Assembly (NCBI GenBank): GCA_947452985.1 | Contig: CANGEU010000003.1 | Coordinates: 34,284 to 98,283, forward strand | Reading direction: 5' to 3' | Source of the DNA: Micrococcales bacterium | GTDB lineage: Bacteria > Actinomycetota > Actinomycetes > Actinomycetales > Microbacteriaceae | DNA: 64,000 nucleotides | Shown: one piece after another, positions 1-64,000 of the stretch | How positions within the stretch are numbered: the first letter of the stretch is position 1 | How the letters are laid out: each line of letters starts with the position of its first letter | Notes under the pieces: generated by a model | Told to the model about the DNA's origin: nothing | The model's database searches: none | What the model saw: the letters and a program-made list of their open reading frames with translations, nothing else | Translations under genes and position numbers: made by a program

Positions 1-142
1 TGATGGAGTCAAATTCAGTTACGACATAAACGGAGTCGCCAACCAAATCCGGAGTTAAATTCGCGCTAACTAGGTGTAGAAATTTCTTTCCAATGAGACT
101 TGTTAGTAGCTGGATTTCAGAGCGTTTCATAATTGATTTCAT
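1..142 (-). CDS. hypothetical protein, 5' part only (runs off the window); possible cognate partner of the upstream toxin-like gene
   Basis: Not in the ORF track because it is truncated. A minus-strand ATG at 142..140 lies 2 nt after the TAA stop (147..145) of the 145..597 gene. It reads MKSIMKRSEIQLLTSLIGKKFLHLVSANLTPDLVGDSVYVVTEFDSI... and stays open to the window edge. No family recognised. Confidence 0.35.
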   Translation of the reverse strand, partial: MKSIMKRSEIQLLTSLIGKKFLHLVSANLTPDLVGDSVYVVTEFDSI

Positions 143-144
143 CG

Positions 145-597
145 TTATCTATTCTTTCTTGATTCTGGTGTTACAAAATGAATTTTGTAGTTGTCGGGGC
201 TTTGACCTTGGTTCTTTATATCAATGGCCGGTGAGCCATCCGAAGTCGATTTTGGGCGGAAAGTAACGGTAATTTGCTTACCGAAGGATGCAGTCCATCC
301 TCCAGGTATCGTGACCAACCCTTCTGATGAAATACGTAATTTATTAAAGAACTCAATAGCGGAAGTCAAAGGTGTATCGCTTACCATGTGACGCCTCTCC
401 TCTGAACCCTTTCTGCCGGGCACCCCAAATCTTCCTTCATGGTTTCTCGGATACTTTTGACCTAGCCTTTCTACGTTTTTAGAAAATTGGTTAGGGTCAA
501 TATTCCGACCCCCACCTGATGTACTTACTCCCATTTGGGCTCCTAAATAGATTGATTCGAAATCTTGGGCGTACAGAAAGTGTCTTCCGCGTGTCAC
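145..597 (-). CDS. hypothetical protein (about 150 aa, no signal peptide); toxin-domain-like by gestalt only
   Basis: ORF track, GTG start. The basic/Gly-rich N-half (GQKYPRNHEGRFGVPGRKGSEERRH) and the C-half ...ITVTFRPKSTSDGSPAIDIKNQ...YKIHF resemble stand-alone C-terminal toxin modules. It is tightly coupled to a small downstream ORF and sits in AT-richer DNA. The function is not established. Confidence 0.5.
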   Translation of the reverse strand: MTRGRHFLYAQDFESIYLGAQMGVSTSGGGRNIDPNQFSKNVERLGQKYPRNHEGRFGVPGRKGSEERRHMVSDTPLTSAIEFFNKLRISSEGLVTIPGGWTASFGKQITVTFRPKSTSDGSPAIDIKNQGQSPDNYKIHFVTPESRKNR

Positions 598-966
598 GGC
601 AATAGGACAGGATCTTCAACCAGGGGATTTCTAGCGACAGCTCGTTTGTGAAAACGAGGTGATTATTTGGCGACGACGAAGTTAGCTAGATCGCTATATG
701 GATGCTCGACTTATGTCGCAGAACGTTTGCAAAATTACGAGCTAGGCCGTTTGCGTTAAAAAGTATGCACAAGGCACTTGTTGGAGCTATTAGAAAGCTT
801 CCTGCTGTCAAATTTATCGATAAAACCCGCAAATATTTTCAAGACACGCCCTATTTTTCGATATTATGTTCGAAAATGACGGTAAAAGTCGGGATTAATA
901 GGTTTTTCTAAAATTTTTCGAAGGTGGCGCCCAAATGTCGATATTTTGCGCATCGGCACGTTACTC

Positions 967-1098
967 GGAATAGATCGGCAAACACTCAGGTTTATCTGTA
1001 ATGCTTGTAAAAGCAACAAAGTTCTTCGGGGTCAGTGAAAATCTGAGCCGGCGGTTATAGTCCGCGACCCGACAGGTGGTAACATTTGGCGGTTGAGC
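967..1098 (+). repeat. truncated second copy of the rib leader (promoter region plus the 5' two-thirds of the FMN riboswitch aptamer)
   Basis: A direct comparison by eye of 967..1098 with 2137..2268 gives 132 nt with 8 mismatches. Only 1 mismatch falls inside the aptamer part. The 3' aptamer half (GGTGGAATTCC...GGATGGGAGAAG) is missing, so this copy cannot fold as a riboswitch. Confidence 0.9.
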
Positions 1099-1197
1099 CT
1101 TGTAATCACACCGGTCGCACTGGTCCTTGTGCTCAGGCTTTGATTGCTGCTGGTATTTCCCGAGTTGTTTATGCTTCCGCTGATCCTGGTGTTGAGT
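1095..1197 (+). pseudogene. internal ribD fragment (deaminase zinc-motif region) fused to the partial riboswitch copy
   Basis: 1095..1197 matches ribD 2610..2712, 103 nt with 6 mismatches. The junction with the riboswitch copy lies in the shared hexamer TTGAGC (1093..1098; compare 2263..2268 and 2608..2613). Confidence 0.9.
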
Positions 1198-1549
1198 AAA
1201 GAAGATCAAGAGCGCTGTAACCGACACCGATGGCATCATCAAGTTCGATCGCGAAGCCAAGCCAGGCGTCTCTAACCTGCTCGGAATCCACTCGGCAATC
1301 TCAGGCCGTTCAATCGAATCACTCGAAGAGCAGTTCGCCGGCGAAGGCTATGGCGCCCTAAAGGCTGAAGTAGCCGACGTAGTCATCGCCGCTATCGAAC
1401 CAATCCGCGAGCGCACCCAAGAGCTAATGGCCGACCAAAACGAGCTTGACCGCCTCCTCGCCGATGGCGCAGACAAGGCAAACGAACTCGCAGAGGCAAC
1501 TCTCGCCAAGGTTTATGACGCGATTGGTTTCCTCAAGGCGAAACCCTAG
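1196..1549 (+). pseudogene. trpS: tryptophanyl-tRNA synthetase 3' fragment (C-terminal about 117 aa only)
   Basis: The frame is open from 1196 (in-frame TGA at 1193) to TAG at 1547..1549. It translates to KKIKSAVTDTDGIIKFDREAKPGVSNLLGIHSAISGRSIESLEEQFAGEGYGALKAEVADVVIAAIEPIRERTQELMADQNELDRLLADGADKANELAEATLAKVYDAIGFLKAKP. This parallels the remembered TrpS C-terminus (KKIKRAVTDSD...GVSNLL...GAEKA...AVYEAIGF). The HIGH/KMSKS catalytic part is absent. Confidence 0.85.
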
Positions 1550-2121
1550 CTGTGACAGGAAGAGTCTAGGTCTTCTCCCCATTTATTGACCATTCGATAC
1601 TCACCATCTGGTTCGCTACGTTTGATCAAAACCGTCCAGTTGGTTTCACACTTGTGCCCCGTGTGTCCATGATTGGTAATCTCTGGCCACCCGAAAAATT
1701 TGGCTGTAACGATGCCATTTTTTTCAGTGGCGCCGTCCCAGCGTTCGATAACGTAATGCATTTCGTCCACGCTGTAGTCCAAAGTGTTTGAACCTTCTTC
1801 TTTTAGAAGTTTGACGGAGAGCTTGAAAAGTCGATCGGCCTCTTCTTTCACCCACACGGTAGCCAAATCTTCTTTGAACTTCCTGGTGATTGGCGAATTA
1901 GGGTCGTTGGCTATCGCAATTGACTCTTCCTTGTACTTTAGCCAAATACGTTCGTCAGCTTCCACAAGTTTTTGAACAGTGCCCTGCATGCTCTTCTGAT
2001 TGATTGTTTGGCCGGCGAAGGGCAACTCCACCTGAATGGTGATCAAAATGGGCAAGGCTACAGCTACAGCCCCAGCCACTAAAGCCCACAAAATGGTTTT
2101 CTTATTCACGTGTACCCCCAA
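1546..2121 (-). CDS. membrane-anchored hypothetical protein (single N-terminal TM)
   Basis: ORF track, TTG start. Hydrophobic segment ILWALVAGAVAVALPILITI followed by a soluble domain. No family recognised. Confidence 0.6.
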   Translation of the reverse strand: MGVHVNKKTILWALVAGAVAVALPILITIQVELPFAGQTINQKSMQGTVQKLVEADERIWLKYKEESIAIANDPNSPITRKFKEDLATVWVKEEADRLFKLSVKLLKEEGSNTLDYSVDEMHYVIERWDGATEKNGIVTAKFFGWPEITNHGHTGHKCETNWTVLIKRSEPDGEYRMVNKWGEDLDSSCHS

Positions 2122-2190
2122 GCCAATAGTAATTCAGGAATAGATTGGTCAACGCACAGGTTTATCTGTAATGCTTGTATGAGCAACAAA

Positions 2191-2315
2191 GTTCTTCGGG
2201 GTCAGTGAAAATCTGAGCCGGCGGTTATAGTCCGCGACCCGACAGGTGGTAACACTTGGCGGTTGAGCTGGTGGAATTCCAGCACCGACGGTTAAAGTCC
2301 GGATGGGAGAAGAAC
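2191..2315 (+). promoter_or_regulatory. FMN riboswitch (RFN element) controlling the rib operon
   Basis: P1 pairs GTTCTTC (2191) with GAGAAGAAC (2307..2315). Conserved RFN blocks are present: CTTCGGGGTCAGTGAAAATCTGAGCCGGCGGT, AGTCCGCGACCC, GGTGGAATTCCAGCACCGACGGTTAAAGTCCGGATGGGAGAAG. A short hairpin plus TTTTT (about 2311..2333) follows, 70 nt upstream of ribD. Confidence 0.9.
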
Positions 2316-2385
2316 GAGGCGTTCGTCCTTTTTGGCGTGCGCCCTATCTTCCGTCGCCCCCGTATGTCTATGAGAGGGCGGCAAA

Positions 2386-3399
2386 ATGCCAGCTATTTAT
2401 GAGAGTGCGATGACTCGTGCGCTTGAGCTTGCCCTGCGCGGACCGGCTTTTGGGGTGAACCCACAGGTTGGTGCTGTGATTCTTGATGCTGACTTGAACG
2501 TTGTGGCTGAGGGCTGGCACGAGGGCGCTGGAACGCCTCACGCCGAGGTTATGGCTCTTTCTTCTCTCCCAGCTGTTCTTCCTACTGGTTACACCGCTGT
2601 GGTGACCCTTGAGCCTTGTAATCACACTGGTCGCACTGGCCCTTGTGCTCAGGCTTTGATCGCTGCTGGTATTTCGCGAGTAGTTTATGCTTCTGCTGAT
2701 CCTGGTGTTGAGTCGGGTTCTGGTGCTTCGACCCTGCGTGATGCTGGCGTAGAAGTTATTTCAGGAGTTCTTGAGGATTTGGCTGATGACCAAGCCCGAG
2801 TTTGGCTAACTTCTGCCACCAATCAACGCCCGTTTGTGACTTTGAAGTGGGCGCAGTCTTTGGATGGCCGTGCTGCTGCGGCAGATGGTTCGTCGCAGTG
2901 GATTAGTGGTCCGGAGTCTCGTGCTCACGCGCACGTTGTTCGTTCTTCGATTGATGCGATTTTGGTTGGAACTGGAACGGTTCTTGCCGACAACCCTTCG
3001 TTGACTGCTCGTAAGCCGGATGGTTCGCTCTACGACCACCAGCCTTTGCGAGTGGTTTTGGGCAACAGCATGATTCCTTCGGATGCCAAGATCTTTGACG
3101 ACGCGGCTGAGACGATTCGTGTTCGTAATCACGATTTGACTGTTTTGTTGGCAGAGCTTTATGCCCGTGGCGTTAAGCACCTCATGGTTGAGGGTGGCCC
3201 GACGGTGGCTTCAGCTTTTGTTCGTGCTGGTTTGGTCGATGAGTTTGTTACCTATTTGGCGCCGCAGCTTATTGGTGGTCCTGGTGTGGCCGTTACCGAT
3301 TTGGGTGTTGAGTCGATGTCTTCGGCGTATCAGCTGACCTTCAAGGAAGTTCTTCCGATGGGCGCAGATCTTTACATTCGAGCAGCGAGGAGTAACTAA
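2386..3399 (+). CDS. ribD: bifunctional diaminohydroxyphosphoribosylaminopyrimidine deaminase / 5-amino-6-(5-phosphoribosylamino)uracil reductase
   Basis: 337 aa. Cytidine-deaminase-type zinc motifs HAEVMAL and TLEPCNHTGRTGPC, followed by a reductase domain. It is the first gene after the FMN riboswitch. Confidence 0.95.
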   Translation: MPAIYESAMTRALELALRGPAFGVNPQVGAVILDADLNVVAEGWHEGAGTPHAEVMALSSLPAVLPTGYTAVVTLEPCNHTGRTGPCAQALIAAGISRVVYASADPGVESGSGASTLRDAGVEVISGVLEDLADDQARVWLTSATNQRPFVTLKWAQSLDGRAAAADGSSQWISGPESRAHAHVVRSSIDAILVGTGTVLADNPSLTARKPDGSLYDHQPLRVVLGNSMIPSDAKIFDDAAETIRVRNHDLTVLLAELYARGVKHLMVEGGPTVASAFVRAGLVDEFVTYLAPQLIGGPGVAVTDLGVESMSSAYQLTFKEVLPMGADLYIRAARSN

Positions 3400-3995
3400 T
3401 GTTTACCGGAATTGTTGAAGAGCTGGGAACGGTCGTTTCGATCGTGGAACAGCCAGATGCTAAGCGCATTACTTTTGCTGGACCTTTGGTGACCTCTGAT
3501 GTTCACCGTGGTGATTCGATTGCTGTGAACGGAGCTTGCCTTACTGCGGTTGAGATTTCTGGTTCTACCTTCACCGCAGATGTCATGCACGAGACTTTGC
3601 GTCTGACGGCTCTTGGCGACTTGACTGCTGGTTCTCCGGTGAACTTGGAACGGGCGATGAACGCTGCCACTCGTTTTGGTGGTCACATGGTTTTGGGTCA
3701 CGTTGATGGGGTCGGCACTGTGGTGTCTCGTAAGCCATCGGATAACTGGGAATGGGTGACCATCGAAATCCCTAAAGACTTGATGAAGTATGTGGTTTTG
3801 AAGGGTTCGATCACGATTGATGGAATCTCTTTAACCGTGAACGAAGTTATGGAATCAACCGTTTCGTTCTCACTCATCCCAGAAACTCTTCGTCTCACCA
3901 CTCTTGGATCTAAGGGTGTTGGTTCGTTGGTCAATGTGGAGGTCGACATCATGGCCAAGCACATTGAGAAATTGATTGAAAGCAGGAACAACTAA
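3399..3995 (+). CDS. ribE: riboflavin synthase (alpha chain)
   Basis: 198 aa with the characteristic MFTGIVEELG N-terminus and two lumazine-binding repeats. It shares 1 nt with the ribD stop. Confidence 0.95.
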   Translation: MFTGIVEELGTVVSIVEQPDAKRITFAGPLVTSDVHRGDSIAVNGACLTAVEISGSTFTADVMHETLRLTALGDLTAGSPVNLERAMNAATRFGGHMVLGHVDGVGTVVSRKPSDNWEWVTIEIPKDLMKYVVLKGSITIDGISLTVNEVMESTVSFSLIPETLRLTTLGSKGVGSLVNVEVDIMAKHIEKLIESRNN

Positions 3996-5236
3996 TGGCT
4001 CTATCAACTATCGACGAGGCATTAGATGCCCTTCGCGCCGGCAAGCCGGTACTGGTAGCCGACGACGAGAATCGTGAGAACGAGGGCGACGCGATCATCG
4101 CAGCCGAATTTGTCACCGAAGAGTGGATGGCCTGGATGGTTCGTAATACCACCGGTTTCCTCTGCGCACCGATGGAAGACGCACGCGCCAACGAGCTTGA
4201 ACTTCCGCTAATGCTTCAGAACAACCAAGACCCTCACAAGACGAACTACACGATTACCGTTGACGCCGCTGAGCGTGAGTCAACCGGTGTTTCGGCTTAT
4301 GACCGCGCTTTGACCGCGAGGACTTTGGCTCACCCTGAGGCTACCGCCGAGTCGCTAATTCGCCCAGGTCACATTGTTCCTTTGCGTGCGCACCACCACG
4401 GCGTTTTGGGTCGACCTGGACACACCGAAGCAACCGTTGACCTTTTGAAGCTGGCTGGGCTTACTCCCGTTGGAGTTATTGGTGAAATGGTTTCTGAAGA
4501 CGGAACCATGATGCGATTGGCGGAACTTGAGACCGTTGGCGCTCGTGAAGGTTTACCTGTGATCACGATTGAACAAATCGTTGAGCACCTGAAGACCAAC
4601 GACATTCTTTACGCTCACAACCCAACCAACCGCATTCGCTTTGAGGCTGAAGCGAATGTTCCAACCACTCACGGAAACTTCCGTCTGCGCGGTTACTACG
4701 ACATCAAGACCACCGCTGATCACGTTGCAATCATTTCGGGTCACCCAACCGGCGAAGACGTGCTGGTTCGTATGCACTCGGAGTGCATCACCGGTGAAGC
4801 GTTTGGCTCGTTGAAGTGTGAATGTGGTCCGCAGTTGGACTTTGCGCTAGACAAGATTGCCAACGACCCTAAGGGTGGAATTGTGATTTATCTTCGTGGC
4901 CAGGAAGGTCGCGGAATTGGTCTATTGAACAAGCTGAAGGCTTACGCACTTCAGGAGCAGGGCCTAGACACCGTTGAGGCAAACCTTGCTCTGGGGCTTC
5001 CTTCGGAGAACCGCGAATACGGCGCTGCCGTTTCAATTCTGAAGGACCTTGGTGTGAAGAGCGTTCGTTTGATGACTAACAATCCAGCCAAGAGTAACTT
5101 CCTAATCGACGCCGGCATTCCGGTAACCGAATACGTTCCAGTGATTACCGGTCTAGCCACCGAGAACATCGGTTACCTAGAAACCAAGCGTGAAAAGATG
5201 GGTCACATCATCGGCGACGTAAAGGCGGGCAACTAA
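3995..5236 (+). CDS. ribBA: bifunctional 3,4-dihydroxy-2-butanone-4-phosphate synthase / GTP cyclohydrolase II
   Basis: 413 aa. N-terminal DHBP synthase (DDENRENEGD). C-terminal GCH-II with the zinc Cys motif HSECITGEAFGSLKCECG. Confidence 0.95.
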   Translation: MALSTIDEALDALRAGKPVLVADDENRENEGDAIIAAEFVTEEWMAWMVRNTTGFLCAPMEDARANELELPLMLQNNQDPHKTNYTITVDAAERESTGVSAYDRALTARTLAHPEATAESLIRPGHIVPLRAHHHGVLGRPGHTEATVDLLKLAGLTPVGVIGEMVSEDGTMMRLAELETVGAREGLPVITIEQIVEHLKTNDILYAHNPTNRIRFEAEANVPTTHGNFRLRGYYDIKTTADHVAIISGHPTGEDVLVRMHSECITGEAFGSLKCECGPQLDFALDKIANDPKGGIVIYLRGQEGRGIGLLNKLKAYALQEQGLDTVEANLALGLPSENREYGAAVSILKDLGVKSVRLMTNNPAKSNFLIDAGIPVTEYVPVITGLATENIGYLETKREKMGHIIGDVKAGN

Positions 5237-5703
5237 TGAGCGGAGCGGGAGCACCAAAGCTTCAGATTGATGCGAGCGGTTTGGCTGTGACTATCGTGGT
5301 CACTTCTTGGCACACCGAGATCACCGAAGGGCTTTTGGCTGGAGCCGAGCGCGCCCTAAAGGCAGCCGGCAACGATGTCTACTCAATCATGAGAGTGCCA
5401 GGAGCTTTTGAACTTCCACTAGGCGCCCAGTACGCCATTGAGGATGGCGCCGAGGTTGTTATTGCTCTCGGTGTGGTAATTCGTGGCGGAACTCCGCACT
5501 TCGAATATGTTTGCAATGCGGCCACCGATGGCCTAACCCGAGTTCAGCTAGATTCCGGTGTTCCAATCGGTTTTGGGTTGCTAACTGTGGACACCGAAAA
5601 GCAGGCTTTGGACCGCGCTGGCCTTGAAGGTTCGTTGGAAGACAAGGGTGCCGAGGCCGTTGAAGCAGCAGTCCAGATGGCTAGACTAAAGCCATGGAAC
5701 TAA
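5236..5703 (+). CDS. ribH: 6,7-dimethyl-8-ribityllumazine synthase
   Basis: 155 aa. Lumazine synthase signature region VPGAFELP...GVVIRGGTPHFEYV. Start overlaps the ribBA stop. Confidence 0.95.
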   Translation: MSGAGAPKLQIDASGLAVTIVVTSWHTEITEGLLAGAERALKAAGNDVYSIMRVPGAFELPLGAQYAIEDGAEVVIALGVVIRGGTPHFEYVCNAATDGLTRVQLDSGVPIGFGLLTVDTEKQALDRAGLEGSLEDKGAEAVEAAVQMARLKPWN

Positions 5704-6068
5704 CAGCACAAATTGCACTCATCCTTCACCTAGTAGGTATTGGAGCACTTCTTTCCGGCTTCTTCTACCAGCTAAAAGACTGGGGAACCGGCATGAAGAT
5801 TAACGCAGGAATTCTTCACGGTGCCTGGCTGATGCTAGTCACCGGTTTCGCCTTGGCCGCACTCGTGCCAATGGTTGAAACTACCGAACAGATCAACAAC
5901 TGGGTTCTAGGTGTCAAGAGCATTGTGATCACCGCAATATTCTTCATCGCCTATGGCTACAACAAGAAGGAAAAGACCGCCAAGTGGGTTGTACCTGCTA
6001 TCGCCGGTCTGACCACCCTAAACATTTGCCTAGCGGTGCTGGGCCCAATCCTGATCGCTAAAAACTAG
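5694..6068 (+). CDS. small 4-TM membrane protein, last gene of the rib operon, function unknown
   Basis: 124 aa with four hydrophobic segments. The ATG at 5694 overlaps the ribH 3' end by 10 nt, which implies translational coupling. Confidence 0.7.
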   Translation: MELTAQIALILHLVGIGALLSGFFYQLKDWGTGMKINAGILHGAWLMLVTGFALAALVPMVETTEQINNWVLGVKSIVITAIFFIAYGYNKKEKTAKWVVPAIAGLTTLNICLAVLGPILIAKN

Positions 6069-6898
6069 CGCAAGAACAAGGCAGTTAGTCGGCGGGTTGT
6101 GAAAAACAGCCCGCCGATTATCATTACCGCGAAGTAAGTAAGGTGGCTGAACAGCGACCAGCTGAGGTTGAGGTTCATGCAGTCGCGAACCAGGTCGATT
6201 GACTGACGTAGCGGAAGAGCATTGATTAGAGCCTGAGCCCATTCTGGGAAGATGCTCAGTGGGAACAGGGTTCCTGAGAATAGGAACATCGGGAGCAGCA
6301 GGAACGTAATCATATCGAGCTGCTGGAAACTCTTCACATAGCTGGTGATTCCCATTCCGACCGAAGCGAATGCGAAGGCGACAATCCCAGCGGCGACGAT
6401 TGCCAGGAGTGCTCCCCCGAGCGACGGTAGTAGTCCTAGTGAACCGACCACGGTTACGAAGCCAATTGCATAGACGAATCCGCGGAACATGGCCCAACCG
6501 ATTTCACCCAGGGCAACATCAAGTGTTCCGAGGCTGGTTGCCAACATGCCCTGATAGAGCTTGGCGAACTGCATTTTGAAGTAGACGTTCCAGGTGCTGT
6601 CGAAGATGGCGCCGTTCATTGCACTCGTGGCTAGCAGCGCCGGCATTATGTAGGCGGCGTAGGAAATGGTTTTGCCGTGATCGGTAATGGTTCCAACCAT
6701 TCCGCCAACTCCGTAGCCAAAGGCAATTAGAAAGAGCACCGGTTCCACGAACCCGGCGACGAAGGTTAGTCCGCTCGAGGACTTGAGGGTACGGAGGTTG
6801 CGCTCGGCGACCGTGCCTGGCCTTCCGGCGAAGATGCTCGAGCCGAGTTTGCCGGAACGGCGTTCGGCTAGTGCAATTGCTGCGTTGATAAAACTCAT
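6065..6898 (-). CDS. ABC-2 type transporter permease (second of two)
   Basis: Polytopic membrane protein. I place the start at the ATG at 6898 (MSFINAAIALAE...), which forms an ATGA overlap with the upstream permease stop. The track start at 6979 is an over-extension. Confidence 0.8.
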   Translation of the reverse strand: MSFINAAIALAERRSGKLGSSIFAGRPGTVAERNLRTLKSSSGLTFVAGFVEPVLFLIAFGYGVGGMVGTITDHGKTISYAAYIMPALLATSAMNGAIFDSTWNVYFKMQFAKLYQGMLATSLGTLDVALGEIGWAMFRGFVYAIGFVTVVGSLGLLPSLGGALLAIVAAGIVAFAFASVGMGITSYVKSFQQLDMITFLLLPMFLFSGTLFPLSIFPEWAQALINALPLRQSIDLVRDCMNLNLSWSLFSHLTYFAVMIIGGLFFTTRRLTALFLR

Positions 6899-7725
6899 CG
6901 GCTTAGCCTCTTCATGAACTGAGGGTAGGCAAAGGACGCACCAATGACGCCGTAGGCGATCAAGATCACATAGTGCCAAAAAGTGTATGGGTCTGGGGAG
7001 CCGTAGCTAATGCTTCTGGCCAACTCGGTTCCGTGCCAGAGCGGTGATGCCCAGGCGATGTTCTGAACCAGTTCTGGCATGTTCTTTAGTTCATAGAAGG
7101 TTCCCGAGAACATGAACATTGGTGCCACGATAAATCGCATGACCAGAATCAGCATGTCGGCTTCCTCATTGATGTAACTGGAGAAGGCTAGGAATACAAA
7201 ACCCCAGCAGAGACCAAGCAACATGGATAGCAAAATGACGCCTGGAATGGCAGCCCAAGCTAGAGCGCCGAAGAACACCAAGATCACCGCGTAAATGATT
7301 GAGTTGACCAAAACTCGGAACATTGCATAGAGCATGAGTCCGTTGGCAATCTGGCGTCCGCCGATTGCGGTTTGGTTCATCGCGTGAAAAGACTTTTCCC
7401 AACTGAAACCTTGGAGAACCACGAACGAGGTTTCGTCCACGGCCGCTTGTAAAGCACTGGCCATTAGGAGTGCCGGGGCTAGGAAGGTCAGGTATTGCAC
7501 GCCGTCGACGAGCCCGAGGTTTTTCGAGACCAGTGTGCCGAGGCCGATACCGATACTCATTAGGTAGAGCACCGGGTGGCCAACACCGTAGGCCAGCATT
7601 GGCAGCCACCACTTGAACGATTCGCGGCCACGAGCCAGGGCAACGTAAATTGAGCCCCAGCGCGCTGGCTTGCGAGGGTCGACCAGCTTGGCCGCACCCT
7701 GCCAGTTAGTAAAAACGTCTGACAT
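6895..7725 (-). CDS. ABC-2 type transporter permease (first of two)
   Basis: 276 aa with about 6 TM segments. Start overlaps the stop of the ATPase gene by 1 nt. Confidence 0.8.
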   Translation of the reverse strand: MSDVFTNWQGAAKLVDPRKPARWGSIYVALARGRESFKWWLPMLAYGVGHPVLYLMSIGIGLGTLVSKNLGLVDGVQYLTFLAPALLMASALQAAVDETSFVVLQGFSWEKSFHAMNQTAIGGRQIANGLMLYAMFRVLVNSIIYAVILVFFGALAWAAIPGVILLSMLLGLCWGFVFLAFSSYINEEADMLILVMRFIVAPMFMFSGTFYELKNMPELVQNIAWASPLWHGTELARSISYGSPDPYTFWHYVILIAYGVIGASFAYPQFMKRLSR

Positions 7726-8666
7726 TAGTCGACCAGAGTTCTACCGGTGAGGCGAAGGAAAACGTCTTCCAAAGAGCTGCGACGAACTAGCGAGGTAACC
7801 GGCTTCAAGCCCATTTTGGTGAGCTGTTCCAAAGCTTTTTCACCATTTTCCGAATAGATTAGAATGCGGTCTGGAAGAACTTCGATGCGGTCACCAATTT
7901 TTTGTAATTTCTTGGCGGCGTCTGCGTTGCCGGTGGAACCGAAACGCACTTCAAGAACTTCTTTGCTCGAGTAGTCCTTGATGAGTTGCGCCGGGCTTCC
8001 CTCGGCCATGATCTGACCTTTGTCCATGACGATTAGGCGGTCGCATAGTTGTTCCGCTTCGTCCATGTAGTGAGTGGTGAGCACCAAGGTGACACCAAGT
8101 TCCTTTAGGCGGAATAGTCGGTCCCAGAGCACGTGACGTGCCTGAGGGTCCAGGCCGGTGGTTGGTTCGTCGAGAAGCAGAATTTCTGGCTCATTGACCA
8201 GGCCGCGGGCAATGGTCAGGCGGCGCTTCATTCCGCCAGATAGTTCTTCGCTTTTCACGTTGCGCTTATCTTCCAGCTGCGCGAAAGCCAGCAATTCCTC
8301 AATCTTGTTTTTGAGGAACTTGCGGCTCAGACCGAAATAGCGGCCGTAAACCAAAATGTTTTCCCAAACCGTGAGCTGGCGGTCTAGGTTGTCCTGTTGG
8401 GGCACCACACCTAGGTGAGCACGGATCTCCGGACCAAACTTGTCGGGGTCTTTTCCAAGAATTTGTAATTCACCCTCGGTGCGCTGAAGCGTCGACGTGA
8501 TCATGCGCATCGTCGTGGACTTCCCGGCGCCGTTAGGTCCTAGTAAACCAAAGGCTTCTCCGCGCTTAACCTCGAAGTCGATGCCGGCTACGGCAACAAA
8601 ATCGCCATAGGTTTTACGCAAACCCTTGGCGCGAATAACGAGCTCTGGCTCAGATGATTTAGTCAC
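7725..8666 (-). CDS. ABC transporter ATP-binding protein (DrrA/NodI-like exporter ATPase)
   Basis: 313 aa. Walker A GPNGAGKST, signature LSGGMKRRL, Walker B LLLDEPTTGLD. Confidence 0.9.
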   Translation of the reverse strand: MTKSSEPELVIRAKGLRKTYGDFVAVAGIDFEVKRGEAFGLLGPNGAGKSTTMRMITSTLQRTEGELQILGKDPDKFGPEIRAHLGVVPQQDNLDRQLTVWENILVYGRYFGLSRKFLKNKIEELLAFAQLEDKRNVKSEELSGGMKRRLTIARGLVNEPEILLLDEPTTGLDPQARHVLWDRLFRLKELGVTLVLTTHYMDEAEQLCDRLIVMDKGQIMAEGSPAQLIKDYSSKEVLEVRFGSTGNADAAKKLQKIGDRIEVLPDRILIYSENGEKALEQLTKMGLKPVTSLVRRSSLEDVFLRLTGRTLVD

Positions 8667-8695
8667 GAATTCTCCTACCTTGCTAGCCTAGATAC

Positions 8696-9544
8696 ATGTC
8701 CTCTAAGTCGGTTGTAACTGCGCGTGCCAAACTTGGCAACAGGCGCGTAACCGGCAAAGAGCAGTACTACACGCCACGTGAGCTGGCTAGTGTTCTGGTC
8801 TCTAAGGTGAAACAGTTGGTTCCCGACTTTTCTTCCCGCACGGTTTTGGAACCGGCCGGCGGAACCGGGGCTTTTGTTGAAGCGGCCAAGGCTGCCGGTG
8901 CCAAAAAGGTGCTCAGCGTTGACATTGAACCAAAGCACAACGACGTAAACAAAGCCGACTACCTGGCCACCAACCTCAAACTCAAAGATGCGGTGACCAT
9001 TTCGAACCCGCCGTTTGGTCGCAACAATTCGCTAAGCATTCCGTTCTTTAATCGCGCCGCCGATACTTCGGAATTCATCGCGTTCATCGTGCCACGTTCC
9101 TGGCGCAAGTGGTCGGTGATTAATCGCCTCGATCGCCGCTTCCATCTTGTTCACGACGAAGATTTGGCAATCGATTACGTCGACGACACCCACGCCCTAA
9201 TCAGCCAGCGAAACAGCCTGAAAACCTGTTTTCAAATTTGGCAGCGTCGCGAGGACCTGCGCGAAATCGTCAAAGTTGAAGACCGCGGATTTGTTACCAA
9301 GGTGAAGCCGGAGGAAGCCGACATCGCCCTGACCGTTTTCGGGTTCAGCTGTGGCAAGGTGAACGAAGAATTCGAGCGCAAGGCCAACACCACTCGCATG
9401 TTCCTGAAGCTCAACCACCCAAAGGCTCTACACGCGCTGAAGACCATGCCTTACCAACGCTTTTCCAAAAACACCGCATACACCGAAGCCCTGAGCTTCC
9501 AAGAAATCAACTTCCTGCTCAATGAGAGCATTGGGAACAAGTAG
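8696..9544 (+). CDS. SAM-dependent N6-adenine DNA methyltransferase, TaqI/Eco57I-like (gamma order), no adjacent endonuclease
   Basis: 282 aa. YYTPRELA, motif I VLEPAGGTGAF, VDIEPK and motif IV ISNPPFG occur in the same order and spacing as remembered for M.TaqI (LEPACAHGPF ... VEIDPK ... GNPPYG). The C-terminal about 170 aa would be the target-recognition domain. Confidence 0.7.
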   Translation: MSSKSVVTARAKLGNRRVTGKEQYYTPRELASVLVSKVKQLVPDFSSRTVLEPAGGTGAFVEAAKAAGAKKVLSVDIEPKHNDVNKADYLATNLKLKDAVTISNPPFGRNNSLSIPFFNRAADTSEFIAFIVPRSWRKWSVINRLDRRFHLVHDEDLAIDYVDDTHALISQRNSLKTCFQIWQRREDLREIVKVEDRGFVTKVKPEEADIALTVFGFSCGKVNEEFERKANTTRMFLKLNHPKALHALKTMPYQRFSKNTAYTEALSFQEINFLLNESIGNK

Positions 9545-9568
9545 CAACAACCAAAGGTTAAAGAAACT

Positions 9569-11347
9569 ATGAGCATGATGGGCAGAGGCCGCCGCGGCGG
9601 ACCAACAGCAGGCAAAGACGAAGGTCCAAAGGCAAAGTTCTCACAACTTTGGCCTTACCTGATGGAACACAAGCCAGCTCTTTGGCTAGCAGTGGTGCCA
9701 AGCATCTTGGGTGCCGGCGTGAACCTCGGCCAGCCGCTAATCGTGGGTCAGCTAATCAGTGCCGTGCAAAACAAGCAGGATGTGACCGGTTGGGCCATCG
9801 GGCTCATTGCAGTGCTTCTGGGCACAGCGGTCACCGGCGGATTCATGTACTACATCCTTGCCAAGGCTGGTGAAGGAGTAGTGCTTTCGGCTCGCAACAA
9901 GCTAGCCACTCGCCTACTTCGCATGCCAATCAAGGAATATGACCTCCGCCGAACCGGTGACTTGGTTTCCCGAGTTGGCTCAGACACCACCTTGCTTCGC
10001 GCGGTGCTAACCCAAGGTTTCGTTGACGCCGCCGGTGGAGCACTCATCTTTGTAGGATCGATTGTCGCCATGGCGGTAATCGACCCACTCCTTCTTGGAA
10101 TCACCCTTGCCGTGATTGCAATTGCCATTGCCGCGGTTGCCTTCACCTCTCGCAAGATCAAGGAAGCAACTACGAAGGCTCAGGGCCGCGTTGGCGACAT
10201 GGCTGCCAGTGTTGAGCGCGCCCTCAGCGCAGTTCGCACCATTCGAGCCGCTCGCGCGGAAGCTCGAGAGAGCGACTACATCATGAACAACGCCAAAGAG
10301 GCGTATGTTCAGGGCGTGAAGATTGCCAAATTGAATGCCGCTGTTTCACCGATTGCCGGAATTGCGTTCCAGGGTGCGTTCATCGCAGTCCTAGGCGTTG
10401 GTGGTTACCGCGTAGCCAGCGGAGAAACCAGCATCGCCAACCTGATCACCTTCATTTTGCTCATGTTCACAATGAGCCGCCCACTGGGTCAAGCTTTCGG
10501 CGCATACTCGAGCATCCAAAGCGCTCTAGGTGCCTTGGCTCGAATTCAAGAAGTTCTCGACGTGGAAACTGAAGAGACCGACGAAGACCTGAAGCACCAG
10601 GGAAAGCGTAAGAGCAAAAACTCAACCGCAATCGAATTCAAGAAGGTCAACTTCGGGTACGACCAGGCCGAGGTGCTCACCAATGTGAGCTTCAAAATCG
10701 AACGTGGCACTCGTGTGGCCATCGTGGGCCCATCGGGTTCTGGAAAATCCACCAGTTTCTCGCTAATCGAGCGCTTCTACGAACCAACCAAGGGTCAGAT
10801 TCTGCTCGACGGCCAGGTCGTTACCGAAATTTCTCGCAACGACCTTCGCGCCCAGATTGGCTATGTTGAACAGGATGCGCCAGTGCTCGCCGGATCACTT
10901 CGCGACAACCTCCTTATTGGAAAGCCAGACGCCACCGACAAGGAGCTAAAGGCCGTTCTCGGCGAGGTCAACCTAACCGACGTTCTGAAGCGCGACAAGC
11001 GCGGACTAAACGCCGAGGTAGGTGAAAACGGCATCATGCTCTCCGGTGGTGAACGCCAGCGCCTGGCCATTGCCCGAGCACTGCTTGCAGCTCCCCCAAT
11101 TCTGCTGCTCGATGAAAGCACCGCCAGCCTCGACGGCCTCAACGAACAGCGCATGCGCGAAGCTCTGGACGCAGTGGCCAAGAACCGCACTGTAATCGTT
11201 ATCGCTCACCGCCTAAGCACCGTTGTCGACTCCGACCAGATCATCGTCATGGAAAAGGGCAAGGTCATCGGCAACGGCACACACAAGCAACTCCTCAAGA
11301 GCACCCCGCTCTACAAGGAACTCGCTGCCACCCAGATGCTCGACTAA
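9569..11347 (+). CDS. fused ABC exporter (6-TM domain plus nucleotide-binding domain), MsbA/multidrug type
   Basis: 592 aa. N-terminal TM domain. Walker A GPSGSGKST, signature LSGGERQRL, Walker B ILLLDESTASLD. Confidence 0.9.
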   Translation: MSMMGRGRRGGPTAGKDEGPKAKFSQLWPYLMEHKPALWLAVVPSILGAGVNLGQPLIVGQLISAVQNKQDVTGWAIGLIAVLLGTAVTGGFMYYILAKAGEGVVLSARNKLATRLLRMPIKEYDLRRTGDLVSRVGSDTTLLRAVLTQGFVDAAGGALIFVGSIVAMAVIDPLLLGITLAVIAIAIAAVAFTSRKIKEATTKAQGRVGDMAASVERALSAVRTIRAARAEARESDYIMNNAKEAYVQGVKIAKLNAAVSPIAGIAFQGAFIAVLGVGGYRVASGETSIANLITFILLMFTMSRPLGQAFGAYSSIQSALGALARIQEVLDVETEETDEDLKHQGKRKSKNSTAIEFKKVNFGYDQAEVLTNVSFKIERGTRVAIVGPSGSGKSTSFSLIERFYEPTKGQILLDGQVVTEISRNDLRAQIGYVEQDAPVLAGSLRDNLLIGKPDATDKELKAVLGEVNLTDVLKRDKRGLNAEVGENGIMLSGGERQRLAIARALLAAPPILLLDESTASLDGLNEQRMREALDAVAKNRTVIVIAHRLSTVVDSDQIIVMEKGKVIGNGTHKQLLKSTPLYKELAATQMLD

Positions 11348-11449
11348 GGGTTATCCACATCCCGACTTGAATGCCTAGAAAGGTTTTTTCACAACCTCTA
11401 GTTTGTTCTTGTGTCCCTGAAAAATTTTCTGCTACCATCAGAGGGCGCT

Positions 11450-11493
11450 CCCGCCCCTCTGTTCTTGCGAAAGCATACAAGGGCGGGCTTTTT
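11450..11493 (+). terminator. putative intrinsic terminator after the ABC exporter gene
   Basis: CCCGCCC (11450..11456) pairs with GGGCGGG (11481..11487). There is an inner CTTG/CAAG pairing, followed by CTTTTT. Confidence 0.5.
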
Positions 11494-11510
11494 AATTTCG
11501 TTGGTGCCGG

Positions 11511-12086
11511 ATGGACGTTGAAGCACGGATTCGGTTTCGAAACTACTTACATCCTGCAGATGGGATTTTAGAAACCGCATTTCACCTGTATGTTTTAGAT
11601 CTCCATTTGCGAGCTTTGATAATGAAAGTCATGTCTGTTTTCGAGTGCGAAATGCAGCTTCAACTCGGATCGCTACAAACTGACAAGCGGTTCATTACCT
11701 TCGGTTCTTTAAGGAAACGAATTTTGAAGAAACCAATGGATCGTCGCCAAATATTCGCAGAGTCACTTGGTTGCAAGAATTCGAAAGAGTTGGCCGCTCT
11801 GCTGCTACGAATGAACGAGGTTCGTAATTTTGCAGCTCACCATGCGAGATTATGGAACCGTCGATTTCATTTTTCAATCCCAATGCGTTTAGCTGAGGAT
11901 TCCGGTTTAGATTGCGGAAGGCCGTCAAATAACAATTCGACCGCTGCTTGCCTGAGCGCAATTAATAAAATCCTTTCTGTGTTTCCGCCTTTTCTGGACC
12001 TAAATTCCGAGTTGAACGTGTTAATTGCAGGATGTCCGATAAACCAAACTTTCATATTGAAGAACATGGGCTTCGAGGTGCCCTAA
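11511..12086 (+). CDS. Abi_2 (AbiD/AbiF-like) abortive-infection family protein, short and possibly N-terminally truncated
   Basis: 191 aa in AT-richer DNA. The segment ITFGSLRKRIL...LAALLLRMNEVRNFAAHHARLWNRRF carries the family hallmark RN-x2-AHH-x-RLWN. Confidence 0.55.
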   Translation: MDVEARIRFRNYLHPADGILETAFHLYVLDLHLRALIMKVMSVFECEMQLQLGSLQTDKRFITFGSLRKRILKKPMDRRQIFAESLGCKNSKELAALLLRMNEVRNFAAHHARLWNRRFHFSIPMRLAEDSGLDCGRPSNNNSTAACLSAINKILSVFPPFLDLNSELNVLIAGCPINQTFILKNMGFEVP

Positions 12087-12102
12087 GTCGTAGGCTATTC
12101 CT

Positions 12103-13404
12103 ATGTTCAACGGAGACGCCACCAGCCGCAAGACGGCTGAAGACTTAGACGCTAACGACCCTCTGGCCAAGTTCAAAGACCAGTTCGTTATCAAAGACTC
12201 CGAGGTTTGTTACCTCGATGGAAACTCACTGGGGCGCATGCCAAAGGCTACCAAGCAGGCCGTGAACGACTTCCTCGACGAGTGGAGTGAAGAGCTAGTC
12301 GATGGCTGGAGCCACTGGATCGACGAAGCCCAACCAACCGGAGACCTTCTTGGTCGGGCAGCGCTTGGAGCAGCCGCAGGGCAGGTGCTCGCGGTTGACA
12401 CCACTAGCGTGAACTTTTTCCAACTCTGCTCGGCAGCCATCATGGCTCGTCCTGGTCGCAAGAAGATCATCATCGACTCGAGCAACTTCCCAACCGACCG
12501 TTACATCCTCGAAGGTTTGGCGCGCGACCGCAATCTCGAGCTAATCACGCTAAACAACGACGGCATGGGTGGTCCGAATGCGCAGGACATCAAAACCAAG
12601 AAGGAACTCATCACTCCTGAGGCACTTGAGCCGTTCCTAAGCGAAGACGTTGCCTTACTGACCCTCCAGGCCATTCACTACCGTTCAGGCTCACGCCCAG
12701 ACATCAAGGGCATCACCGACCTTTGCCGGAAATACGGAATCCTCGTGGTCTGGGACTGCTCCCACGCAATCGGTGCCATTGAGCTTGATCTCGATGCGAA
12801 CGGTGTCGACCTTGCAGTTGGTTGCACCTACAAGTACGGCAACGCCGGCCCTGGTGGAACCGCTTGGCTTTATGTGAACAAGAGCATCCAACAAGAACTG
12901 AGAGTGCCAATCCAAGGTTGGTTCTCTCAGAAGGATCAGTTCACCATGGGTCCGTTATTTGAACCAGCCGACGACATCCGTCGTTTCCAAATTGCCTCAC
13001 CAAGCATTATTGGTATGCGCATGATTCAGTCGAGTTTCAAGATGATCGAGGAAGCCACCATTGCAGCCATCGAACACAAGGCAAACGTTGGCACCGAAAT
13101 GATGATTGCGCTCTTCGACGAATGGCTAAAGCCACTCGGTTTCGAACTTCTCACTCCGCGCGACCCTAAGGAACGCGGCGGTCACATTACGATTGGTCAC
13201 CCAGACGCCAAGAAGATTGCAACCGCAATGAGAACCATGATCAAGGTGGTTCCGGACTACCGAACCCCAGACTCGATTCGCCTAGCCATCGCCCCACTTC
13301 CAACCAGCTATACCGAAGTCTGGGACGGCTTCGCGAGGCTGAAGGAACTGGTTGAAACCAAAAAATACCTTGAGATCCAGGACAGCGGAAGCCGCGTAAC
13401 TTGA
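12103..13404 (+). CDS. kynU: kynureninase
   Basis: 433 aa. N-terminal FKDQFVI...VCYLDGNSLGRMP and the PLP-lysine context GCTYKYGNAGPGG. Confidence 0.9.
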   Translation: MFNGDATSRKTAEDLDANDPLAKFKDQFVIKDSEVCYLDGNSLGRMPKATKQAVNDFLDEWSEELVDGWSHWIDEAQPTGDLLGRAALGAAAGQVLAVDTTSVNFFQLCSAAIMARPGRKKIIIDSSNFPTDRYILEGLARDRNLELITLNNDGMGGPNAQDIKTKKELITPEALEPFLSEDVALLTLQAIHYRSGSRPDIKGITDLCRKYGILVVWDCSHAIGAIELDLDANGVDLAVGCTYKYGNAGPGGTAWLYVNKSIQQELRVPIQGWFSQKDQFTMGPLFEPADDIRRFQIASPSIIGMRMIQSSFKMIEEATIAAIEHKANVGTEMMIALFDEWLKPLGFELLTPRDPKERGGHITIGHPDAKKIATAMRTMIKVVPDYRTPDSIRLAIAPLPTSYTEVWDGFARLKELVETKKYLEIQDSGSRVT

Positions 13405-14222
13405 GTAAAGCAATCACCTACATCAGCTACCTCAAGATCGATGAGCTGCTGAGCCTTCAGCAGCCTGAAAGCACCGGCCCTGAACACGACGAAATGCTCT
13501 TCATCGTGATTCACCAAACCTACGAACTCTGGTTCAAGCAACTTCTTCACGAAGCCAAGCACCTTCAGGTAGAGCTTGAAAAAGGAAACACCCACACTTC
13601 ACTCGCCACGCTTGGCCGCATGAGAACCATCATGAAAACCTGCGTTGCCCAGGTCGACATCCTAGAAACCATGACCCCACTTCAGTTCAACTCCTTCCGC
13701 GGCTTCCTTCAGAGCAGTTCCGGCTTCCAGTCCGCCCAGTTCCGCGAGTTCGAGGCCATCCTTGGCCGAAGAGACCGAGCAGGCGAAAAAGAAAGCAAAT
13801 CAACCGGCATGGGCATGGCCGAACACCTCATCGAGGGTTCTCCAGCCAGAAAAGCCGTTGAAGACGCCATGACCAGAAACTCCCTTTGGGATTCAGCGCT
13901 CCGCTACTTCAAAAAACAGGGTCATAAGGTTCCGAAGGAACTTCTAAACCGCGACGTCACCAAGCCATACGAAGCCAACGAAGAATTACAAGAAGTTCTC
14001 CTAACGCTTCACCGCAAAGACCAGGACGCAGCGGCAGTATGCGAACGCCTACTAGATCTCGACGAAGGCCTTCAGGAGTGGCGCTACCGCCATGTGAAGA
14101 TGGTCGAACGAACCATTGGTCGCAAAATGGGCACCGGCGGCTCAGCAGGCGTCGACTACCTAGCCAGCACCTTATTCCGCTCGGTCTTCCCCGACCTTTG
14201 GGCCATTCGCTCGCGCTTCTAA
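13401..14222 (+). CDS. kynA: tryptophan 2,3-dioxygenase
   Basis: 273 aa. YLKIDELLSLQQP...HDEMLFIVIHQTYELWFKQ is typical of bacterial TDO. The TTG start overlaps the kynU stop by 4 nt. Confidence 0.9.
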   Translation: MSKAITYISYLKIDELLSLQQPESTGPEHDEMLFIVIHQTYELWFKQLLHEAKHLQVELEKGNTHTSLATLGRMRTIMKTCVAQVDILETMTPLQFNSFRGFLQSSSGFQSAQFREFEAILGRRDRAGEKESKSTGMGMAEHLIEGSPARKAVEDAMTRNSLWDSALRYFKKQGHKVPKELLNRDVTKPYEANEELQEVLLTLHRKDQDAAAVCERLLDLDEGLQEWRYRHVKMVERTIGRKMGTGGSAGVDYLASTLFRSVFPDLWAIRSRF

Positions 14223-14776
14223 CCGTCAGTGGTTTGGAAAGTTACGTAGTAACCGCGCTTTGCGTCGTTGTTCCATTCAGGATCGTTTACCGAGTTCACA
14301 TGGAGATTAATTGAGATCGGTCCCTCTGCCGAGTCAACTGCGCCAAAAACAATCACACCCTCGGATTGACTGGCATTTCCAGTACCCTCATTGACAGCGA
14401 GAGACTCGCCACAAGCCTTTACGCCGCTATCCATGTTTCTCTGGTCATAACTTTCTTCGGTTTCGTGATAATCACGACGCCAGTTGACGAATCCCAGTGC
14501 CTGGCCAAGAGCAAAGAGTTTTTCACACACCTGAGCGTCGCTCAACTCCGGTGAATCCAGCATGATTGTCGAGCTATAGAGATCGTTGGCGCTGCAATCG
14601 AATGGCACTGCACAATCCTTGTTGGCAGAGCCTGAACCCAGCCCCAGGTCTTTTGCTTTGGCAAGCACTTTCTCCAAGGCAGCTTTATTCTCGAGGCCTC
14701 GAGCGGTTATTGGAGCACATCCAGCAAGTAGAGCTGTCATGGCAATTGACAAGATTACTTGTATTTTGCGCTTCAT
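14219..14776 (-). CDS. lipoprotein, function unknown
   Basis: Start placed at MKRKIQVILSIAMTALLAGC, which has a lipobox (LLAGC). The track start at 14797 is probably an over-extension. Confidence 0.65.
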   Translation of the reverse strand: MKRKIQVILSIAMTALLAGCAPITARGLENKAALEKVLAKAKDLGLGSGSANKDCAVPFDCSANDLYSSTIMLDSPELSDAQVCEKLFALGQALGFVNWRRDYHETEESYDQRNMDSGVKACGESLAVNEGTGNASQSEGVIVFGAVDSAEGPISINLHVNSVNDPEWNNDAKRGYYVTFQTTDG

Positions 14777-14807
14777 GATTCCCCCAAATCTTGGCAATTA
14801 GTAATTT

Positions 14808-16286
14808 TTAAATTACACCAGCATCTAATCCGGCTAGCACTTCTGACACACGATTCCGCACGTCAGGCAAATCCGAAAGACGGTTCAAACCACTCATCTG
14901 CTGAAACATGCGGTGGTTCTTCTTGAAGGTGTCCTTGTGGCGATCTAGGAAGTCCCAGTAGAGGGTAGTGAACGGGCAGGCGTCGTCTCCGGTCCGCTTC
15001 TTCGGGTCATAAAAGCAACCCTTGCAGTGGTCGGTCATCTTGTTCAGGTAAGCGCCGCCAGAAGCATAGGGCTTGGTCATTAGCTTTCCGCCATCGGCGT
15101 GGGTGGCCATTCCGATAATGTTCGGTACCATCACCCAGTCAGTGGCGTCGATGAACTGCTCGCGCATCCAGTCGAGGAATTCTTGCGGGTTCACGCCAGT
15201 GGTCAAAGCTAAGTTACTCAGAACCATCAAGCGCGGAATGTGGTGAGTCCAGGCTCTGACTTCAACATCGGCAACTACCGACCCAACACAGTTCATCTTG
15301 GTCTTCGATGAGTCCGTAAACAAGGGCAATAACTTACGGGTTGCTCCCAACTGGTTCTCGCTTCGGTAGTCCTCGCCCAAGAACCAATACATGCCATTGA
15401 TGTATTCACGCCAACCGATTACCTGGCGAACAAAAGCCTCCACGGATTCGATCGGTGCCGAACCAGTTTCGAAGGCACCAAGCACAGCCGAAACAACTTC
15501 GCGGGCATGCAACAAGCCATTGTTCAGATAGGGGCTCAGTAGCGAGTGGTGAAGCGCCCAGTGCTCCTTGGTGATGGCGTCCTCGTAAGGGCCAAAACCT
15601 TTCAAACTGTTTTCAATGAAGTAGTCCAGCTGCTTCAAAGCGCCAGCCCTAGTTGTTGCCCAGGTTGAACTCGGAGCGAAATCCAGTTGCTTGGAAACCA
15701 CATCATCAATCGAATCACGAGCGTGCTCAAGGTAGGCTGGCCAGTCGTAGTTATTCGGAGGCGGTAACCGGTTGTCGGCGTCGTAGTTCCAACGACCACC
15801 GACTGGGTCGGCACCCTGCATCAAGATCCCCAACCGAACTCTCTGCGCCCGATAGAAGTTCTCCATCACGTAGGTCTTTTGCTTCGTTGCCCATTCCATG
15901 AATAGTGGACGGGAAGTTAGGAAGAAGTCATTGGGAACAAAATTGATACCAGCAGCTTGGAGTTGGCGAAATTGCTTGTGACTCGAAGGTTCCGCGCAGA
16001 AAATCGGTAATTCGCCAACGAGTTCTCGAACCATTGCCAAGCCATCCAACGTAGTTGGAGCTTGAATGTAGTGAACCTCAAACCCTGATTCTTGTAATTC
16101 ACTCACAAAGTGACGAGCCGAAGAAAGCAGGAAGAATAAGCGCTCTTTATGCCAAGGGCGGCCGGTGGTCATTCTTTCGCTCTCAACTAGCACGACTATA
16201 TCGAGCTGAGGATTGGCATCTTTCAAGACACCGTAGCTAGCGTTTAGGTGATCGTGAGGAATGTAGAGAATGCGCTGTTTAGCCAC
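14808..16286 (-). CDS. cryptochrome/photolyase family protein, FeS-cluster type (FeS-BCP / COG3046-like)
   Basis: 492 aa, GTG start. The overall sequence is of the photolyase-related type (MAKQRILYIPHDHL...). The C-terminal Cys pattern DHCKGCFYDPKKRTGDDAC (C-x2-C-x12-C) plus an upstream Cys matches the 4Fe-4S ligands remembered for PhrB/CryB. Confidence 0.8.
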   Translation of the reverse strand: MAKQRILYIPHDHLNASYGVLKDANPQLDIVVLVESERMTTGRPWHKERLFFLLSSARHFVSELQESGFEVHYIQAPTTLDGLAMVRELVGELPIFCAEPSSHKQFRQLQAAGINFVPNDFFLTSRPLFMEWATKQKTYVMENFYRAQRVRLGILMQGADPVGGRWNYDADNRLPPPNNYDWPAYLEHARDSIDDVVSKQLDFAPSSTWATTRAGALKQLDYFIENSLKGFGPYEDAITKEHWALHHSLLSPYLNNGLLHAREVVSAVLGAFETGSAPIESVEAFVRQVIGWREYINGMYWFLGEDYRSENQLGATRKLLPLFTDSSKTKMNCVGSVVADVEVRAWTHHIPRLMVLSNLALTTGVNPQEFLDWMREQFIDATDWVMVPNIIGMATHADGGKLMTKPYASGGAYLNKMTDHCKGCFYDPKKRTGDDACPFTTLYWDFLDRHKDTFKKNHRMFQQMSGLNRLSDLPDVRNRVSEVLAGLDAGVI

Positions 16287-16419
16287 GTTTGCACTTCTCC
16301 GAGCAGTACTTCACGTTGTCCCAGTCTCTAGCCCACTTCTTGCGCCACTCAAAGCCGCGGCCACAACGCTCGCATGTGCGAGGCTCAAAGCCGTTCTTAT
16401 TCTTAGGAGTGGGTGCCAT
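16279..16419 (-). CDS. DUF2256-type small zinc-ribbon protein (46 aa), not in the ORF track
   Basis: Hand translation gives MAPTPKNKNGFEPRTCERCGRGFEWRKKWARDWDNVKYCSEKCKRG*. It contains CxxC...CxxxC. Its TAA (16281..16279) overlaps the GTG start (16286) of the photolyase gene by 8 nt. Confidence 0.75.
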   Translation of the reverse strand: MAPTPKNKNGFEPRTCERCGRGFEWRKKWARDWDNVKYCSEKCKRG

Positions 16420-16581
16420 AGTCCCACTTTACATATGCCAATTCGTTATAAACGAACAGGAATTACTCAGGGAACTTTGAGGTTCATTTGACTTGTAAGC
16501 CCGTTTTACGGGGCCGCGACGTCTTATAAGTTGACATCTCAACGACCTTCATGACTTACAAATACATCGAAGTATTCATCA

Positions 16582-17370
16582 ATGGAAGGCAACAAAATGG
16601 ATTTCTGGCAACACAATATCGTTTACAACATGCTCTCACTAGGTATCGCTAGCATGCTTTTCACCAGCATTTTCCTATGGTTCGCACGCGACCGCGTTCT
16701 AGCTAAGTACCGTATGGCCGTAATGGTTTCAGCAACAGTAACATCGATCGCTGCGTACCACTACGTTCGTATGTTCGACTCATTCAACGCAGCTTACGTA
16801 CTTGGCGGAACCGCACAGGCCGGTTTCGAAGGCTACAACGTTGGTTACCGCTACGTTGACTGGTTCCTAACCGTTCCACTACTACTAGTCGAGCTAGTTG
16901 CAGTAATGGGTCTAGCCCGTGCAATTCAATCGTCATTGCTAAAGCGTCTGGTTCCAGCCGCAGCAGCCATGATTCTGCTAGGTTACCCAGGCGACATGCA
17001 CACCCAGCTGTTTGGTCTATCAAACAGCATGTGGGGTCTACTGTCGACCATCCCATTCCTCTACATCATGTACGTTCTCTTCATTGAGATCAGCAAGAGC
17101 CTTGCAGCTCAGTCACCAAAGGTTCAGGGTCTTCTAAAGACCGCTCGTACCCTACTGGTTGCAACATGGGGTGTTTACCCAATCACCTTCATCCTTGCGA
17201 TGAACAACACTGGAGCACCAAGCTTCGCCGACGTAGTTTCACGCGAAGTTGGATACAGCATTGCTGACATCTTGGCTAAGTGTGTATTCGGTCTGCTCAT
17301 CTTCACCGTTGCACGCGTAAAGTCTGCAGAAGAAAGCAAGGAATTCGCAGCAGCGGAATTCAAAGACTAA
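16582..17370 (+). CDS. microbial rhodopsin, actinorhodopsin/xanthorhodopsin-like outward proton pump
   Basis: 262 aa, 7 TM. Helix C reads RYVDWFLTVPLLLVEL, giving a DTE motif (D 16858, T 16870, E 16891) with Leu at the tuning position D+8. The Schiff-base lysine lies in SIADILAKCVFG (AAG 17278..17280). The start could instead be the ATG at 16597. Confidence 0.9.
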   Translation: MEGNKMDFWQHNIVYNMLSLGIASMLFTSIFLWFARDRVLAKYRMAVMVSATVTSIAAYHYVRMFDSFNAAYVLGGTAQAGFEGYNVGYRYVDWFLTVPLLLVELVAVMGLARAIQSSLLKRLVPAAAAMILLGYPGDMHTQLFGLSNSMWGLLSTIPFLYIMYVLFIEISKSLAAQSPKVQGLLKTARTLLVATWGVYPITFILAMNNTGAPSFADVVSREVGYSIADILAKCVFGLLIFTVARVKSAEESKEFAAAEFKD

Positions 17371-17381
17371 CTCCTATCCCT

Positions 17382-17419
17382 AAAGGTTGGCTCCAAGTTT
17401 ATTCTTGGAGTCAACCTTT
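17382..17419 (+). terminator. intrinsic terminator after the rhodopsin gene
   Basis: AAAGGTTGGCTCCAAG (17382..17397), loop TTTATT, then CTTGGAGTCAACCTTT (17404..17419). One mismatch in 16 bp, followed by an AT-rich tail. Confidence 0.7.
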
Positions 17420-17434
17420 ATTTAACGAGGACTG

Positions 17435-17872
17435 ATGGCAGAAACTTACCGAACAACCGTGATTGGTCATGGCAACCACGCAGCCCTTGAGATTCCCGAC
17501 GAGGTCCTGAAAGCTCTGGGCACCAACAAGCGGGCGCCGCTAAAGGTGACCATCAACGGCTACGCCTTTCAAACCACAGCAACCGGCGTGGACGGCAAGT
17601 GCATGATCCCTTTCGCCATGAAAGATCGTGACGGCTCAAAGACCAAGGCCGACGACGAGATTCAGGTGACAGTTGAACTGGACAGCGGTCGCCGCGAAGT
17701 GGACATGCATCCTGAACTAGTTCAGGCATTGAAGAAGGCCAAGCTCTTCGAGGCCTTTGAAGCACTGACCTATTCGAAGCGCAAAGAATTCGCAAGACAG
17801 GTGAACGAAGCGAGGACTGATGAAACCCGTGAGCGTCGAATTCAAAAAGCGCTAGAGAGCCTAAGCTCGTGA
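17435..17872 (+). CDS. DUF1905 plus YdeI/OmpD-associated domain protein
   Basis: 145 aa. N-terminal ...ALEIPDEVLKALGTNKRAPLKVTINGYAF.. and C-terminal ..LTYSKRKEFARQVNEARTDETRERRIQKAL.. are typical of the family. Confidence 0.7.
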   Translation: MAETYRTTVIGHGNHAALEIPDEVLKALGTNKRAPLKVTINGYAFQTTATGVDGKCMIPFAMKDRDGSKTKADDEIQVTVELDSGRREVDMHPELVQALKKAKLFEAFEALTYSKRKEFARQVNEARTDETRERRIQKALESLSS

Positions 17873-18210
17873 CCCACAGAATCTTTGATATGCCCTTCTC
17901 AACCGTCTACCCGCTTTACGTTAAGAAGGTCGAACGCAAAGGGTAATCAGAAGCCGATCTATTGATGGTGATCTCCTGGCTTACTGGCTCCTCAAACAAA
18001 GAACTTACGAAGCTTGCACAAGATCAGACCACTTTCCGCGAGTTCTTCGACAAGGCACACCTAAACCCAAACGCATCTCTAATTACCGGAGTCATCTGTG
18101 GAATGAGAGTTGAGAATATCGAGGACCCGCTCATGCAGAAGATCCGATACATGGACAAAGTCGTGGATGAACTTGCGACCGGTAGGACGCTCGAAAAGAT
18201 CCTTCGATAA
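17869..18210 (+). pseudogene. DUF2200-family gene interrupted by one in-frame TAA (17944..17946)
   Basis: The GTG at 17869 gives VTHRIFDMPFSTVYPLYVKKVERKG-TAA-SEADLLMVISWLTG...GVICGMRVENIEDPLMQKIRYMDKVVDELATGRTLEKILR. Both halves lie in the same frame (17962-17869=93). Together they match the remembered DUF2200 consensus (...FSKVYPLY..KAERKGRTKEEV...WLTGY...GVVCGVRVEDIE.P.M..IRYLDKL.DELAKGK.MEKILR). Confidence 0.65.
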
Positions 18211-18373
18211 TCCCGACAAACAATGCGTGCGGTAGGTGTCTAAGAACAACTATTCGCGAACTCAGGTAGATCAGCCGTAACCGGATACCGATTGGAATGA
18301 GAGATTGCGGTTTCGGCCATTTGTAATATTTGCAAACATCTAATAAGTATGATTGTAAAAACAAGGGGGTTAA

Positions 18374-19435
18374 ATGTTTCGAATTTTCAAGATTACTCTC
18401 GTCATTGGGGTGATCACGGGCCTAGGAGTGCCTGCAACTGCGGGAACTCAAACTCAAGCGATAAGCGCATTTGAAAAACATGTACTAGAACTGACTGCAA
18501 ACGCAGCCAGGGACTCGCAAAAAGTCTTGAAGGGAACGGGCACCTACCAGCGGACTGTGGGAAAATCATACGTTGCTGATCCTGATAACAATTGGCGTAT
18601 TGATACACCCGAGGATCCGAAAGATCCAATCACGATTAGTAACAAAGTTGGGATGTTTGCCATCCGAATCCGGCACGAGGATAGCTTCATAAAGTCCTTT
18701 TCGATGACTACTGGGCCTTTGACATACCTATTCCAGGGTGGGCATTTCACTAGCCCTATAATCAAGCAAGATGGATCCTTGCAAATAGTCTCGGAAATCC
18801 AAAATCCGCAAGCGAGTAGCAATTTGATTTACGAATTCAACTTGCCACACTCGATGCGCCTAGTCTCTGACATTGACAGCGGTCTTATCTTAATCGTCGA
18901 CGCGGCGGGGGCTATGGTCGGAGGAATTGCCCCCGCTTGGGCGATTGACGCTGACGGCAAGCAGGTAAAAAGTTGGTACGAACTCCACGGGAACACTGTT
19001 TCTCAGAAGATTGATACAACGATGTCTGGAATTACCTATCCGATAATCGCGGACCCATGGCTGGGTTTTGACTTGATCAGCAAGTCAACTTGGGCCGCTA
19101 CCCTCAACCCACCAGATAAATACGCTCCAACACTCAATGTCTATCCTTCAGAATGGGGGCGCGTAGTTGCAGCCGCAACAACCTTCCCCCTAGGGGATCT
19201 AACCAAGATCGCATTGGACTCCATGGCCGTTAGAGCGGGCTGGGATGAAACCCTAGCTAAAACAGCCAAAAGTGCAACTAGGAACCCGAATACACAATCT
19301 ATGTACCACCAATTTGAGTGCCACTTCTTCTATGTGAGTAAGCGAGCCCCCAACAAAGTAAGTTGGAATTTAGACTTGAAACGTCGCGACGCAAACTTTG
19401 TTGACCAGGCTCTCAATAACTGCAACATGCCATAG
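18374..19435 (+). CDS. secreted hypothetical protein (C-terminal part DUF2599-like)
   Basis: 353 aa with signal peptide MFRIFKITLVIGVITGLGVPATAGTQTQA. APAWAIDADGKQV...YPIIADPW and SMYHQFECHFFYV...WNLDLKRRD resemble motifs I associate with DUF2599 proteins. AT-richer DNA. Confidence 0.6.
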   Translation: MFRIFKITLVIGVITGLGVPATAGTQTQAISAFEKHVLELTANAARDSQKVLKGTGTYQRTVGKSYVADPDNNWRIDTPEDPKDPITISNKVGMFAIRIRHEDSFIKSFSMTTGPLTYLFQGGHFTSPIIKQDGSLQIVSEIQNPQASSNLIYEFNLPHSMRLVSDIDSGLILIVDAAGAMVGGIAPAWAIDADGKQVKSWYELHGNTVSQKIDTTMSGITYPIIADPWLGFDLISKSTWAATLNPPDKYAPTLNVYPSEWGRVVAAATTFPLGDLTKIALDSMAVRAGWDETLAKTAKSATRNPNTQSMYHQFECHFFYVSKRAPNKVSWNLDLKRRDANFVDQALNNCNMP

Positions 19436-19466
19436 CCGGCGGTAAAGCGGATTGAAATTTTTTAAT

Positions 19467-19838
19467 ATGAAACTCAAGGTTGGCGCAATTTTGCTTGCCC
19501 TAGTTACGACAATGCTTTGGTACACCTTGTGGGGTATTACAAATGAGATAAACAACGAGTACGTTACTTCAGTCGAAGAATCTCGTGATTTCAACCCATC
19601 TGATGGGTTGGTTATGAAAGAACTTCTGTTATCAATAGGGCTTTACCTAGTCTCCGCTTGGATGATAGTTACCTTCAAAAAACTTGGCGATTCCTCGTTT
19701 AACAGGAACCTAGGAGTTTGGACTCACTCTTTGGCGATTACCCTTATTGCACTCTCCCCACTAGTTGGGCTGTTTGCCATTCCACCAGTTGCATTCCTCC
19801 TAGTACTTCCATTTCTAAAGAAACAAAGATCTAGATAA
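19467..19838 (+). CDS. small membrane protein (about 4 TM), function unknown
   Basis: The ORF track starts at the TTG at 19452. The ATG at 19467 (MKLKVGAILLALV...) is more plausible. It lies 32 nt after the secreted protein gene. Confidence 0.5.
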   Translation: MKLKVGAILLALVTTMLWYTLWGITNEINNEYVTSVEESRDFNPSDGLVMKELLLSIGLYLVSAWMIVTFKKLGDSSFNRNLGVWTHSLAITLIALSPLVGLFAIPPVAFLLVLPFLKKQRSR

Positions 19839-19939
19839 CTGCGCCGGGCCGGGTTGGCGCCATCCGAGCCTGATCGCATTGATACGCAGGACAAACATTG
19901 TGATGGCGCAAGTCAAGGTGGCGATTGTTGGATCGAACT

Positions 19940-20150
19940 GGAAGTGCCCGAGGAGCCGGATGAAGAACCTGCCAACGACGAGTTACAAGAGGCTCTGCAC
20001 GAAATTCACAGGAATGATTAAGGGCCGCCGCAGTCTGCGAACTCCTAAAGGATCTGGACGAAGGAATTCAGAAAGTGCGCTACAACTTCATAAAGATGAT
20101 CGAACGAGCCATTTCACCCTCGTGTACTGGCGCTCAAAAATCGGCACAAC
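19940..20150 (+). pseudogene. decayed 3' remnant of a second tryptophan 2,3-dioxygenase (kynA-like) gene
   Basis: The first frame reads VPEEPDEEPANDELQEALHEIHRND-TAA (stop 20019..20021). After a 1-nt frame change, from 20024, it reads AAAVCELLKDLDEGIQKVRYNFIKMIERAISPSCTGAQKSA. The intact kynA has VPKELLNRDVTKPYEANEELQEVLLTLHRKDQDAAAVCERLLDLDEGLQEWRYRHVKMVERTIGRKMGTGGSAG. Confidence 0.75.
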
Positions 20151-20320
20151 GAATTGCGATGCCCTTTAGTTGTGCAGGTGGGGAGCTTCCAAGTGGCAGG
20201 CTCAGATGTAGCTTTACAGGGTGCCGCTTAGCATTTGACATCCGTCCCAAAGGTTTACTGCCTCACAATCAAACCACTTCGATAGTGTTTCTACTACATA
20301 TTAGAACTACTTAATGAAAA

Positions 20321-20364
20321 CTATTTTCGTCATTAAAGGTTGTATTGCTGTCTATTTTCGTCAT
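20321..20364 (+). promoter_or_regulatory. two 13-bp direct repeats (CTATTTTCGTCAT) upstream of hipB; candidate operator/promoter
   Basis: Exact copies at 20321..20333 and 20352..20364, with starts 31 bp apart. The second copy overlaps a CATAAT -10-like hexamer 7 nt before the hipB ATG region. Confidence 0.45.
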
Positions 20365-20373
20365 AATAGATTC

Positions 20374-20682
20374 ATGGCACATATAACATTCAGATCCGCT
20401 TCAGATCTCACAGAATTCGGTCTAGCTATTCGCAGATGGCGCACGATCCGCAGCCTTACAGCAAGCCAGGTAGCGGAACGTGCTGACATAAGCAGAGACA
20501 CCTTACGTTCAATTGAAAAAGGAACAGGTGCGCCATCGTTAGCTGCAGTATTTGCAGTACTGGAAGTACTAGGGCTTCAAGGGTCCCTTAATAAAGAAAT
20601 TGATCCACTCAAGTCAGCAATCGGCCGAGACCGAGCCCACCTTCTAAATAAGGAAAGAGTACGAACAAGTGCGCGCCGTTGA
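20374..20682 (+). CDS. hipB: XRE-family HTH antitoxin (HipB-like)
   Basis: HTH segment FGLAIRRWRTIRSLTASQVAERADISRDTLRSIEKG. Start placed at the ATG at 20374 (MAHITFRS) rather than the track start at 20314, which lies inside the repeat/promoter region. Overlaps hipA by 14 nt. Confidence 0.75.
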   Translation: MAHITFRSASDLTEFGLAIRRWRTIRSLTASQVAERADISRDTLRSIEKGTGAPSLAAVFAVLEVLGLQGSLNKEIDPLKSAIGRDRAHLLNKERVRTSARR

Positions 20683-21910
20683 AGTCTGGCTTTCTACCAC
20701 TGAAGGAGACGATGTAAAGGTTGGTGTTCTGAGAGAAATACTTCCTAAAAATTACTATTTACCGACCCTAGATTTCACTTACGACATTGAATATCGCCGA
20801 AGTGAGAGAGGTTTTGCTCTAAGTTCAGACATGCCTTTGGTAGATGGATCAATTGAACTGTCAAATGACAGAAAAATGTTTGCAGGTTTAGCTGATTCCC
20901 TCCCCGACGACTGGGGCCACCGACTGATAAAAGCTCAACATGTTCAAAACTGCCGACAACTTGGGATAGCAATAACAAGTCTCAGGGAGTTTGATTTTCT
21001 GCTAAATCAAAGCGATGCAGCAAGAATCGGTGCCTTGCGTTTTAGAAATGAGAAATCCAAGGATTTCTTACAACCAATAAGTGATAGCACAAGCACCATC
21101 GAAGAAGTAATCAATGCGGCAATTCGGTTTGATGAGGACGATGCAACTTCTTCCGATATACAGATACTTGGAGGACTAAGTTCACCCCTAGGAGGAGTGC
21201 GGCCAAAGATTACGGAATTCCAAGCTGGGCAACCGCCAAGAATTGTCAAACTTTGGCGTGACCTCGATCGCGGGCTCGATGTCGAAGCCTGGGAAGCTGT
21301 GGCTCTGGGAATGGCCGCCGATTTTGGGATGAACGTACCCACTTATGAACATAAACGCTATAGCTCAACCAAGTCAGTGCTTTTTCTCGATCGCTTTGAT
21401 CGATCAGAGAATGGCCGCATTGCCTACCAAAGCATGAAATCAGCTTTGGGGTTCAGTGGGGATTCAGGCCGAATTTTTTCCTATCAAGAAATGGCTGAGT
21501 TTGTCGCCTTTCACTGCGATGATTCAACGCAGCAGCTTCAACAACTTTTCCGAAAAGCGGCCCTTTCCATTGCGATAAATGACATTGATGACCATCCCCG
21601 AAACCTTGGATTTATTCGAGAGACGCATGGTTGGGTATTAGCGCCATTTTTCGACATGAACCCAGGGCATCCTGACTCATCGGAAAGCTCTGCAACTTGG
21701 ATTACAAGAAATAATGACAGAAGCGCTAGGCATAACTTCTCAAATCTCATCGACGATTGCAAAAGTTACAGGCTAACAAAACTAGCAGCACGAACTATCG
21801 TCGACGAAATTATCGATATTTCGAGCACGTGGCGTGAACGAGCTCAAGCATCTGGAATAAGCGACAAGTCGATTGCAAGATATGAAGACTCATTTATCAA
21901 ATCGGATTGA
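20669..21910 (+). CDS. hipA: HipA-family serine/threonine kinase toxin
   Basis: 413 aa. The N-terminal HipA coupling domain has GGLSSPLGGVRPK (the GaQxK-type loop). The C-terminal catalytic motif is INDIDDHPRNLGF (DxHxxN). Confidence 0.85.
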   Translation: MRAVEVWLSTTEGDDVKVGVLREILPKNYYLPTLDFTYDIEYRRSERGFALSSDMPLVDGSIELSNDRKMFAGLADSLPDDWGHRLIKAQHVQNCRQLGIAITSLREFDFLLNQSDAARIGALRFRNEKSKDFLQPISDSTSTIEEVINAAIRFDEDDATSSDIQILGGLSSPLGGVRPKITEFQAGQPPRIVKLWRDLDRGLDVEAWEAVALGMAADFGMNVPTYEHKRYSSTKSVLFLDRFDRSENGRIAYQSMKSALGFSGDSGRIFSYQEMAEFVAFHCDDSTQQLQQLFRKAALSIAINDIDDHPRNLGFIRETHGWVLAPFFDMNPGHPDSSESSATWITRNNDRSARHNFSNLIDDCKSYRLTKLAARTIVDEIIDISSTWRERAQASGISDKSIARYEDSFIKSD

Positions 21911-21928
21911 TTTTCCCAAAAAGTCTCA

Positions 21929-22561
21929 CTAATTTCGCCAGGACGGCAGTTTCCAGCCGAGTTTCATGGCAAGGATGCGGGCGGCGATGATGGTTAGGGC
22001 TCCGGCTAGGGCAGAGTAGTTGCTGTCGAGGCCTAGGTATTGGAGGAGCCAGATGAATAGGCCGCCAACAAAGGCTAGGGAGGCGTAGAGCTGGTGGTCG
22101 TTTACTAGGCCTGGGATTTCGGCTACAAGTACGTCTCTGATGAGTCCACCGAATGCGGCGGTGATTACGCCCATGATGCTGGCGATTAGGGCTGAATGGC
22201 CCATGTCTAGTGCGATTTGGGTGCCAAGTGCTGCGAAGACGCCGAGGCCAATGGCGTCTGGCCAGTCGATAGCGCGGGCGTTGAGTTCGATGTTTCTGGC
22301 TTTGACGAAGAACTGGATGAGGATGGCAGCGCCGGCTAGTAGCCAGATCCAGATTTCGTTCTGGATCCAGAAGAGTGGTGCTCGGTCGAGCAGGATGTCG
22401 CGCAGGGTTCCGCCACCGAAGGCCGTGACCAGGACGAGCAGGATTACTCCAACCATGTCTAGCTTTTTTCTGGCAGCGGCGATTAGGCCTGATGCGCCAA
22501 AGGCAAGAGTTCCGATGATCTCGAGAATCTGCAGGGTTTGGTTAGCGATGTCGTTTTGCAT
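21929..22561 (-). CDS. UPF0126 / TRIC-type membrane protein (family also named glycine transporter)
   Basis: Start at the ATG at 22561 ([11 protein letters not shown]...), sharing 1 nt with the folD stop (TAATG). Two internal repeats carry GGGTLRDILL and FGGLIRDVLV. The track start at 22759 runs into folD. Confidence 0.8.
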   Translation of the reverse strand: MQNDIANQTLQILEIIGTLAFGASGLIAAARKKLDMVGVILLVLVTAFGGGTLRDILLDRAPLFWIQNEIWIWLLAGAAILIQFFVKARNIELNARAIDWPDAIGLGVFAALGTQIALDMGHSALIASIMGVITAAFGGLIRDVLVAEIPGLVNDHQLYASLAFVGGLFIWLLQYLGLDSNYSALAGALTIIAARILAMKLGWKLPSWRN

Positions 22562-23430
22562 TAGCGGCTGGCTGCGTCCACTACGTTTTTGACCAGCATG
22601 GCGCGGGTCATTGGGCCTACTCCGCCGGGGTTTGGGGAAAGGTATTTGGCTACGTTGGCTACATCCGGGTGAACGTCGCCGAGGAGTACTGATGTTCCGT
22701 CGTTGTTCTGGTGTCTTGTAATTCCAACATCCAGGACGGCTGCACCCTCTTTGATCCATTCCGGCTGAACGAAGTGAGCCACACCAACAGCTGCAACCAC
22801 GATGTCGGCGCGTTTGATGATGTGATGAGGGTCCTGGGTGTTCGAGTGAACGAGAGTGACCGTGGAGTCGATGCCCTTTCGGCTCATAAGCAAGCCCAGC
22901 GGACGACCGACCGTGATACCGCGGCCGATGATGGCAACCTCGGCGCCCTTGGTTGGAATTTCGTAACGCTTCAGTAGCTCAACGATTCCGGCCGGGGTGC
23001 AAGGAAGTGGTGAGTTGAGCTCTTGGTTCACTCCAAGTACGAGCTTGCCTAAGTTGATTGGGTGAAGGCCGTCGGCGTCTTTGGCTGGGTCGATCAGTTC
23101 CAACATTTCGTTGGTGTCGATGCCAAACGGAAGCGGTAGTTGGATGATGTAGCCGGTGACATCCTTGGCGTCGTTCAAGTCTTTGATTGCAGCCTTGATG
23201 TCGTTGGTGGTTGCGGTGCTTGGGAGGTCGATTCGTATGCTGTTGACGCCAACCTCGGCGCAGTCGCGGTGTTTACCGCCAACGTACTGATGGCTGCCTG
23301 GGTCGTCTCCTACTAGGAGCGTGCCAAGGCCAGGGTGAATGTCGTGTTGCTTGAGTTTGATGACACGTTCCGCGAGTTCGGCTTTGATGGCCTTCGCGGT
23401 TGCGAGGCCGTCGAGCTTAATCGCGGTCAA
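22561..23430 (-). CDS. folD: bifunctional methylenetetrahydrofolate dehydrogenase / methenyl-THF cyclohydrolase
   Basis: 289 aa. Typical FolD sequence ([13 protein letters not shown]..., [21 protein letters not shown]). Confidence 0.95.
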
Positions 23431-23433
23431 GTT

Positions 23434-24708
23434 TTACCAGTTCTCGAGGTTTGGGTAAAGCGGGAAGGCGTCGGCTAGCTTCTGGACTCTCGCTTTTAGA
23501 GCGGCGATGTCAGGGTTTGGCTTTAGAACGCTTGCGATGACCTCGGCAACTTCGGAGAACTCCGCCTTGCCGAAGCCACGGGTGGCGAGGGCTGGGGTTC
23601 CGATGCGAACACCGGAAGTAACCATTGGAGGGCGAGGGTCGTTTGGTACCGAGTTGCGGTTCACGGTGATCTGAACGTCGTGGAGCAGGTTCTCGGCGGT
23701 CTGGCCGTCGATGACAGCGTTGCGAAGGTCAACTAGAACTAGGTGAACCTCGGTGCCGCCGGTTAGTACCTGAACGCCTTCGACCTTCATGTCGTCTTGG
23801 TTTAGGCGGTCGGCGATGATTGCCGCACCTTCAAGGGTTCGCTTCTGGCGGTTTTTGAAGTCGTCTGACATGGCGGCCTTGAACGCAACAGCCTTGGCGG
23901 CGATTACGTGCATGAGTGGTCCACCCTGCTGACCTGGGAACACGGCGGAGTCGATCTTCTTGGCGAACTCTTCTTTGCAAAGGATTAGGCCCGAACGAGG
24001 ACCCGCAAGGGTCTTGTGAACGGTGGTTGAAACTACGTCTGCGTAAGGCACTGGGTTCGGGTGAATGCCAGCTGCAACTAGACCTGCGAAGTGAGCCATG
24101 TCGACCCAAAGCTTGGCACCAACTTCGTCGGCGATCTTGCGGAATTCGGCGAAGTCTAGGTGGCGGGCGTAAGCCGACCAACCGGCGATGATGACCGCAG
24201 GCTTTACTTCGTGAGCGCGAGCGCGAACGATGTCCATGTCGATTAGGAAGGTGTCTGGGTTTAGTTCGTAAGAGTGAGCTTCGTACATCTTGCCCGAGAA
24301 GTTAAGGCGCATGCCGTGGGTTAGGTGACCACCGTGAGCAAGTTCTAGACCGAGGATTCGGTCGCCTGGGTTGGCTAGTGCCATTAGCACTGCCGCGTTA
24401 GCGCTAGCACCCGAGTGAGGCTGAACGTTTGCGTGCTCGGCACCGAATAGCTGCTTAGCGCGGGTGCGGGCTAGTTCTTCGGCTACGTCGACTACTTCAC
24501 AACCACCGTAGTAACGCTTGCCTGGGTAACCTTCGGCGTACTTGTTGGTTAGCACCGACCCCTGTGCTTCCAGGACGCTGCGAGACACGAAGTTCTCGGA
24601 CGCAATCATTTCGAGGAAGTTTCGCTGGCGATCTAGCTCACCCTGGAGGACTGCAGCGATTTCTGGGTCGGTCTCGCTCAATGGAGCGGTAAATGAGGTT
24701 GGAAGCAT
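23434..24708 (-). CDS. glyA: serine hydroxymethyltransferase
   Basis: 424 aa. [12 protein letters not shown]-lysine context [13 protein letters not shown]. Confidence 0.95.
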
Positions 24709-24890
24709 GGTCCAATTCTAGCAATCTGGCGGGGTTGCTAACGTTTAGGCGCATTTTGTTCGCAAAAACTAACACCGTAAGAATTGTTCGGTATTATGAA
24801 CAAGTGGACTTAGGGTCCAAATGTGGCTTTACTTTGTAAAGTTAAGTAAGCCGCTACACGGGGGTTCGAAATCAATTTGAAGGATTTGCA

Positions 24891-25019
24891 ATGCCAGTTC
24901 CAGTGATCATCGGGATAGCCCTGATTACCCTAGGTTTTGGCTTGGCCGTCTACATTGTGATTGCCACCATTCGCGATCGCCAGCAAGTTCGTCCACTAAA
25001 CATCGACGAAGACCAGTAA
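24891..25019 (+). CDS. possible 42-aa single-TM mini-protein (not in the ORF track)
   Basis: AAGGA lies 9 nt before the ATG. It reads MPVPVIIGIALITLGFGLAVYIVIATIRDRQQVRPLNIDEDQ* and ends 21 nt before purU. Confidence 0.35.
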   Translation: MPVPVIIGIALITLGFGLAVYIVIATIRDRQQVRPLNIDEDQ

Positions 25020-25040
25020 CCCTCGTTTAAGATTGGCTCT

Positions 25041-25898
25041 ATGACCGAAAAGGCGAGCCACTGGGTACTTACCCTCATTTGTGAAGACCAACCAGGAATC
25101 GTTCACGCGATTTCCGGGGCTGTTGTTGCCGCCAAGGGAAACATCACCGAGTCGTCGCAGTTCTCTTCCGAAGGCTCTGGTCGCTTCTTCATGCGTCTAC
25201 AAATTGAGGCCGACACCACGCGCGCTGCTTTCGAAGCGGAACTCAAGCCGGTAATTGCTAAATACTCTATGACCTGGGAGCTCGACGAAGTTGGCCGCCC
25301 GCTCAAGACCTTGGTTTTGGTTTCAAAGAGCGCGCACTGCCTGAACGACATTCTGTTCCGTCAGCGCTCTGGTCAGCTTCCGGTCGCGATTCCTGCCGTT
25401 TTCGGAAACCACTCAGACCTGGCTTCTCTGGCCGAGTTCTATTCGGTGCCGTTTGAGACCCACGAAATCGTTTCTTCAGAAACCAAGGCAGCGTTCGAGC
25501 ACATGCTGCGCGATTACATCAAGGCAGCTGGAATCGAGCTAATCGTTCTCGCTCGCTTCATGCAGATCCTCTCCCCTGAATTCGTTTCCGAGTTCGAGGG
25601 TCGAATCATAAACATTCACCACTCGTTCCTGCCAGGCTTCAAGGGTGCCAACCCTTATGGCCAGGCGCACGCTCGCGGCGTGAAGCTAATTGGTGCCACC
25701 GCGCATTTCGTAACCGCCGACCTCGACGAAGGTCCGATCATTGAGCAAAACGTGATTCGCGTTACCCATGGCCACTCGAAAACCGAACTGGTTTCGATGG
25801 GTCAAGACGTTGAATCGAAGACTCTCACCCAGGCGATTCACTGGTTTGCCGAGCACCGCGTTCTCCTGGACGGCGACCGTACGGTTATCTTCGAATAA
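25041..25898 (+). CDS. purU: formyltetrahydrofolate deformylase
   Basis: 285 aa. N-terminal ACT domain and a formyltransferase core INIHHSFLPGFKGANPY. Confidence 0.9.
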   Translation: MTEKASHWVLTLICEDQPGIVHAISGAVVAAKGNITESSQFSSEGSGRFFMRLQIEADTTRAAFEAELKPVIAKYSMTWELDEVGRPLKTLVLVSKSAHCLNDILFRQRSGQLPVAIPAVFGNHSDLASLAEFYSVPFETHEIVSSETKAAFEHMLRDYIKAAGIELIVLARFMQILSPEFVSEFEGRIINIHHSFLPGFKGANPYGQAHARGVKLIGATAHFVTADLDEGPIIEQNVIRVTHGHSKTELVSMGQDVESKTLTQAIHWFAEHRVLLDGDRTVIFE

Positions 25899-25899
25899 A

Positions 25900-28200
25900 T
25901 TACGCACGACGTCGTCCTCTAGGACGATTTGCCAGAGCTAGCGCCAGGAGCGCAATACCAATCGATACCCACGATTCTGGCTTCAACGCATCCATGTTTG
26001 CTGTTGCTCTACTTGGCAATGCCGGAGCGGTGACCTTGCCATTCCTCACCGAGGGCGCCTGCGGAAAGGTTTGGTGGAGGTTTCCATTTGGGTTCTGCGG
26101 AAAGGCTTGGAAAGTGGTCGGCTGAATTACTGTAGCTGCCTGAGTGATTTTTGCAATCGGTGAATCAACCTCTAGGTTTGGGCCGATGTTGCCGTGGCTA
26201 TCGGTAACCGTTTTAGGTAGCAAGGTGAGCTTGAGAGTGCCTTGACTGCAGGTTGCGGTGTCGACTCGATAAACCCGATTGGCGGTTAGCTCTGCCAGCG
26301 CGAAGGTGCAGCCCTTGGCAGTGCCACTTCGTGAAAGCGAGTTGATAGTAAGCCCGGTCACCAATTCGTCGAAGCGAAGTTCAAAGCTCGGGCTCAGGGA
26401 TTTGTCTGTGCGATCGAGTTCGGTAATTGTGGCCCCTGGTGCCAAGGTATCGACCGACCCGTTGTTGTTGCTCTGATCGGAGGTTGGTCCGAAGTTACCA
26501 GCCTCATCCTTGGCGGCCAGAGACTTGACGGTGAGCCCGCTTGAACCAGCGCAGCCCGCTACGTATACGTGATAACTGCTTCCTTGCCCGTCTACCTTGC
26601 TTACCGAGCATCCAGGCCCGGATAGTGTGAAAGCGTTCGCGGTAATGTTCACAACCGGCTCACTAAAGGTGACCGAATAATCGACCAAATCGGCCGAAGT
26701 GGCGCTGGTGATTGAAGCCAGGGTCGGCGCCTCGTAATCGGCCAAAATATCGCCGCTATACAGTTCGGAAGCTGGGCTTAGGTTGCCGGCCAGATCGTGA
26801 ATCTGATTCCGCTTCACGGTTAATTGCACGTTTGCCCCGCTGTTGCAGTTTTGAATCGAAATCTGAGCCGTGGTGGCGTTAGTCATAGTTACCGAAGAGA
26901 TGACACAACCACTTCCGGAAATCTGAAAAGCGTTCACGGTTGGAAGCACGAAAGGTTCCTCTGCGGTGAGCGTGAAGTTCAACACCGACGAATTGCTGGG
27001 TGAGGTTGGCGATGAAAGCTTTAACGCGGCCGGCTGATTATCGACCGTGACCATGCTTGAGGCAAAAGTTTCCGTGGCCGGACCGAAACTTGAACCATAG
27101 ACCGAGAGCGGTCTGATGGAGAGCTTGATGGTTCCGCTTGAACAGCCACCCACCTGAATATCAAAGGTGTACCCATCGCCCGCAGTGCTAGCAACCACGC
27201 AGCCAGTCGCGGTTCCACTGAATCCGAAGTCCCAAGGATCAACATCCGTTACGAACTGGTCGAAAGCAAGTTGGAAGGCGGCTCCACCGCTGGTTGATGT
27301 GGCACCGCTGGTCGGCGCAAAGGCCGTGATGCGCGGAGCGAAGGTGTATCGAATTACAACTTGCCCGTTTCCGGCACGAACCCCGGCTTGATGAGAAATA
27401 TTTGAGGTCAGCGCCATGGTCGCGAATGACGACCCGCCACCACCACCTGCACCGTCGCTTCCACCCGAGACGTTATCGGAACCACCTCCGCCGCCCCCGT
27501 AGAAGCCGCCACCACCGCCTCCTCCGCCGGCAATGGTGCCTGAACCACCAACTCCACCGAGGGCGAGCGAACCAGCCGTACCGTTACCAGTGGTAACACC
27601 GAGGCCACCAGCGCCGCCAGTCGTTTGGGTTCCACCGCCACCACCGGTAGTTGCCGTGGCACCCTTAGCGCCCGCGGTTGCGAGGGTTAAACCACCAGAA
27701 CCTCCAACTCCACCAATCCAACCGCCGGTTCCTCCGCCGCCTCCAGCCACTACAACTCGGTCGGAAATCGAGGTTGAGGTGCGAAGGTCGGAAGCTCCAC
27801 CGCCAGAGCCTTGGTCGCCGTGCCCGTTGCCTGAAATGCCACCGCCGTTGAAGCCGCCAGCAGCCGAGTTACTGCTTGCTCCTGCTCCGCCAACATAGAC
27901 AAACAGTGACGACGGAATGGCGGCAAAGTCACCGGAGACGGAACCACCCTTGCCTCCGGCGCGACCACCCTGAGCACCATAAACATCGAAGTGAAGCGAG
28001 TTGATTCCGGCGGGCGGAGTCCAAACCGAATAGTCGCCGGTGTAGTCAAAAGTCACCCAACAGGTGCCGTCAACGCAGATCGGTGTTGGGGTCGGGCTTA
28101 CCGCCTGCGACGGTAACGAGATCGCGGTACCCACCAGCGCGGTAAGACCGAGGGTAGCGAAAATGAGTTTGAGCCAGCGGCTAAGTTTCTTTGAATGCAT
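25900..28200 (-). CDS. secreted glycine-rich-domain protein with four Ig-like repeats and a C-terminal TM anchor
   Basis: Start placed at the ATG at 28200 (MHSKKLSRWLKLIFATLGLTALVGTAISLPSQA signal peptide), downstream of the icd terminator hairpin. The Gly-rich domain (about 27320..28090) starts CVDGTCWVTFDYTGDYSVWTPPAGINSLHFDVYGAQGG and ends GNGQVVIRYTF. Four units of about 105 aa with paired Cys follow. The C-terminus is WVSIGIALLALALANRPRGRRRA. Confidence 0.8.
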   Translation of the reverse strand: MHSKKLSRWLKLIFATLGLTALVGTAISLPSQAVSPTPTPICVDGTCWVTFDYTGDYSVWTPPAGINSLHFDVYGAQGGRAGGKGGSVSGDFAAIPSSLFVYVGGAGASSNSAAGGFNGGGISGNGHGDQGSGGGASDLRTSTSISDRVVVAGGGGGTGGWIGGVGGSGGLTLATAGAKGATATTGGGGGTQTTGGAGGLGVTTGNGTAGSLALGGVGGSGTIAGGGGGGGGFYGGGGGGSDNVSGGSDGAGGGGGSSFATMALTSNISHQAGVRAGNGQVVIRYTFAPRITAFAPTSGATSTSGGAAFQLAFDQFVTDVDPWDFGFSGTATGCVVASTAGDGYTFDIQVGGCSSGTIKLSIRPLSVYGSSFGPATETFASSMVTVDNQPAALKLSSPTSPSNSSVLNFTLTAEEPFVLPTVNAFQISGSGCVISSVTMTNATTAQISIQNCNSGANVQLTVKRNQIHDLAGNLSPASELYSGDILADYEAPTLASITSATSADLVDYSVTFSEPVVNITANAFTLSGPGCSVSKVDGQGSSYHVYVAGCAGSSGLTVKSLAAKDEAGNFGPTSDQSNNNGSVDTLAPGATITELDRTDKSLSPSFELRFDELVTGLTINSLSRSGTAKGCTFALAELTANRVYRVDTATCSQGTLKLTLLPKTVTDSHGNIGPNLEVDSPIAKITQAATVIQPTTFQAFPQNPNGNLHQTFPQAPSVRNGKVTAPALPSRATANMDALKPESWVSIGIALLALALANRPRGRRRA

Positions 28201-28214
28201 GCCCACAAATGTAG

Positions 28215-28242
28215 AACTCCCGCCGATTTCTCGACGGGAGTT
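28215..28242 (-). terminator. hairpin downstream of icd (putative terminator)
   Basis: AACTCCCG (28215..28222) pairs with CGGGAGTT (28235..28242), with an inner CGA/TCG pairing. It lies 21 nt after the icd stop. There is no strong U-tract. Confidence 0.5.
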
Positions 28243-28262
28243 ATCCACAACTTGCTTAAGCT

Positions 28263-29480
28263 TTACGCTAGGCGAGCCTTCAAGTTGGTAGCAATCGACG
28301 ACATGAATTCGTCGGTGCTCTGGAAGGCCTGGCCCTTGCCAACTAGACCTGCTAGGTCCTTGGTCATGTCGCCAGCTTCAACGGTCTTCACAATGACGTC
28401 CTCGAGGGTTTCCGCAAACTTGCGAACCTCAGGGGTGCCATCGATCTCGGCACGAGCAATAAGTGCACGAGTCCAAGCAAAGATCGAAGCGATCGGGTTG
28501 GTCGAAGTTGACTTACCAGCCTGATACTCGCGGTAGTGACGAGTCACTGTACCGTGAGCAGCCTCGGCCAAAGTGGTCTTGCCATCTGGGGTGGTAAGCA
28601 CCGAGGTCATTAGACCTAGTGAACCGAAACCCTGAGCCACGGTGTCCGACTGAACATCGCCGTCGTAGTTCTTACAGGCCCAAACGTAGCCACCCTCCCA
28701 CTTGAGAGCTGCAGCCACCATGTCGTCGATTAGACGGTGTTCGTAGGTGATGCCGGCAGCCTTGAAGCGGTCGGCGTACTCGGCGTCGAAAACTTCCTGG
28801 AAGGCGTCCTTGAATGCGCCGTCGTAGGCCTTCAAGATCGTGTTCTTGGTCGAAAGGTAGACCGGGTAGTTACGGCTTAGACCGTAGTTGAAGCTCGCGC
28901 GAGCGAAGTCGCGGATCGAGTCCATGTAGTTGTACATACCCATGGCCACACCACCGTGCTCTGGGTAGTCGGCGATGGTCTGAGTCACGACTTCGCCACC
29001 GTCGGCAGGAGTCCAAGTAATGGTTACGCGACCGGCGCCTGGCACCTTGAAGTCGGTTGCCTTGTACTGGTCACCGTGAGCGTGACGACCGATGATGATC
29101 GGCTTGGTCCAGCCAGGTACCAAACGTGGAACGTTCGAAATGATGATTGGTTCGCGGAAAACAACGCCGTCCAAGATGTTACGGATGGTGCCGTTCGGGC
29201 TCTTCCACATCTTCTTTAGCTTGAATTCCTCAACGCGCGCTTCATCAGGGGTGATGGTGGCACACTTCACACCGACGCCGTGTTGCTTGATTGCGTGAGC
29301 AGCGTCGACAGTGACCTGGTCATCGGTAGCATCGCGGTTTTCGATTGAAAGGTCGTAGTACTCGAGGTCTACGTCAAGGAAAGGCAGGATCAAATTGTCT
29401 TTGATGTTCTGCCAAATAATGCGGGTCATCTCGTCGCCGTCGAGCTCGACAACCTTGCCTACAACTTTGATTTTTGTCAT
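28263..29480 (-). CDS. icd: NADP-dependent isocitrate dehydrogenase (homodimeric, eukaryote-like subfamily)
   Basis: 405 aa. [20 protein letters not shown]-terminus and overall length are typical of this subfamily. Confidence 0.9.
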
Positions 29481-29498
29481 GATTCCTAGCCTAATTGT

Positions 29499-31151
29499 TT
29501 AGTGATAAAAGTGGCGTTCGCCGGTGAAGTACATAGTGATACCGGCTGCTTCAGCCGCATCAATAACTTCTTGGTCTCGCATCGAACCCCCAGGTTGCAC
29601 GACTGCGCGCACTCCGGCTTCGATGAGAATCTCTACCCCGTCTTTGAACGGGAAGAAAGCGTCGCTCGCTGCAACCGAACCCTTGGCTCGGTGCCCGGCG
29701 CGATCTACTGCCAGTCGGCAGCTGTCAACACGGTTGACCTGGCCCATGCCAACGCCGACCGAAGAGCCGTCTTTGGCGAGCAAAATTCCGTTTGACTTCA
29801 CGGCTCGGCTGGCACGCCAGGCGAAGGTGAGGTCGTGGAGAGTTGCGGCGTCGGCTTTTGGACCGGCCACAAGTTTCCAGTTTGAAATGTTTAGGCTGGT
29901 GAATTCGTCTGGGCTTTGCACCAACAAGCCACCAGAAATCTGCTTAATCTCCAAAGCTTCGCGTGCATAGTTGGCAGGAAGTTCCAGAATCCGCAGGTTC
30001 TTCTTGGCAAGCAGGATTTCTAGCGCGGCCAATTCGAAACCGGGAGCCACAATCACTTCGGTGAAGATGTCGGCAATCTGCTTAGCCATGGCTTCAGTGA
30101 CTGGGCGGTTGGCCGCAATTACGCCGCCGAACGCCGAAAGTGGGTCGCACAGGTGGGCCTTCGCGTGAGCGTCGGCGATTGGGTCGACTTCATCGGTGGA
30201 GCCAACCGCAATACCGCAAGGGTTGGCGTGCTTGATGATGGCAACCGCTGGGTCGTTGTGGTCGTAGGCCGAACGAACCGCAGCATCGGCGTCAACGAAA
30301 TTGTTGTAACTCATTTCCTTGCCGCCAAGCTGTTTAGCCTGAGCGATACCGGAAACCGAGCCTTCACCGGTTGAGCGATAAAGCGCTGCCGGCTGGTGAG
30401 CGTTCTCACCGTAGCGAAGAATGTTCACCAATTCGCCACCCACGGTCAGTTCAGCTGGGAAGCCAGGGTTCTTGCTCTCGTTGTCGTCGGTCTGGCCAGC
30501 TTCGGCCTTCCACTGCGACGACAGTTCGCGAGCGAACCATTCGGCAACCGCGGCGTCATAGCGGGCGGTGTGTGCAAAAGCATTAGCCGCCAGTTGGCGA
30601 CGCTGCTGAAGTGTGGTGCCGCCTTCGTTTAGAGCAACGATGATTTCGTCGTAGCGGGTTGGTTCAACCACGATTGCCACGTTCGCGTGGTTCTTGGCCG
30701 AGGCTCGAACCATCGCTGGTCCGCCGATGTCAATCTGGTCAACCACGGCTTCGCCCTTGGCGCCAGAGGCCACGGTTTGCATGAACGGGTAAAGGTTCAC
30801 AACTACCAGCTGGAAAGCTTCGATGTCGAGGTCTTTTAGCTGCGCCTCGTGATCCATCAAGCGCATGTCGGCCAGTAGCCCGCCGTGAATCTTCGGGTGC
30901 AAGGTCTTTACTCGGCCGTCGAGCGATTCTGGGAAACCGGTCACTTGTGAAACTTCAGTTACCGCAAATCCAGCATCGGCAATGGTCTTGGCGGTCGAAC
31001 CGGTTGAAACTAGGGCAACACCAGCATCGCTGAGTGCCTTGGCAAGTTCCAAAAGACCCGTCTTGTCGGAAACCGAGATGAGTGCTCGCTTGATTTCAAC
31101 TCGGTCGCGGTGGCGATAGTCATTTGGCTTGTGAGGGTTCTGCGCTGCCAT
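29499..31151 (-). CDS. purH: bifunctional AICAR transformylase / IMP cyclohydrolase
   Basis: 550 aa. MGS-like N-domain ([20 protein letters not shown]) plus the AICARFT domain. Confidence 0.95.
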
Positions 31152-31166
31152 GAAAATTCCTTGAAG

Positions 31167-31754
31167 TTAGTTTTCGGTGCCTAATTTGATCCGGTGCTCG
31201 GCGATGTCCTTGACCACGTTTACCAACAACTCGCGCTCAATTACCTTGATGCGCTCATGCAGTTCGTGTTCGGTTTCATCCGGCAAAATCGCTAACTTAG
31301 CTTGCGCCAATTGCGGTCCGGTATCGACACCTTCGTCGACGATGTGGATGGTCACGCCAGTTTCCAAAGCACCGGCCGCCAAAGCATCTCGCACCCCGTG
31401 CGCACCAGGGAAAAGCGGTAGCAGCGATGGGTGGGTATTAATAAGTTTTGGGCTTAGCGCGCGCACGAAACCGTGCGGCAAAATCTTCATGAAACCGGCC
31501 AGCACGGTGAGGTCTGGTTGAAAACGCTGAACGGTCTCCAAAAGGGTGTTCGCCCACAATTCTCGGCTGCCAAAGTTTTCTGGCGAGATAACAAAAGTTG
31601 GAATTCCAAAGAGCTCCGCGTGCTCCAAACCGCTGCACGACTGATCGGCTCCGACCGCCAAAATGCGTACCGGGTAGAGCGGGTTGTTGGTTGCGTCGAG
31701 CAGTGCGCGGAGGTTCGATCCACTTCCGGAAATGAGCACTACGACACCAAGCAT
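31167..31754 (-). CDS. purN: phosphoribosylglycinamide formyltransferase
   Basis: 195 aa. ISGSGSNL, INTHPSLLP. Confidence 0.9.
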   Translation of the reverse strand: MLGVVVLISGSGSNLRALLDATNNPLYPVRILAVGADQSCSGLEHAELFGIPTFVISPENFGSRELWANTLLETVQRFQPDLTVLAGFMKILPHGFVRALSPKLINTHPSLLPLFPGAHGVRDALAAGALETGVTIHIVDEGVDTGPQLAQAKLAILPDETEHELHERIKVIERELLVNVVKDIAEHRIKLGTEN

Positions 31755-31763
31755 TACTAAAGT

Positions 31764-33038
31764 TTACCTTTTCAAATGCTCAGGGATTGGGCTAGCCGCG
31801 TTCGGCTTTGCCGCATAGAACGAGGCGAGGAAAGCGATGACGCCAACCTCCAAAAATACCCAGACGAATATCCAGAGCGGATCTGCGCCAATATTTTGCA
31901 TTCGACCAGGGCCGATCGCGGCATGCGTTAGCAGAGCCAAGATGGTCATTTCAAGGGCGGCCACAAACCCGATTGATAGACCCATGGCAATTGCAGAGGC
32001 CAGTGGCGTGGCAAAGTTGTGGCGCGCCTCGGCGGCATACTTCTTGACCGCGACCGTGACGCCGAGAGCCACCAATAGCGGCACCACCAAAACGACCATG
32101 CCAACGGTGAAATCGCCGGCTGGGATAGCCCCAAAAACTGGGACGGTTGGCAGCGGACCGAGTGCTGTTCCAAGCGGGCTCACGCTGGAACCGGTTCCGA
32201 TTGCAAAACCTGGCCCGACCAACCATGAGCTCACGTAGTAGGTGAAGTTTGGCAGGAATGCTAACTGCATGAGTGTGGCACTGAAACCGCCAAGAATTCC
32301 ACCCTGCAACTGCTCGTAAAGCTGAATTACGTTAAGCCAGTTGTAGCCGAGCAACACCGCAAAAACCACTGCAGAAATTAGTTGCAGCACGAAGACGAAA
32401 GCGGTGCCGGCGCGCAGCGCGGGTGAAGCCACCGAGCGAACCACCCAGTTCACCTTTTCGCCAATTCCTTCAACAAACTCGCGGCCGGCAATGCGCTCGG
32501 CAGCCAAGTTTAGTTTCACTGCAGTATGCGGAAGCGCTCCAAAAAGCGAACCACAAACCACACCGCCGGTGAAAACGATGACTGGCACAAAGTAGGCGGC
32601 AATCGGGTCTGGGCTAAGTTCTTTGGTTGCCGAAAGCGACAGGAGCAGGGCCGAAACTCCGCCATACGCCAAGGCCGAACCAATCCAGGCTGGCCAGAGT
32701 TCCAGCGAACCAAAAAGTCTTTTTCCACTTCGCCAACCGAGTGCAAAAATGAGTAGCGCAGCACCGAGCGGTAGCACAGCGATTGCGAAGGCAGGGATCT
32801 CTAGACCGGCAAAAGTTGATGCAGCAAAGTTAATGGCAACCCCGTGCAATGCAAACCAGATATCGATGGCATTGCGGAAAGCACTAAACCAGTCGGTGGT
32901 TGCTCCAGCATCGAGCCACCAACTTAAAGAAGAACCGGCAACGAGAATCGCCAGAATCGCCACTGCCGATACCAGTGCATCAAGTGCACCAATCAGAAGC
33001 GCGACCCCGCGGGTCCCGTTACCGGTTTCCTTAGCCAA
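31764..33038 (-). CDS. polytopic membrane protein, PerM-like (DUF6350) by position
   Basis: 424 aa with more than 8 TM segments. It lies between sucD and purN, as perM (Rv0955) does in M. tuberculosis as I recall it. Sequence-level family membership was not verified. Confidence 0.6.
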   Translation of the reverse strand: MAKETGNGTRGVALLIGALDALVSAVAILAILVAGSSLSWWLDAGATTDWFSAFRNAIDIWFALHGVAINFAASTFAGLEIPAFAIAVLPLGAALLIFALGWRSGKRLFGSLELWPAWIGSALAYGGVSALLLSLSATKELSPDPIAAYFVPVIVFTGGVVCGSLFGALPHTAVKLNLAAERIAGREFVEGIGEKVNWVVRSVASPALRAGTAFVFVLQLISAVVFAVLLGYNWLNVIQLYEQLQGGILGGFSATLMQLAFLPNFTYYVSSWLVGPGFAIGTGSSVSPLGTALGPLPTVPVFGAIPAGDFTVGMVVLVVPLLVALGVTVAVKKYAAEARHNFATPLASAIAMGLSIGFVAALEMTILALLTHAAIGPGRMQNIGADPLWIFVWVFLEVGVIAFLASFYAAKPNAASPIPEHLKR

Positions 33039-33041
33039 TGT

Positions 33042-33929
33042 TTAGAGGTTGGCGATAACTTCGCGCATCAAAGCTGCGGTCTCGCTTGGGGTCTTACCAA
33101 CCTTCACGCCAACAGCTTCGAAAGCTTCCTTCTTCGCCTGCGCAGTTCCGGCCGAACCGGAAACGATTGCACCAGCGTGACCCATGGTCTTACCCTCAGG
33201 TGCGGTGAAACCAGCAACGTAGGCAACAACCGGCTTGGTTACGTTGTCCTTGATGTAGGCAGCAGCCTTCTCTTCCGAGTCGCCACCAATTTCACCAATA
33301 AGAACGATTGCCTTGGTCTCTGGATCCGCTTCGAAAGCAGCCAGTGCATCGATGTGAGTGGTGCCAATAACTGGGTCTCCACCAATACCGATTGCGGTTG
33401 ACATACCGATGTCACGAAGCTCGTACATCATCTGGTAGGTCAAGGTACCCGATTTGGAAACTAGACCAATCGGGCCAAAACCGGTGATGTCTGAAGGAGT
33501 GATTCCAGCGTTCGACTTTCCCGGGCTGATGATGCCTGGGCAGTTTGGACCGATGATGCGAGTCTTCGCACCCTTCGAAACGTTGTATGCCCAGAAGCTA
33601 GCCGAGTCGTGGACTGGGATGCCCTCGGTAATTACAACAAGCAGTGGAATCTCGGCGTCGATAGCCTCGACAGCTGCAGCCTTCGAGAAGGCCGGTGGAA
33701 CGAATGCCACCGAAACATTTGCGCCAGTAGCAGCCATAGCTTCAGCAACGGTACCGAAGATTGGAAGGGTCTTACCCTCAACCTCAACGGTCTCGCCAGC
33801 CTTGCGTGGGTTCACGCCACCAACAATGTTCGATCCGCCCTTAAGCATGCGACCAGTGTGCTTCATACCTTCGCTACCGGTCATACCCTGAACGATGATC
33901 TTTGAGTTTTCGTCTAGAAAAATAGCCAT
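33042..33929 (-). CDS. sucD: succinyl-CoA ligase subunit alpha
   Basis: Start at the ATG at 33929 ([21 protein letters not shown]). Contains GHAGAIVSG. The track start at 34004 overlaps sucC. Confidence 0.95.
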
Positions 33930-33951
33930 TTGTTTTAGTCCTTCTAAGTTT

Positions 33952-35112
33952 CTATCGGTTGGCCAGTTCGGCAGCCTTGTCGGCAGCCTCGTCCATGGTG
34001 TCAACCACGGTAACTAGCGGGTGATTGGCTTCAGCCAAGATACGGCGACCTTCAACAACATTGTTGCCGTCTAGTCGAACAACCAAAGGCTTGGTTGCAG
34101 ATGAGCCGAGCTTCTCAAGAGCACCGACGATACCGTTCGCAACGGCGTCGCAGGCGGTGATTCCACCGAAGACGTTTACGAATACGCTCTTGACCTGCTT
34201 GTCGCCAAGAATTACGTCTAGACCGTTGGCCATGACCTCAGCTGAGGCTCCGCCACCGATGTCTAGGAAGTTAGCCGGACGCACGCCGCCGTGCTTTTCG
34301 CCAGCGTAGGCAACGACGTCAAGTGTCGACATAACAAGGCCGGCACCGTTTCCGATGATTCCAACTTCGCCGTCAAGCTTCACGTAGTTGAGGTCCCAGG
34401 CCTTTGCCTTTGCCTCTAGTGGGTCAAGCTCGTCGCGTTCCATTTCTTCACGGTCGGTGTGACGGAACTCGGCGTTGTCGTCCAAAGTTACCTTGCCGTC
34501 GAGAGCCAAGATCTGGCCGTCTTCGGTTTCAACCAGTGGGTTGACCTCAACTAGAGTTGCGTCTTCCTTCACGTAAACCTCGTAAAGCTTTACAAGAACT
34601 GGAGCAACCTTCGCAGCGGTTTCGTCGTCGAACCCACCCTGCTTTGCAATGTCTAGAGCCTTTGCGAGGTCGATGCCCTTTACCGCGTCCACGTTGACCT
34701 TGGCTAGAGCTTCTGGGCGTTCCTCGGCTAGCTGTTCGATCTCCATTCCACCCTCAACGCTGCAAAGCGACAGGAAGGTACGGTTCGATCGGTCTAGAAG
34801 TACCGAGAAGTAGAACTCGCGAGCAATCTTGGCACCTTCGGCAATCATGACGCGCTTTACAACGTGTCCCTTGATGTCTAGGCCAAGAATCTTCGAAGCG
34901 GCTTCTTTGGCTGAAGCTGGGTCGTGAACAACCTTCACACCGCCGGCCTTGCCGCGGCCTCCAACCTTTACCTGAGCCTTGACTACAACGGTGCCGCCAA
35001 TCTTGGCAGCTGCTGCTTCGGCTTCTTCTGGGGTGTCTGCGGTTAGGCCCTGGAGTACTGGTACACCGTACTTCTCGAACAGGTCACGCGCTTGATATTC
35101 AAATAAATCCAC
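33952..35112 (-). CDS. sucC: succinyl-CoA ligase subunit beta
   Basis: Start at the GTG at 35112 ((M)[18 protein letters not shown]), the canonical N-terminus. The track start at 35151 is an over-extension. Confidence 0.95.
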
Positions 35113-35164
35113 TGTGATTTTCCGTATCTTATCGAGGTGCAAAAGACGCACCTAGTTGTCAAGT

Positions 35165-37471
35165 TTAGAGCTTTTTGATTGGTGCGACTTTCACCAACAG
35201 GCGTTTTACGCCACGAGAACCAAAATTGATTTCAGCGGTCTGACGTGGTGCCACACCACCGATTGAGATGACTTTTCCGCGGCCGAAATCGTCGTGTTCA
35301 ATGCTGTCGCCAACTTCGAGAACTAGCCCCTCGTTGTTGCGTACCGAAGAGATTGCTCCCTTCCACTCGGTCTTTGGCTTTTCTTCACGCTGGCCGTAAC
35401 CCGAGGTGTCGGCGATAGATGGACGGTACTGCTTCGGAGCTCCCCCGCGGTTTGCGCCGGTTTCTCGCCAGGCGATGAGTTCGTCTGGCACCTCAGACAG
35501 GAAGCGGCTCGGCAGCGCCGAATCGGTTTCACCAAAAGTGCTGCGGCTCAGCGCGAGCGAGATGTGCAACTTTTTGCGAGCACGGGTGATTCCCACATAA
35601 AACAGGCGACGCTCTTCGGCGGTTCCGCCAGGAACCAGGAACGACATCTTGTGTGGAAGCAAACCTTCCTCGATGCCGGTCAGGAAGACAACGTCGTATT
35701 CCAGACCCTTGGCGGTGTGCAACGTCATGAGCGACACGGTTCCCGACTCATCGTCGATGTCGTCGGCTGCGGCAACCAGGGCAACCTCGTTTAGGAAGTC
35801 TGGCAACTTGCCTTCGGGGTTGTTGCGTTGGAATTCCTTGGCAACGTTAACCAATTCGTCGAGGTTCTCAACGCGAGCTTCATCTTGAGGGTCGCGGCTG
35901 GCTTTTAGCGCATCGAGCAAACCCGACCGTGACAGCGCCGTTCTCAAAATCTCATCGACGGTCGAAGTTTCGATCATCGCTTCTAGTTCATTTAGAAGGT
36001 CAGCAAGTTGGGTAACCGCGCCGGTGATCTTCGGACCAAAACCCATTTCGCCAACGTGACTCAAAACTTCGCGAACCGACATGTCGTTTTTCTCAGCGAA
36101 CGAGGCAATCTGGGTCTCAGAAGCATCGCCAATGCCGCGCTTCGGGACGTTCAAAATGCGACGAATTGCGAGGTCGTCTTTGCGGTTAGAAATTGCAACC
36201 AAGTAACCGAATGCGTCCTTGATTTCAGCGCGCTCGTAGAACTTGGTGCCACCGACCACTCGGTAAGGAAGGGCCGAGCGAATGAAAATTTCTTCCAGGG
36301 CACGAGTCTGAGAGTTGGTTCGGTAGAAAACCGCGATGTCGCGGTAGTTCACTCCCGAGTGGTGAAGCTCGTTGATCTCATCGGCGATGAACTGCGCTTC
36401 ATCGTGACCCGAATAACCGGTGTAGCCAACGATCTTTTCGCCATCGCCCTTGTCTGACCAAAGGTTTTTGTTTGGGCGGTCAAAGTTGTTTCCGATTACC
36501 GCGTTAGCGGCCTTCAAAATGTTGTTGGTTGAGCGATAGTTTTGCTCGAGCAAAATGGTCTTTGCTCCCGAAAAGTCTTTTTCGAATTCGGAGATGTTGC
36601 GAATGTCTGCGCCGCGGAAAGCATAGATCGACTGGTCGCTGTCTCCCACAACGGTGAGCGAAGCGGGCTGCATGATCTCGCCGGTACGTGGGTCGATGTC
36701 TGCATATTCAGCAGACAGCGGCTTGGTAAGTTCGCGAACGAGTGCGTATTGAGCGTGGTTGGTGTCTTGATATTCGTCGACCAGAATGTGGCGGAACTTG
36801 CGCTGGTACTGGGCAGCCACGGCAGGGAACGCCCTAAATAGGTGAACGGTTTCGCCGATTAGGTCGTCGAAGTCGAAGGCATTGTTACGGCGCAGTTCAG
36901 ATTGGTATGAAGCATAAATCGATGCGATGGCTCGCTGAACTGGGTCTGACGGGTCGGCGTTGCGAGCGAATTCGTCGGCGTCGATAAGTTCGTTCTTGGC
37001 ATTTGAGATAACCGAAGAAACACCGGCCGGAGTTAGCTTGTGAAGATCGGCACCTAGATCTTTGATCAGGCGCTTGAAGATTGCGCGGCTATCGCCAGAA
37101 TCGTAAATCGTGAAGTTCGGGTCGTGACCCAGCCGCTCAGACTCGCGGCGCAAGATTGCAACACAGGCCGAGTGGAAAGTCTTGAGCCAAATGCCGTCGG
37201 CTTCCCCGCCAAGAAGTTCGCGCACGCGGTGACGCATTTCGGCAGCGGCCTTATTCGTAAAGGTGATCGCCAAAATCTGTGAAGGCCAAGCTTCCTTCAT
37301 ACCCAAAAGGTGGGCGATTCGCTTGGTTAGCACCGAAGTTTTACCCGAACCAGCACCCGCCACAATCAGCAGAGCACGACCCCGATAAAGAACAGCCTCG
37401 CGCTGCTGGGCGTTCAAACCCTCGAGCAGGCGTGCTTCATTGAAAGAGCTAAAGAGTTCGGGAGTCGTCAT
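35165..37471 (-). CDS. pcrA: ATP-dependent DNA helicase PcrA/UvrD1
   Basis: 768 aa. Walker A AGAGSGKT and motif II VDEYQDTN, with a UvrD-family C-terminal region. Confidence 0.9.
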   Translation of the reverse strand: MTTPELFSSFNEARLLEGLNAQQREAVLYRGRALLIVAGAGSGKTSVLTKRIAHLLGMKEAWPSQILAITFTNKAAAEMRHRVRELLGGEADGIWLKTFHSACVAILRRESERLGHDPNFTIYDSGDSRAIFKRLIKDLGADLHKLTPAGVSSVISNAKNELIDADEFARNADPSDPVQRAIASIYASYQSELRRNNAFDFDDLIGETVHLFRAFPAVAAQYQRKFRHILVDEYQDTNHAQYALVRELTKPLSAEYADIDPRTGEIMQPASLTVVGDSDQSIYAFRGADIRNISEFEKDFSGAKTILLEQNYRSTNNILKAANAVIGNNFDRPNKNLWSDKGDGEKIVGYTGYSGHDEAQFIADEINELHHSGVNYRDIAVFYRTNSQTRALEEIFIRSALPYRVVGGTKFYERAEIKDAFGYLVAISNRKDDLAIRRILNVPKRGIGDASETQIASFAEKNDMSVREVLSHVGEMGFGPKITGAVTQLADLLNELEAMIETSTVDEILRTALSRSGLLDALKASRDPQDEARVENLDELVNVAKEFQRNNPEGKLPDFLNEVALVAAADDIDDESGTVSLMTLHTAKGLEYDVVFLTGIEEGLLPHKMSFLVPGGTAEERRLFYVGITRARKKLHISLALSRSTFGETDSALPSRFLSEVPDELIAWRETGANRGGAPKQYRPSIADTSGYGQREEKPKTEWKGAISSVRNNEGLVLEVGDSIEHDDFGRGKVISIGGVAPRQTAEINFGSRGVKRLLVKVAPIKKL

Positions 37472-37483
37472 AACTGGTCAAGT

Positions 37484-38293
37484 TTAGGCGAGCCCCTCGA
37501 CATACTTCAGCAGCAGGTCGGGGTGGTCGGCAAAGATTCCGTCAACTCCCGTATCAATCAGGTGATGGAAGTACTCTTCAACCGAATTCTTAGCGAATTC
37601 CACTCGAGCGGTGAAACCCCAAACCGGCAAACCAACATCGTGCGCCCTGGAAACAATCTCGGGCATTCGCTCAATCAACTGAAAATCCACGCTCAAGCCA
37701 TCGTATTTAAAGGCGTTTTCTTCGTCCCACTCTTCAAGTCCATATATAAGAAGAAAACGTTCACCAAACCGCGAGCGCAGGGCTTCCATGGTTGGTGGCT
37801 CAAAGGCTTCAACCATCACGGTTGCCCGATCGGCTATCCCGGTCTCTTCCACAACGTCCGCGAACAGCGAAACGATGTCAATTCCCTGCTTCAAGAATGT
37901 CGGGGCATCCTTCACCTCGAGAATCAGGGTCTTTCCGACCACTAAATCGCTGTTGAGGAACTCTCGCAAAGTTGGAATTCGAAATTGTCCATCAAATTTG
38001 GCAGAACCAGGGCGCCACTGGGGCACCCGTTCCTTAGCTCGTAGGGTTTCAATTTCCGCCAAAGTGAGGTCGATCGAGTGGAAACGACCCGCAAATTCGG
38101 GCCGATCGATAACATCGGTGGTCTCACTGAGGTCAGCTTCGTGACGAAGCACCAACTGGCCGTCCTTGGTTGGCACAATATCGCACTCTAAAGTGTCTAC
38201 ACCCATGGAAATTGCGAGCTCAAACGACTCCATGGTGTTCTCTGGGCGGTAGGCCGGCGCACCCCTGTGGCCAAACACACTAACACCGCTCAT
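37484..38293 (-). CDS. glycerophosphodiester phosphodiesterase (cytoplasmic, UgpQ-like)
   Basis: 269 aa. GDPD motif HRGAPAYRPENT. No signal peptide. Confidence 0.85.
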   Translation of the reverse strand: MSGVSVFGHRGAPAYRPENTMESFELAISMGVDTLECDIVPTKDGQLVLRHEADLSETTDVIDRPEFAGRFHSIDLTLAEIETLRAKERVPQWRPGSAKFDGQFRIPTLREFLNSDLVVGKTLILEVKDAPTFLKQGIDIVSLFADVVEETGIADRATVMVEAFEPPTMEALRSRFGERFLLIYGLEEWDEENAFKYDGLSVDFQLIERMPEIVSRAHDVGLPVWGFTARVEFAKNSVEEYFHHLIDTGVDGIFADHPDLLLKYVEGLA

Positions 38294-38349
38294 GCCTAAA
38301 GAATAGGGCTTTTTTTCTCCCAGAATCGCTTGCTAAACTTATCGTCTAA

Positions 38350-41300
38350 ATGTTTGCCAGAGTATATCGCAGGATACGAGAAATGCGACGTAAGGGGACG
38401 TCCTTTGTCGCGCTCGTGGCGCTACTCGCATCCGCCTTCACATACCTCGATATACCTACCTCAGCAAACGCTGCCATTGTCAGTAGCAACCTCGTTCTAA
38501 ACCTCGACGCCAGCAGCACCTCATCGTTGGCAGCCACCGGCGCCACCGGTTGGAACAGCGTCAGCCCTGCCTCGTCCACCGCAACCTCCTCCTTTTTTGG
38601 TAACGCTGCGAGAGTAACCGACTCAACCGGCGCCAGCATGTCTATGGATGGCACTGGAGACGCAACGGTTTTCCCTGCCGGAACCGCGAGGACCGCCGGT
38701 GCCATGACGGTCGACACCTGGATCAAGCCAGGAAACCTGCGGATTGGTTGGAATGTTTTTGCATCCCGTTGGTTCCCAACTACCGCACGCGGTGGAACTT
38801 CGGTTGACCAGGACTGGCATTTAGGTATTTATGGCACAACTTCTAGCAACCTAAAATTCCAACTAAATACTGGCGCCGGACTCATAACCAGCACCACGAC
38901 TTTCCCAACCACCAGCGCCAACAAGTGGTACCACCTCGCAGTAACCATCGACGCTGCCAACACCGCAACCCTGTGGGTCAACGGCGTAGCAGAAACAACC
39001 CAGGCAAACTTCCCGCACACCGATAACGCAACCGCCCAACTTCACATAGGTGATGTTGGCGATGCGGCACAAAGTTCAGCATTCAACGGAAACATCAGCC
39101 GAGTCCGTATTTACAACGCAGCACTTACGCCTGCTCAAATGGCCCAGAACTTCCTAACCGACAGCGTCAACTATGGTTATGCTCCGGCCAACACAGTTGC
39201 TCCATCGGTCACCGGCACTGCCAAGGTTGGAACCGCACTTAGCGCCACCGAGGGAACTTGGGGCGTCGGCGACGCCGCTGGAACCACAACTACCTACCAG
39301 TGGCAGAGTTCAACGGATGGTTCCACTGGATGGGCCAACATCACGGGTGCAACTTCTGCTACGTATACCCCAGTCACCAACGATGCCCTAAATTTCCTCA
39401 GAGTAAATGTAACCAAGACCAATAGCGGGGGTTCCGCGACCGCAAGTTCGGCAGCCACCGTAAAAGTTCAAACTCAAAATGGAATTTCAATGGTCAGCAG
39501 CGGAAAGCTGACCGGGCTCATCGCAACAGTGCCGAATGACGCCACGATTTACAACGTAACCCTCTCCACCAGTAATCTCTCGGCAACCATGACACTGGGC
39601 ACAACGACCGGGCTTACGGTTGTGCCAGGTTATGCAAGCACCGCAAGCTACATGGCAAGCGCGATAAATAGCGCTGCTCCGATTATCACTTTCCGCGGAG
39701 CCGGAACAGCGATAAATACGGCACTCGCCAACGTTTCCTACACTTCCGCCACAAAACAGGTTGACCTAATCAAGCTCTATTACGCGACAGCTGGGGCAAC
39801 CGATACCGACACCAAGAACTACATCCCGATCTACGACAACGGCCAGCTAACTTTCCACTACTACGCCTACAAGAACCATGCAGCTGCAAAAAACCGCGCC
39901 GACATGGATACTTCACTTGTCGGCCTGACAACCACCGATAACGTTCAGGCGCCTGGACCTTGGTACTTGGTTACACCGCGTTACCAGATTGAGTGGACTC
40001 GAACCTCGGCAATCATCGGCAGTAACACCAACGTTTGGATGGGTGCAACTTCAGCCAATGGCTCTACCGATTGGTACTGGCCAGCGAACACCGATGGCTA
40101 CCCAAGCGCTACCAAGTTTGCCGCAAACGGCGTTGGAAGCAGCAACATCTTTAACGGAACCAGCACAGCATTACCTTATTGTGCGAGTGAGCCTAATGGC
40201 GGGTCGACCGGAGATCGTTCCGGTTTCTTCTACATTTGCGGTGGCAATCTTGGATGGGACGACGTTCCAGTAACCACAACTACGGCGAACTTCGTCATGG
40301 AAACGTATGGAACTGCCCCCTTCAATACAGGCGCGGCAGGCTCACTGGCAATGACCAACAGCATTGTTGCAACGTCATTCGATGCTCCAACTGGTGTTAC
40401 TGCAACGGCAACAGGCGCGGGATCGGCATTCGTCAGCTGGACGGCACCTGCTGCAAACACCACCATCAATCCACTGAATTCACACAAGGTTGAGTACTCG
40501 ACCTCTGCTGCCTTCACAACGTTCAGCACTGCAATTGTGTCTGGCGCTTCTTATTCGTCCACAGTAATTTCCGGACTAACAGCCAACACGCTCTACTATT
40601 TCAGAGTCTTTGCCTATGGCGCAACAGGCGGCCAGCCTTACGGTGTTACCTCGGCGGCAGTCTCAACTACCACGCTTTCCACAGCAACAACAATTACGGT
40701 AGTTTCAACAGGCGGTGGTGTTGCTGGCACCGACTACACAATTTCCAAAGGCACAATTTTCCCGAAGTCTGGAACGAGTGCGAATGTCAATGCAAGTGAT
40801 ATTCAAACCTCTCTGGGATCAATCACAACTCTTTTAGCGGCAGACAATGTCGTTATTTCTGCTCCCATAACTTGGAGCAGTGGCAGCTACCTGCAACTTG
40901 GAAATGGTTCCAGCAGTTCGGTGACCATAAATAAAACAATCACTACATCGGGTAGTTTCTCGCAGCTCATAATTCCACCGACTACATATACTCTCGACGT
41001 AAAAAATGGTGCGAGCATTCAGTTCACCTCCGCTCTGTCGCAGTACTTGACTATTGGCGGAACTTCCTACACGCTCTTGAAGACCGAGGCTCAAATCGCT
41101 GCGCTCGCCTCAACCACGGGTAATTACGCACTTGCCAAGCCGCTAACTTTTGCCACTGCATACACCAGCTCTTCACCAATTTCGGTCCTAAACTTCGCAG
41201 GAACAATTGATGGTCTGGGGAACACAATCAATGGTTTGAGTCTGAACCCAACCACTGCAGGGGGAAACGGTTTCATCCGAAACATTGCAACCGGTGCTGT

Positions 41301-44300
41301 TGTTCGAAACCTCGGTGTAATAAACGTAGACATCAAGCTCTCAAGCGCCAATGCCCTAGAAGTTGGCGCATTAGTTGGTAACTCCAATGGTGGAACACTC
41401 GAGCAAGTGTGGACCACGGGTTCGATCAAGGCGACGCCAGGCGCGACCGTTGGAAATCTCCTGGCCGGTGGAATTTTGGGTGATGCAATCTCGGGAACAA
41501 CCACCATCACAAAGTCTTGGTCGAGTGTAAGCATTGACACTTCAACTGCCACATTCAATTACCTAGCTCAAGGCGGAATCGTTGGTGGAGCCGTTGCTTC
41601 ATACGGTCAGGCCAATACCGGCAATGGAGGAAACGTAACACTCGACCAGGTTTACTCAATCGGTAACCAGAAGTGGACTACGACCGCGCAAACGTGGCAT
41701 GCCGTTGGTGGAATCTTGGGAATCCACTTCTCTAAGGCAGCGATTTCGTTCACCGATGTTTTCTCTTGGTCAAATTTGTCGCACGATGTCGACGCCAATA
41801 ACTACAACTACGGCGGAATTATCGGTGTTTCCCAAACTGGAACCGGTGGCACTGCGTCGACATTCACAAGAATGTACACAAACTATGACACCTGTTCAGA
41901 TAGCGGATCTAATGCTGTCTCGGCTTGTACCAAGAGCGTCGTTCCAGGTTCAGCTGTCTCGGCAATGACCGGCTCAAACTGGACTACAAATGCAACGTAC
42001 GGTACCTACCTAACCAATGTAGCCCCTCCCGTGAAGCCACTTTTCGTGCAGGTCATTGCCCCGGCCGACAACTCGTATTCGGGCATTGCCAACAGGTTCC
42101 TTGACTCAAATGGCACTGCGCAAAGCCTGAGCGCACTCAACCTTTCTGTCACTGGAACACCGGTTTACTCGATTCTGGCGAACGCGGCTAAGGCTACCTA
42201 CCCTTCGGTTACCTACACTTCTGGGTTGGCTCTGGGTGGCACTGCAGCCGCGGCCTATTCAGTGAACTCTTGGGCTGCCGGAACCTCAGTAACGATTAGT
42301 CGCGTGCCTCAAACTTTCACCTGGAGCCCTACTACCTCGATCTCTTTTGGAAGCGGAACGTTCACACCGAGTGCGGCACCAGTTTCATCTGCTGGTTCAA
42401 CCATCAGTTACGCGGTTGCTTCCGCCGGAACTACCGGATGTACAGTGAACCCGTCAACCGGAGCGGTTACCTACACCGCTGCTGGTAGCTGTGCGGTTAC
42501 CGCAACGGCTGCTCAGACCGCCGACTACACCTCCGCGACTGCAACAGTGACTTTCTCAATCGCTGAAGCAGCAGCCGCACCGACGGTCACCACGATTGGC
42601 ACGTCGACCACATCACTACTCGTTTCCTGGACCGTCCCAACAGTTAACTCTTCGGTGGCACTAACCGGTTATCAAATTCTTTACTCAACCTCGGCAGATA
42701 TGTCTGGGGCAACAACCGTAAACACCGGAAACACAAACACCACTCGACTGTTCACCGGTTTAGCCTCTGGAACTACCTATTACTTCCAAGTGCGTGCGGT
42801 TGGTGGTTCAACCTGGTTGGGTGCTGTGAATGCCACAGCCGTAACCGGCACACCTAAGGTGGCCAACACAACCATTACCGTAGTTGCAACTGGTGGCGGA
42901 GTTCTTGGCACCGATTACAAGCTTTCGAATGGTGTTCTTTACACAACCAGCGCGATCGCAAGCGTAAACGTTGCCGACATTCAGACCGCACTTCAGTCTG
43001 GCGACCTCACCATCGCCGCCGATAACATTGTTGTGAACACCGCGATTACCTGGTCTTCGAACCAGACCCTAACTCTCGGCACCACAGCCGTTGGAAGCCT
43101 TGACCTAAACGACAGCATTACTGCGAGCGGAGCCGGTGCAGGTCTGGTAATCGCAGCGACCAATTACAACCTGAAGACCCAAACCGGAGCGGAAATTATT
43201 CTCTCTGGCGCCAGCAGCACGCTTTCCATTGGCGGAAACTCGTACACACTGATTCGCGCGGTTGGCGATCTTGCTTCGGTCACCACAACCGGCTTCTACG
43301 CTCTTGCCAAGCCAATTGCATACAGCGGAAATATTGCAACCTCGCCAATCAACCTAACCTTCACCGGCACCTTCGATGGTCTTGGAAACAACGTCGACTT
43401 AATGCGCATTCGTCCAGTGGCAGATGGCTCATACGGTTTCTTTTCCTATCTAAATGGCGCAACCGTTCGCAACCTTGGAATCACTCGCGCCTGGACCTCG
43501 ATTACCACAGCGGTGAACCTAACCAAGATTTCTTCGGGTATCGTGGCCGGTGAAACTTCTGGAACTACCTCGCTGACCCAGGTTTGGACGACTGGCCACA
43601 ACGACGCGACTATGGGAACCATCAGCCGTTATGGCTCTGGCGGATTGATCGGTAATGCCACGAGTGGAACGCTCACGATTACAAAGTCGTGGTCGGCAGT
43701 CTCGATGAATTCAAACGGGGCAGCAATCACATACATTGCAATTGGTGGATTACTCGGATCTACTAGCGCAGTGGTTGGTGACGCATCAACCATCGCTGGC
43801 GGTTCAGTCGTTATGAACCAGGTGTACTCAACCGGAAATATTTACTGGCAGGTTGGGCCTGGACACCGCGGTTACGGTGGTTTGATTGGTCTTCCTTATT
43901 CAACCGGAACCGTTTCGATCACCGACGCATTTAGCTGGTCACCGATGCGAAATGCAGACAACAACTACGCAGGTCTTTTGGGTGCGCCTGGTGGCGGAGC
44001 GATCACCGTAACGCGCGCCTACACAACCAACACGACTTCAACTTGGACGGGTGGAACGCAGACTCTCACCAGCGTTTCCGCAGGCATCACTTTGGGTGCA
44101 AACGTGGCCAACCTAAACACCGCAAACTGGTCGGCTAGCGGAACCTCAAAGCTAGTAAATCTGCCGGATCCTTTCCGCCCGGCCTATGTTGCGGTGGTTG
44201 CGCCAACCGATGGCTCTTACAGCACCTTAAGCTACATGTTGGTGGATGGCCTTTGGACCTCGACTACCTTGGCTTCGCTAAACGTGACCGCAACCGGCAC

Positions 44301-47300
44301 CCCAACTTACACAATCGCTCCGAACGTTACCAACGGAATCTACAGCGTTGACTATGTTTCTGGACTTACTCTGACCGGCAGCAATGCTCCCTACTACCAG
44401 CTTATGGTTTGGCCAATTTCGACCTCGGTCACCATCAGCAAGCAGAACCAAACCGTGAGCTGGACACCGACCACTTCAGTGAACTTTGGATCTGGCTCGT
44501 TTACCCCTAGCTCGGCTCCGGTTGCCTCCGGTGGAACTACCATCAGCTACGCGCTCTCTTCGGCCGGAACCACCGGTTGCACTGTGAATCCGACCACGGG
44601 TGTGGTCACCTACACCTCGGCCGGAAGTTGCTCGATTACTGCAACTGCAGCCGGCACCTCGTCCTATCTCAGCGCTTCCACTACCGTTTCCTTCACCATC
44701 GCCGAAGCGGCGGCGGCACCAACCGTGACCCCAACTGCAGCAACGACCAACTCGATTATGTTGACTTGGACTGCCCCAACGGTCAACGCCTCGACCTCGC
44801 TAACCGGTTACCAGATCACCTACTCGACTGCGGTTGGCATGACCTCTCCAACCACGATCACCACCACAAACGCCAACACTTCTAGGTTGATTACCGGTTT
44901 GACCACAGGCACCACTTACTACTTCCAGGTGCGCGCGATCAATGGTTCTACCTGGTCTGGAACTGCGAATGCAACTCCTGCGTCAGCTGCGCCAAAAGCA
45001 TCTGCAACCACAATTACCGTGGTCGCATCGGGCGGCGGAGTTTCCGGAACTGACTTCAAGATCGTCGATGGCGTCTTCTACACAACGTCATCGAGCGTGA
45101 GCGTGAATGCTGCCGACATTCAAAACGAGCTGCTCACCAAGAGCGTTGTAATAGCGGCTGAAAACGTGGTTGTGAACAAGGGAATCACCTGGGCTACCAG
45201 CCAGAGCCTAACCCTTGGAAACGCCTCAACTGGCTCGTTAGTCATCAACGACAGCATCACGGCTTCTGGCGCAACCGCAGGTTTAGTTATTGCTCCAACC
45301 ACTTACACGTTGAATGTGAGTAACGGATCTGAGATTATCCTTTCTGGCTCTTCAAGCACGCTTTCAATTGGTGGCACCAACTACACACTGATTCGCAGCA
45401 TTGCCGGCCTTTCGACTGTCGGCGCCACCGGAAACTACGCGCTTTCACAACCACTTGCGTTCTCAAGCACTGCTCTAACTGCAGCGCCAATCACGTCAGG
45501 TTTCACAGGCACCTTCGATGGTCTTGGAAACACGCTTGACGGAATGATTCTGACCGTGCCAAGTACTGGCATGGGTGGTCTATTTGGATCACTGACCAAT
45601 GGAGCCACGGTTCGAAACCTCGGAGTCACCAACGTCAAGATGACCATGGCGAACTCAGCTTCAAGCTACGTTGCGGCTGGTGTGATTACTGCGAACGTCC
45701 CGAGCTCTACTACTGGCACCGTGACTCTGAACCGAGTTTGGTCAACCGGTTTCATTACTGGAGCTTCGGGTACCATTCAACACTTAGCTGCTGGTGGCCT
45801 GGTGGCCTGGGCTCAAGCCGGCACCGTAAACATCAGCCAAAGTTGGTCTTCGGTAAACATCGACGTGTCGTCAGTAGCCACAACTAATCTGGCTGTCGGT
45901 GGACTATTGGGAACCGACGTCACTGCTATGGGTCAGGGCTGGGGCTCAGGTGGTGCAAACTTCAGCATCACAGAAAGCTACTCAACCGGCAACATCAAGG
46001 TAGGTACTTTTGGTTGGGTGGGAATCGGTGGCCTCGTTGGACTCCATTGGAGCTCATCGACAACTTCCATTAGTGACTCTTTCCACTGGGGGTTGTTACC
46101 AACTGGAACTGGAAACACCGGTGGAATATTGGGAGCCAGTGGCAGCGTTTCGACTTCTCTGGCTCGCACCTACACCACCAGCACATGTATTAATGGAGCC
46201 GCCAGCATTGGCTGTACTTCTGGCCAGACAATCGGAGCAACCGTTTCTGGTTTAAACACTTCAGTTTGGAGTTCAAGCGGCGCATCCACTTTGGTGAATT
46301 TGGCTTTGCCAACCCGCCCGCTTTACGTTCAGGTCCTCACCAACACAAATGGAACTTATGACACAGTTTCTTACCAGATCGTTGATGGCAGTGGTGCGGT
46401 TCAAAACGCAGCTGCGCTTACCGCGCTTGGACTATCTGTTTCCGGAACCGCCGCTTACACTCCTTCGTTGGCCAATGCTCCAATTAGCGCGAGCCCTTAT
46501 TCCTTCAACTACTCTTCTGGGCTAACTCTTGGCGGATCAAACGCTTCGCTCTATTCACTTCTTCCTTGGCGCGATGCCACATCGGTAACGATTTCTAAGT
46601 TGAACCAGACCATGACTTGGTCGCCAACCACATCGTTGGCATTCGGTACTGGAACGGTTACCCCAACCGCGCCTACCAGCACCGGTGGCTCAACCATGAC
46701 ATACGCTGTTACCTCGGCTGGCACCACAGGTTGTACCGTCAACGCTTCGACCGGTGTTCTTACTTACACCAGCGGCGGCAGCTGCACAGTCAGCGCAACC
46801 ACTCCCTCAACTGGAAACTACCTACAGGTTTCTGCTTCGGCAACTTTCGTGATCGCTGACCCAGCCACCGCCCCAACCGCGAGCGCAACTACTGCTGGTA
46901 GCGGAATGCTAAACATCGGCTGGACTGTTCCATCAGTCAGCGCCTCGGCCGCCATCACCGGCTACACATTGACCTACTCAACAGCAGCTGCCATGACCGG
47001 CGCCACAACCGTAAACGTTGGCAATACCCGCGGATACCTGCTTACCGGCTTGACCGCTGGGACTACCTATTACTTCCAGGTTCGCGCAGTGAGCGGATCG
47101 ACCTGGACCGGCCCACTAAGTGACGTGGCTTCAGCTACGCCAAACTCCACAGCAACCACGATCAACGTTGTTGCCAGCGGTGGCGGCGTTGCTGGAACCG
47201 ACTACAAGGTAAACGGCGGCGTGATCTCCGCAACCGGAACTGTAAACATCAACGACACCGACATTGAAGGCATCCTGGCAACCGAGGGAACAGTTCAGCT

Positions 47301-50300
47301 TGCGGCTACCAACGTAAACGTCAATGCATCTATATCATGGTCTTCGAACGCCGTCCTAGTTCTTGGAAACACTTCAGCAGCAACGGTGAACGTCAACGAC
47401 GTCATCGCAGGTTCGGGAGCGACCGCTGGGGTCAAGATTTTACCGACCACCTACGGGTTGGCAGTGAAATCTGGCTCAGCAATTCGCCTTACCGGTTCTA
47501 CCCCATCGTTCAACCTTGGTGGAACTTCCTACACCGTTGTGAATACCGTTGCTGGTCTTTCGAATGTTGCAGCTGGAACAACTTGGGCACTAACTGCACC
47601 GATCACGCTTTCAACCAACTACAGCACAGCGGTCAGAGACTTCACCTTCACCGGAATCATGGACGGCCTTGGAAACACCGTCAATAACATGCAGATCACC
47701 CCGACCACCACGCGCGACGTTGGTTTCTTCGCCCAGTTGGGTGGAGCAACCGTTCGCAACGTTGGATTCACAAACATCAACTTCTACTCAAACACCGGCT
47801 CGATCAACTTGCGCATGGGTGCAGTAGCAGGTAACGGTTCGAGCACTGGAACAAACACTGTTACCCAGGTCTGGGCAACAGGCTTCAACATCCAGGATGC
47901 AGCAAGCGGTGCGGTCGAAATTGGCGGACTCTTCGGTGGTGCTACAGCCGGAACATTGAACATATCGAAGTCTTGGTCCAGCGTATCGATTGCGTCCAAA
48001 GCCCCGTCGGTGGGTTCAGGTGGCCTGATCGGAACCAACGCCAATGTATTTAGTCAAACTGCAGTACCAACGTCTGCATACAACACCTTAACCATCAATG
48101 AGAGCTACAGCGTCGGAAACATATTGCGCGACCTGCCAGCGAACCTGTCTTGGTATGGAAATGGTGGAATCATCGGTGTTGCCTACGGGTGGAGCGTCAC
48201 CATCAATAACTCCTTCACTTGGGGGGTAGTAAACGCCACTGGTACTAACGGAAATTCATACGTTTCAACCGGTGGAGTAGTTGGTATTGCTCACGGTTCA
48301 AGCACTTTATCGATTAGCAACGTTTACACAACGAGTGGTACGAACCCGAATTGTGTGAACAATGCGGCATATACGGGTTGCACCTCGGGGGCTGTGGCGG
48401 GAGCGCCTGTCACAGGTTTCTCAACTGGCCTCTGGTCAACCGTCAACGGTGCATCGCTGGTGAACCTCGCCCCACCAACCAAGCTGCTTTACGTTCGTGT
48501 CAAAGCACCGACTGATGGATCTTTTGGCACAGTTGGTTATGAAATTGTTGACTCCACCGGAACACTTCAAACCCTAAGTTCGCTGAACCTCAGTGTCTCG
48601 GGCACTCCAACCTACGACACAATCAGCTCGGCTTCGGCCAAGGGCACTTACACCGTGAACTACTCTTCAGGGTTGACGCTCGGTGGAACATCTGCTGGCG
48701 TTTACTCCCTCAATGCATGGAAGACAGCCACTTCCGTAGTGCTATCGCGTCTTCCTCAAACCCTCACCTGGGCGCCAACAACCGCTATTGCATTCAAGAC
48801 GGGTTCATTTACACCTAGCTCCACCCCATCGGCAGTTGGGGCGCCAACAATCACTTACACGGTGTCAGATCAGGGAACAACTAGTTGTTCGGTTGCTTCG
48901 CTGACGGGCGTTGTGACTTACTCGAGTGCTGGCACCTGTGTTGTTACCGCAACTGCCGCACAGACCACGGATTACACAGCTGCTTCGGTAAACGTAAGCT
49001 TTGTGATTGCTGCGGCTCCAACCTTCACCGTAGTTACTTCAGGTGGTGGAGTCTCTGGAACCGACTACACCGTATCCGGTGGTGTGATCACGGCAACTTC
49101 CAACGCCAGCATCAATGCTTCTGACTTGGTTACCTTACTGGGGACTGGTTCGGTCCAGCTTGCCGGAAACGTTATCGTCAACGCCCCGATTACTTGGTCG
49201 GCTAACACGGTTCTGACCCTTGGTGGAACCAGCGGCAACAATGTGACCATCAACAAGAAGATCACCGCTTCGGGTAATACCGCGGGCCTAGAGGTGAAAC
49301 CAAGTACTTACTCCCTAGACACCAAGAATGGCATTTCAATCGTGCTTTCGGGCACGACCCCAACCTTGAGTATTGGCGGCAGCAGCTACACCTTGGTGAA
49401 GAGCATCGCCGATTTGGCTAACGTGACTGCTGTTTCCACCGATAAGTTCGCACTGGCAGTGCCTGTGAGCTTTAGCACTGCGATTACCGCATCACCGATC
49501 AATGTGAACTTTGCCGGAACCTTCGACGGTCTTGGTAACACTGTCGACAACATGAAGTTGACCTACACCGGTGCGACAAACGTTGGTTTCTTTAAGAACT
49601 TAGCCGGTGGAACGATTCGCAACCTTGGAATCATCAACCAAATTGTTTCGCTAGAACCAGCCACCACAACTGGAAACCTGGCCGCAGGTGGCTTGGTTGG
49701 CGACAGCACCGGCGGAACCATTGAAGGTGTCTGGACTACCGGTTTCGTCAAGGTCAAGTCTGGCAAAACCTACGCCTCACTAGGTATGGGTGGAATTGTT
49801 GGAAACGTCAGCTCGGGCACACTGACCATCAACAAGACCTGGAGTTCGGTTGGTCTAGATGGCTGGTATGGAACCTATACCGCCATGTTTGCCGGTGGTC
49901 TGGTTGGTGGAGACCTTGGCACTTGGTCGGCAACCTCAGCAACCGCTGGTGGAAGCCTGGTCATGAATGAGGTTTATTCGACCGGCGACGTTTCGACTCC
50001 GCTAACCTCAGGCACAAACGGTATCGGTGGGTTGATCGGACTTCACCAGGGAACTGGAACTATCACTGTTACCAACGCATTCACATGGACTCAACTCGTT
50101 GGAAATACTGGAGTAAATTTCGGTGGGTTCCTTGGGTTCGGTTCCGGCGGAGCTGCCACGTTTACCAACGGATATTCAATCAATTCGGTCAATTATCCGG
50201 CCGGTTCTTCAAATGTTACTTCGAGTAACACCTCCTGGAACTATGCAATGGGTGCAACCCCAGGTTTTGTAATCACCGGAAACTCAAGCTGGTATGAGAG

Positions 50301-53300
50301 CACCAATGGACGCGCACTTTCTTCACTTCCAATGGCCGTCAAGAATTACTACGTGCGAGTTGCGGTTTCCGGAACACCGAACGGTTCTTACAGTGACATC
50401 GTTTACCGAACCATCAACAGCGTTGACCAGACCAAGACTCTTTCAGCGTTCAACCTCACGGTTTCGGGCACACCGGTGTATTCGATTACCGAATCAGCAG
50501 TATTGGGAACCTACGCGGTAACCTACACCTCGGGTTTGACCTATGGCGGCACCGGGGCCTACCTCTTCAATTTCTTGCCATACCCTTTTTCCACCTCTGT
50601 GACGATCAGCAAATACGCGCAAACAATTTCGCTGACCTCCACCGCCCCAACCACGGCAACTGTTGGCACCACTTACACACTCGCTGGAACCGCCTCCAGT
50701 GGACTGACAATCACTTACACAATCGATAGCAGCTCGACTTCGATTTGCAGCATTGCCGGTTCGGTAGTAACTTTCAACGCTCTAGGTACCTGTACCATCA
50801 ACGCCAACCAGGCCGGTAACACCACTTACCTAGCCGCACCGCAAGTTCAGCAGGCTGCGATTGCAACCGTAAAGGGTGCCCAGACGATTACCTTTACCTC
50901 GTCAGCTCCAACCACCGCAAAGGTTGCTGGGTCTACCTACACTGCTACAGCAACATCAACCAGCGGTGGTGCGCCAGTCCTCACTGTTGACTCGTCGTCG
51001 TCGTCGATTTGTTCTATAGCTGCGGGTGTGGTTTCGTTCCTTGCCGTTGGAACTTGTAAGGTCAACGGAAACGAAGCCGGTGGGACAAACTGGAACGCTG
51101 CAATCCAGGCACAGCAGAGCTTTACCGTGGCAAAGGGTGTCTCCACAATTGTGATCACCTCAACCGCACCAACAGCAGCAGTTGTGGGCGGTTCCACCTA
51201 CGCAATGACTGCAACCAAGACCGCTGCTAACACCAACTCGGTTACCTACTCGGTTGACTCAACAACTTCAACTATCTGTTCGGTTTCTGGCGCTGTGGTG
51301 AGCTTCCTACTTGTTGGAACTTGTAAGGTCAACGCCAACCTAGCTAGCGACACCCAGTACGAAGCGGCCACTCAGCAGCAACAGGTAATCACAGTTGGTA
51401 AAGGCGACCAAGTTCTAGCCTTCACATCGTCAGCTCCAAACGCGGCAAAGGTTGGCGCTCCGAACTACACGTTGACCGCTACCGGTGGAGCTTCAACCAG
51501 TGCGATGGTGCTCTCGGTAGATTCCATCGCGACAGGAAAATGTTCCGTAGCCGGTTTTGTCGTCACATATTTGTCCGTTGGTGACTGTGTTCTGAACCTG
51601 AACCAGGCTGGCGACACCAACTACAACGCGGCCACTCAAGTTCAGCAGACCGTGACGATTACCGCAGACGGTCGTTGCCCGAATGGTTTCGTTTCAGGAA
51701 ACTACTGTTTGATTCGTTTCAACACTTCCGGAACCTGGACCGTGCCAACCGGTGTTACCACAATTGATCTGCTCGCTGTTGGTGGCGGTGGCGCCGGTGG
51801 CGGTGGCGCCGGAGGCAACACCAGTCCAGGTGGCGGTGGCGGTGGTGAAGTGCTCGAAGCCTTCACTCAAAGTGTTGTAACTGGCCAGAAGTTCACGGCA
51901 ACTGTTGGTGCCGGCGGTATCGGTGGCGGTGCAGTAAACGCAGCAACACCAAGCACCAGTGGATCTGCTACCACGATTACAGGCACAAATGGTTTCGTGA
52001 CTATCACTGCGCGCGGTGGAGGTAACGGTGCAACCTATGACTTTACTAATTCTCTAGCAATCGCTGCCGGCGGCGGAGCAACCATTGCTGGTGGAGGTGG
52101 AGGAAACGGCCAGGCCGGGACTCCTCCAACAACTCCTGGTACCGGCGGTGTCTCGACCGGTGGTGCCGGTATTTCTAACAACACGAACGCTGCCCTCCAA
52201 GCTGGTGGTGGTGGAGGTGGTGCCGGCGGAAACGGTACTAACGCGACTTCATCATCGGGTGGTGCCGGCGGTGCTGGAAAGAATTCAACCATTCTCGGCA
52301 TGCTGCTAGGTGGCGGTGGCGGTGGCGCTAAACGTCAAGCTGTTTCTGGAACCGCTGGAACTGCAACCGCTGGTGGTGGCGCAGGAGGTTTAGCTGTAGC
52401 TGGTACTCCTGGTACCGCAAACACCGGTGGCGGTGGCGGTGGTTCGGCTGGTTCAAACGTTGGAGCCAATGGTGGTTCGGGTGTGGTAGTTATTCGCATC
52501 GCGCTTCAGAGCCAGACCGTTGCGTTCACTTCAACAGCGCCAACGGGACTCGTCTTCGGCACCTCAACGACCTACACGCCAACGTCATCGGGAAGCGCTT
52601 CTGAAGTTTCACCGGTTATTACGGTCGACGCTTCGTCGTCGGCGGTTTGTTCTATCAGTGCCGGTGTGGTTTCGATCACCGGTGCAGGTACCTGTACTTT
52701 GAATGCAAACCAGGCTGGCAACGGTTTCTACGCTCCAGCTTCTCAAGTTCAGCAAAGCTTCACCGTGGCGAAGGCTGACCAGACAATCACGTTTACCAAC
52801 GAGCCAGCTTCAACAAAGGTCAACACCACATACACACCAAGTGCAACTGCAACCGGTGGCGGAAGCGTAACCTTCACAATCGCTTCTGGTTCATCTGCCG
52901 TATGTTCGATTGCGTCCGGCGTGGTTACTTTCAACGCCGTTGGTTCTTGTGTTGTTCTAGCTGACTCGGCCGGCAGCACGAACTACAACGCTGCGGCTCA
53001 GGGCTCGAAGACTATTACCGTTGGTAAGGGCGACCAAACAATCACCTTCACCAACAACCCAGCAACACCAAAGGTCAACACCACCTACACCCCAACCGCA
53101 ACCGCAACCGGTGGCGGAAGCGTGACATTCTCTATTGCATCAAACTCGTCTGCGATTTGTTCGATTGCTGGCAACGTGGTCACATTCAATGCCGTCGGTG
53201 ACTGTGTGATTCTTGCCGACTCAATTTCAACTGCCAACTGGAGTGTTGCGACACAGGGCTCGAAGACTGTGACCGTTGCCAAGGGCGAGCAAACCATCAC

Positions 53301-56300
53301 CTTCACCAACAACCCAGCAACACCAAAGGTGAAAACCAGCTACACCCCGACCGCAACTGCGACCGGTGGTGGAAGCGTAACCTTCACAATTGCCGCCGGT
53401 TCGTCGTCGGTGTGTTCAATAGCCTCTGGAGTTATTACCTTCCTTGCGGTTGGCGATTGTGTAATCAAGGGAGATTCAGCTGCTTCGGCCAACTGGAATG
53501 CGTCAGCCCAGGGTTCTAAGACCGTAACCGTTACCAAGGGTGATCAGGCAATCACGTTCACTTCGAACGCACCAACCAATGCGGTTGTAGACGGGTCCAC
53601 CTACACGATTACAGCTAACGGTGGGGATTCTACGAGCGCGGTTACTTTCACTGTCGACACTTCTGCTACCGCTATCTGTTCGATCTCGGGTGCGGTTGTG
53701 ACCTTCCGCGCTGTTGGCAGCTGTGTGATTAACGCCAACCAGGCCGGGGATGTCAACTACTTGCCAGCTACCCAGGTTCAGCAAACCATCACTGTTGGCA
53801 AGGGCACACAGGTTGTAGGAATCACTTCGGCTGCGCCAACCAACGCCGTGGTTGATGGTTCGACCTATGCTGTCAGCGCATCCAATGGCCGCGGAACCGC
53901 GAACGTGGTGCTTTCGATTGACTCGTCCGCAATTGCTGTTTGTTCGATCACCGGTTCAGTAGTTTCATTCCTAGCTGCCGGCACTTGTAAGGTAAACGCC
54001 AACCAGGCTGGCGATGCCAACTACAACGCAGCCGCCCAGGTTCAGCAAACCTTCGCCGTTGGCAGGGGCGCACAGGTTGTTGCAATCACTTCGACCGCAC
54101 CGAGTTCAGCTGTGGTTGATGGCGCGACCTATACGGTTATCAAGACCGGCGGTCGTTCAACATCATCGGTAGTGACTTCAATTGCTTCGGCCTCCGCTTC
54201 GGTTTGTTCGATCAGCAGTTCGGTTGTCACATTCCTTACCGCCGGCGACTGTGTGGTGAAGGTCAATCAAGAGGGCGATGCCAACTACACCGCAGCCTCG
54301 GAAGCTACCCAGACCATCACAGTTGGTAAGGGTGCACAGGAGATTTCCATCACTTCAACCGCGCCAACCAATGCTGTGGTTGATGGTTCGACTTACACAG
54401 TTTCTGCAACCGGTGGACGTTCTACCTCGTTGGTGATTTCTTCGATTGCAGCCGCTTCAGCTTCGGTCTGTTCGATAGCTGCCGGTGTGGTCACCTTCCT
54501 TGCGGCTGGCGATTGCGTGGTCGAATTCAACCAGGACGGCGACGCCAACTACAACGCCGCTCCAACGCAAACCCAAACCATCACAGTTGGCAAGGGATCG
54601 CAGACAGTCGACTTCACTTCGTTGACACCAACCGGTGTTCGCGTTGATGGCAGCGTTTATGTTCCAACCGCAACCGGTGGCGCATCGACCAGCGCGGCGA
54701 CGATCTCGATTGCTTCCTCGTCGTCGACGATTTGTGAAATCAACAACGGTGAAGTTTCGTTCCACGCGGTTGGTTCTTGTGTCGTTGAAGTGAACCAGGC
54801 TGGCGACGACAACTACAACGCAGCTCCTGTGAAAACCCAAACCATTACCGTGGCTAAGGGTCTACAGTCGCTTACCAAGACTTCGGTTGATCCAGCCGCT
54901 GTGGTTGATGGCGCAACCTACACACCTACCTTTACTAGCGGCGCCTCGGGTAGCGCTGTTGTCGTAGCAATTGCTTCGGGTTCGGCGGCCGACTGCACTG
55001 TTTCAAACGGAACCATTTCGTTCATCGGTGCTGGCGACTGTGACGTAACCGTGAACCAGGCTGCAAACGCCAACTACGAAGCTGCCCCAGAACTTGCTTT
55101 CACCATCACGGTTGGCAAGGGCTCACAAGCAATTACCTGGACCACCACCGAGCCAAGTAGCGCGGTAGTTGGAGGCGTTACCTATAGCCCAGCTGCAACT
55201 GGTGGGGCAACGGGCAACACAGTTTCGTTCCGCGTCGATGTGAACACCGCCTCGGTCTGTGCCGTCAGCATGGGTGCGGTTCGTTTCATTGGTGTTGGTA
55301 CCTGTACCGTTGTCGCCAACCAGTCCGGTAACTCGAACTACCTGGCCGCGCCACAAGTTTCGCAAACCTTCACCGTAGGTAAGGGAACGCAAGCAATTGC
55401 CTTCACTTCGACGATCCCAACCGCGGTTGTTGACGGTGCAACCTACACCCCTGCTGCACTCGGCGGTCCAACCGGTAACTCGGTTACCTTCTCGATTGCT
55501 TCGGCATCGTCTGCGGTTTGTACTTTGGCTTACGGAAAGATTTCCTTCCAGAATGTTGGAACTTGTGAGGTAGAGGCAAACCAGCTCGGCAACACCAACT
55601 ACAACGCGGCTCCTCAAGTCGTTCAATCGTTCACGGTTGGCAAGGGTGCTCAAACGGTTTCGTTCACCTCTGCCGCACCAAGTGCCAAAGTTTCGGGAAC
55701 CACTTACACGCCGGTAACTGCCGGTGGTGCTTCTGGCAATGCGGTGACACTATCGATCGCCCCTGCCTCGTCGTCGATCTGTTCAGTAAACAATGGCGTG
55801 GTCTCGTACCAGGCTGTTGGTTCGTGTGTGGTTCAGGCGAACCAGGCTGCGTCGGCCAACTACGAAGCTGCAGCCCAGGTTACTCAAACCATCACCGTGG
55901 CTAAGGGTGTTCAGGTTCTGAACTTCACCACCACTCCACCTTCACTTCGACCAGTACAAGGAACCACCTACGTTCCTGCCGTAACCTTTGGCAACTCCGG
56001 CGTGCCTGTGGTCTTCACCATCGGCGCCGAAGCCGCTTCAATCTGTACCATCGCCAACGGAACCATCTCGTTCCTCGCAGTCGGCGACTGCGTGCTCTAC
56101 GCCGACCAAGCTGGTAACGCGAACTACACAGCGGCAACTCGCATCAGCCAGGTCTTCGACATCACCAAGGGTGAGCAGATCGTGAACTTCACCTCGAACG
56201 CGCCAACCACTGCGGTTGTTGACGGAGCTACCTACACCCCAACTGGTACCGGAGGCGCTGGAACCAGCCCACTAGTGTTCTCGGCAACCGCAGAGTCTGC

Positions 56301-59300
56301 TGGAATCTGTACCGTTCTAGTTGGCGTGGTCTACTTCCAGGGGGCCGGCGACTGTGTCATCGCTCTCAACCAGGCCGGCGACACCAACTACAACGCGGCC
56401 ACCCAGAAACTTCAGACGATTTCAGTTGGCAAGGGTTCACAGACCATCACATTCACCAGCAGCAATAACACTGCGACGGTCGACGGAGCAGCCTACTTAC
56501 CAACCTTTACCAAGGGATCAAGCATCAACGCCGTACACATTTCGGTGGCAAGTTCGTCTTCGATGGTTTGTGAGGTTACTGCTGGCAGCGTTGCTTTCCA
56601 CTCGGTTGGTGACTGTGTGATCGAGGCTACTCAGGCTGCCGACAACAACTACGAAGCGGCACCGATGGTCGCCCAAACCATTTCGGTGGCGCAGGGTACT
56701 CAGGTTGCTTTGGTTGGTCACGCCTCGTTGTCTAGCTTGACCTTGGGTTCATCCACTCCAACCGCGGTTTTGACCACGAGCGGCGGTTCAGGTGACGGCG
56801 CGATTTCTTGGTCGGTCGACCCAACTAGCGCGGCTTACTGTTCGGTTTCTGGCGATGTGGTTTCTGGTTTGGCTTCAGGTTACTGTGACCTTGTTGCCAC
56901 CAAGGCCGCCGACCAAAACTACCTCGAGGCTACCGCTACCCTGACCGTTGTGGTTAGCACCGGTGGCCAGGCGCCAGTTCGCACCTCAATCAATGTTGAG
57001 AACCCAACCTTCTCTGAAGGTTTGACGCTAACCCTCTCACTCGATGGTGGCGACGGCAGCGGTGCAGTTTGGTTCGAAAGCCTGACCACGCACGTTTGTA
57101 ACACCGATGGCGGCACCACGCTGAACGTTTACCACGCTGGAACCTGTAACGTGATCGGTCACAAAGATGGCGACGACAACTACGAGGCAGTCCAAGACAC
57201 CCTAAGTTTCAACATTGCGAAGGCAACTCAGTCCGGCGTGACAATTCACTTGGCGAGCCCACTAACTTACTCGGCAACCGGAGCTGTTACCTCGGCACTC
57301 AGCCTCGACGGCGTTCTTGCCGACGGCGCCCAGAGTTTCTCGGTAACGAGCGGAACCTGTACTGTGGTCGACGGCGAACTCAGCGCAACCGAAGCCGGTG
57401 ACTGCGAAGTTACCGCGAGCATCGTGGGCGATGACAAATACCTAGACGGCACATTCACTCACACTTTCACCATTGCGAAGGCCGCCCAGAGCCCACTGAC
57501 CGCCACTTTGGCAACCGATGCACTTCCTGCCATCGCTTGGAATGGTGTGAAGACCACTACATTCGATGTGGCTGGCGGCTCTGGAGCCGGCACCCTGAAC
57601 GTGAGCACCAGCACGCCATTGATCTGTTCGGTCTCGCTAACCGACTCCGTGGTTACCGTCACCGGTATCGCTCAGGGAACCTGTGACGCCAGTGTCTCGC
57701 GCGCTGCCACTGCAAACTACCTTGGCGCTTCGACCCTGTTCACCGTTGAGGTACTTGACCTTGCTGGTCGCCCTACCGCAGTGGCTGCCGCTGCCCCAGT
57801 GCGTTCACCAAACGGTTCGTTGTTATCCACCGTTTCTTGGACCGCACCGGCTGCCGCCAGCACTCGAGCATCGGTCACCGGCGTGAAGGTTCAAAGCCGA
57901 ATTGGTAACGGCGCCTGGGCCGATGTTACTGAAACACCAGTTCCTGCCAGCGAGACCTCTCTAGCGGTAGCGGTTCAGCCTTGGACCAAGTACAACTTCC
58001 GTGTTGCGGCTACCACGGCTCTTGATGGTGACAACTTGAACTGGGCCTACTTCGACCTTTCTGGAGATAACACTCCAGACGTTCTTGTAGTTGGCGGTGG
58101 CCGAGTAGTAGCCTCAACCGCGAAGGCTGCAACGACCTCTGGCGAGACCGTAATCATCACGGGTGCCGGATTCGAAGCGGGTTACACCACACGCGTTGAA
58201 CTAACCACTGGCTCCTCGGTATTCGCTGCCGGCATTCGCCCGGCCGCCGCTCTTGTCCAGACCGTGGTTCTGCCTGCAACCTACATTTCGCCAACGCAGC
58301 TTTCGTTCGTGCTACCTAAGATCACCTTGCCCAAGGGAACTTTGAGCCTGACCACGCAGATCAAGGTTTTGAGCACCGACAACCTCAAGTCAGACGCATT
58401 CCCGCTCGACTACATTCCAAAGAAGCTGGCCCAGACTCTAACGGCAACCTTGCCTGCAGTGAACACCATCATGACCATGACGGCTCCGCTAATTTCAACC
58501 GGAACGGTTACCTCTAGCAGCACCGACAATCCTCCGGTGGTTACCGCTACGCCGGCCTCGGTGTGTACCGCATCGATCAACCTTCTAAACAAGTTGGTGG
58601 TGACTCCGGTTTCGCCGGGCAAGTGTTCGATCTCGGTGGTTATCCCTGGCACCCCTGCCTACCTAGTGAGTGCAACCAAGTCCACGGTCGTTTACATCAA
58701 AACCAACCGCACCGCAGGTCTCACCGCAACCGCAGACAGCGTGACCTCCTCGGGCGTTCACACCCCAACTACTTTCAACGTGACCTCAGGTCTAAGCAAC
58801 ACCGCAGTCTCGGTGGTTGTTGGTGAAAACGCGGTAGAAGTTCCAGTAACACTGAACAAGCGCGAAGGTGCCGTCCTCTTCACCGTTGATGCCGCTTCAG
58901 ATGCCGCGGGTCGTTGTATCGCCGATGGTGGAGACGCCACCACCGGCCTAGTTGGAACCATCACCATGAACGACCTTGGAACTTGTAAGGTCACCGTGAC
59001 GCTTCCTGCCGACGACGGCTATTACGTTGGAACTGAAACCATTGTGATCACCGTGAACGGTGTTGCAGCAGACCCTACAGTTCCTGTTGTGCAGGATCTT
59101 GGCGACGGCGAGGCTGCACCAGAGGACACCGACCTGAACCCGAAGGATCCTGACACCGAGCCTGCCGTGGCAATTACCCTGGACCCTAGCCGCGCAGCCG
59201 ACTACTCGTTCGGTGGCGAAGACGGCTTAGCTTTCGACCCACTAACCAAGAAGCTAAACGTTCGCTCTCGCACTCCACTGGTTGGTGTTTGGACCGCCAC

Positions 59301-59670
59301 GCTTACCTCGCCAAACGTAAACAAGACCTGGTTCAAGATTCCTGGAAAGATCGTGAAAAAGGTTCAGACTTACACTTACTCGAACATCTGTAAGTTGACG
59401 ATGACCGTGAAGAAGGACCCGAAGCTCAAGAAGAAGGTAACCCGCATTGTTGGTGCCGGCTGTATTTTGAGTTCGGCCAACGAAGTGAAGCCTGGCAAGG
59501 AAGCCGGCTGGACCGCGCTTACTTCGGTCGGAATCCAGAAGATTAAGGTCAAGTACAAGCGCATCCGCCAGTACGCCAAGACGGGTCTAAGCTACGTGAA
59601 GACCAAGGGCAACCGCGTGTTGAAGAACATCAACCGCACCTGGGTTGTGAAGATCGGCCGCAGGCCGTAA
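38350..59670 (+). CDS. giant secreted multidomain surface/extracellular protein (7,106 aa)
   Basis: A single uninterrupted ORF. The start is 38350 or, more likely, the ATG at 38383 (AGGA 9 nt upstream). Signal peptide MRRKGTSFVALVALLASAFTYLDIPTSANA|A. Domain order: LamG-like, Ig-like, C-type-lectin-like, FN3. Then five super-repeats of about 715 aa (GLUG-type beta-helix plus an Ig unit, four of them with FN3). Then 24 tandem paired-Cys Ig units interrupted by one Gly-rich domain, followed by FN3, IPT-like, 2 Ig, an acidic linker and a Lys/Arg-rich tail. Confidence 0.9.
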   Translation: MFARVYRRIREMRRKGTSFVALVALLASAFTYLDIPTSANAAIVSSNLVLNLDASSTSSLAATGATGWNSVSPASSTATSSFFGNAARVTDSTGASMSMDGTGDATVFPAGTARTAGAMTVDTWIKPGNLRIGWNVFASRWFPTTARGGTSVDQDWHLGIYGTTSSNLKFQLNTGAGLITSTTTFPTTSANKWYHLAVTIDAANTATLWVNGVAETTQANFPHTDNATAQLHIGDVGDAAQSSAFNGNISRVRIYNAALTPAQMAQNFLTDSVNYGYAPANTVAPSVTGTAKVGTALSATEGTWGVGDAAGTTTTYQWQSSTDGSTGWANITGATSATYTPVTNDALNFLRVNVTKTNSGGSATASSAATVKVQTQNGISMVSSGKLTGLIATVPNDATIYNVTLSTSNLSATMTLGTTTGLTVVPGYASTASYMASAINSAAPIITFRGAGTAINTALANVSYTSATKQVDLIKLYYATAGATDTDTKNYIPIYDNGQLTFHYYAYKNHAAAKNRADMDTSLVGLTTTDNVQAPGPWYLVTPRYQIEWTRTSAIIGSNTNVWMGATSANGSTDWYWPANTDGYPSATKFAANGVGSSNIFNGTSTALPYCASEPNGGSTGDRSGFFYICGGNLGWDDVPVTTTTANFVMETYGTAPFNTGAAGSLAMTNSIVATSFDAPTGVTATATGAGSAFVSWTAPAANTTINPLNSHKVEYSTSAAFTTFSTAIVSGASYSSTVISGLTANTLYYFRVFAYGATGGQPYGVTSAAVSTTTLSTATTITVVSTGGGVAGTDYTISKGTIFPKSGTSANVNASDIQTSLGSITTLLAADNVVISAPITWSSGSYLQLGNGSSSSVTINKTITTSGSFSQLIIPPTTYTLDVKNGASIQFTSALSQYLTIGGTSYTLLKTEAQIAALASTTGNYALAKPLTFATAYTSSSPISVLNFAGTIDGLGNTINGLSLNPTTAGGNGFIRNIATGAVVRNLGVINVDIKLSSANALEVGALVGNSNGGTLEQVWTTGSIKATPGATVGNLLAGGILGDAISGTTTITKSWSSVSIDTSTATFNYLAQGGIVGGAVASYGQANTGNGGNVTLDQVYSIGNQKWTTTAQTWHAVGGILGIHFSKAAISFTDVFSWSNLSHDVDANNYNYGGIIGVSQTGTGGTASTFTRMYTNYDTCSDSGSNAVSACTKSVVPGSAVSAMTGSNWTTNATYGTYLTNVAPPVKPLFVQVIAPADNSYSGIANRFLDSNGTAQSLSALNLSVTGTPVYSILANAAKATYPSVTYTSGLALGGTAAAAYSVNSWAAGTSVTISRVPQTFTWSPTTSISFGSGTFTPSAAPVSSAGSTISYAVASAGTTGCTVNPSTGAVTYTAAGSCAVTATAAQTADYTSATATVTFSIAEAAAAPTVTTIGTSTTSLLVSWTVPTVNSSVALTGYQILYSTSADMSGATTVNTGNTNTTRLFTGLASGTTYYFQVRAVGGSTWLGAVNATAVTGTPKVANTTITVVATGGGVLGTDYKLSNGVLYTTSAIASVNVADIQTALQSGDLTIAADNIVVNTAITWSSNQTLTLGTTAVGSLDLNDSITASGAGAGLVIAATNYNLKTQTGAEIILSGASSTLSIGGNSYTLIRAVGDLASVTTTGFYALAKPIAYSGNIATSPINLTFTGTFDGLGNNVDLMRIRPVADGSYGFFSYLNGATVRNLGITRAWTSITTAVNLTKISSGIVAGETSGTTSLTQVWTTGHNDATMGTISRYGSGGLIGNATSGTLTITKSWSAVSMNSNGAAITYIAIGGLLGSTSAVVGDASTIAGGSVVMNQVYSTGNIYWQVGPGHRGYGGLIGLPYSTGTVSITDAFSWSPMRNADNNYAGLLGAPGGGAITVTRAYTTNTTSTWTGGTQTLTSVSAGITLGANVANLNTANWSASGTSKLVNLPDPFRPAYVAVVAPTDGSYSTLSYMLVDGLWTSTTLASLNVTATGTPTYTIAPNVTNGIYSVDYVSGLTLTGSNAPYYQLMVWPISTSVTISKQNQTVSWTPTTSVNFGSGSFTPSSAPVASGGTTISYALSSAGTTGCTVNPTTGVVTYTSAGSCSITATAAGTSSYLSASTTVSFTIAEAAAAPTVTPTAATTNSIMLTWTAPTVNASTSLTGYQITYSTAVGMTSPTTITTTNANTSRLITGLTTGTTYYFQVRAINGSTWSGTANATPASAAPKASATTITVVASGGGVSGTDFKIVDGVFYTTSSSVSVNAADIQNELLTKSVVIAAENVVVNKGITWATSQSLTLGNASTGSLVINDSITASGATAGLVIAPTTYTLNVSNGSEIILSGSSSTLSIGGTNYTLIRSIAGLSTVGATGNYALSQPLAFSSTALTAAPITSGFTGTFDGLGNTLDGMILTVPSTGMGGLFGSLTNGATVRNLGVTNVKMTMANSASSYVAAGVITANVPSSTTGTVTLNRVWSTGFITGASGTIQHLAAGGLVAWAQAGTVNISQSWSSVNIDVSSVATTNLAVGGLLGTDVTAMGQGWGSGGANFSITESYSTGNIKVGTFGWVGIGGLVGLHWSSSTTSISDSFHWGLLPTGTGNTGGILGASGSVSTSLARTYTTSTCINGAASIGCTSGQTIGATVSGLNTSVWSSSGASTLVNLALPTRPLYVQVLTNTNGTYDTVSYQIVDGSGAVQNAAALTALGLSVSGTAAYTPSLANAPISASPYSFNYSSGLTLGGSNASLYSLLPWRDATSVTISKLNQTMTWSPTTSLAFGTGTVTPTAPTSTGGSTMTYAVTSAGTTGCTVNASTGVLTYTSGGSCTVSATTPSTGNYLQVSASATFVIADPATAPTASATTAGSGMLNIGWTVPSVSASAAITGYTLTYSTAAAMTGATTVNVGNTRGYLLTGLTAGTTYYFQVRAVSGSTWTGPLSDVASATPNSTATTINVVASGGGVAGTDYKVNGGVISATGTVNINDTDIEGILATEGTVQLAATNVNVNASISWSSNAVLVLGNTSAATVNVNDVIAGSGATAGVKILPTTYGLAVKSGSAIRLTGSTPSFNLGGTSYTVVNTVAGLSNVAAGTTWALTAPITLSTNYSTAVRDFTFTGIMDGLGNTVNNMQITPTTTRDVGFFAQLGGATVRNVGFTNINFYSNTGSINLRMGAVAGNGSSTGTNTVTQVWATGFNIQDAASGAVEIGGLFGGATAGTLNISKSWSSVSIASKAPSVGSGGLIGTNANVFSQTAVPTSAYNTLTINESYSVGNILRDLPANLSWYGNGGIIGVAYGWSVTINNSFTWGVVNATGTNGNSYVSTGGVVGIAHGSSTLSISNVYTTSGTNPNCVNNAAYTGCTSGAVAGAPVTGFSTGLWSTVNGASLVNLAPPTKLLYVRVKAPTDGSFGTVGYEIVDSTGTLQTLSSLNLSVSGTPTYDTISSASAKGTYTVNYSSGLTLGGTSAGVYSLNAWKTATSVVLSRLPQTLTWAPTTAIAFKTGSFTPSSTPSAVGAPTITYTVSDQGTTSCSVASLTGVVTYSSAGTCVVTATAAQTTDYTAASVNVSFVIAAAPTFTVVTSGGGVSGTDYTVSGGVITATSNASINASDLVTLLGTGSVQLAGNVIVNAPITWSANTVLTLGGTSGNNVTINKKITASGNTAGLEVKPSTYSLDTKNGISIVLSGTTPTLSIGGSSYTLVKSIADLANVTAVSTDKFALAVPVSFSTAITASPINVNFAGTFDGLGNTVDNMKLTYTGATNVGFFKNLAGGTIRNLGIINQIVSLEPATTTGNLAAGGLVGDSTGGTIEGVWTTGFVKVKSGKTYASLGMGGIVGNVSSGTLTINKTWSSVGLDGWYGTYTAMFAGGLVGGDLGTWSATSATAGGSLVMNEVYSTGDVSTPLTSGTNGIGGLIGLHQGTGTITVTNAFTWTQLVGNTGVNFGGFLGFGSGGAATFTNGYSINSVNYPAGSSNVTSSNTSWNYAMGATPGFVITGNSSWYESTNGRALSSLPMAVKNYYVRVAVSGTPNGSYSDIVYRTINSVDQTKTLSAFNLTVSGTPVYSITESAVLGTYAVTYTSGLTYGGTGAYLFNFLPYPFSTSVTISKYAQTISLTSTAPTTATVGTTYTLAGTASSGLTITYTIDSSSTSICSIAGSVVTFNALGTCTINANQAGNTTYLAAPQVQQAAIATVKGAQTITFTSSAPTTAKVAGSTYTATATSTSGGAPVLTVDSSSSSICSIAAGVVSFLAVGTCKVNGNEAGGTNWNAAIQAQQSFTVAKGVSTIVITSTAPTAAVVGGSTYAMTATKTAANTNSVTYSVDSTTSTICSVSGAVVSFLLVGTCKVNANLASDTQYEAATQQQQVITVGKGDQVLAFTSSAPNAAKVGAPNYTLTATGGASTSAMVLSVDSIATGKCSVAGFVVTYLSVGDCVLNLNQAGDTNYNAATQVQQTVTITADGRCPNGFVSGNYCLIRFNTSGTWTVPTGVTTIDLLAVGGGGAGGGGAGGNTSPGGGGGGEVLEAFTQSVVTGQKFTATVGAGGIGGGAVNAATPSTSGSATTITGTNGFVTITARGGGNGATYDFTNSLAIAAGGGATIAGGGGGNGQAGTPPTTPGTGGVSTGGAGISNNTNAALQAGGGGGGAGGNGTNATSSSGGAGGAGKNSTILGMLLGGGGGGAKRQAVSGTAGTATAGGGAGGLAVAGTPGTANTGGGGGGSAGSNVGANGGSGVVVIRIALQSQTVAFTSTAPTGLVFGTSTTYTPTSSGSASEVSPVITVDASSSAVCSISAGVVSITGAGTCTLNANQAGNGFYAPASQVQQSFTVAKADQTITFTNEPASTKVNTTYTPSATATGGGSVTFTIASGSSAVCSIASGVVTFNAVGSCVVLADSAGSTNYNAAAQGSKTITVGKGDQTITFTNNPATPKVNTTYTPTATATGGGSVTFSIASNSSAICSIAGNVVTFNAVGDCVILADSISTANWSVATQGSKTVTVAKGEQTITFTNNPATPKVKTSYTPTATATGGGSVTFTIAAGSSSVCSIASGVITFLAVGDCVIKGDSAASANWNASAQGSKTVTVTKGDQAITFTSNAPTNAVVDGSTYTITANGGDSTSAVTFTVDTSATAICSISGAVVTFRAVGSCVINANQAGDVNYLPATQVQQTITVGKGTQVVGITSAAPTNAVVDGSTYAVSASNGRGTANVVLSIDSSAIAVCSITGSVVSFLAAGTCKVNANQAGDANYNAAAQVQQTFAVGRGAQVVAITSTAPSSAVVDGATYTVIKTGGRSTSSVVTSIASASASVCSISSSVVTFLTAGDCVVKVNQEGDANYTAASEATQTITVGKGAQEISITSTAPTNAVVDGSTYTVSATGGRSTSLVISSIAAASASVCSIAAGVVTFLAAGDCVVEFNQDGDANYNAAPTQTQTITVGKGSQTVDFTSLTPTGVRVDGSVYVPTATGGASTSAATISIASSSSTICEINNGEVSFHAVGSCVVEVNQAGDDNYNAAPVKTQTITVAKGLQSLTKTSVDPAAVVDGATYTPTFTSGASGSAVVVAIASGSAADCTVSNGTISFIGAGDCDVTVNQAANANYEAAPELAFTITVGKGSQAITWTTTEPSSAVVGGVTYSPAATGGATGNTVSFRVDVNTASVCAVSMGAVRFIGVGTCTVVANQSGNSNYLAAPQVSQTFTVGKGTQAIAFTSTIPTAVVDGATYTPAALGGPTGNSVTFSIASASSAVCTLAYGKISFQNVGTCEVEANQLGNTNYNAAPQVVQSFTVGKGAQTVSFTSAAPSAKVSGTTYTPVTAGGASGNAVTLSIAPASSSICSVNNGVVSYQAVGSCVVQANQAASANYEAAAQVTQTITVAKGVQVLNFTTTPPSLRPVQGTTYVPAVTFGNSGVPVVFTIGAEAASICTIANGTISFLAVGDCVLYADQAGNANYTAATRISQVFDITKGEQIVNFTSNAPTTAVVDGATYTPTGTGGAGTSPLVFSATAESAGICTVLVGVVYFQGAGDCVIALNQAGDTNYNAATQKLQTISVGKGSQTITFTSSNNTATVDGAAYLPTFTKGSSINAVHISVASSSSMVCEVTAGSVAFHSVGDCVIEATQAADNNYEAAPMVAQTISVAQGTQVALVGHASLSSLTLGSSTPTAVLTTSGGSGDGAISWSVDPTSAAYCSVSGDVVSGLASGYCDLVATKAADQNYLEATATLTVVVSTGGQAPVRTSINVENPTFSEGLTLTLSLDGGDGSGAVWFESLTTHVCNTDGGTTLNVYHAGTCNVIGHKDGDDNYEAVQDTLSFNIAKATQSGVTIHLASPLTYSATGAVTSALSLDGVLADGAQSFSVTSGTCTVVDGELSATEAGDCEVTASIVGDDKYLDGTFTHTFTIAKAAQSPLTATLATDALPAIAWNGVKTTTFDVAGGSGAGTLNVSTSTPLICSVSLTDSVVTVTGIAQGTCDASVSRAATANYLGASTLFTVEVLDLAGRPTAVAAAAPVRSPNGSLLSTVSWTAPAAASTRASVTGVKVQSRIGNGAWADVTETPVPASETSLAVAVQPWTKYNFRVAATTALDGDNLNWAYFDLSGDNTPDVLVVGGGRVVASTAKAATTSGETVIITGAGFEAGYTTRVELTTGSSVFAAGIRPAAALVQTVVLPATYISPTQLSFVLPKITLPKGTLSLTTQIKVLSTDNLKSDAFPLDYIPKKLAQTLTATLPAVNTIMTMTAPLISTGTVTSSSTDNPPVVTATPASVCTASINLLNKLVVTPVSPGKCSISVVIPGTPAYLVSATKSTVVYIKTNRTAGLTATADSVTSSGVHTPTTFNVTSGLSNTAVSVVVGENAVEVPVTLNKREGAVLFTVDAASDAAGRCIADGGDATTGLVGTITMNDLGTCKVTVTLPADDGYYVGTETIVITVNGVAADPTVPVVQDLGDGEAAPEDTDLNPKDPDTEPAVAITLDPSRAADYSFGGEDGLAFDPLTKKLNVRSRTPLVGVWTATLTSPNVNKTWFKIPGKIVKKVQTYTYSNICKLTMTVKKDPKLKKKVTRIVGAGCILSSANEVKPGKEAGWTALTSVGIQKIKVKYKRIRQYAKTGLSYVKTKGNRVLKNINRTWVVKIGRRP
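38491..39165 (+). other. LamG / concanavalin-A-like lectin domain of the giant protein
   Basis: LVLNLDASS...MTVDTWIKPGNL...WHLGIYGTTSSNLKFQLN...WYHLAVTIDAANTATLWVNGV...GNISRVRIYNAALTPAQMAQNF. This is the pattern typical of Laminin_G_3-type domains. Confidence 0.7.
39830..40275 (+). other. C-type-lectin-like domain of the giant protein (EPN ... WDD)
   Basis: FHYYAY...GPWYLVTPRYQIEWT...VWMGATSANGSTDWYWPANTDG...YCASEPNGGSTGDRSGFFYICGGNLGWDDVP parallels the CTLD pattern W.G..D....W.W.DG...W...EPN...C...WND. Confidence 0.5.
40684..50610 (+). repeat. five coding super-repeats of about 2.15 kb inside the giant gene
   Basis: Unit starts (T(T/F)(I/T)(T/N)VV..GGGV.GTDY) at about 40684, 42868, 45007, 47152 and 49012. 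Each unit has F.GT.DGLGNT, VRNLG and runs of GLUG-like units. Each ends with an Ig unit starting at 42301, 44440, 46597 or 48748 (the next Ig unit, at 50611, opens the tandem array). FN3 domains (YYF(Q/R)V) end near 40675, 42855, 44995 and 47150. Confidence 0.85.
50611..51671 (+). repeat. tandem array, units 1-4, of Ig-like repeats of about 88-90 aa with paired Cys
   Basis: Each unit has the pattern Q.(I/V).(F/L)TS.AP....V......T.......(V/L)..D(S/T)....(I/V)C(S/T)(I/V).G.VV(S/T)F...G.C.(I/V)N.NQAG...(Y/W).AA.Q.QQ...V.KG. Confidence 0.85.
51672..52509 (+). other. glycine-rich domain inserted in the Ig array (paralogous to the domain in the 25900..28200 protein)
   Basis: RCPNGFVSGNYCLIRFNTSGTWTVPTGVTTIDLLAVGGGGAGGGG...(poly-Gly blocks)...GANGGSGVVVIRIAL. 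The smaller protein has CVDGTCWVTFDYTGDYSVWTPPAGINSLHFDVYGAQGG...GNGQVVIRYTF. Confidence 0.8.
52513..57765 (+). repeat. tandem array, units 5-24, of paired-Cys Ig-like repeats
   Basis: I counted 20 consecutive units from the translation. Units starting at 52780, 53035 and 53290 (next unit at 53545) are exactly 255 nt each and are the most similar to each other at nucleotide level. The other units are about 264-270 nt, and the last four are more divergent. Confidence 0.85.
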
Positions 59671-59689
59671 TTAAAAAATAGTTAGAAAA

Positions 59690-61246
59690 CTATTCCCACT
59701 CGATGGTGCCAGGTGGCTTCGAGGTTACGTCTAGGACGACTCGGTTCACACCCTCAACCTCGTTGGTGATTCGGTTCGAAATCTTGGCAAGGACGTCGTA
59801 TGGCAAACGTGACCAGTCGGCGGTCATGGCATCTTCACTCGAGACCGGGCGAAGCACAATTGGGTGGCCGTAACTGCGGCCATCGCCTTGCACACCAACC
59901 GAACGAACATCGGCTAGGAGAACTACTGGGCACTGCCAGATCTCTTGGTCTAGGCCGGCTGCGGTTAGTTCGGCGCGAGCAATTGCATCGGCCTTACGAA
60001 GTAGGTCGAGGCGTTCCTTGTTTACTTCACCGATGATGCGAATGCCGAGGCCTGGGCCTGGGAACGGCTGGCGCTGCACGATTTCACTTGGAAGACCAAG
60101 CTCGGCACCAATTGCGCGCACCTCATCTTTGAACAGTGTGCGAAGTGGCTCAACCAGTTCGAAGTCAAGGTCGTCTGGAAGTCCGCCAACATTGTGGTGG
60201 CTCTTGATGCCTGCGGTTGCTCCGCCGCCAGACTCAACGACGTCTGGGTACAGAGTTCCCTGTACTAGGAAACGAATTGGTCGGTTGTCGGCTTTTGACT
60301 CTTCGATTAGCGCGGTTTGAGCTTCTTCGAAGGTGCGAATGAATTCGCGGCCAATAATCTTTCTCTTGGTCTCTGGGTCGGTGACTCCCGCCAGTGCGTC
60401 TAAGAACTTCTTCTCGGCATCGACCACTACCAGGCGAATTCCGGTTGCTGCCACGTAGTCGCGCTCAACCTGCTCAGCTTCGTCTTGGCGCAGTAGGCCA
60501 TGGTTCACGAACACGCAAACCAGTTGGTCACCAACTGCCTTGTGCACCAACGCTGCAGCAACCGCAGAGTCCACGCCACCGGAAAGGCCACAGATAACGC
60601 GGTCGGTTCCAACCTGCGCGCGAATCTTTTCAACCTGTTCGGCAATAACATTGCCCGAGTTCCAGGTTGCTGGAATGCCGGCAGCGTTGTGAAGGAAGTT
60701 TTCCAGAACGTTTTGGCCGAACTGTGAATGCTTAACTTCTGGGTGCCACTGCACGCCGTAAATCTTCTTTTCCGAGTTTGCGAATGCCGCTACCGGGGTG
60801 GTTTCGGTTGAAGCCAAAACTTCGAAACCGGCTGGTGCTTCCATAACCTGGTCGCCGTGGCTCATCCAGCAAATCTGGCTAGCAGGCTGACCGGCAAGGA
60901 TCTCTCCCCCGGACCGAACGCTAAGTTCGGTAGCTCCGTATTCGCGCTTACCGGTCTTGTCGACTCGTCCGCCGAGGGCATTGGCTAGGGTTTGGAATCC
61001 GTAACAAATGCCGAGCACAGGGATGCCAAGCTCCAGAATTTCTGGGTCCAGCTGTGGCGATGCGTCTTCGTAAACCGATGACGGTCCACCCGAAAGAATG
61101 ATGGCCGCTGGGTTCTTAGCCTTGACCTCGGCAGCGGTGATGGTGTGGTGCACGATTTCGCTGAACACGCTGGCTTCGCGAACGCGGCGGGCAATCAACT
61201 GAGCGTACTGAGCGCCAAAATCAACAACGAGTACTGGCTGGTTCAT
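59690..61246 (-). CDS. guaA: GMP synthase (glutamine-hydrolysing)
   Basis: 518 aa. GATase catalytic Cys (GICYGFQ), ATP-pyrophosphatase loop SGGVDS, C-terminal ...PPGTIEWE. Confidence 0.95.
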
Positions 61247-61248
61247 GC

Positions 61249-61683
61249 TTAGCCCTTCAGGGTTTCAAGTTCGGTTAGAGCAATTTTGCGGAAGTGGCGT
61301 TCGGCAAAGAACGAAAGCAGTGGAACCACACCACCGGCAGCGATCAGCAAGAAGCGACCTAGGTTCCACTTCAGTAGCGACCAGAGGCGGAAGTCGGTGT
61401 AAAGGTAGAAGACGTAAAGCCAGCCGTGCACAATAAGTACGATCGAAGTGAGGTCAAATCCTTCGGTTGGGAAACCGGTCTTGAAGCCGTCGGCGTCCAC
61501 GATGAAGTGCTCAAAAGTCAGGAAGCCGTGCGGACCAGCAAGCCAAAGGTCGGTTGAGTTGGTCAAACGAATTACAAAAAGTGCTGTGATCAGCAGCAAG
61601 AAGTAACCGGTGATGTTGGCCGCAACGCGGTACTGGTTCAAAACCTTGGTTACGGTTTCTTTGAGTTCTGGTTGGGCTGGCAT
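61249..61683 (-). CDS. DUF3817-like integral membrane protein
   Basis: 144 aa, 4 [22 protein letters not shown]...[11 protein letters not shown]. Its stop lies 2 nt before the guaA start. Confidence 0.6.
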
Positions 61684-61791
61684 TAGTTAATTCTACCTTC
61701 CACAAATCTCGTGGTCTCCTTGAACTTAGGTTTTCTCGATGGCATACTGGTAGGAGCAACGAGAACCTTATTCGCAAGGAGGGGAACTCGG

Positions 61792-61821
61792 AATCCCAAC
61801 TTGGCTACGGCAGTTGGGATT
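61792..61821. other. perfect 10-bp stem hairpin immediately downstream of the DUF3800-like gene
   Basis: AATCCCAACT (61792..61801), a 10-nt loop, then AGTTGGGATT (61812..61821). No U-tract on either strand. Confidence 0.5.
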
Positions 61822-61823
61822 TG

Positions 61824-62390
61824 CTATTTAAACAGGGTTTCAAACGAAAGTTTCGTTTTACCTAAAATCGACTGCCTCGCCGAATAGGCAACAACGTCGG
61901 CGGCCCAAAGGCATTTTTCATCTCTAGTCTTTGCAAAACAAACTTCTCGTGATTGAAATTGTGGATATTTTCGGCTGTTTTCTCGAAGACTTCGCAAGTC
62001 TGCTTCCATTTGGAATCCATTGGGCCTAGCTTCAAAAATGATTGCTGTCGAAGGGGCAGAATCAAACAGAATTTCACGAATAAGTTGAGATCTAGAGCTC
62101 TCTCCTAGTTTGTCGCTCCAATCAATCGGATGTTTGCTGAACGTAAAGGGCTTTGAATTTTTTCGAATGTATTCGGCGATTTCTAAGTACTTTGAAATGC
62201 CGGTTTGAGTTTTCATTGCTTCGGTGGTGTGCCAGTAGTCGCTTCCTACTGTTTGCTTCAAACCGTTTTCGAAAACCTCTATTTCGGAAGTGGTAACTTC
62301 AACCCCACCAAAAATGTAAAAGGGGTGCCAATTTTGACGATTTGACACTTGGTAACTCTCGTCAAGGAACCAAGTGCATTTTTCCAGCAT
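61824..62390 (-). CDS. DUF3800-like hypothetical protein
   Basis: 188 aa in AT-richer DNA. N-terminal WFLDESY and C-terminal CLWAADVVAYSARQ resemble the DUF3800 pattern (..iDESG.. / ..lQ.aD..a..i.r). Confidence 0.5.
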   Translation of the reverse strand: MLEKCTWFLDESYQVSNRQNWHPFYIFGGVEVTTSEIEVFENGLKQTVGSDYWHTTEAMKTQTGISKYLEIAEYIRKNSKPFTFSKHPIDWSDKLGESSRSQLIREILFDSAPSTAIIFEARPNGFQMEADLRSLRENSRKYPQFQSREVCFAKTRDEKCLWAADVVAYSARQSILGKTKLSFETLFK

Positions 62391-62449
62391 GAGTTGAAAC
62401 TAGTCTCTGGATTAGGATCAGGGTCACCAGAATTATCAGTTGGGGAAAA

Positions 62450-63211
62450 CTACTGGGCTCGAAGGCGAATGACTTCGTCCTTGACCAATCTTCCCCAGAG
62501 GAAGATTGCAAAGCCTGCAAACAGGGTCCACTCAACTGCATAAAAGGCGGTCAGCCAGTTGAATACGGTTGAGCCAGGATTATTTCCGATGACGATTTTC
62601 TGACCCTCGCTAAGTGGCTTTTGAACGATTACAAAACCGGCGTAGGCATCAACGTCTTCTGGCATTCCAGGTTGGTTGATGATTTGCGCGATCGAAAGCG
62701 ATTCGAAAACATTGCCATCGGCAGGTCTAGGGTCTTCGGTTGGCTCGTAAATTCCGGTAACCGAAACCAACATCATGTCTTCGGCCAGGGTTTTGTATCG
62801 GTCCGCGCGAGCTTTGGCTTCGGCTCGACTCTCGAACCACCCAAGCGCCAAAGTAATGACCTTGCCTTCGTCGGTGGTGGCTGGGCGAACCAACCAATAA
62901 CCGTTTTTGGAACCGCCCTGACCATCCAACTGAATGCGGTTGCTGACCACATAGGCAAGCCCAGGGATGGGAGTTACCGGCGCGGAAATCAAGCGATCAA
63001 CTTGACCGGCTTCAAAATCAGCCGAAGATTTTGCAAGGTCTGTGAGCGGGACCACCGTTTGGTTGGTTGGAGCCTTTGGCACATAGCGGTAGGTGCGGTC
63101 GGCTTGCCATTGCGCGAGCGAGGCGAAGATTGCGCCCACCGCGAGCGCGAGTAAAAGAGCGCCAACCCATTTCGGTCGCGTAGCGACCTTAAAAAATGTT
63201 GGCTCGCTCAT
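62450..63211 (-). CDS. SURF1/Shy1-like cytochrome oxidase assembly protein
   Basis: 253 aa. N-terminal TM followed by SLAQWQADR, and a C-terminal TM. This is the typical SURF1 topology. Confidence 0.75.
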   Translation of the reverse strand: MSEPTFFKVATRPKWVGALLLALAVGAIFASLAQWQADRTYRYVPKAPTNQTVVPLTDLAKSSADFEAGQVDRLISAPVTPIPGLAYVVSNRIQLDGQGGSKNGYWLVRPATTDEGKVITLALGWFESRAEAKARADRYKTLAEDMMLVSVTGIYEPTEDPRPADGNVFESLSIAQIINQPGMPEDVDAYAGFVIVQKPLSEGQKIVIGNNPGSTVFNWLTAFYAVEWTLFAGFAIFLWGRLVKDEVIRLRAQ

Positions 63212-64000
63212 TTAGGAGTTGTAAGGAGCAACCACGACGTCGACGCGCTGGAATTCCTTCAAGTCGCTGTAGCCGGTGGTGGCCATTGCGCGCTTCAGTG
63301 CACCGATTAGGTTGGTGGTGCCATCTGCCGAAGACGATGGTCCAAGCAAGATCTGCTCGAGAGTTCCCGAGGTTCCAACGTTTACACGGTGACCGCGTGG
63401 AAGTTCCTGGTGGAAAGCTTCCTGACCCCAGTGCCAGCCCTGGCCTGGAGCTTCGGTGGCTCGTGCGAGCACCGAACCAAGCATCACGGCATCGGCACCG
63501 CAGGCAATTGCCTTCACGATGTCGCCCGAGGTTCCAAGACCACCATCGGCGATGACGTGAACGTAGCGGCCTCCCGATTCGTCCATGTAGTCACGGCGAG
63601 CGCCAGCAACGTCGGCGACCGCGGTTGCCATTGGTGCGTGAATTCCTAGAACCTTGCGAGTGGTCGACGCCGCTCCGCCGCCGAAGCCAACGAGTACACC
63701 GGCTGCACCGGTGCGCATTAGGTGAAGTGCTGCGGTGTAGGTCGAGGCCCCACCAACAATTACCGGAACATCGAGTTCGTAAATGAACTGCTTGAGGTTT
63801 AGCGGTTCAGCAGTTTTCGAAACGTGTTCTGCCGAAACAGTGGTTCCACGAATTACAAAAAGGTCAACGCCAGCCTTGATCACAGTCTGGTGGAATTCCG
63901 CGGTGCGCTGCGGTGAAAGGGCACCGGCCACGGTCACTCCGGCATCGCGAATCTGCGCAATACGGTCGCGAATTAGCTCGGCCTTGATTGGCTCTGCGTA
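63212..64000 (-). CDS. guaB3: GuaB3-type IMP-dehydrogenase-related protein, 3' part (5' end beyond the window)
   Basis: The frame is open from the window edge (...PIKAELIRDRIAQIRDAGVTVAGALSPQR...) to the stop at 63212. TIM-barrel IMPDH-like motifs are present (GGASTYTAALHLMRTGAAGVLVG, ADGGLGTSGDIVKAIACGADAVMLG). The track start at 63937 is only an internal GTG. Confidence 0.85.
   Translation of the reverse strand, partial: YAEPIKAELIRDRIAQIRDAGVTVAGALSPQRTAEFHQTVIKAGVDLFVIRGTTVSAEHVSKTAEPLNLKQFIYELDVPVIVGGASTYTAALHLMRTGAAGVLVGFGGGAASTTRKVLGIHAPMATAVADVAGARRDYMDESGGRYVHVIADGGLGTSGDIVKAIACGADAVMLGSVLARATEAPGQGWHWGQEAFHQELPRGHRVNVGTSGTLEQILLGPSSSADGTTNLIGALKRAMATTGYSDLKEFQRVDVVVAPYNS

Follow-up and report, generated by a model that had tools for sequence, protein, structure and literature searches.

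A 21-kb gene for a predicted exported, modular giant protein between GDPD and guaA genes in a Micrococcales bacterium

The Giant Gene and Its Genomic Setting

The window, by which we mean the whole 64,000-nucleotide stretch of Micrococcales DNA that was analysed, holds at 38350..59670 on the + strand a single ORF that starts with ATG and runs intact for 7,106 aa plus stop, encoding a protein of 709 kDa with 27 His residues. The remaining two + strand frames of this interval contain 330 and 182 stops; thus, an open frame of such length is not a product of chance. The gene is flanked by a divergently transcribed gene for a GDPD-family phosphodiesterase and a convergent guaA (Table 1), across intergenic gaps of 56 and 19 nt, respectively, and ~91% of the window outside the giant gene is coding. 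These data verify the coordinates, frame and both flanks of the single 21-kb ORF in the original prediction, together with its description of an otherwise compact genome. GC content is 0.51–0.58 within the gene and 0.53–0.55 in the flanks, a composition that is not anomalous, and scans for promoters and terminators around both ends were uninformative. No two internal DNA repeats are more than 78% alike, which makes repeat collapse unlikely, and nothing in the data points to misassembly. Given its dN/dS of ~0.1–0.3, the ORF is a real protein-coding gene under constraint.

Table 1. Features of the giant protein and its two flanking genes (positions in the window; aa numbering of the giant protein).
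Feature	Position	Strand	Basis
GDPD-family phosphodiesterase, upstream flank	37484..38293	-	Pfam PF03009, E 1e-37
Signal-peptide-like N-terminus, aa 1-41, cleavage motif ANA|A	38350..38472	+	Sequence features; kept in orthologues
Laminin_G_3 / concanavalin-A-like lectin-fold domain, aa 100-263	38647..39138	+	Pfam PF13385, E 5.7e-22
AIR9/SCAB-type Ig-like domain, single, aa 278-375	39181..39474	+	Similarity to PF23197/PF16709-annotated proteins
Conserved head region, fold unassigned, aa 376-679	39475..40386	+	Kept in 5-6 relatives
Five super-repeats, aa 680-4168	40387..50853	+	Self-BLAST, alignment, fn3 matches, AF2, Foldseek
Three more paired-Cys Ig-like units, aa 4169-4440	50854..51669	+	Cys-pair periodicity, alignment
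Glycine-rich domain, aa 4441-4745	51670..52584	+	Pfam Gly_rich_2 PF21722, E 2.4e-21 and 1.4e-18
Array of 20 paired-Cys Ig-like units, ~87 aa each, aa 4746-6470	52585..57759	+	Alignments
Fifth FN3, divergent, aa 6471-6580	57760..58089	+	Pfam fn3 E 4.8e-4; PDB neogenin FN3 E 7e-6
IPT/TIG-like domain, aa 6581-6692	58090..58425	+	TIG PF01833 E 0.0028 in window copy (sub-threshold)
Two Cys-pair beta domains (Cmid), aa 6693-6905	58426..59064	+	Module HMM; part of conserved C-terminal cassette
Acidic linker rich in Pro/Asp/Glu, aa 6906-6955	59065..59214	+	Charge profile
Basic C-terminal domain, aa 6956-7106, Cys 7014/7038, end ...VVKIGRRP	59215..59667	+	Alignment; pI 10.7
guaA, downstream flank	59690..61246	-	Neighbour kept in relatives

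Domain Architecture

Sequence features indicate that the giant protein is exported and modular. As a whole it has no match in NCBIfam, and its Pfam matches are to single modules only, so that, as originally proposed, no curated family fits the whole domain combination. The N-terminus has the features expected of the predicted Sec signal peptide, namely a basic n-region and a SFVALVALLASAF core ahead of the cleavage motif, and these are conserved in the orthologues; an alternative start is offered by an ATG at 38383 with AGGA 9–12 nt upstream of it.

The head begins with a LamG domain whose match covers profile positions 1–149 of 151 and scores 78.9 bits (cut-off 27.6). It is followed by an Ig-like domain with 45–53% identity to tandem repeats in proteins annotated with PF23197/PF16709, a module that was absent from the domain list of the original prediction. 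The conserved region beyond it contains the motifs YIPIYDN...FHYYAY, WYLxTPRYQxE, EPN (aa 614) and WDD (aa 636), and its resemblance to C-type lectins is confined to the EPN and WDD motifs: Lectin_C (PF00059) scores below threshold on the head (E 0.22; 12.7 bits vs. a cut-off of 22.6), a profile built from six relatives of the region finds no CTLD in the PDB, and an AF2 model of aa 375–690 from a four-sequence alignment has a pLDDT of 44, with values <50 over the part relevant to a CTLD. Of the lectin-type head that had been proposed, the LamG part therefore stands, but the C-type-lectin part is without profile or structure support. The head is probably lectin in nature, as indicated by one Pfam superfamily match. 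Its motif also differs between strains, with EPN in the window protein and QPD in the related assembly L004.

The body opens with five super-repeats (aa 680–1405, 1406–2118, 2119–2836, 2837–3553 and 3554–4168), which were part of the original prediction and are borne out by alignment and by 40–43% mutual identity in self-BLAST. Each has the order FN3, N-terminal beta subdomain, GLUG-type right-handed beta-helix, small beta domain and one paired-Cys Ig-like unit, except that FN3 is missing from the fifth. The label “GLUG-type” holds by homology and fold but not by the Pfam Glug model (PF07581), which does not match the super-repeat core at E ≤ 1: a profile of the five cores matches the Glug-annotated proteins P0138–P0140, P0142 and P0143 (E 2.5e-20 to 1e-8), as well as proteins annotated with the two-partner-secretion domain PF05860, and AF2 models the core as a beta-helix (pLDDT 91, pTM 0.92). 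The top Foldseek matches to the core are 3n6z (E 8.5e-5) and 6xja (E 3e-4), both with probability 1.0 and representing the IgA1-protease beta-helix, at low TM scores (0.31–0.33 on the query), so that only part of the core superposes; generic beta-helix matches include the adhesin PfbA. Every super-repeat carries one DGLGN motif and 4–5 GG[ILV]xG motifs, and the columns invariant in all five copies are mainly structural Gly, Trp, Leu and Asn.

Beyond the super-repeats, the predicted glycine-rich domain is borne out by Pfam, and the DNA copies of the 20-unit array are just 60–78% alike. We count 29 paired-Cys Ig-like units, close to the ~30 proposed, although the Ig fold itself is backed by weak, sub-threshold matches of 9 of the 20 array units to Big_3_5 (best E 0.01); the Pfam Big_2 and MBG/YDG models are unmatched by the window protein. 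Four of the five FN3 domains proposed are strong copies, the fifth being weak, and the IPT-like domain, sub-threshold in the window copy, gains from the finding that 9 of 10 family members match TIG (best E 1.7e-6). PDB sequence searches with single pieces and with profiles of the beta-helix core, Ig unit, head, TIG region and tail returned nothing but FN3. Literature searches on PF21722 or the GLUG motif, and on giant genes in Luna-type actinobacteria, yielded nothing specific.

The protein ends in a cassette that starts with Cmid, which comprises two Cys-pair beta domains, and continues with an acidic linker and a basic domain. The Lys/Arg-rich tail described in the original prediction is confirmed by a net charge of +24 and a pI of 10.7 over the last ~106 aa. 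The basic domain (~135–150 aa) has no match in Pfam, NCBIfam or PDB, and among 1.84 billion (1.84e9) proteins it was found in 19 cluster representatives; all long matches are placed at the very C-terminal end of large proteins, the weakest match and a few short fragments being uninformative on this point. The domain is shared by large proteins with signal peptides and different heads (Gly_rich_2+fn3, He_PIG, YDG), and the Cmid module HMM is present in 9 of the 13 tail-bearing proteins scanned, a scan that did not recover the window protein’s own copy. By sequence comparison, the last ~135–150 aa thus form a previously undescribed domain.

The first Cys of the giant protein does not occur before aa 611, and there is no lipobox. 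A sortase-anchored LPXTG protein was rejected, as the C-terminal region has no LPXTG-like motif and no TM-quality hydrophobic segment lies outside the signal peptide. No SLH, LysM, GW, CWB or WxL domain came up in Pfam scans that covered the entire protein, separate pieces of it and 14 tails (E ≤ 10). The earlier statement that there is no anchor is therefore accurate for TM, lipobox and LPxTG, but it passed over the conserved, family-specific C-terminal domain, which is the best anchor candidate. Position, charge and conservation make the basic tail a candidate envelope-retention module.

Relatives, Divergence, and Selection

Four related assemblies have an orthologue at the corresponding GDPD/guaA position, next to the GDPD(-pcrA) flank in L004 and L005 and the guaA-DUF3817-SURF1 flank in L007 and L013; GDPD and guaA are both conserved neighbours. 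One orthologue lies on a 927-kb contig and is collinear in its 3' half, and a relative of 6,111 aa has the same architecture. A search of aa 1–1415 against the contigs of the species-set genomes gave two unrelated FN3 matches and no orthologue. Gene content at the locus varies among relatives; L014 and L015 carry tail-bearing genes in tandem. The giant gene explains why short-read assemblies break at the locus, and those of relatives break within it; other defects are an N gap in L016, an interrupted ORF in L006 and, in L008, a 3' part alone that lacks the signal peptide.

The giant protein is 51–63% identical between relatives, compared with 97–99% for guaA and 97% for pcrA, a contrast to be read against dS near saturation between the compared genomes (guaA 0.87, others >1) and against 74% identity for another flank gene, SURF1. 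The contrast is no proof of island replacement: the guaA dS and the SURF1 identity imply that faster evolution under weak constraint explains part of it. Owing to the near-saturated dS, arguments from rate and recombination are qualitative. Sequence comparison nevertheless reveals that the giant gene is incongruent with the relatedness of its flanks, as L004 is closer in GDPD (87%) but farther in the head (51%) than L005 (70 and 68%, respectively). It also marks the protein as a mosaic: relative to L016, dN and dS change abruptly at ~aa 6693, Cmid being 95% identical and the parts upstream 54–70%. The flank/head incongruence and the L016 mosaic are the sole signals that point to recombination.

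The strong selection supposed in the original prediction is purifying, with no region of the giant gene nearing a dN/dS of 1, but its strength falls far short of that seen for the flanks (guaA 0.016). When L016 is compared, identity is 95–97% for the tail and Cmid, with dN/dS of 0.02–0.04 (tail 0.023), vs. 54–70% for the stalk, whereas in comparisons with L013 and L007 the tail is no better conserved than the stalk.

Inferred Function and Alternatives

Based on its domain families, surface or adhesion-type roles are a sensible class for the giant protein. We consider it somewhat better than even (a probability of roughly 0.55) that it forms a long fibril, variable between strains, on the surface of a planktonic actinobacterium that carries rhodopsin, with the lectin head distal and the basic tail retaining the protein. 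The N-terminal signal peptide would direct Sec export, and the C-terminal cassette would hold the protein at the envelope, most simply by electrostatic attraction of the basic domain to anionic wall polymers or membrane lipids. The stalk, comprising ~29 Ig-like units, five FN3, TIG, the Gly-rich domain and five GLUG-type beta-helices, would push the head outward from the cell, to ~150–250 nm at full extension by a rough estimate from typical domain sizes. The head (concanavalin-A-like LamG, AIR9-type Ig and the conserved domain of unassigned fold) would be the ligand-binding end, and its domain families suggest that the ligands are probably glycans on particles, algae or other cells. Because it would be the most exposed structure of the cell, the body could evolve much faster than neighbouring core genes and be reshuffled between lineages, which would make the locus comparable in its behaviour to the “giant gene regions” of other bacterioplankton.

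The same exposure could serve protection rather than adhesion. A fibril layer might act as a coat or decoy that keeps phages and grazers off the wall or varies epitopes, with the fast divergence arising from frequency-dependent selection; strong divergence relative to the flanks, incongruent mosaic alleles, variable gene content at the locus, and analogy to replacement islands encoding exposed structures (PMC4033161; PMC5644125) all accord with this. However, dN/dS stays at 0.1–0.3 with no region near 1, and a conserved lectin-fold head suggests a specific ligand; we regard the coat or decoy as a serious but unlikely alternative, one that is partly compatible with the adhesive fibril. Somewhat more doubtful is release of the protein into the medium as a matrix, aggregation or scavenging factor, in which case the basic tail would help the protein to fold, to be exported or to bind an external anionic target (eDNA, polyphosphate, acidic polysaccharide). 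The lack of a recognised anchor (LPXTG, TM, lipobox, SLH or other Pfam wall-binding domain) and of a known homologue of the tail is in keeping with release, but diffusion would carry a 709-kDa product away from a small-genome planktonic cell, and a terminal module common to several different exported proteins follows a sorting or anchoring pattern, both being indirect points.

Other readings are improbable to differing degrees. Pectate and alginate lyases, polygalacturonases and phage tailspikes among the weaker Foldseek matches could cast the five beta-helices as catalytic domains of a lyase or hydrolase array acting on algal polymers. These matches have probabilities of 0.06–0.57 and TM ≤0.2, however, whereas the significant ones are non-catalytic GLUG beta-helices; there is no CAZyme or lyase Pfam match, and the mostly structural nature of the invariant columns also makes such an array improbable. 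The matches of the core profile to proteins with PF05860 bring to mind a contact-dependent or polymorphic toxin of the CdiA/FHA type, in which a stalk delivers a C-terminal effector. This is disfavoured and very improbable, since the giant protein itself has no TPS domain (PF05860) and belongs to a Gram-positive lineage, its C-terminus is the most conserved rather than a variable part among close relatives, and the downstream gene is the convergent guaA, not an immunity gene. Least credible of all is an assembly artefact or decaying pseudogene, as might be read from the broken short-read assemblies and the defects in L016, L006 and L008: the frame is open over 21.3 kb, internal repeats reach 78% identity at most, and the collinear orthologue on the 927-kb contig, the 6,111-aa relative and a dN/dS <0.3 all speak for an intact gene.

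If the adhesive fibril is taken as the working model, a single exposed protein would take up ~1.5–2% of a very small genome, assuming an inferred genome of ~1–1.5 Mb (a related contig alone measures 0.93 Mb), and this protein would probably dominate the cell’s encounters with particles, algae, phages and grazers. To our knowledge, giant surface genes recur in abundant plankton, and for hardly any of them is the anchor, ligand or role known. The present gene offers handles on these matters: the narrowly distributed, conserved basic C-terminal domain as a potential new Gram-positive retention module, the lectin-fold head with strain-specific motif differences, and a constrained tail alongside a fast mosaic stalk. 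Genetic tools are available for Rhodoluna and Aurantimicrobium (PMC11577799). More tentatively, the cassette may be a new envelope-anchoring or sorting module of planktonic Micrococcales that defines lineage-specific, interchangeable, strain-variable fibrils (with LamG, Gly-rich, He_PIG or YDG heads) through which the abundant, ultra-small freshwater cells would chiefly meet particles, phages and grazers. Were this possibility true, EPN in the window protein vs. QPD in L004 would be a sugar-specificity switch between strains.

Comparison With Known Systems

The giant gene adds a new variant to the “giant surface protein” genes known in other free-living water bacteria. It is less singular than the original prediction implied, as such genes have already been described in symbionts and free-living aquatic bacteria whose genomes are small (PMC5644125; PMC4033161; PMC12863079; PMC11573180), although no characterised homologue with the same architecture was found. 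The giant gene region (GGR) of Polynucleobacter asymbioticus and the flexible-island giant-protein clusters of Alteromonas, which are precedents for giant surface genes as replacement islands, likewise consist of one huge gene for a presumably exposed protein at a fixed site between core genes, in free-living aquatic hosts, with strong strain divergence and replacement-type behaviour (PMC5644125; PMC4033161). In the present case, the position between conserved core genes is the same in relatives and the divergence exceeds that of guaA and pcrA, with L004 and L005 incongruent and subject to the limits set by dS and SURF1. Unlike those islands, the gene shows no compositional anomaly; replacement is suggested only by incongruence and mosaicism, and the gene resides in a Gram-positive actinobacterium of another phylum and envelope; the likeness is one of locus pattern, and homology is not expected.

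In architecture rather than homology, the Giant1–5 proteins of Apilactobacillus kunkeei are comparable: this Gram-positive bacterium, with a genome of ~1.5 Mb, encodes elongated surface proteins of 3,000–8,000 aa that share beta-solenoid domains and long repeat stalks with the window protein and diversify by intragenic recombination (PMC12863079). A. kunkeei is a bee symbiont rather than planktonic, and its proteins have a single N-terminal beta-solenoid resembling that of serine-rich repeat proteins, whereas here five GLUG-type beta-helices lie within the stalk and the head is of LamG type. The closest structures to these beta-helices, by partial superposition and with Pfam Glug unmatched, belong to IgA1 proteases (6xja of S. 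pneumoniae; BACOVA_03286 of Bacteroides ovatus, 3n6z), and GG[ILV]xG is recurrent here. An IgA1/Zmp-type metalloprotease was itself rejected, as the window protein has no HExxH anywhere, no metalloprotease domain and no peptidase Pfam match.

The RTX giant adhesins SiiE, LapA and MpIBP, as well as Ebh, present ligand-binding modules on an extended stalk in which Ig-like or other small domains follow one another in tandem. The window protein differs from the first three, and an RTX/T1SS adhesin was rejected, in having neither RTX repeats (no GGxGxD motif) nor a T1SS signal but a Sec-type signal peptide. With the Gram-positive giant adhesins Ebh and Embp it shares the logic of a long small-domain stalk that holds ligand-binding modules off the cell (Embp: PMC9302970). 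Ebh, however, has a C-terminal TM anchor, whereas in the window protein, which is built from other repeat families and lacks a TM anchor or LPXTG, the anchor candidate is the previously undescribed basic domain.

Gene Structure and Validity of the Giant ORF

The single 21.3-kb ORF of the original prediction, which was accurate overall, is borne out. Since the two remaining forward frames contain 330 and 182 stop codons over this stretch, the open frame is not due to chance. The gene has a GC content (0.51-0.58) like that of its flanks, from which it is separated by 56 nt (GDPD side) and 19 nt (guaA side); ~91% of the window outside it is coding, and thus the description of the genome as "compact" is fair. 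The product (709 kDa, pI 5.4) consists of 60% Thr, Ala, Gly, Ser, and Val, contains 72 Cys residues arranged as 36 sequential pairs, and has no match in NCBIfam. Translation may begin at an alternative in-frame ATG (38383; AGGA 9-12 nt upstream) rather than at 38350; the longer N-terminus (MF..V/L.Y...) is kept in the related proteins P0001 and P0157, and the signal-peptide-like segment is identical from either start. No Shine-Dalgarno sequence precedes ATG 38350 (region 38334-38383), and a TAAACT hexamer is found 11 nt before it; thus, the mRNA may be leaderless.

Features of the giant gene, its flanking genes, and its product
Feature	Location	Evidence or description
Giant ORF	38350..59670 (+)	ATG start, 7,106 codons plus stop
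GDPD gene	37484-38293	Divergent from giant gene; PF03009, E 1e-37
guaA	59690-61246	Convergent with giant gene
Signal-peptide-like segment	aa 1-41	Basic n-region, SFVALVALLASAF core, ANA|A
Laminin_G_3	aa 100-263	E 5.7e-22
AIR9/SCAB-type Ig domain (one copy)	aa 278-375	Sequence identity
Conserved head region	aa 376-679	Kept in all relatives
Five super-repeats	aa 680-4168	40-43% identical to one another
Three paired-Cys units	aa 4169-4440	~87 aa each
Gly_rich_2	aa 4441-4745	E 2e-21
Twenty paired-Cys units	aa 4746-6470	~87 aa each
Divergent FN3	aa 6471-6580	
TIG-like domain	aa 6581-6692	E 0.0028
Two Cys-pair domains (Cmid)	aa 6693-6905	
Acidic linker	aa 6906-6955	
Basic tail	aa 6956-7106	pI 10.7; net +24 in last ~106 residues

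An assembly artefact, which the original prediction lists among its refuting outcomes, is a rival explanation that the repeats and the relatives address. The internal DNA repeats are old (most copies 60-75% alike; best tandem array, 78% identity over 255 nt), so a short-read assembler is unlikely to have collapsed or expanded them, and the same architecture is present in several independent assemblies. In the 927,765-bp contig Ga0228703_1000001 (L013), guaA adjoins a giant-type gene, the last 3,434 codons of which are collinear with the window gene and almost gap-free (super-repeat core, 4 Ig, Gly-rich, 22 Ig, FN3, TIG, Cmid, tail). P0157 (6,111 aa) shares the head sequence (signal peptide, LamG-type and EPN/WDD regions) and also has five super-repeat cores, an Ig array, and the tail. 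Relative to L013, dN/dS is ~0.2 (Nei-Gojobori, 3,378 codons) and 0.10-0.28 by region, which indicates a coding sequence under purifying selection. The giant gene is a real gene.

Head and Stalk

The predicted LamG-like head, glycine-rich domain, and Lys/Arg-rich tail were all recovered, and the N-terminus has signal-peptide-like features in line with the predicted Sec signal peptide. Five FN3 domains were also recovered: four in super-repeats (total E 1e-38; the fifth super-repeat is without one) and the divergent copy. The head also contains an AIR9/SCAB-type Ig domain that the original prediction overlooked, with 45-53% identity to tandem repeats of many Solirubrobacterales-type proteins. 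In the conserved head region, EPN (aa 614) and WDD (aa 636) are reminiscent of C-type lectins; Lectin_C matched the head only at E 0.22, a 6-sequence profile of aa 376-679 found no CTLD in PDB, and the AF2 model over the part bearing EPN/WDD (pLDDT 44) is not usable; the C-type-lectin-like part of the original prediction is therefore only putative. EPN is shared by the window protein, P0001, P0157, and P0162, and the orthologue in GCA_046049565.1 (L004) has QPD at the place of aa ~614. In C-type lectins, an EPN-to-QPD switch changes mannose-type to galactose-type specificity, the CTLD fold being only a candidate for the giant head.

Each super-repeat comprises a ~530-aa core (one DGLGN and 4-5 GG[ILV]xG motifs) and ends in one paired-Cys unit. 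The second core was modeled as all-beta (AF2, 15 aligned sequences; pLDDT 91, pTM 0.92), and the top Foldseek match in PDB was the putative IgA1 protease BACOVA_03286 (3n6z, E 8.5e-5), with the Streptococcus pneumoniae IgA1 protease also matched (6xja, E 3e-4); lower-probability matches were generic right-handed beta-helices (tailspikes, lyases, adhesin PfbA). With a profile built from the five cores, Pfam Glug-annotated proteins were retrieved, and a two-partner-secretion domain or Flg_new repeats occur in some of these. The "GLUG-type beta-helix" assignment thus holds in fold and homology, although the Pfam Glug model itself did not match the core. A stand-alone 912-aa relative (P0137; L009 10001-12739) consists of one core and two Ig units (34% identity); its gene, on a 176-kb contig, is next to one for a response regulator, and a Lectin_C/Invasin_D3-like gene lies ~9 kb downstream.

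The paired-Cys units number 29, close to the ~30 predicted; besides the two arrays, each of the five super-repeats contributes one and the C-terminal cassette another. Big_3_5 weakly matched 9 of the 20 units in the longer array (best E 0.01) and a profile search found no PDB relative; their Ig-like nature is therefore putative. The predicted IPT-like domain corresponds to a TIG match in 9 of 10 family members, weak in the window copy. The window encodes a second glycine-rich-domain protein (25900-28248, minus strand; 782 aa), with an ALK_LTK domain (E 3e-10), a weak Big_12 match, and no basic tail.

Basic Tail and C-Terminal Cassette

Exhaustive HMMER searching with the last 167 aa against 1.84 billion cluster representatives retrieved only 19 proteins (17 at E <= 1e-10), and no match was found in Pfam, NCBIfam, or PDB. 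Every long match has the tail at the extreme C-terminus of a large protein (up to 6,111 aa), whereas little can be read from the weakest match (E 2.8e-5) and from a few short fragments. The tail is well conserved (VG.W.A, WFK, C..LTVKKDPKLKK, G.GC.L, GIQKIK.KYKR.RQYAKTGL, R.LK..NRT.V.K.GR) and ends a few residues at most before the stop codon. According to module HMMs, family members share a cassette of Ig array, FN3 (in most), TIG, Cmid, and tail, preceded by differing N-terminal parts: Gly_rich_2, fn3, and one super-repeat in P0152 (3,159 aa), He_PIG in P0158 (2,072 aa), and YDG in P0159 (1,747 aa), all three with signal-peptide-like N-termini.

Relative to the related locus L016, Cmid and tail are 95-97% identical (dN/dS 0.02-0.04) and the stalk 54-70%; such conservation would be the behavior of sorting or anchoring modules. 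Electrostatic attraction between the tail and anionic wall polymers or lipids may anchor the protein. Relative to L013 and L007, the tail is no better conserved than the stalk, and hence there are at least two tail subtypes.

Locus Variation

In L004 (pcrA-GDPD-giant), L005 (GDPD-giant), and L007 and L013 (giant-guaA-DUF3817-SURF1), orthologues are found at the position of the window gene, L007 being a syntenic locus from a "Micrococcales bacterium" MAG. Identity to the window is 97-99% for guaA and pcrA, 87% for GDPD, and 51-63% for the giant protein, a contrast explained in part by weak constraint. Flank and giant relatedness disagree: L004 has the closer GDPD (87% vs 70% in L005) and the more distant head (51% vs 68%). 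Relative to L016, dN and dS both fall abruptly at ~aa 6693 (dS from 1.7-3.0 to 0.55-1.0), which suggests a mosaic allele. The compared genomes are not close (guaA dS 0.87; SURF1 74% identical), and with dS saturated, signs of recombination are tentative.

Gene content at the locus varies, since L014 (93-10582) carries a gene for a 3,159-aa tail-bearing, Gly_rich_2-headed protein directly upstream of a giant orthologue, and L015 (1-11244) carries tandem tail-bearing genes for an Ig-array protein and then a 1,747-aa YDG-headed protein. In L008, an 837-aa ORF (8705-11218) between rpiB and guaA (99% identical to that of the window) encodes only the C-terminal part, starting at a GTG inside an Ig unit and without a signal peptide. 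The contig has 3.6x coverage; a chimeric contig and the remnant of a truncated gene are both candidate explanations. In a distant relative (L006 19-9671), Flg_new repeats precede the head region on its N-terminal side, and the gene is broken into 881-aa and 2,348-aa ORFs in different frames (overlap 2628-2664), through a frameshift or else an error of assembly.

Elsewhere in the window, an FMN riboswitch (RF00050; 2188-2318, plus strand; 100 bits, E 5.6e-22) lies immediately ahead of ORF 2386-3399 and is probably a riboflavin operon leader. Positions 16000-22000 have lower GC (0.457-0.494 vs about 0.53-0.55) and encode a bacteriorhodopsin-family protein (16582-17370), a DUF2599 protein, and an HTH/HipA-like toxin-antitoxin pair (20314-21910); this is possibly a second flexible region, and the rhodopsin fits a planktonic photoheterotroph.

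Inferred Function and Comparison With Known Systems

The evidence best supports a long surface fibril, whose function we only infer. The protein would be exported via Sec and retained by the C-terminal cassette; beta-helices together with Ig-like, FN3, and TIG domains would make up the stalk, with a lectin-fold head at the distal end. A protective coat or decoy is a less likely rival, partly compatible with such a fibril; a released protein, an enzyme array, a toxin, and an artefact are less likely still. No TM segment, LPXTG, HExxH, or RTX repeat was identified in the giant protein, and no Cys precedes aa 611, so that there is no lipobox; the absence of a TM anchor, lipobox, and LPXTG agrees with the original prediction. 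The significant structural matches of the beta-helix modules are non-catalytic domains and protease or CAZyme signatures are absent, and these modules are thus read as putative rigid spacers or binding surfaces rather than as enzymes.

The surface fibril is of a kind already known from giant surface-protein genes of other bacteria, including Polynucleobacter GGR of up to 42 kb and those of Alteromonas islands (PMC5644125, PMC4033161), as well as Apilactobacillus kunkeei Giant1-5, with beta-solenoids and recombination (PMC12863079); in surveys of huge bacterial proteins, surface proteins rank second behind NRPS/PKS (PMC11573180). In design, the giant protein resembles RTX adhesins and Ebh/Embp, but the defining features of these were looked for in it and not found. 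Three elements are new: a small, lineage-specific family shares an undescribed basic C-terminal domain, the GLUG beta-helix super-repeat occurs five-fold, and a constrained tail is combined with a fast stalk in a mosaic.
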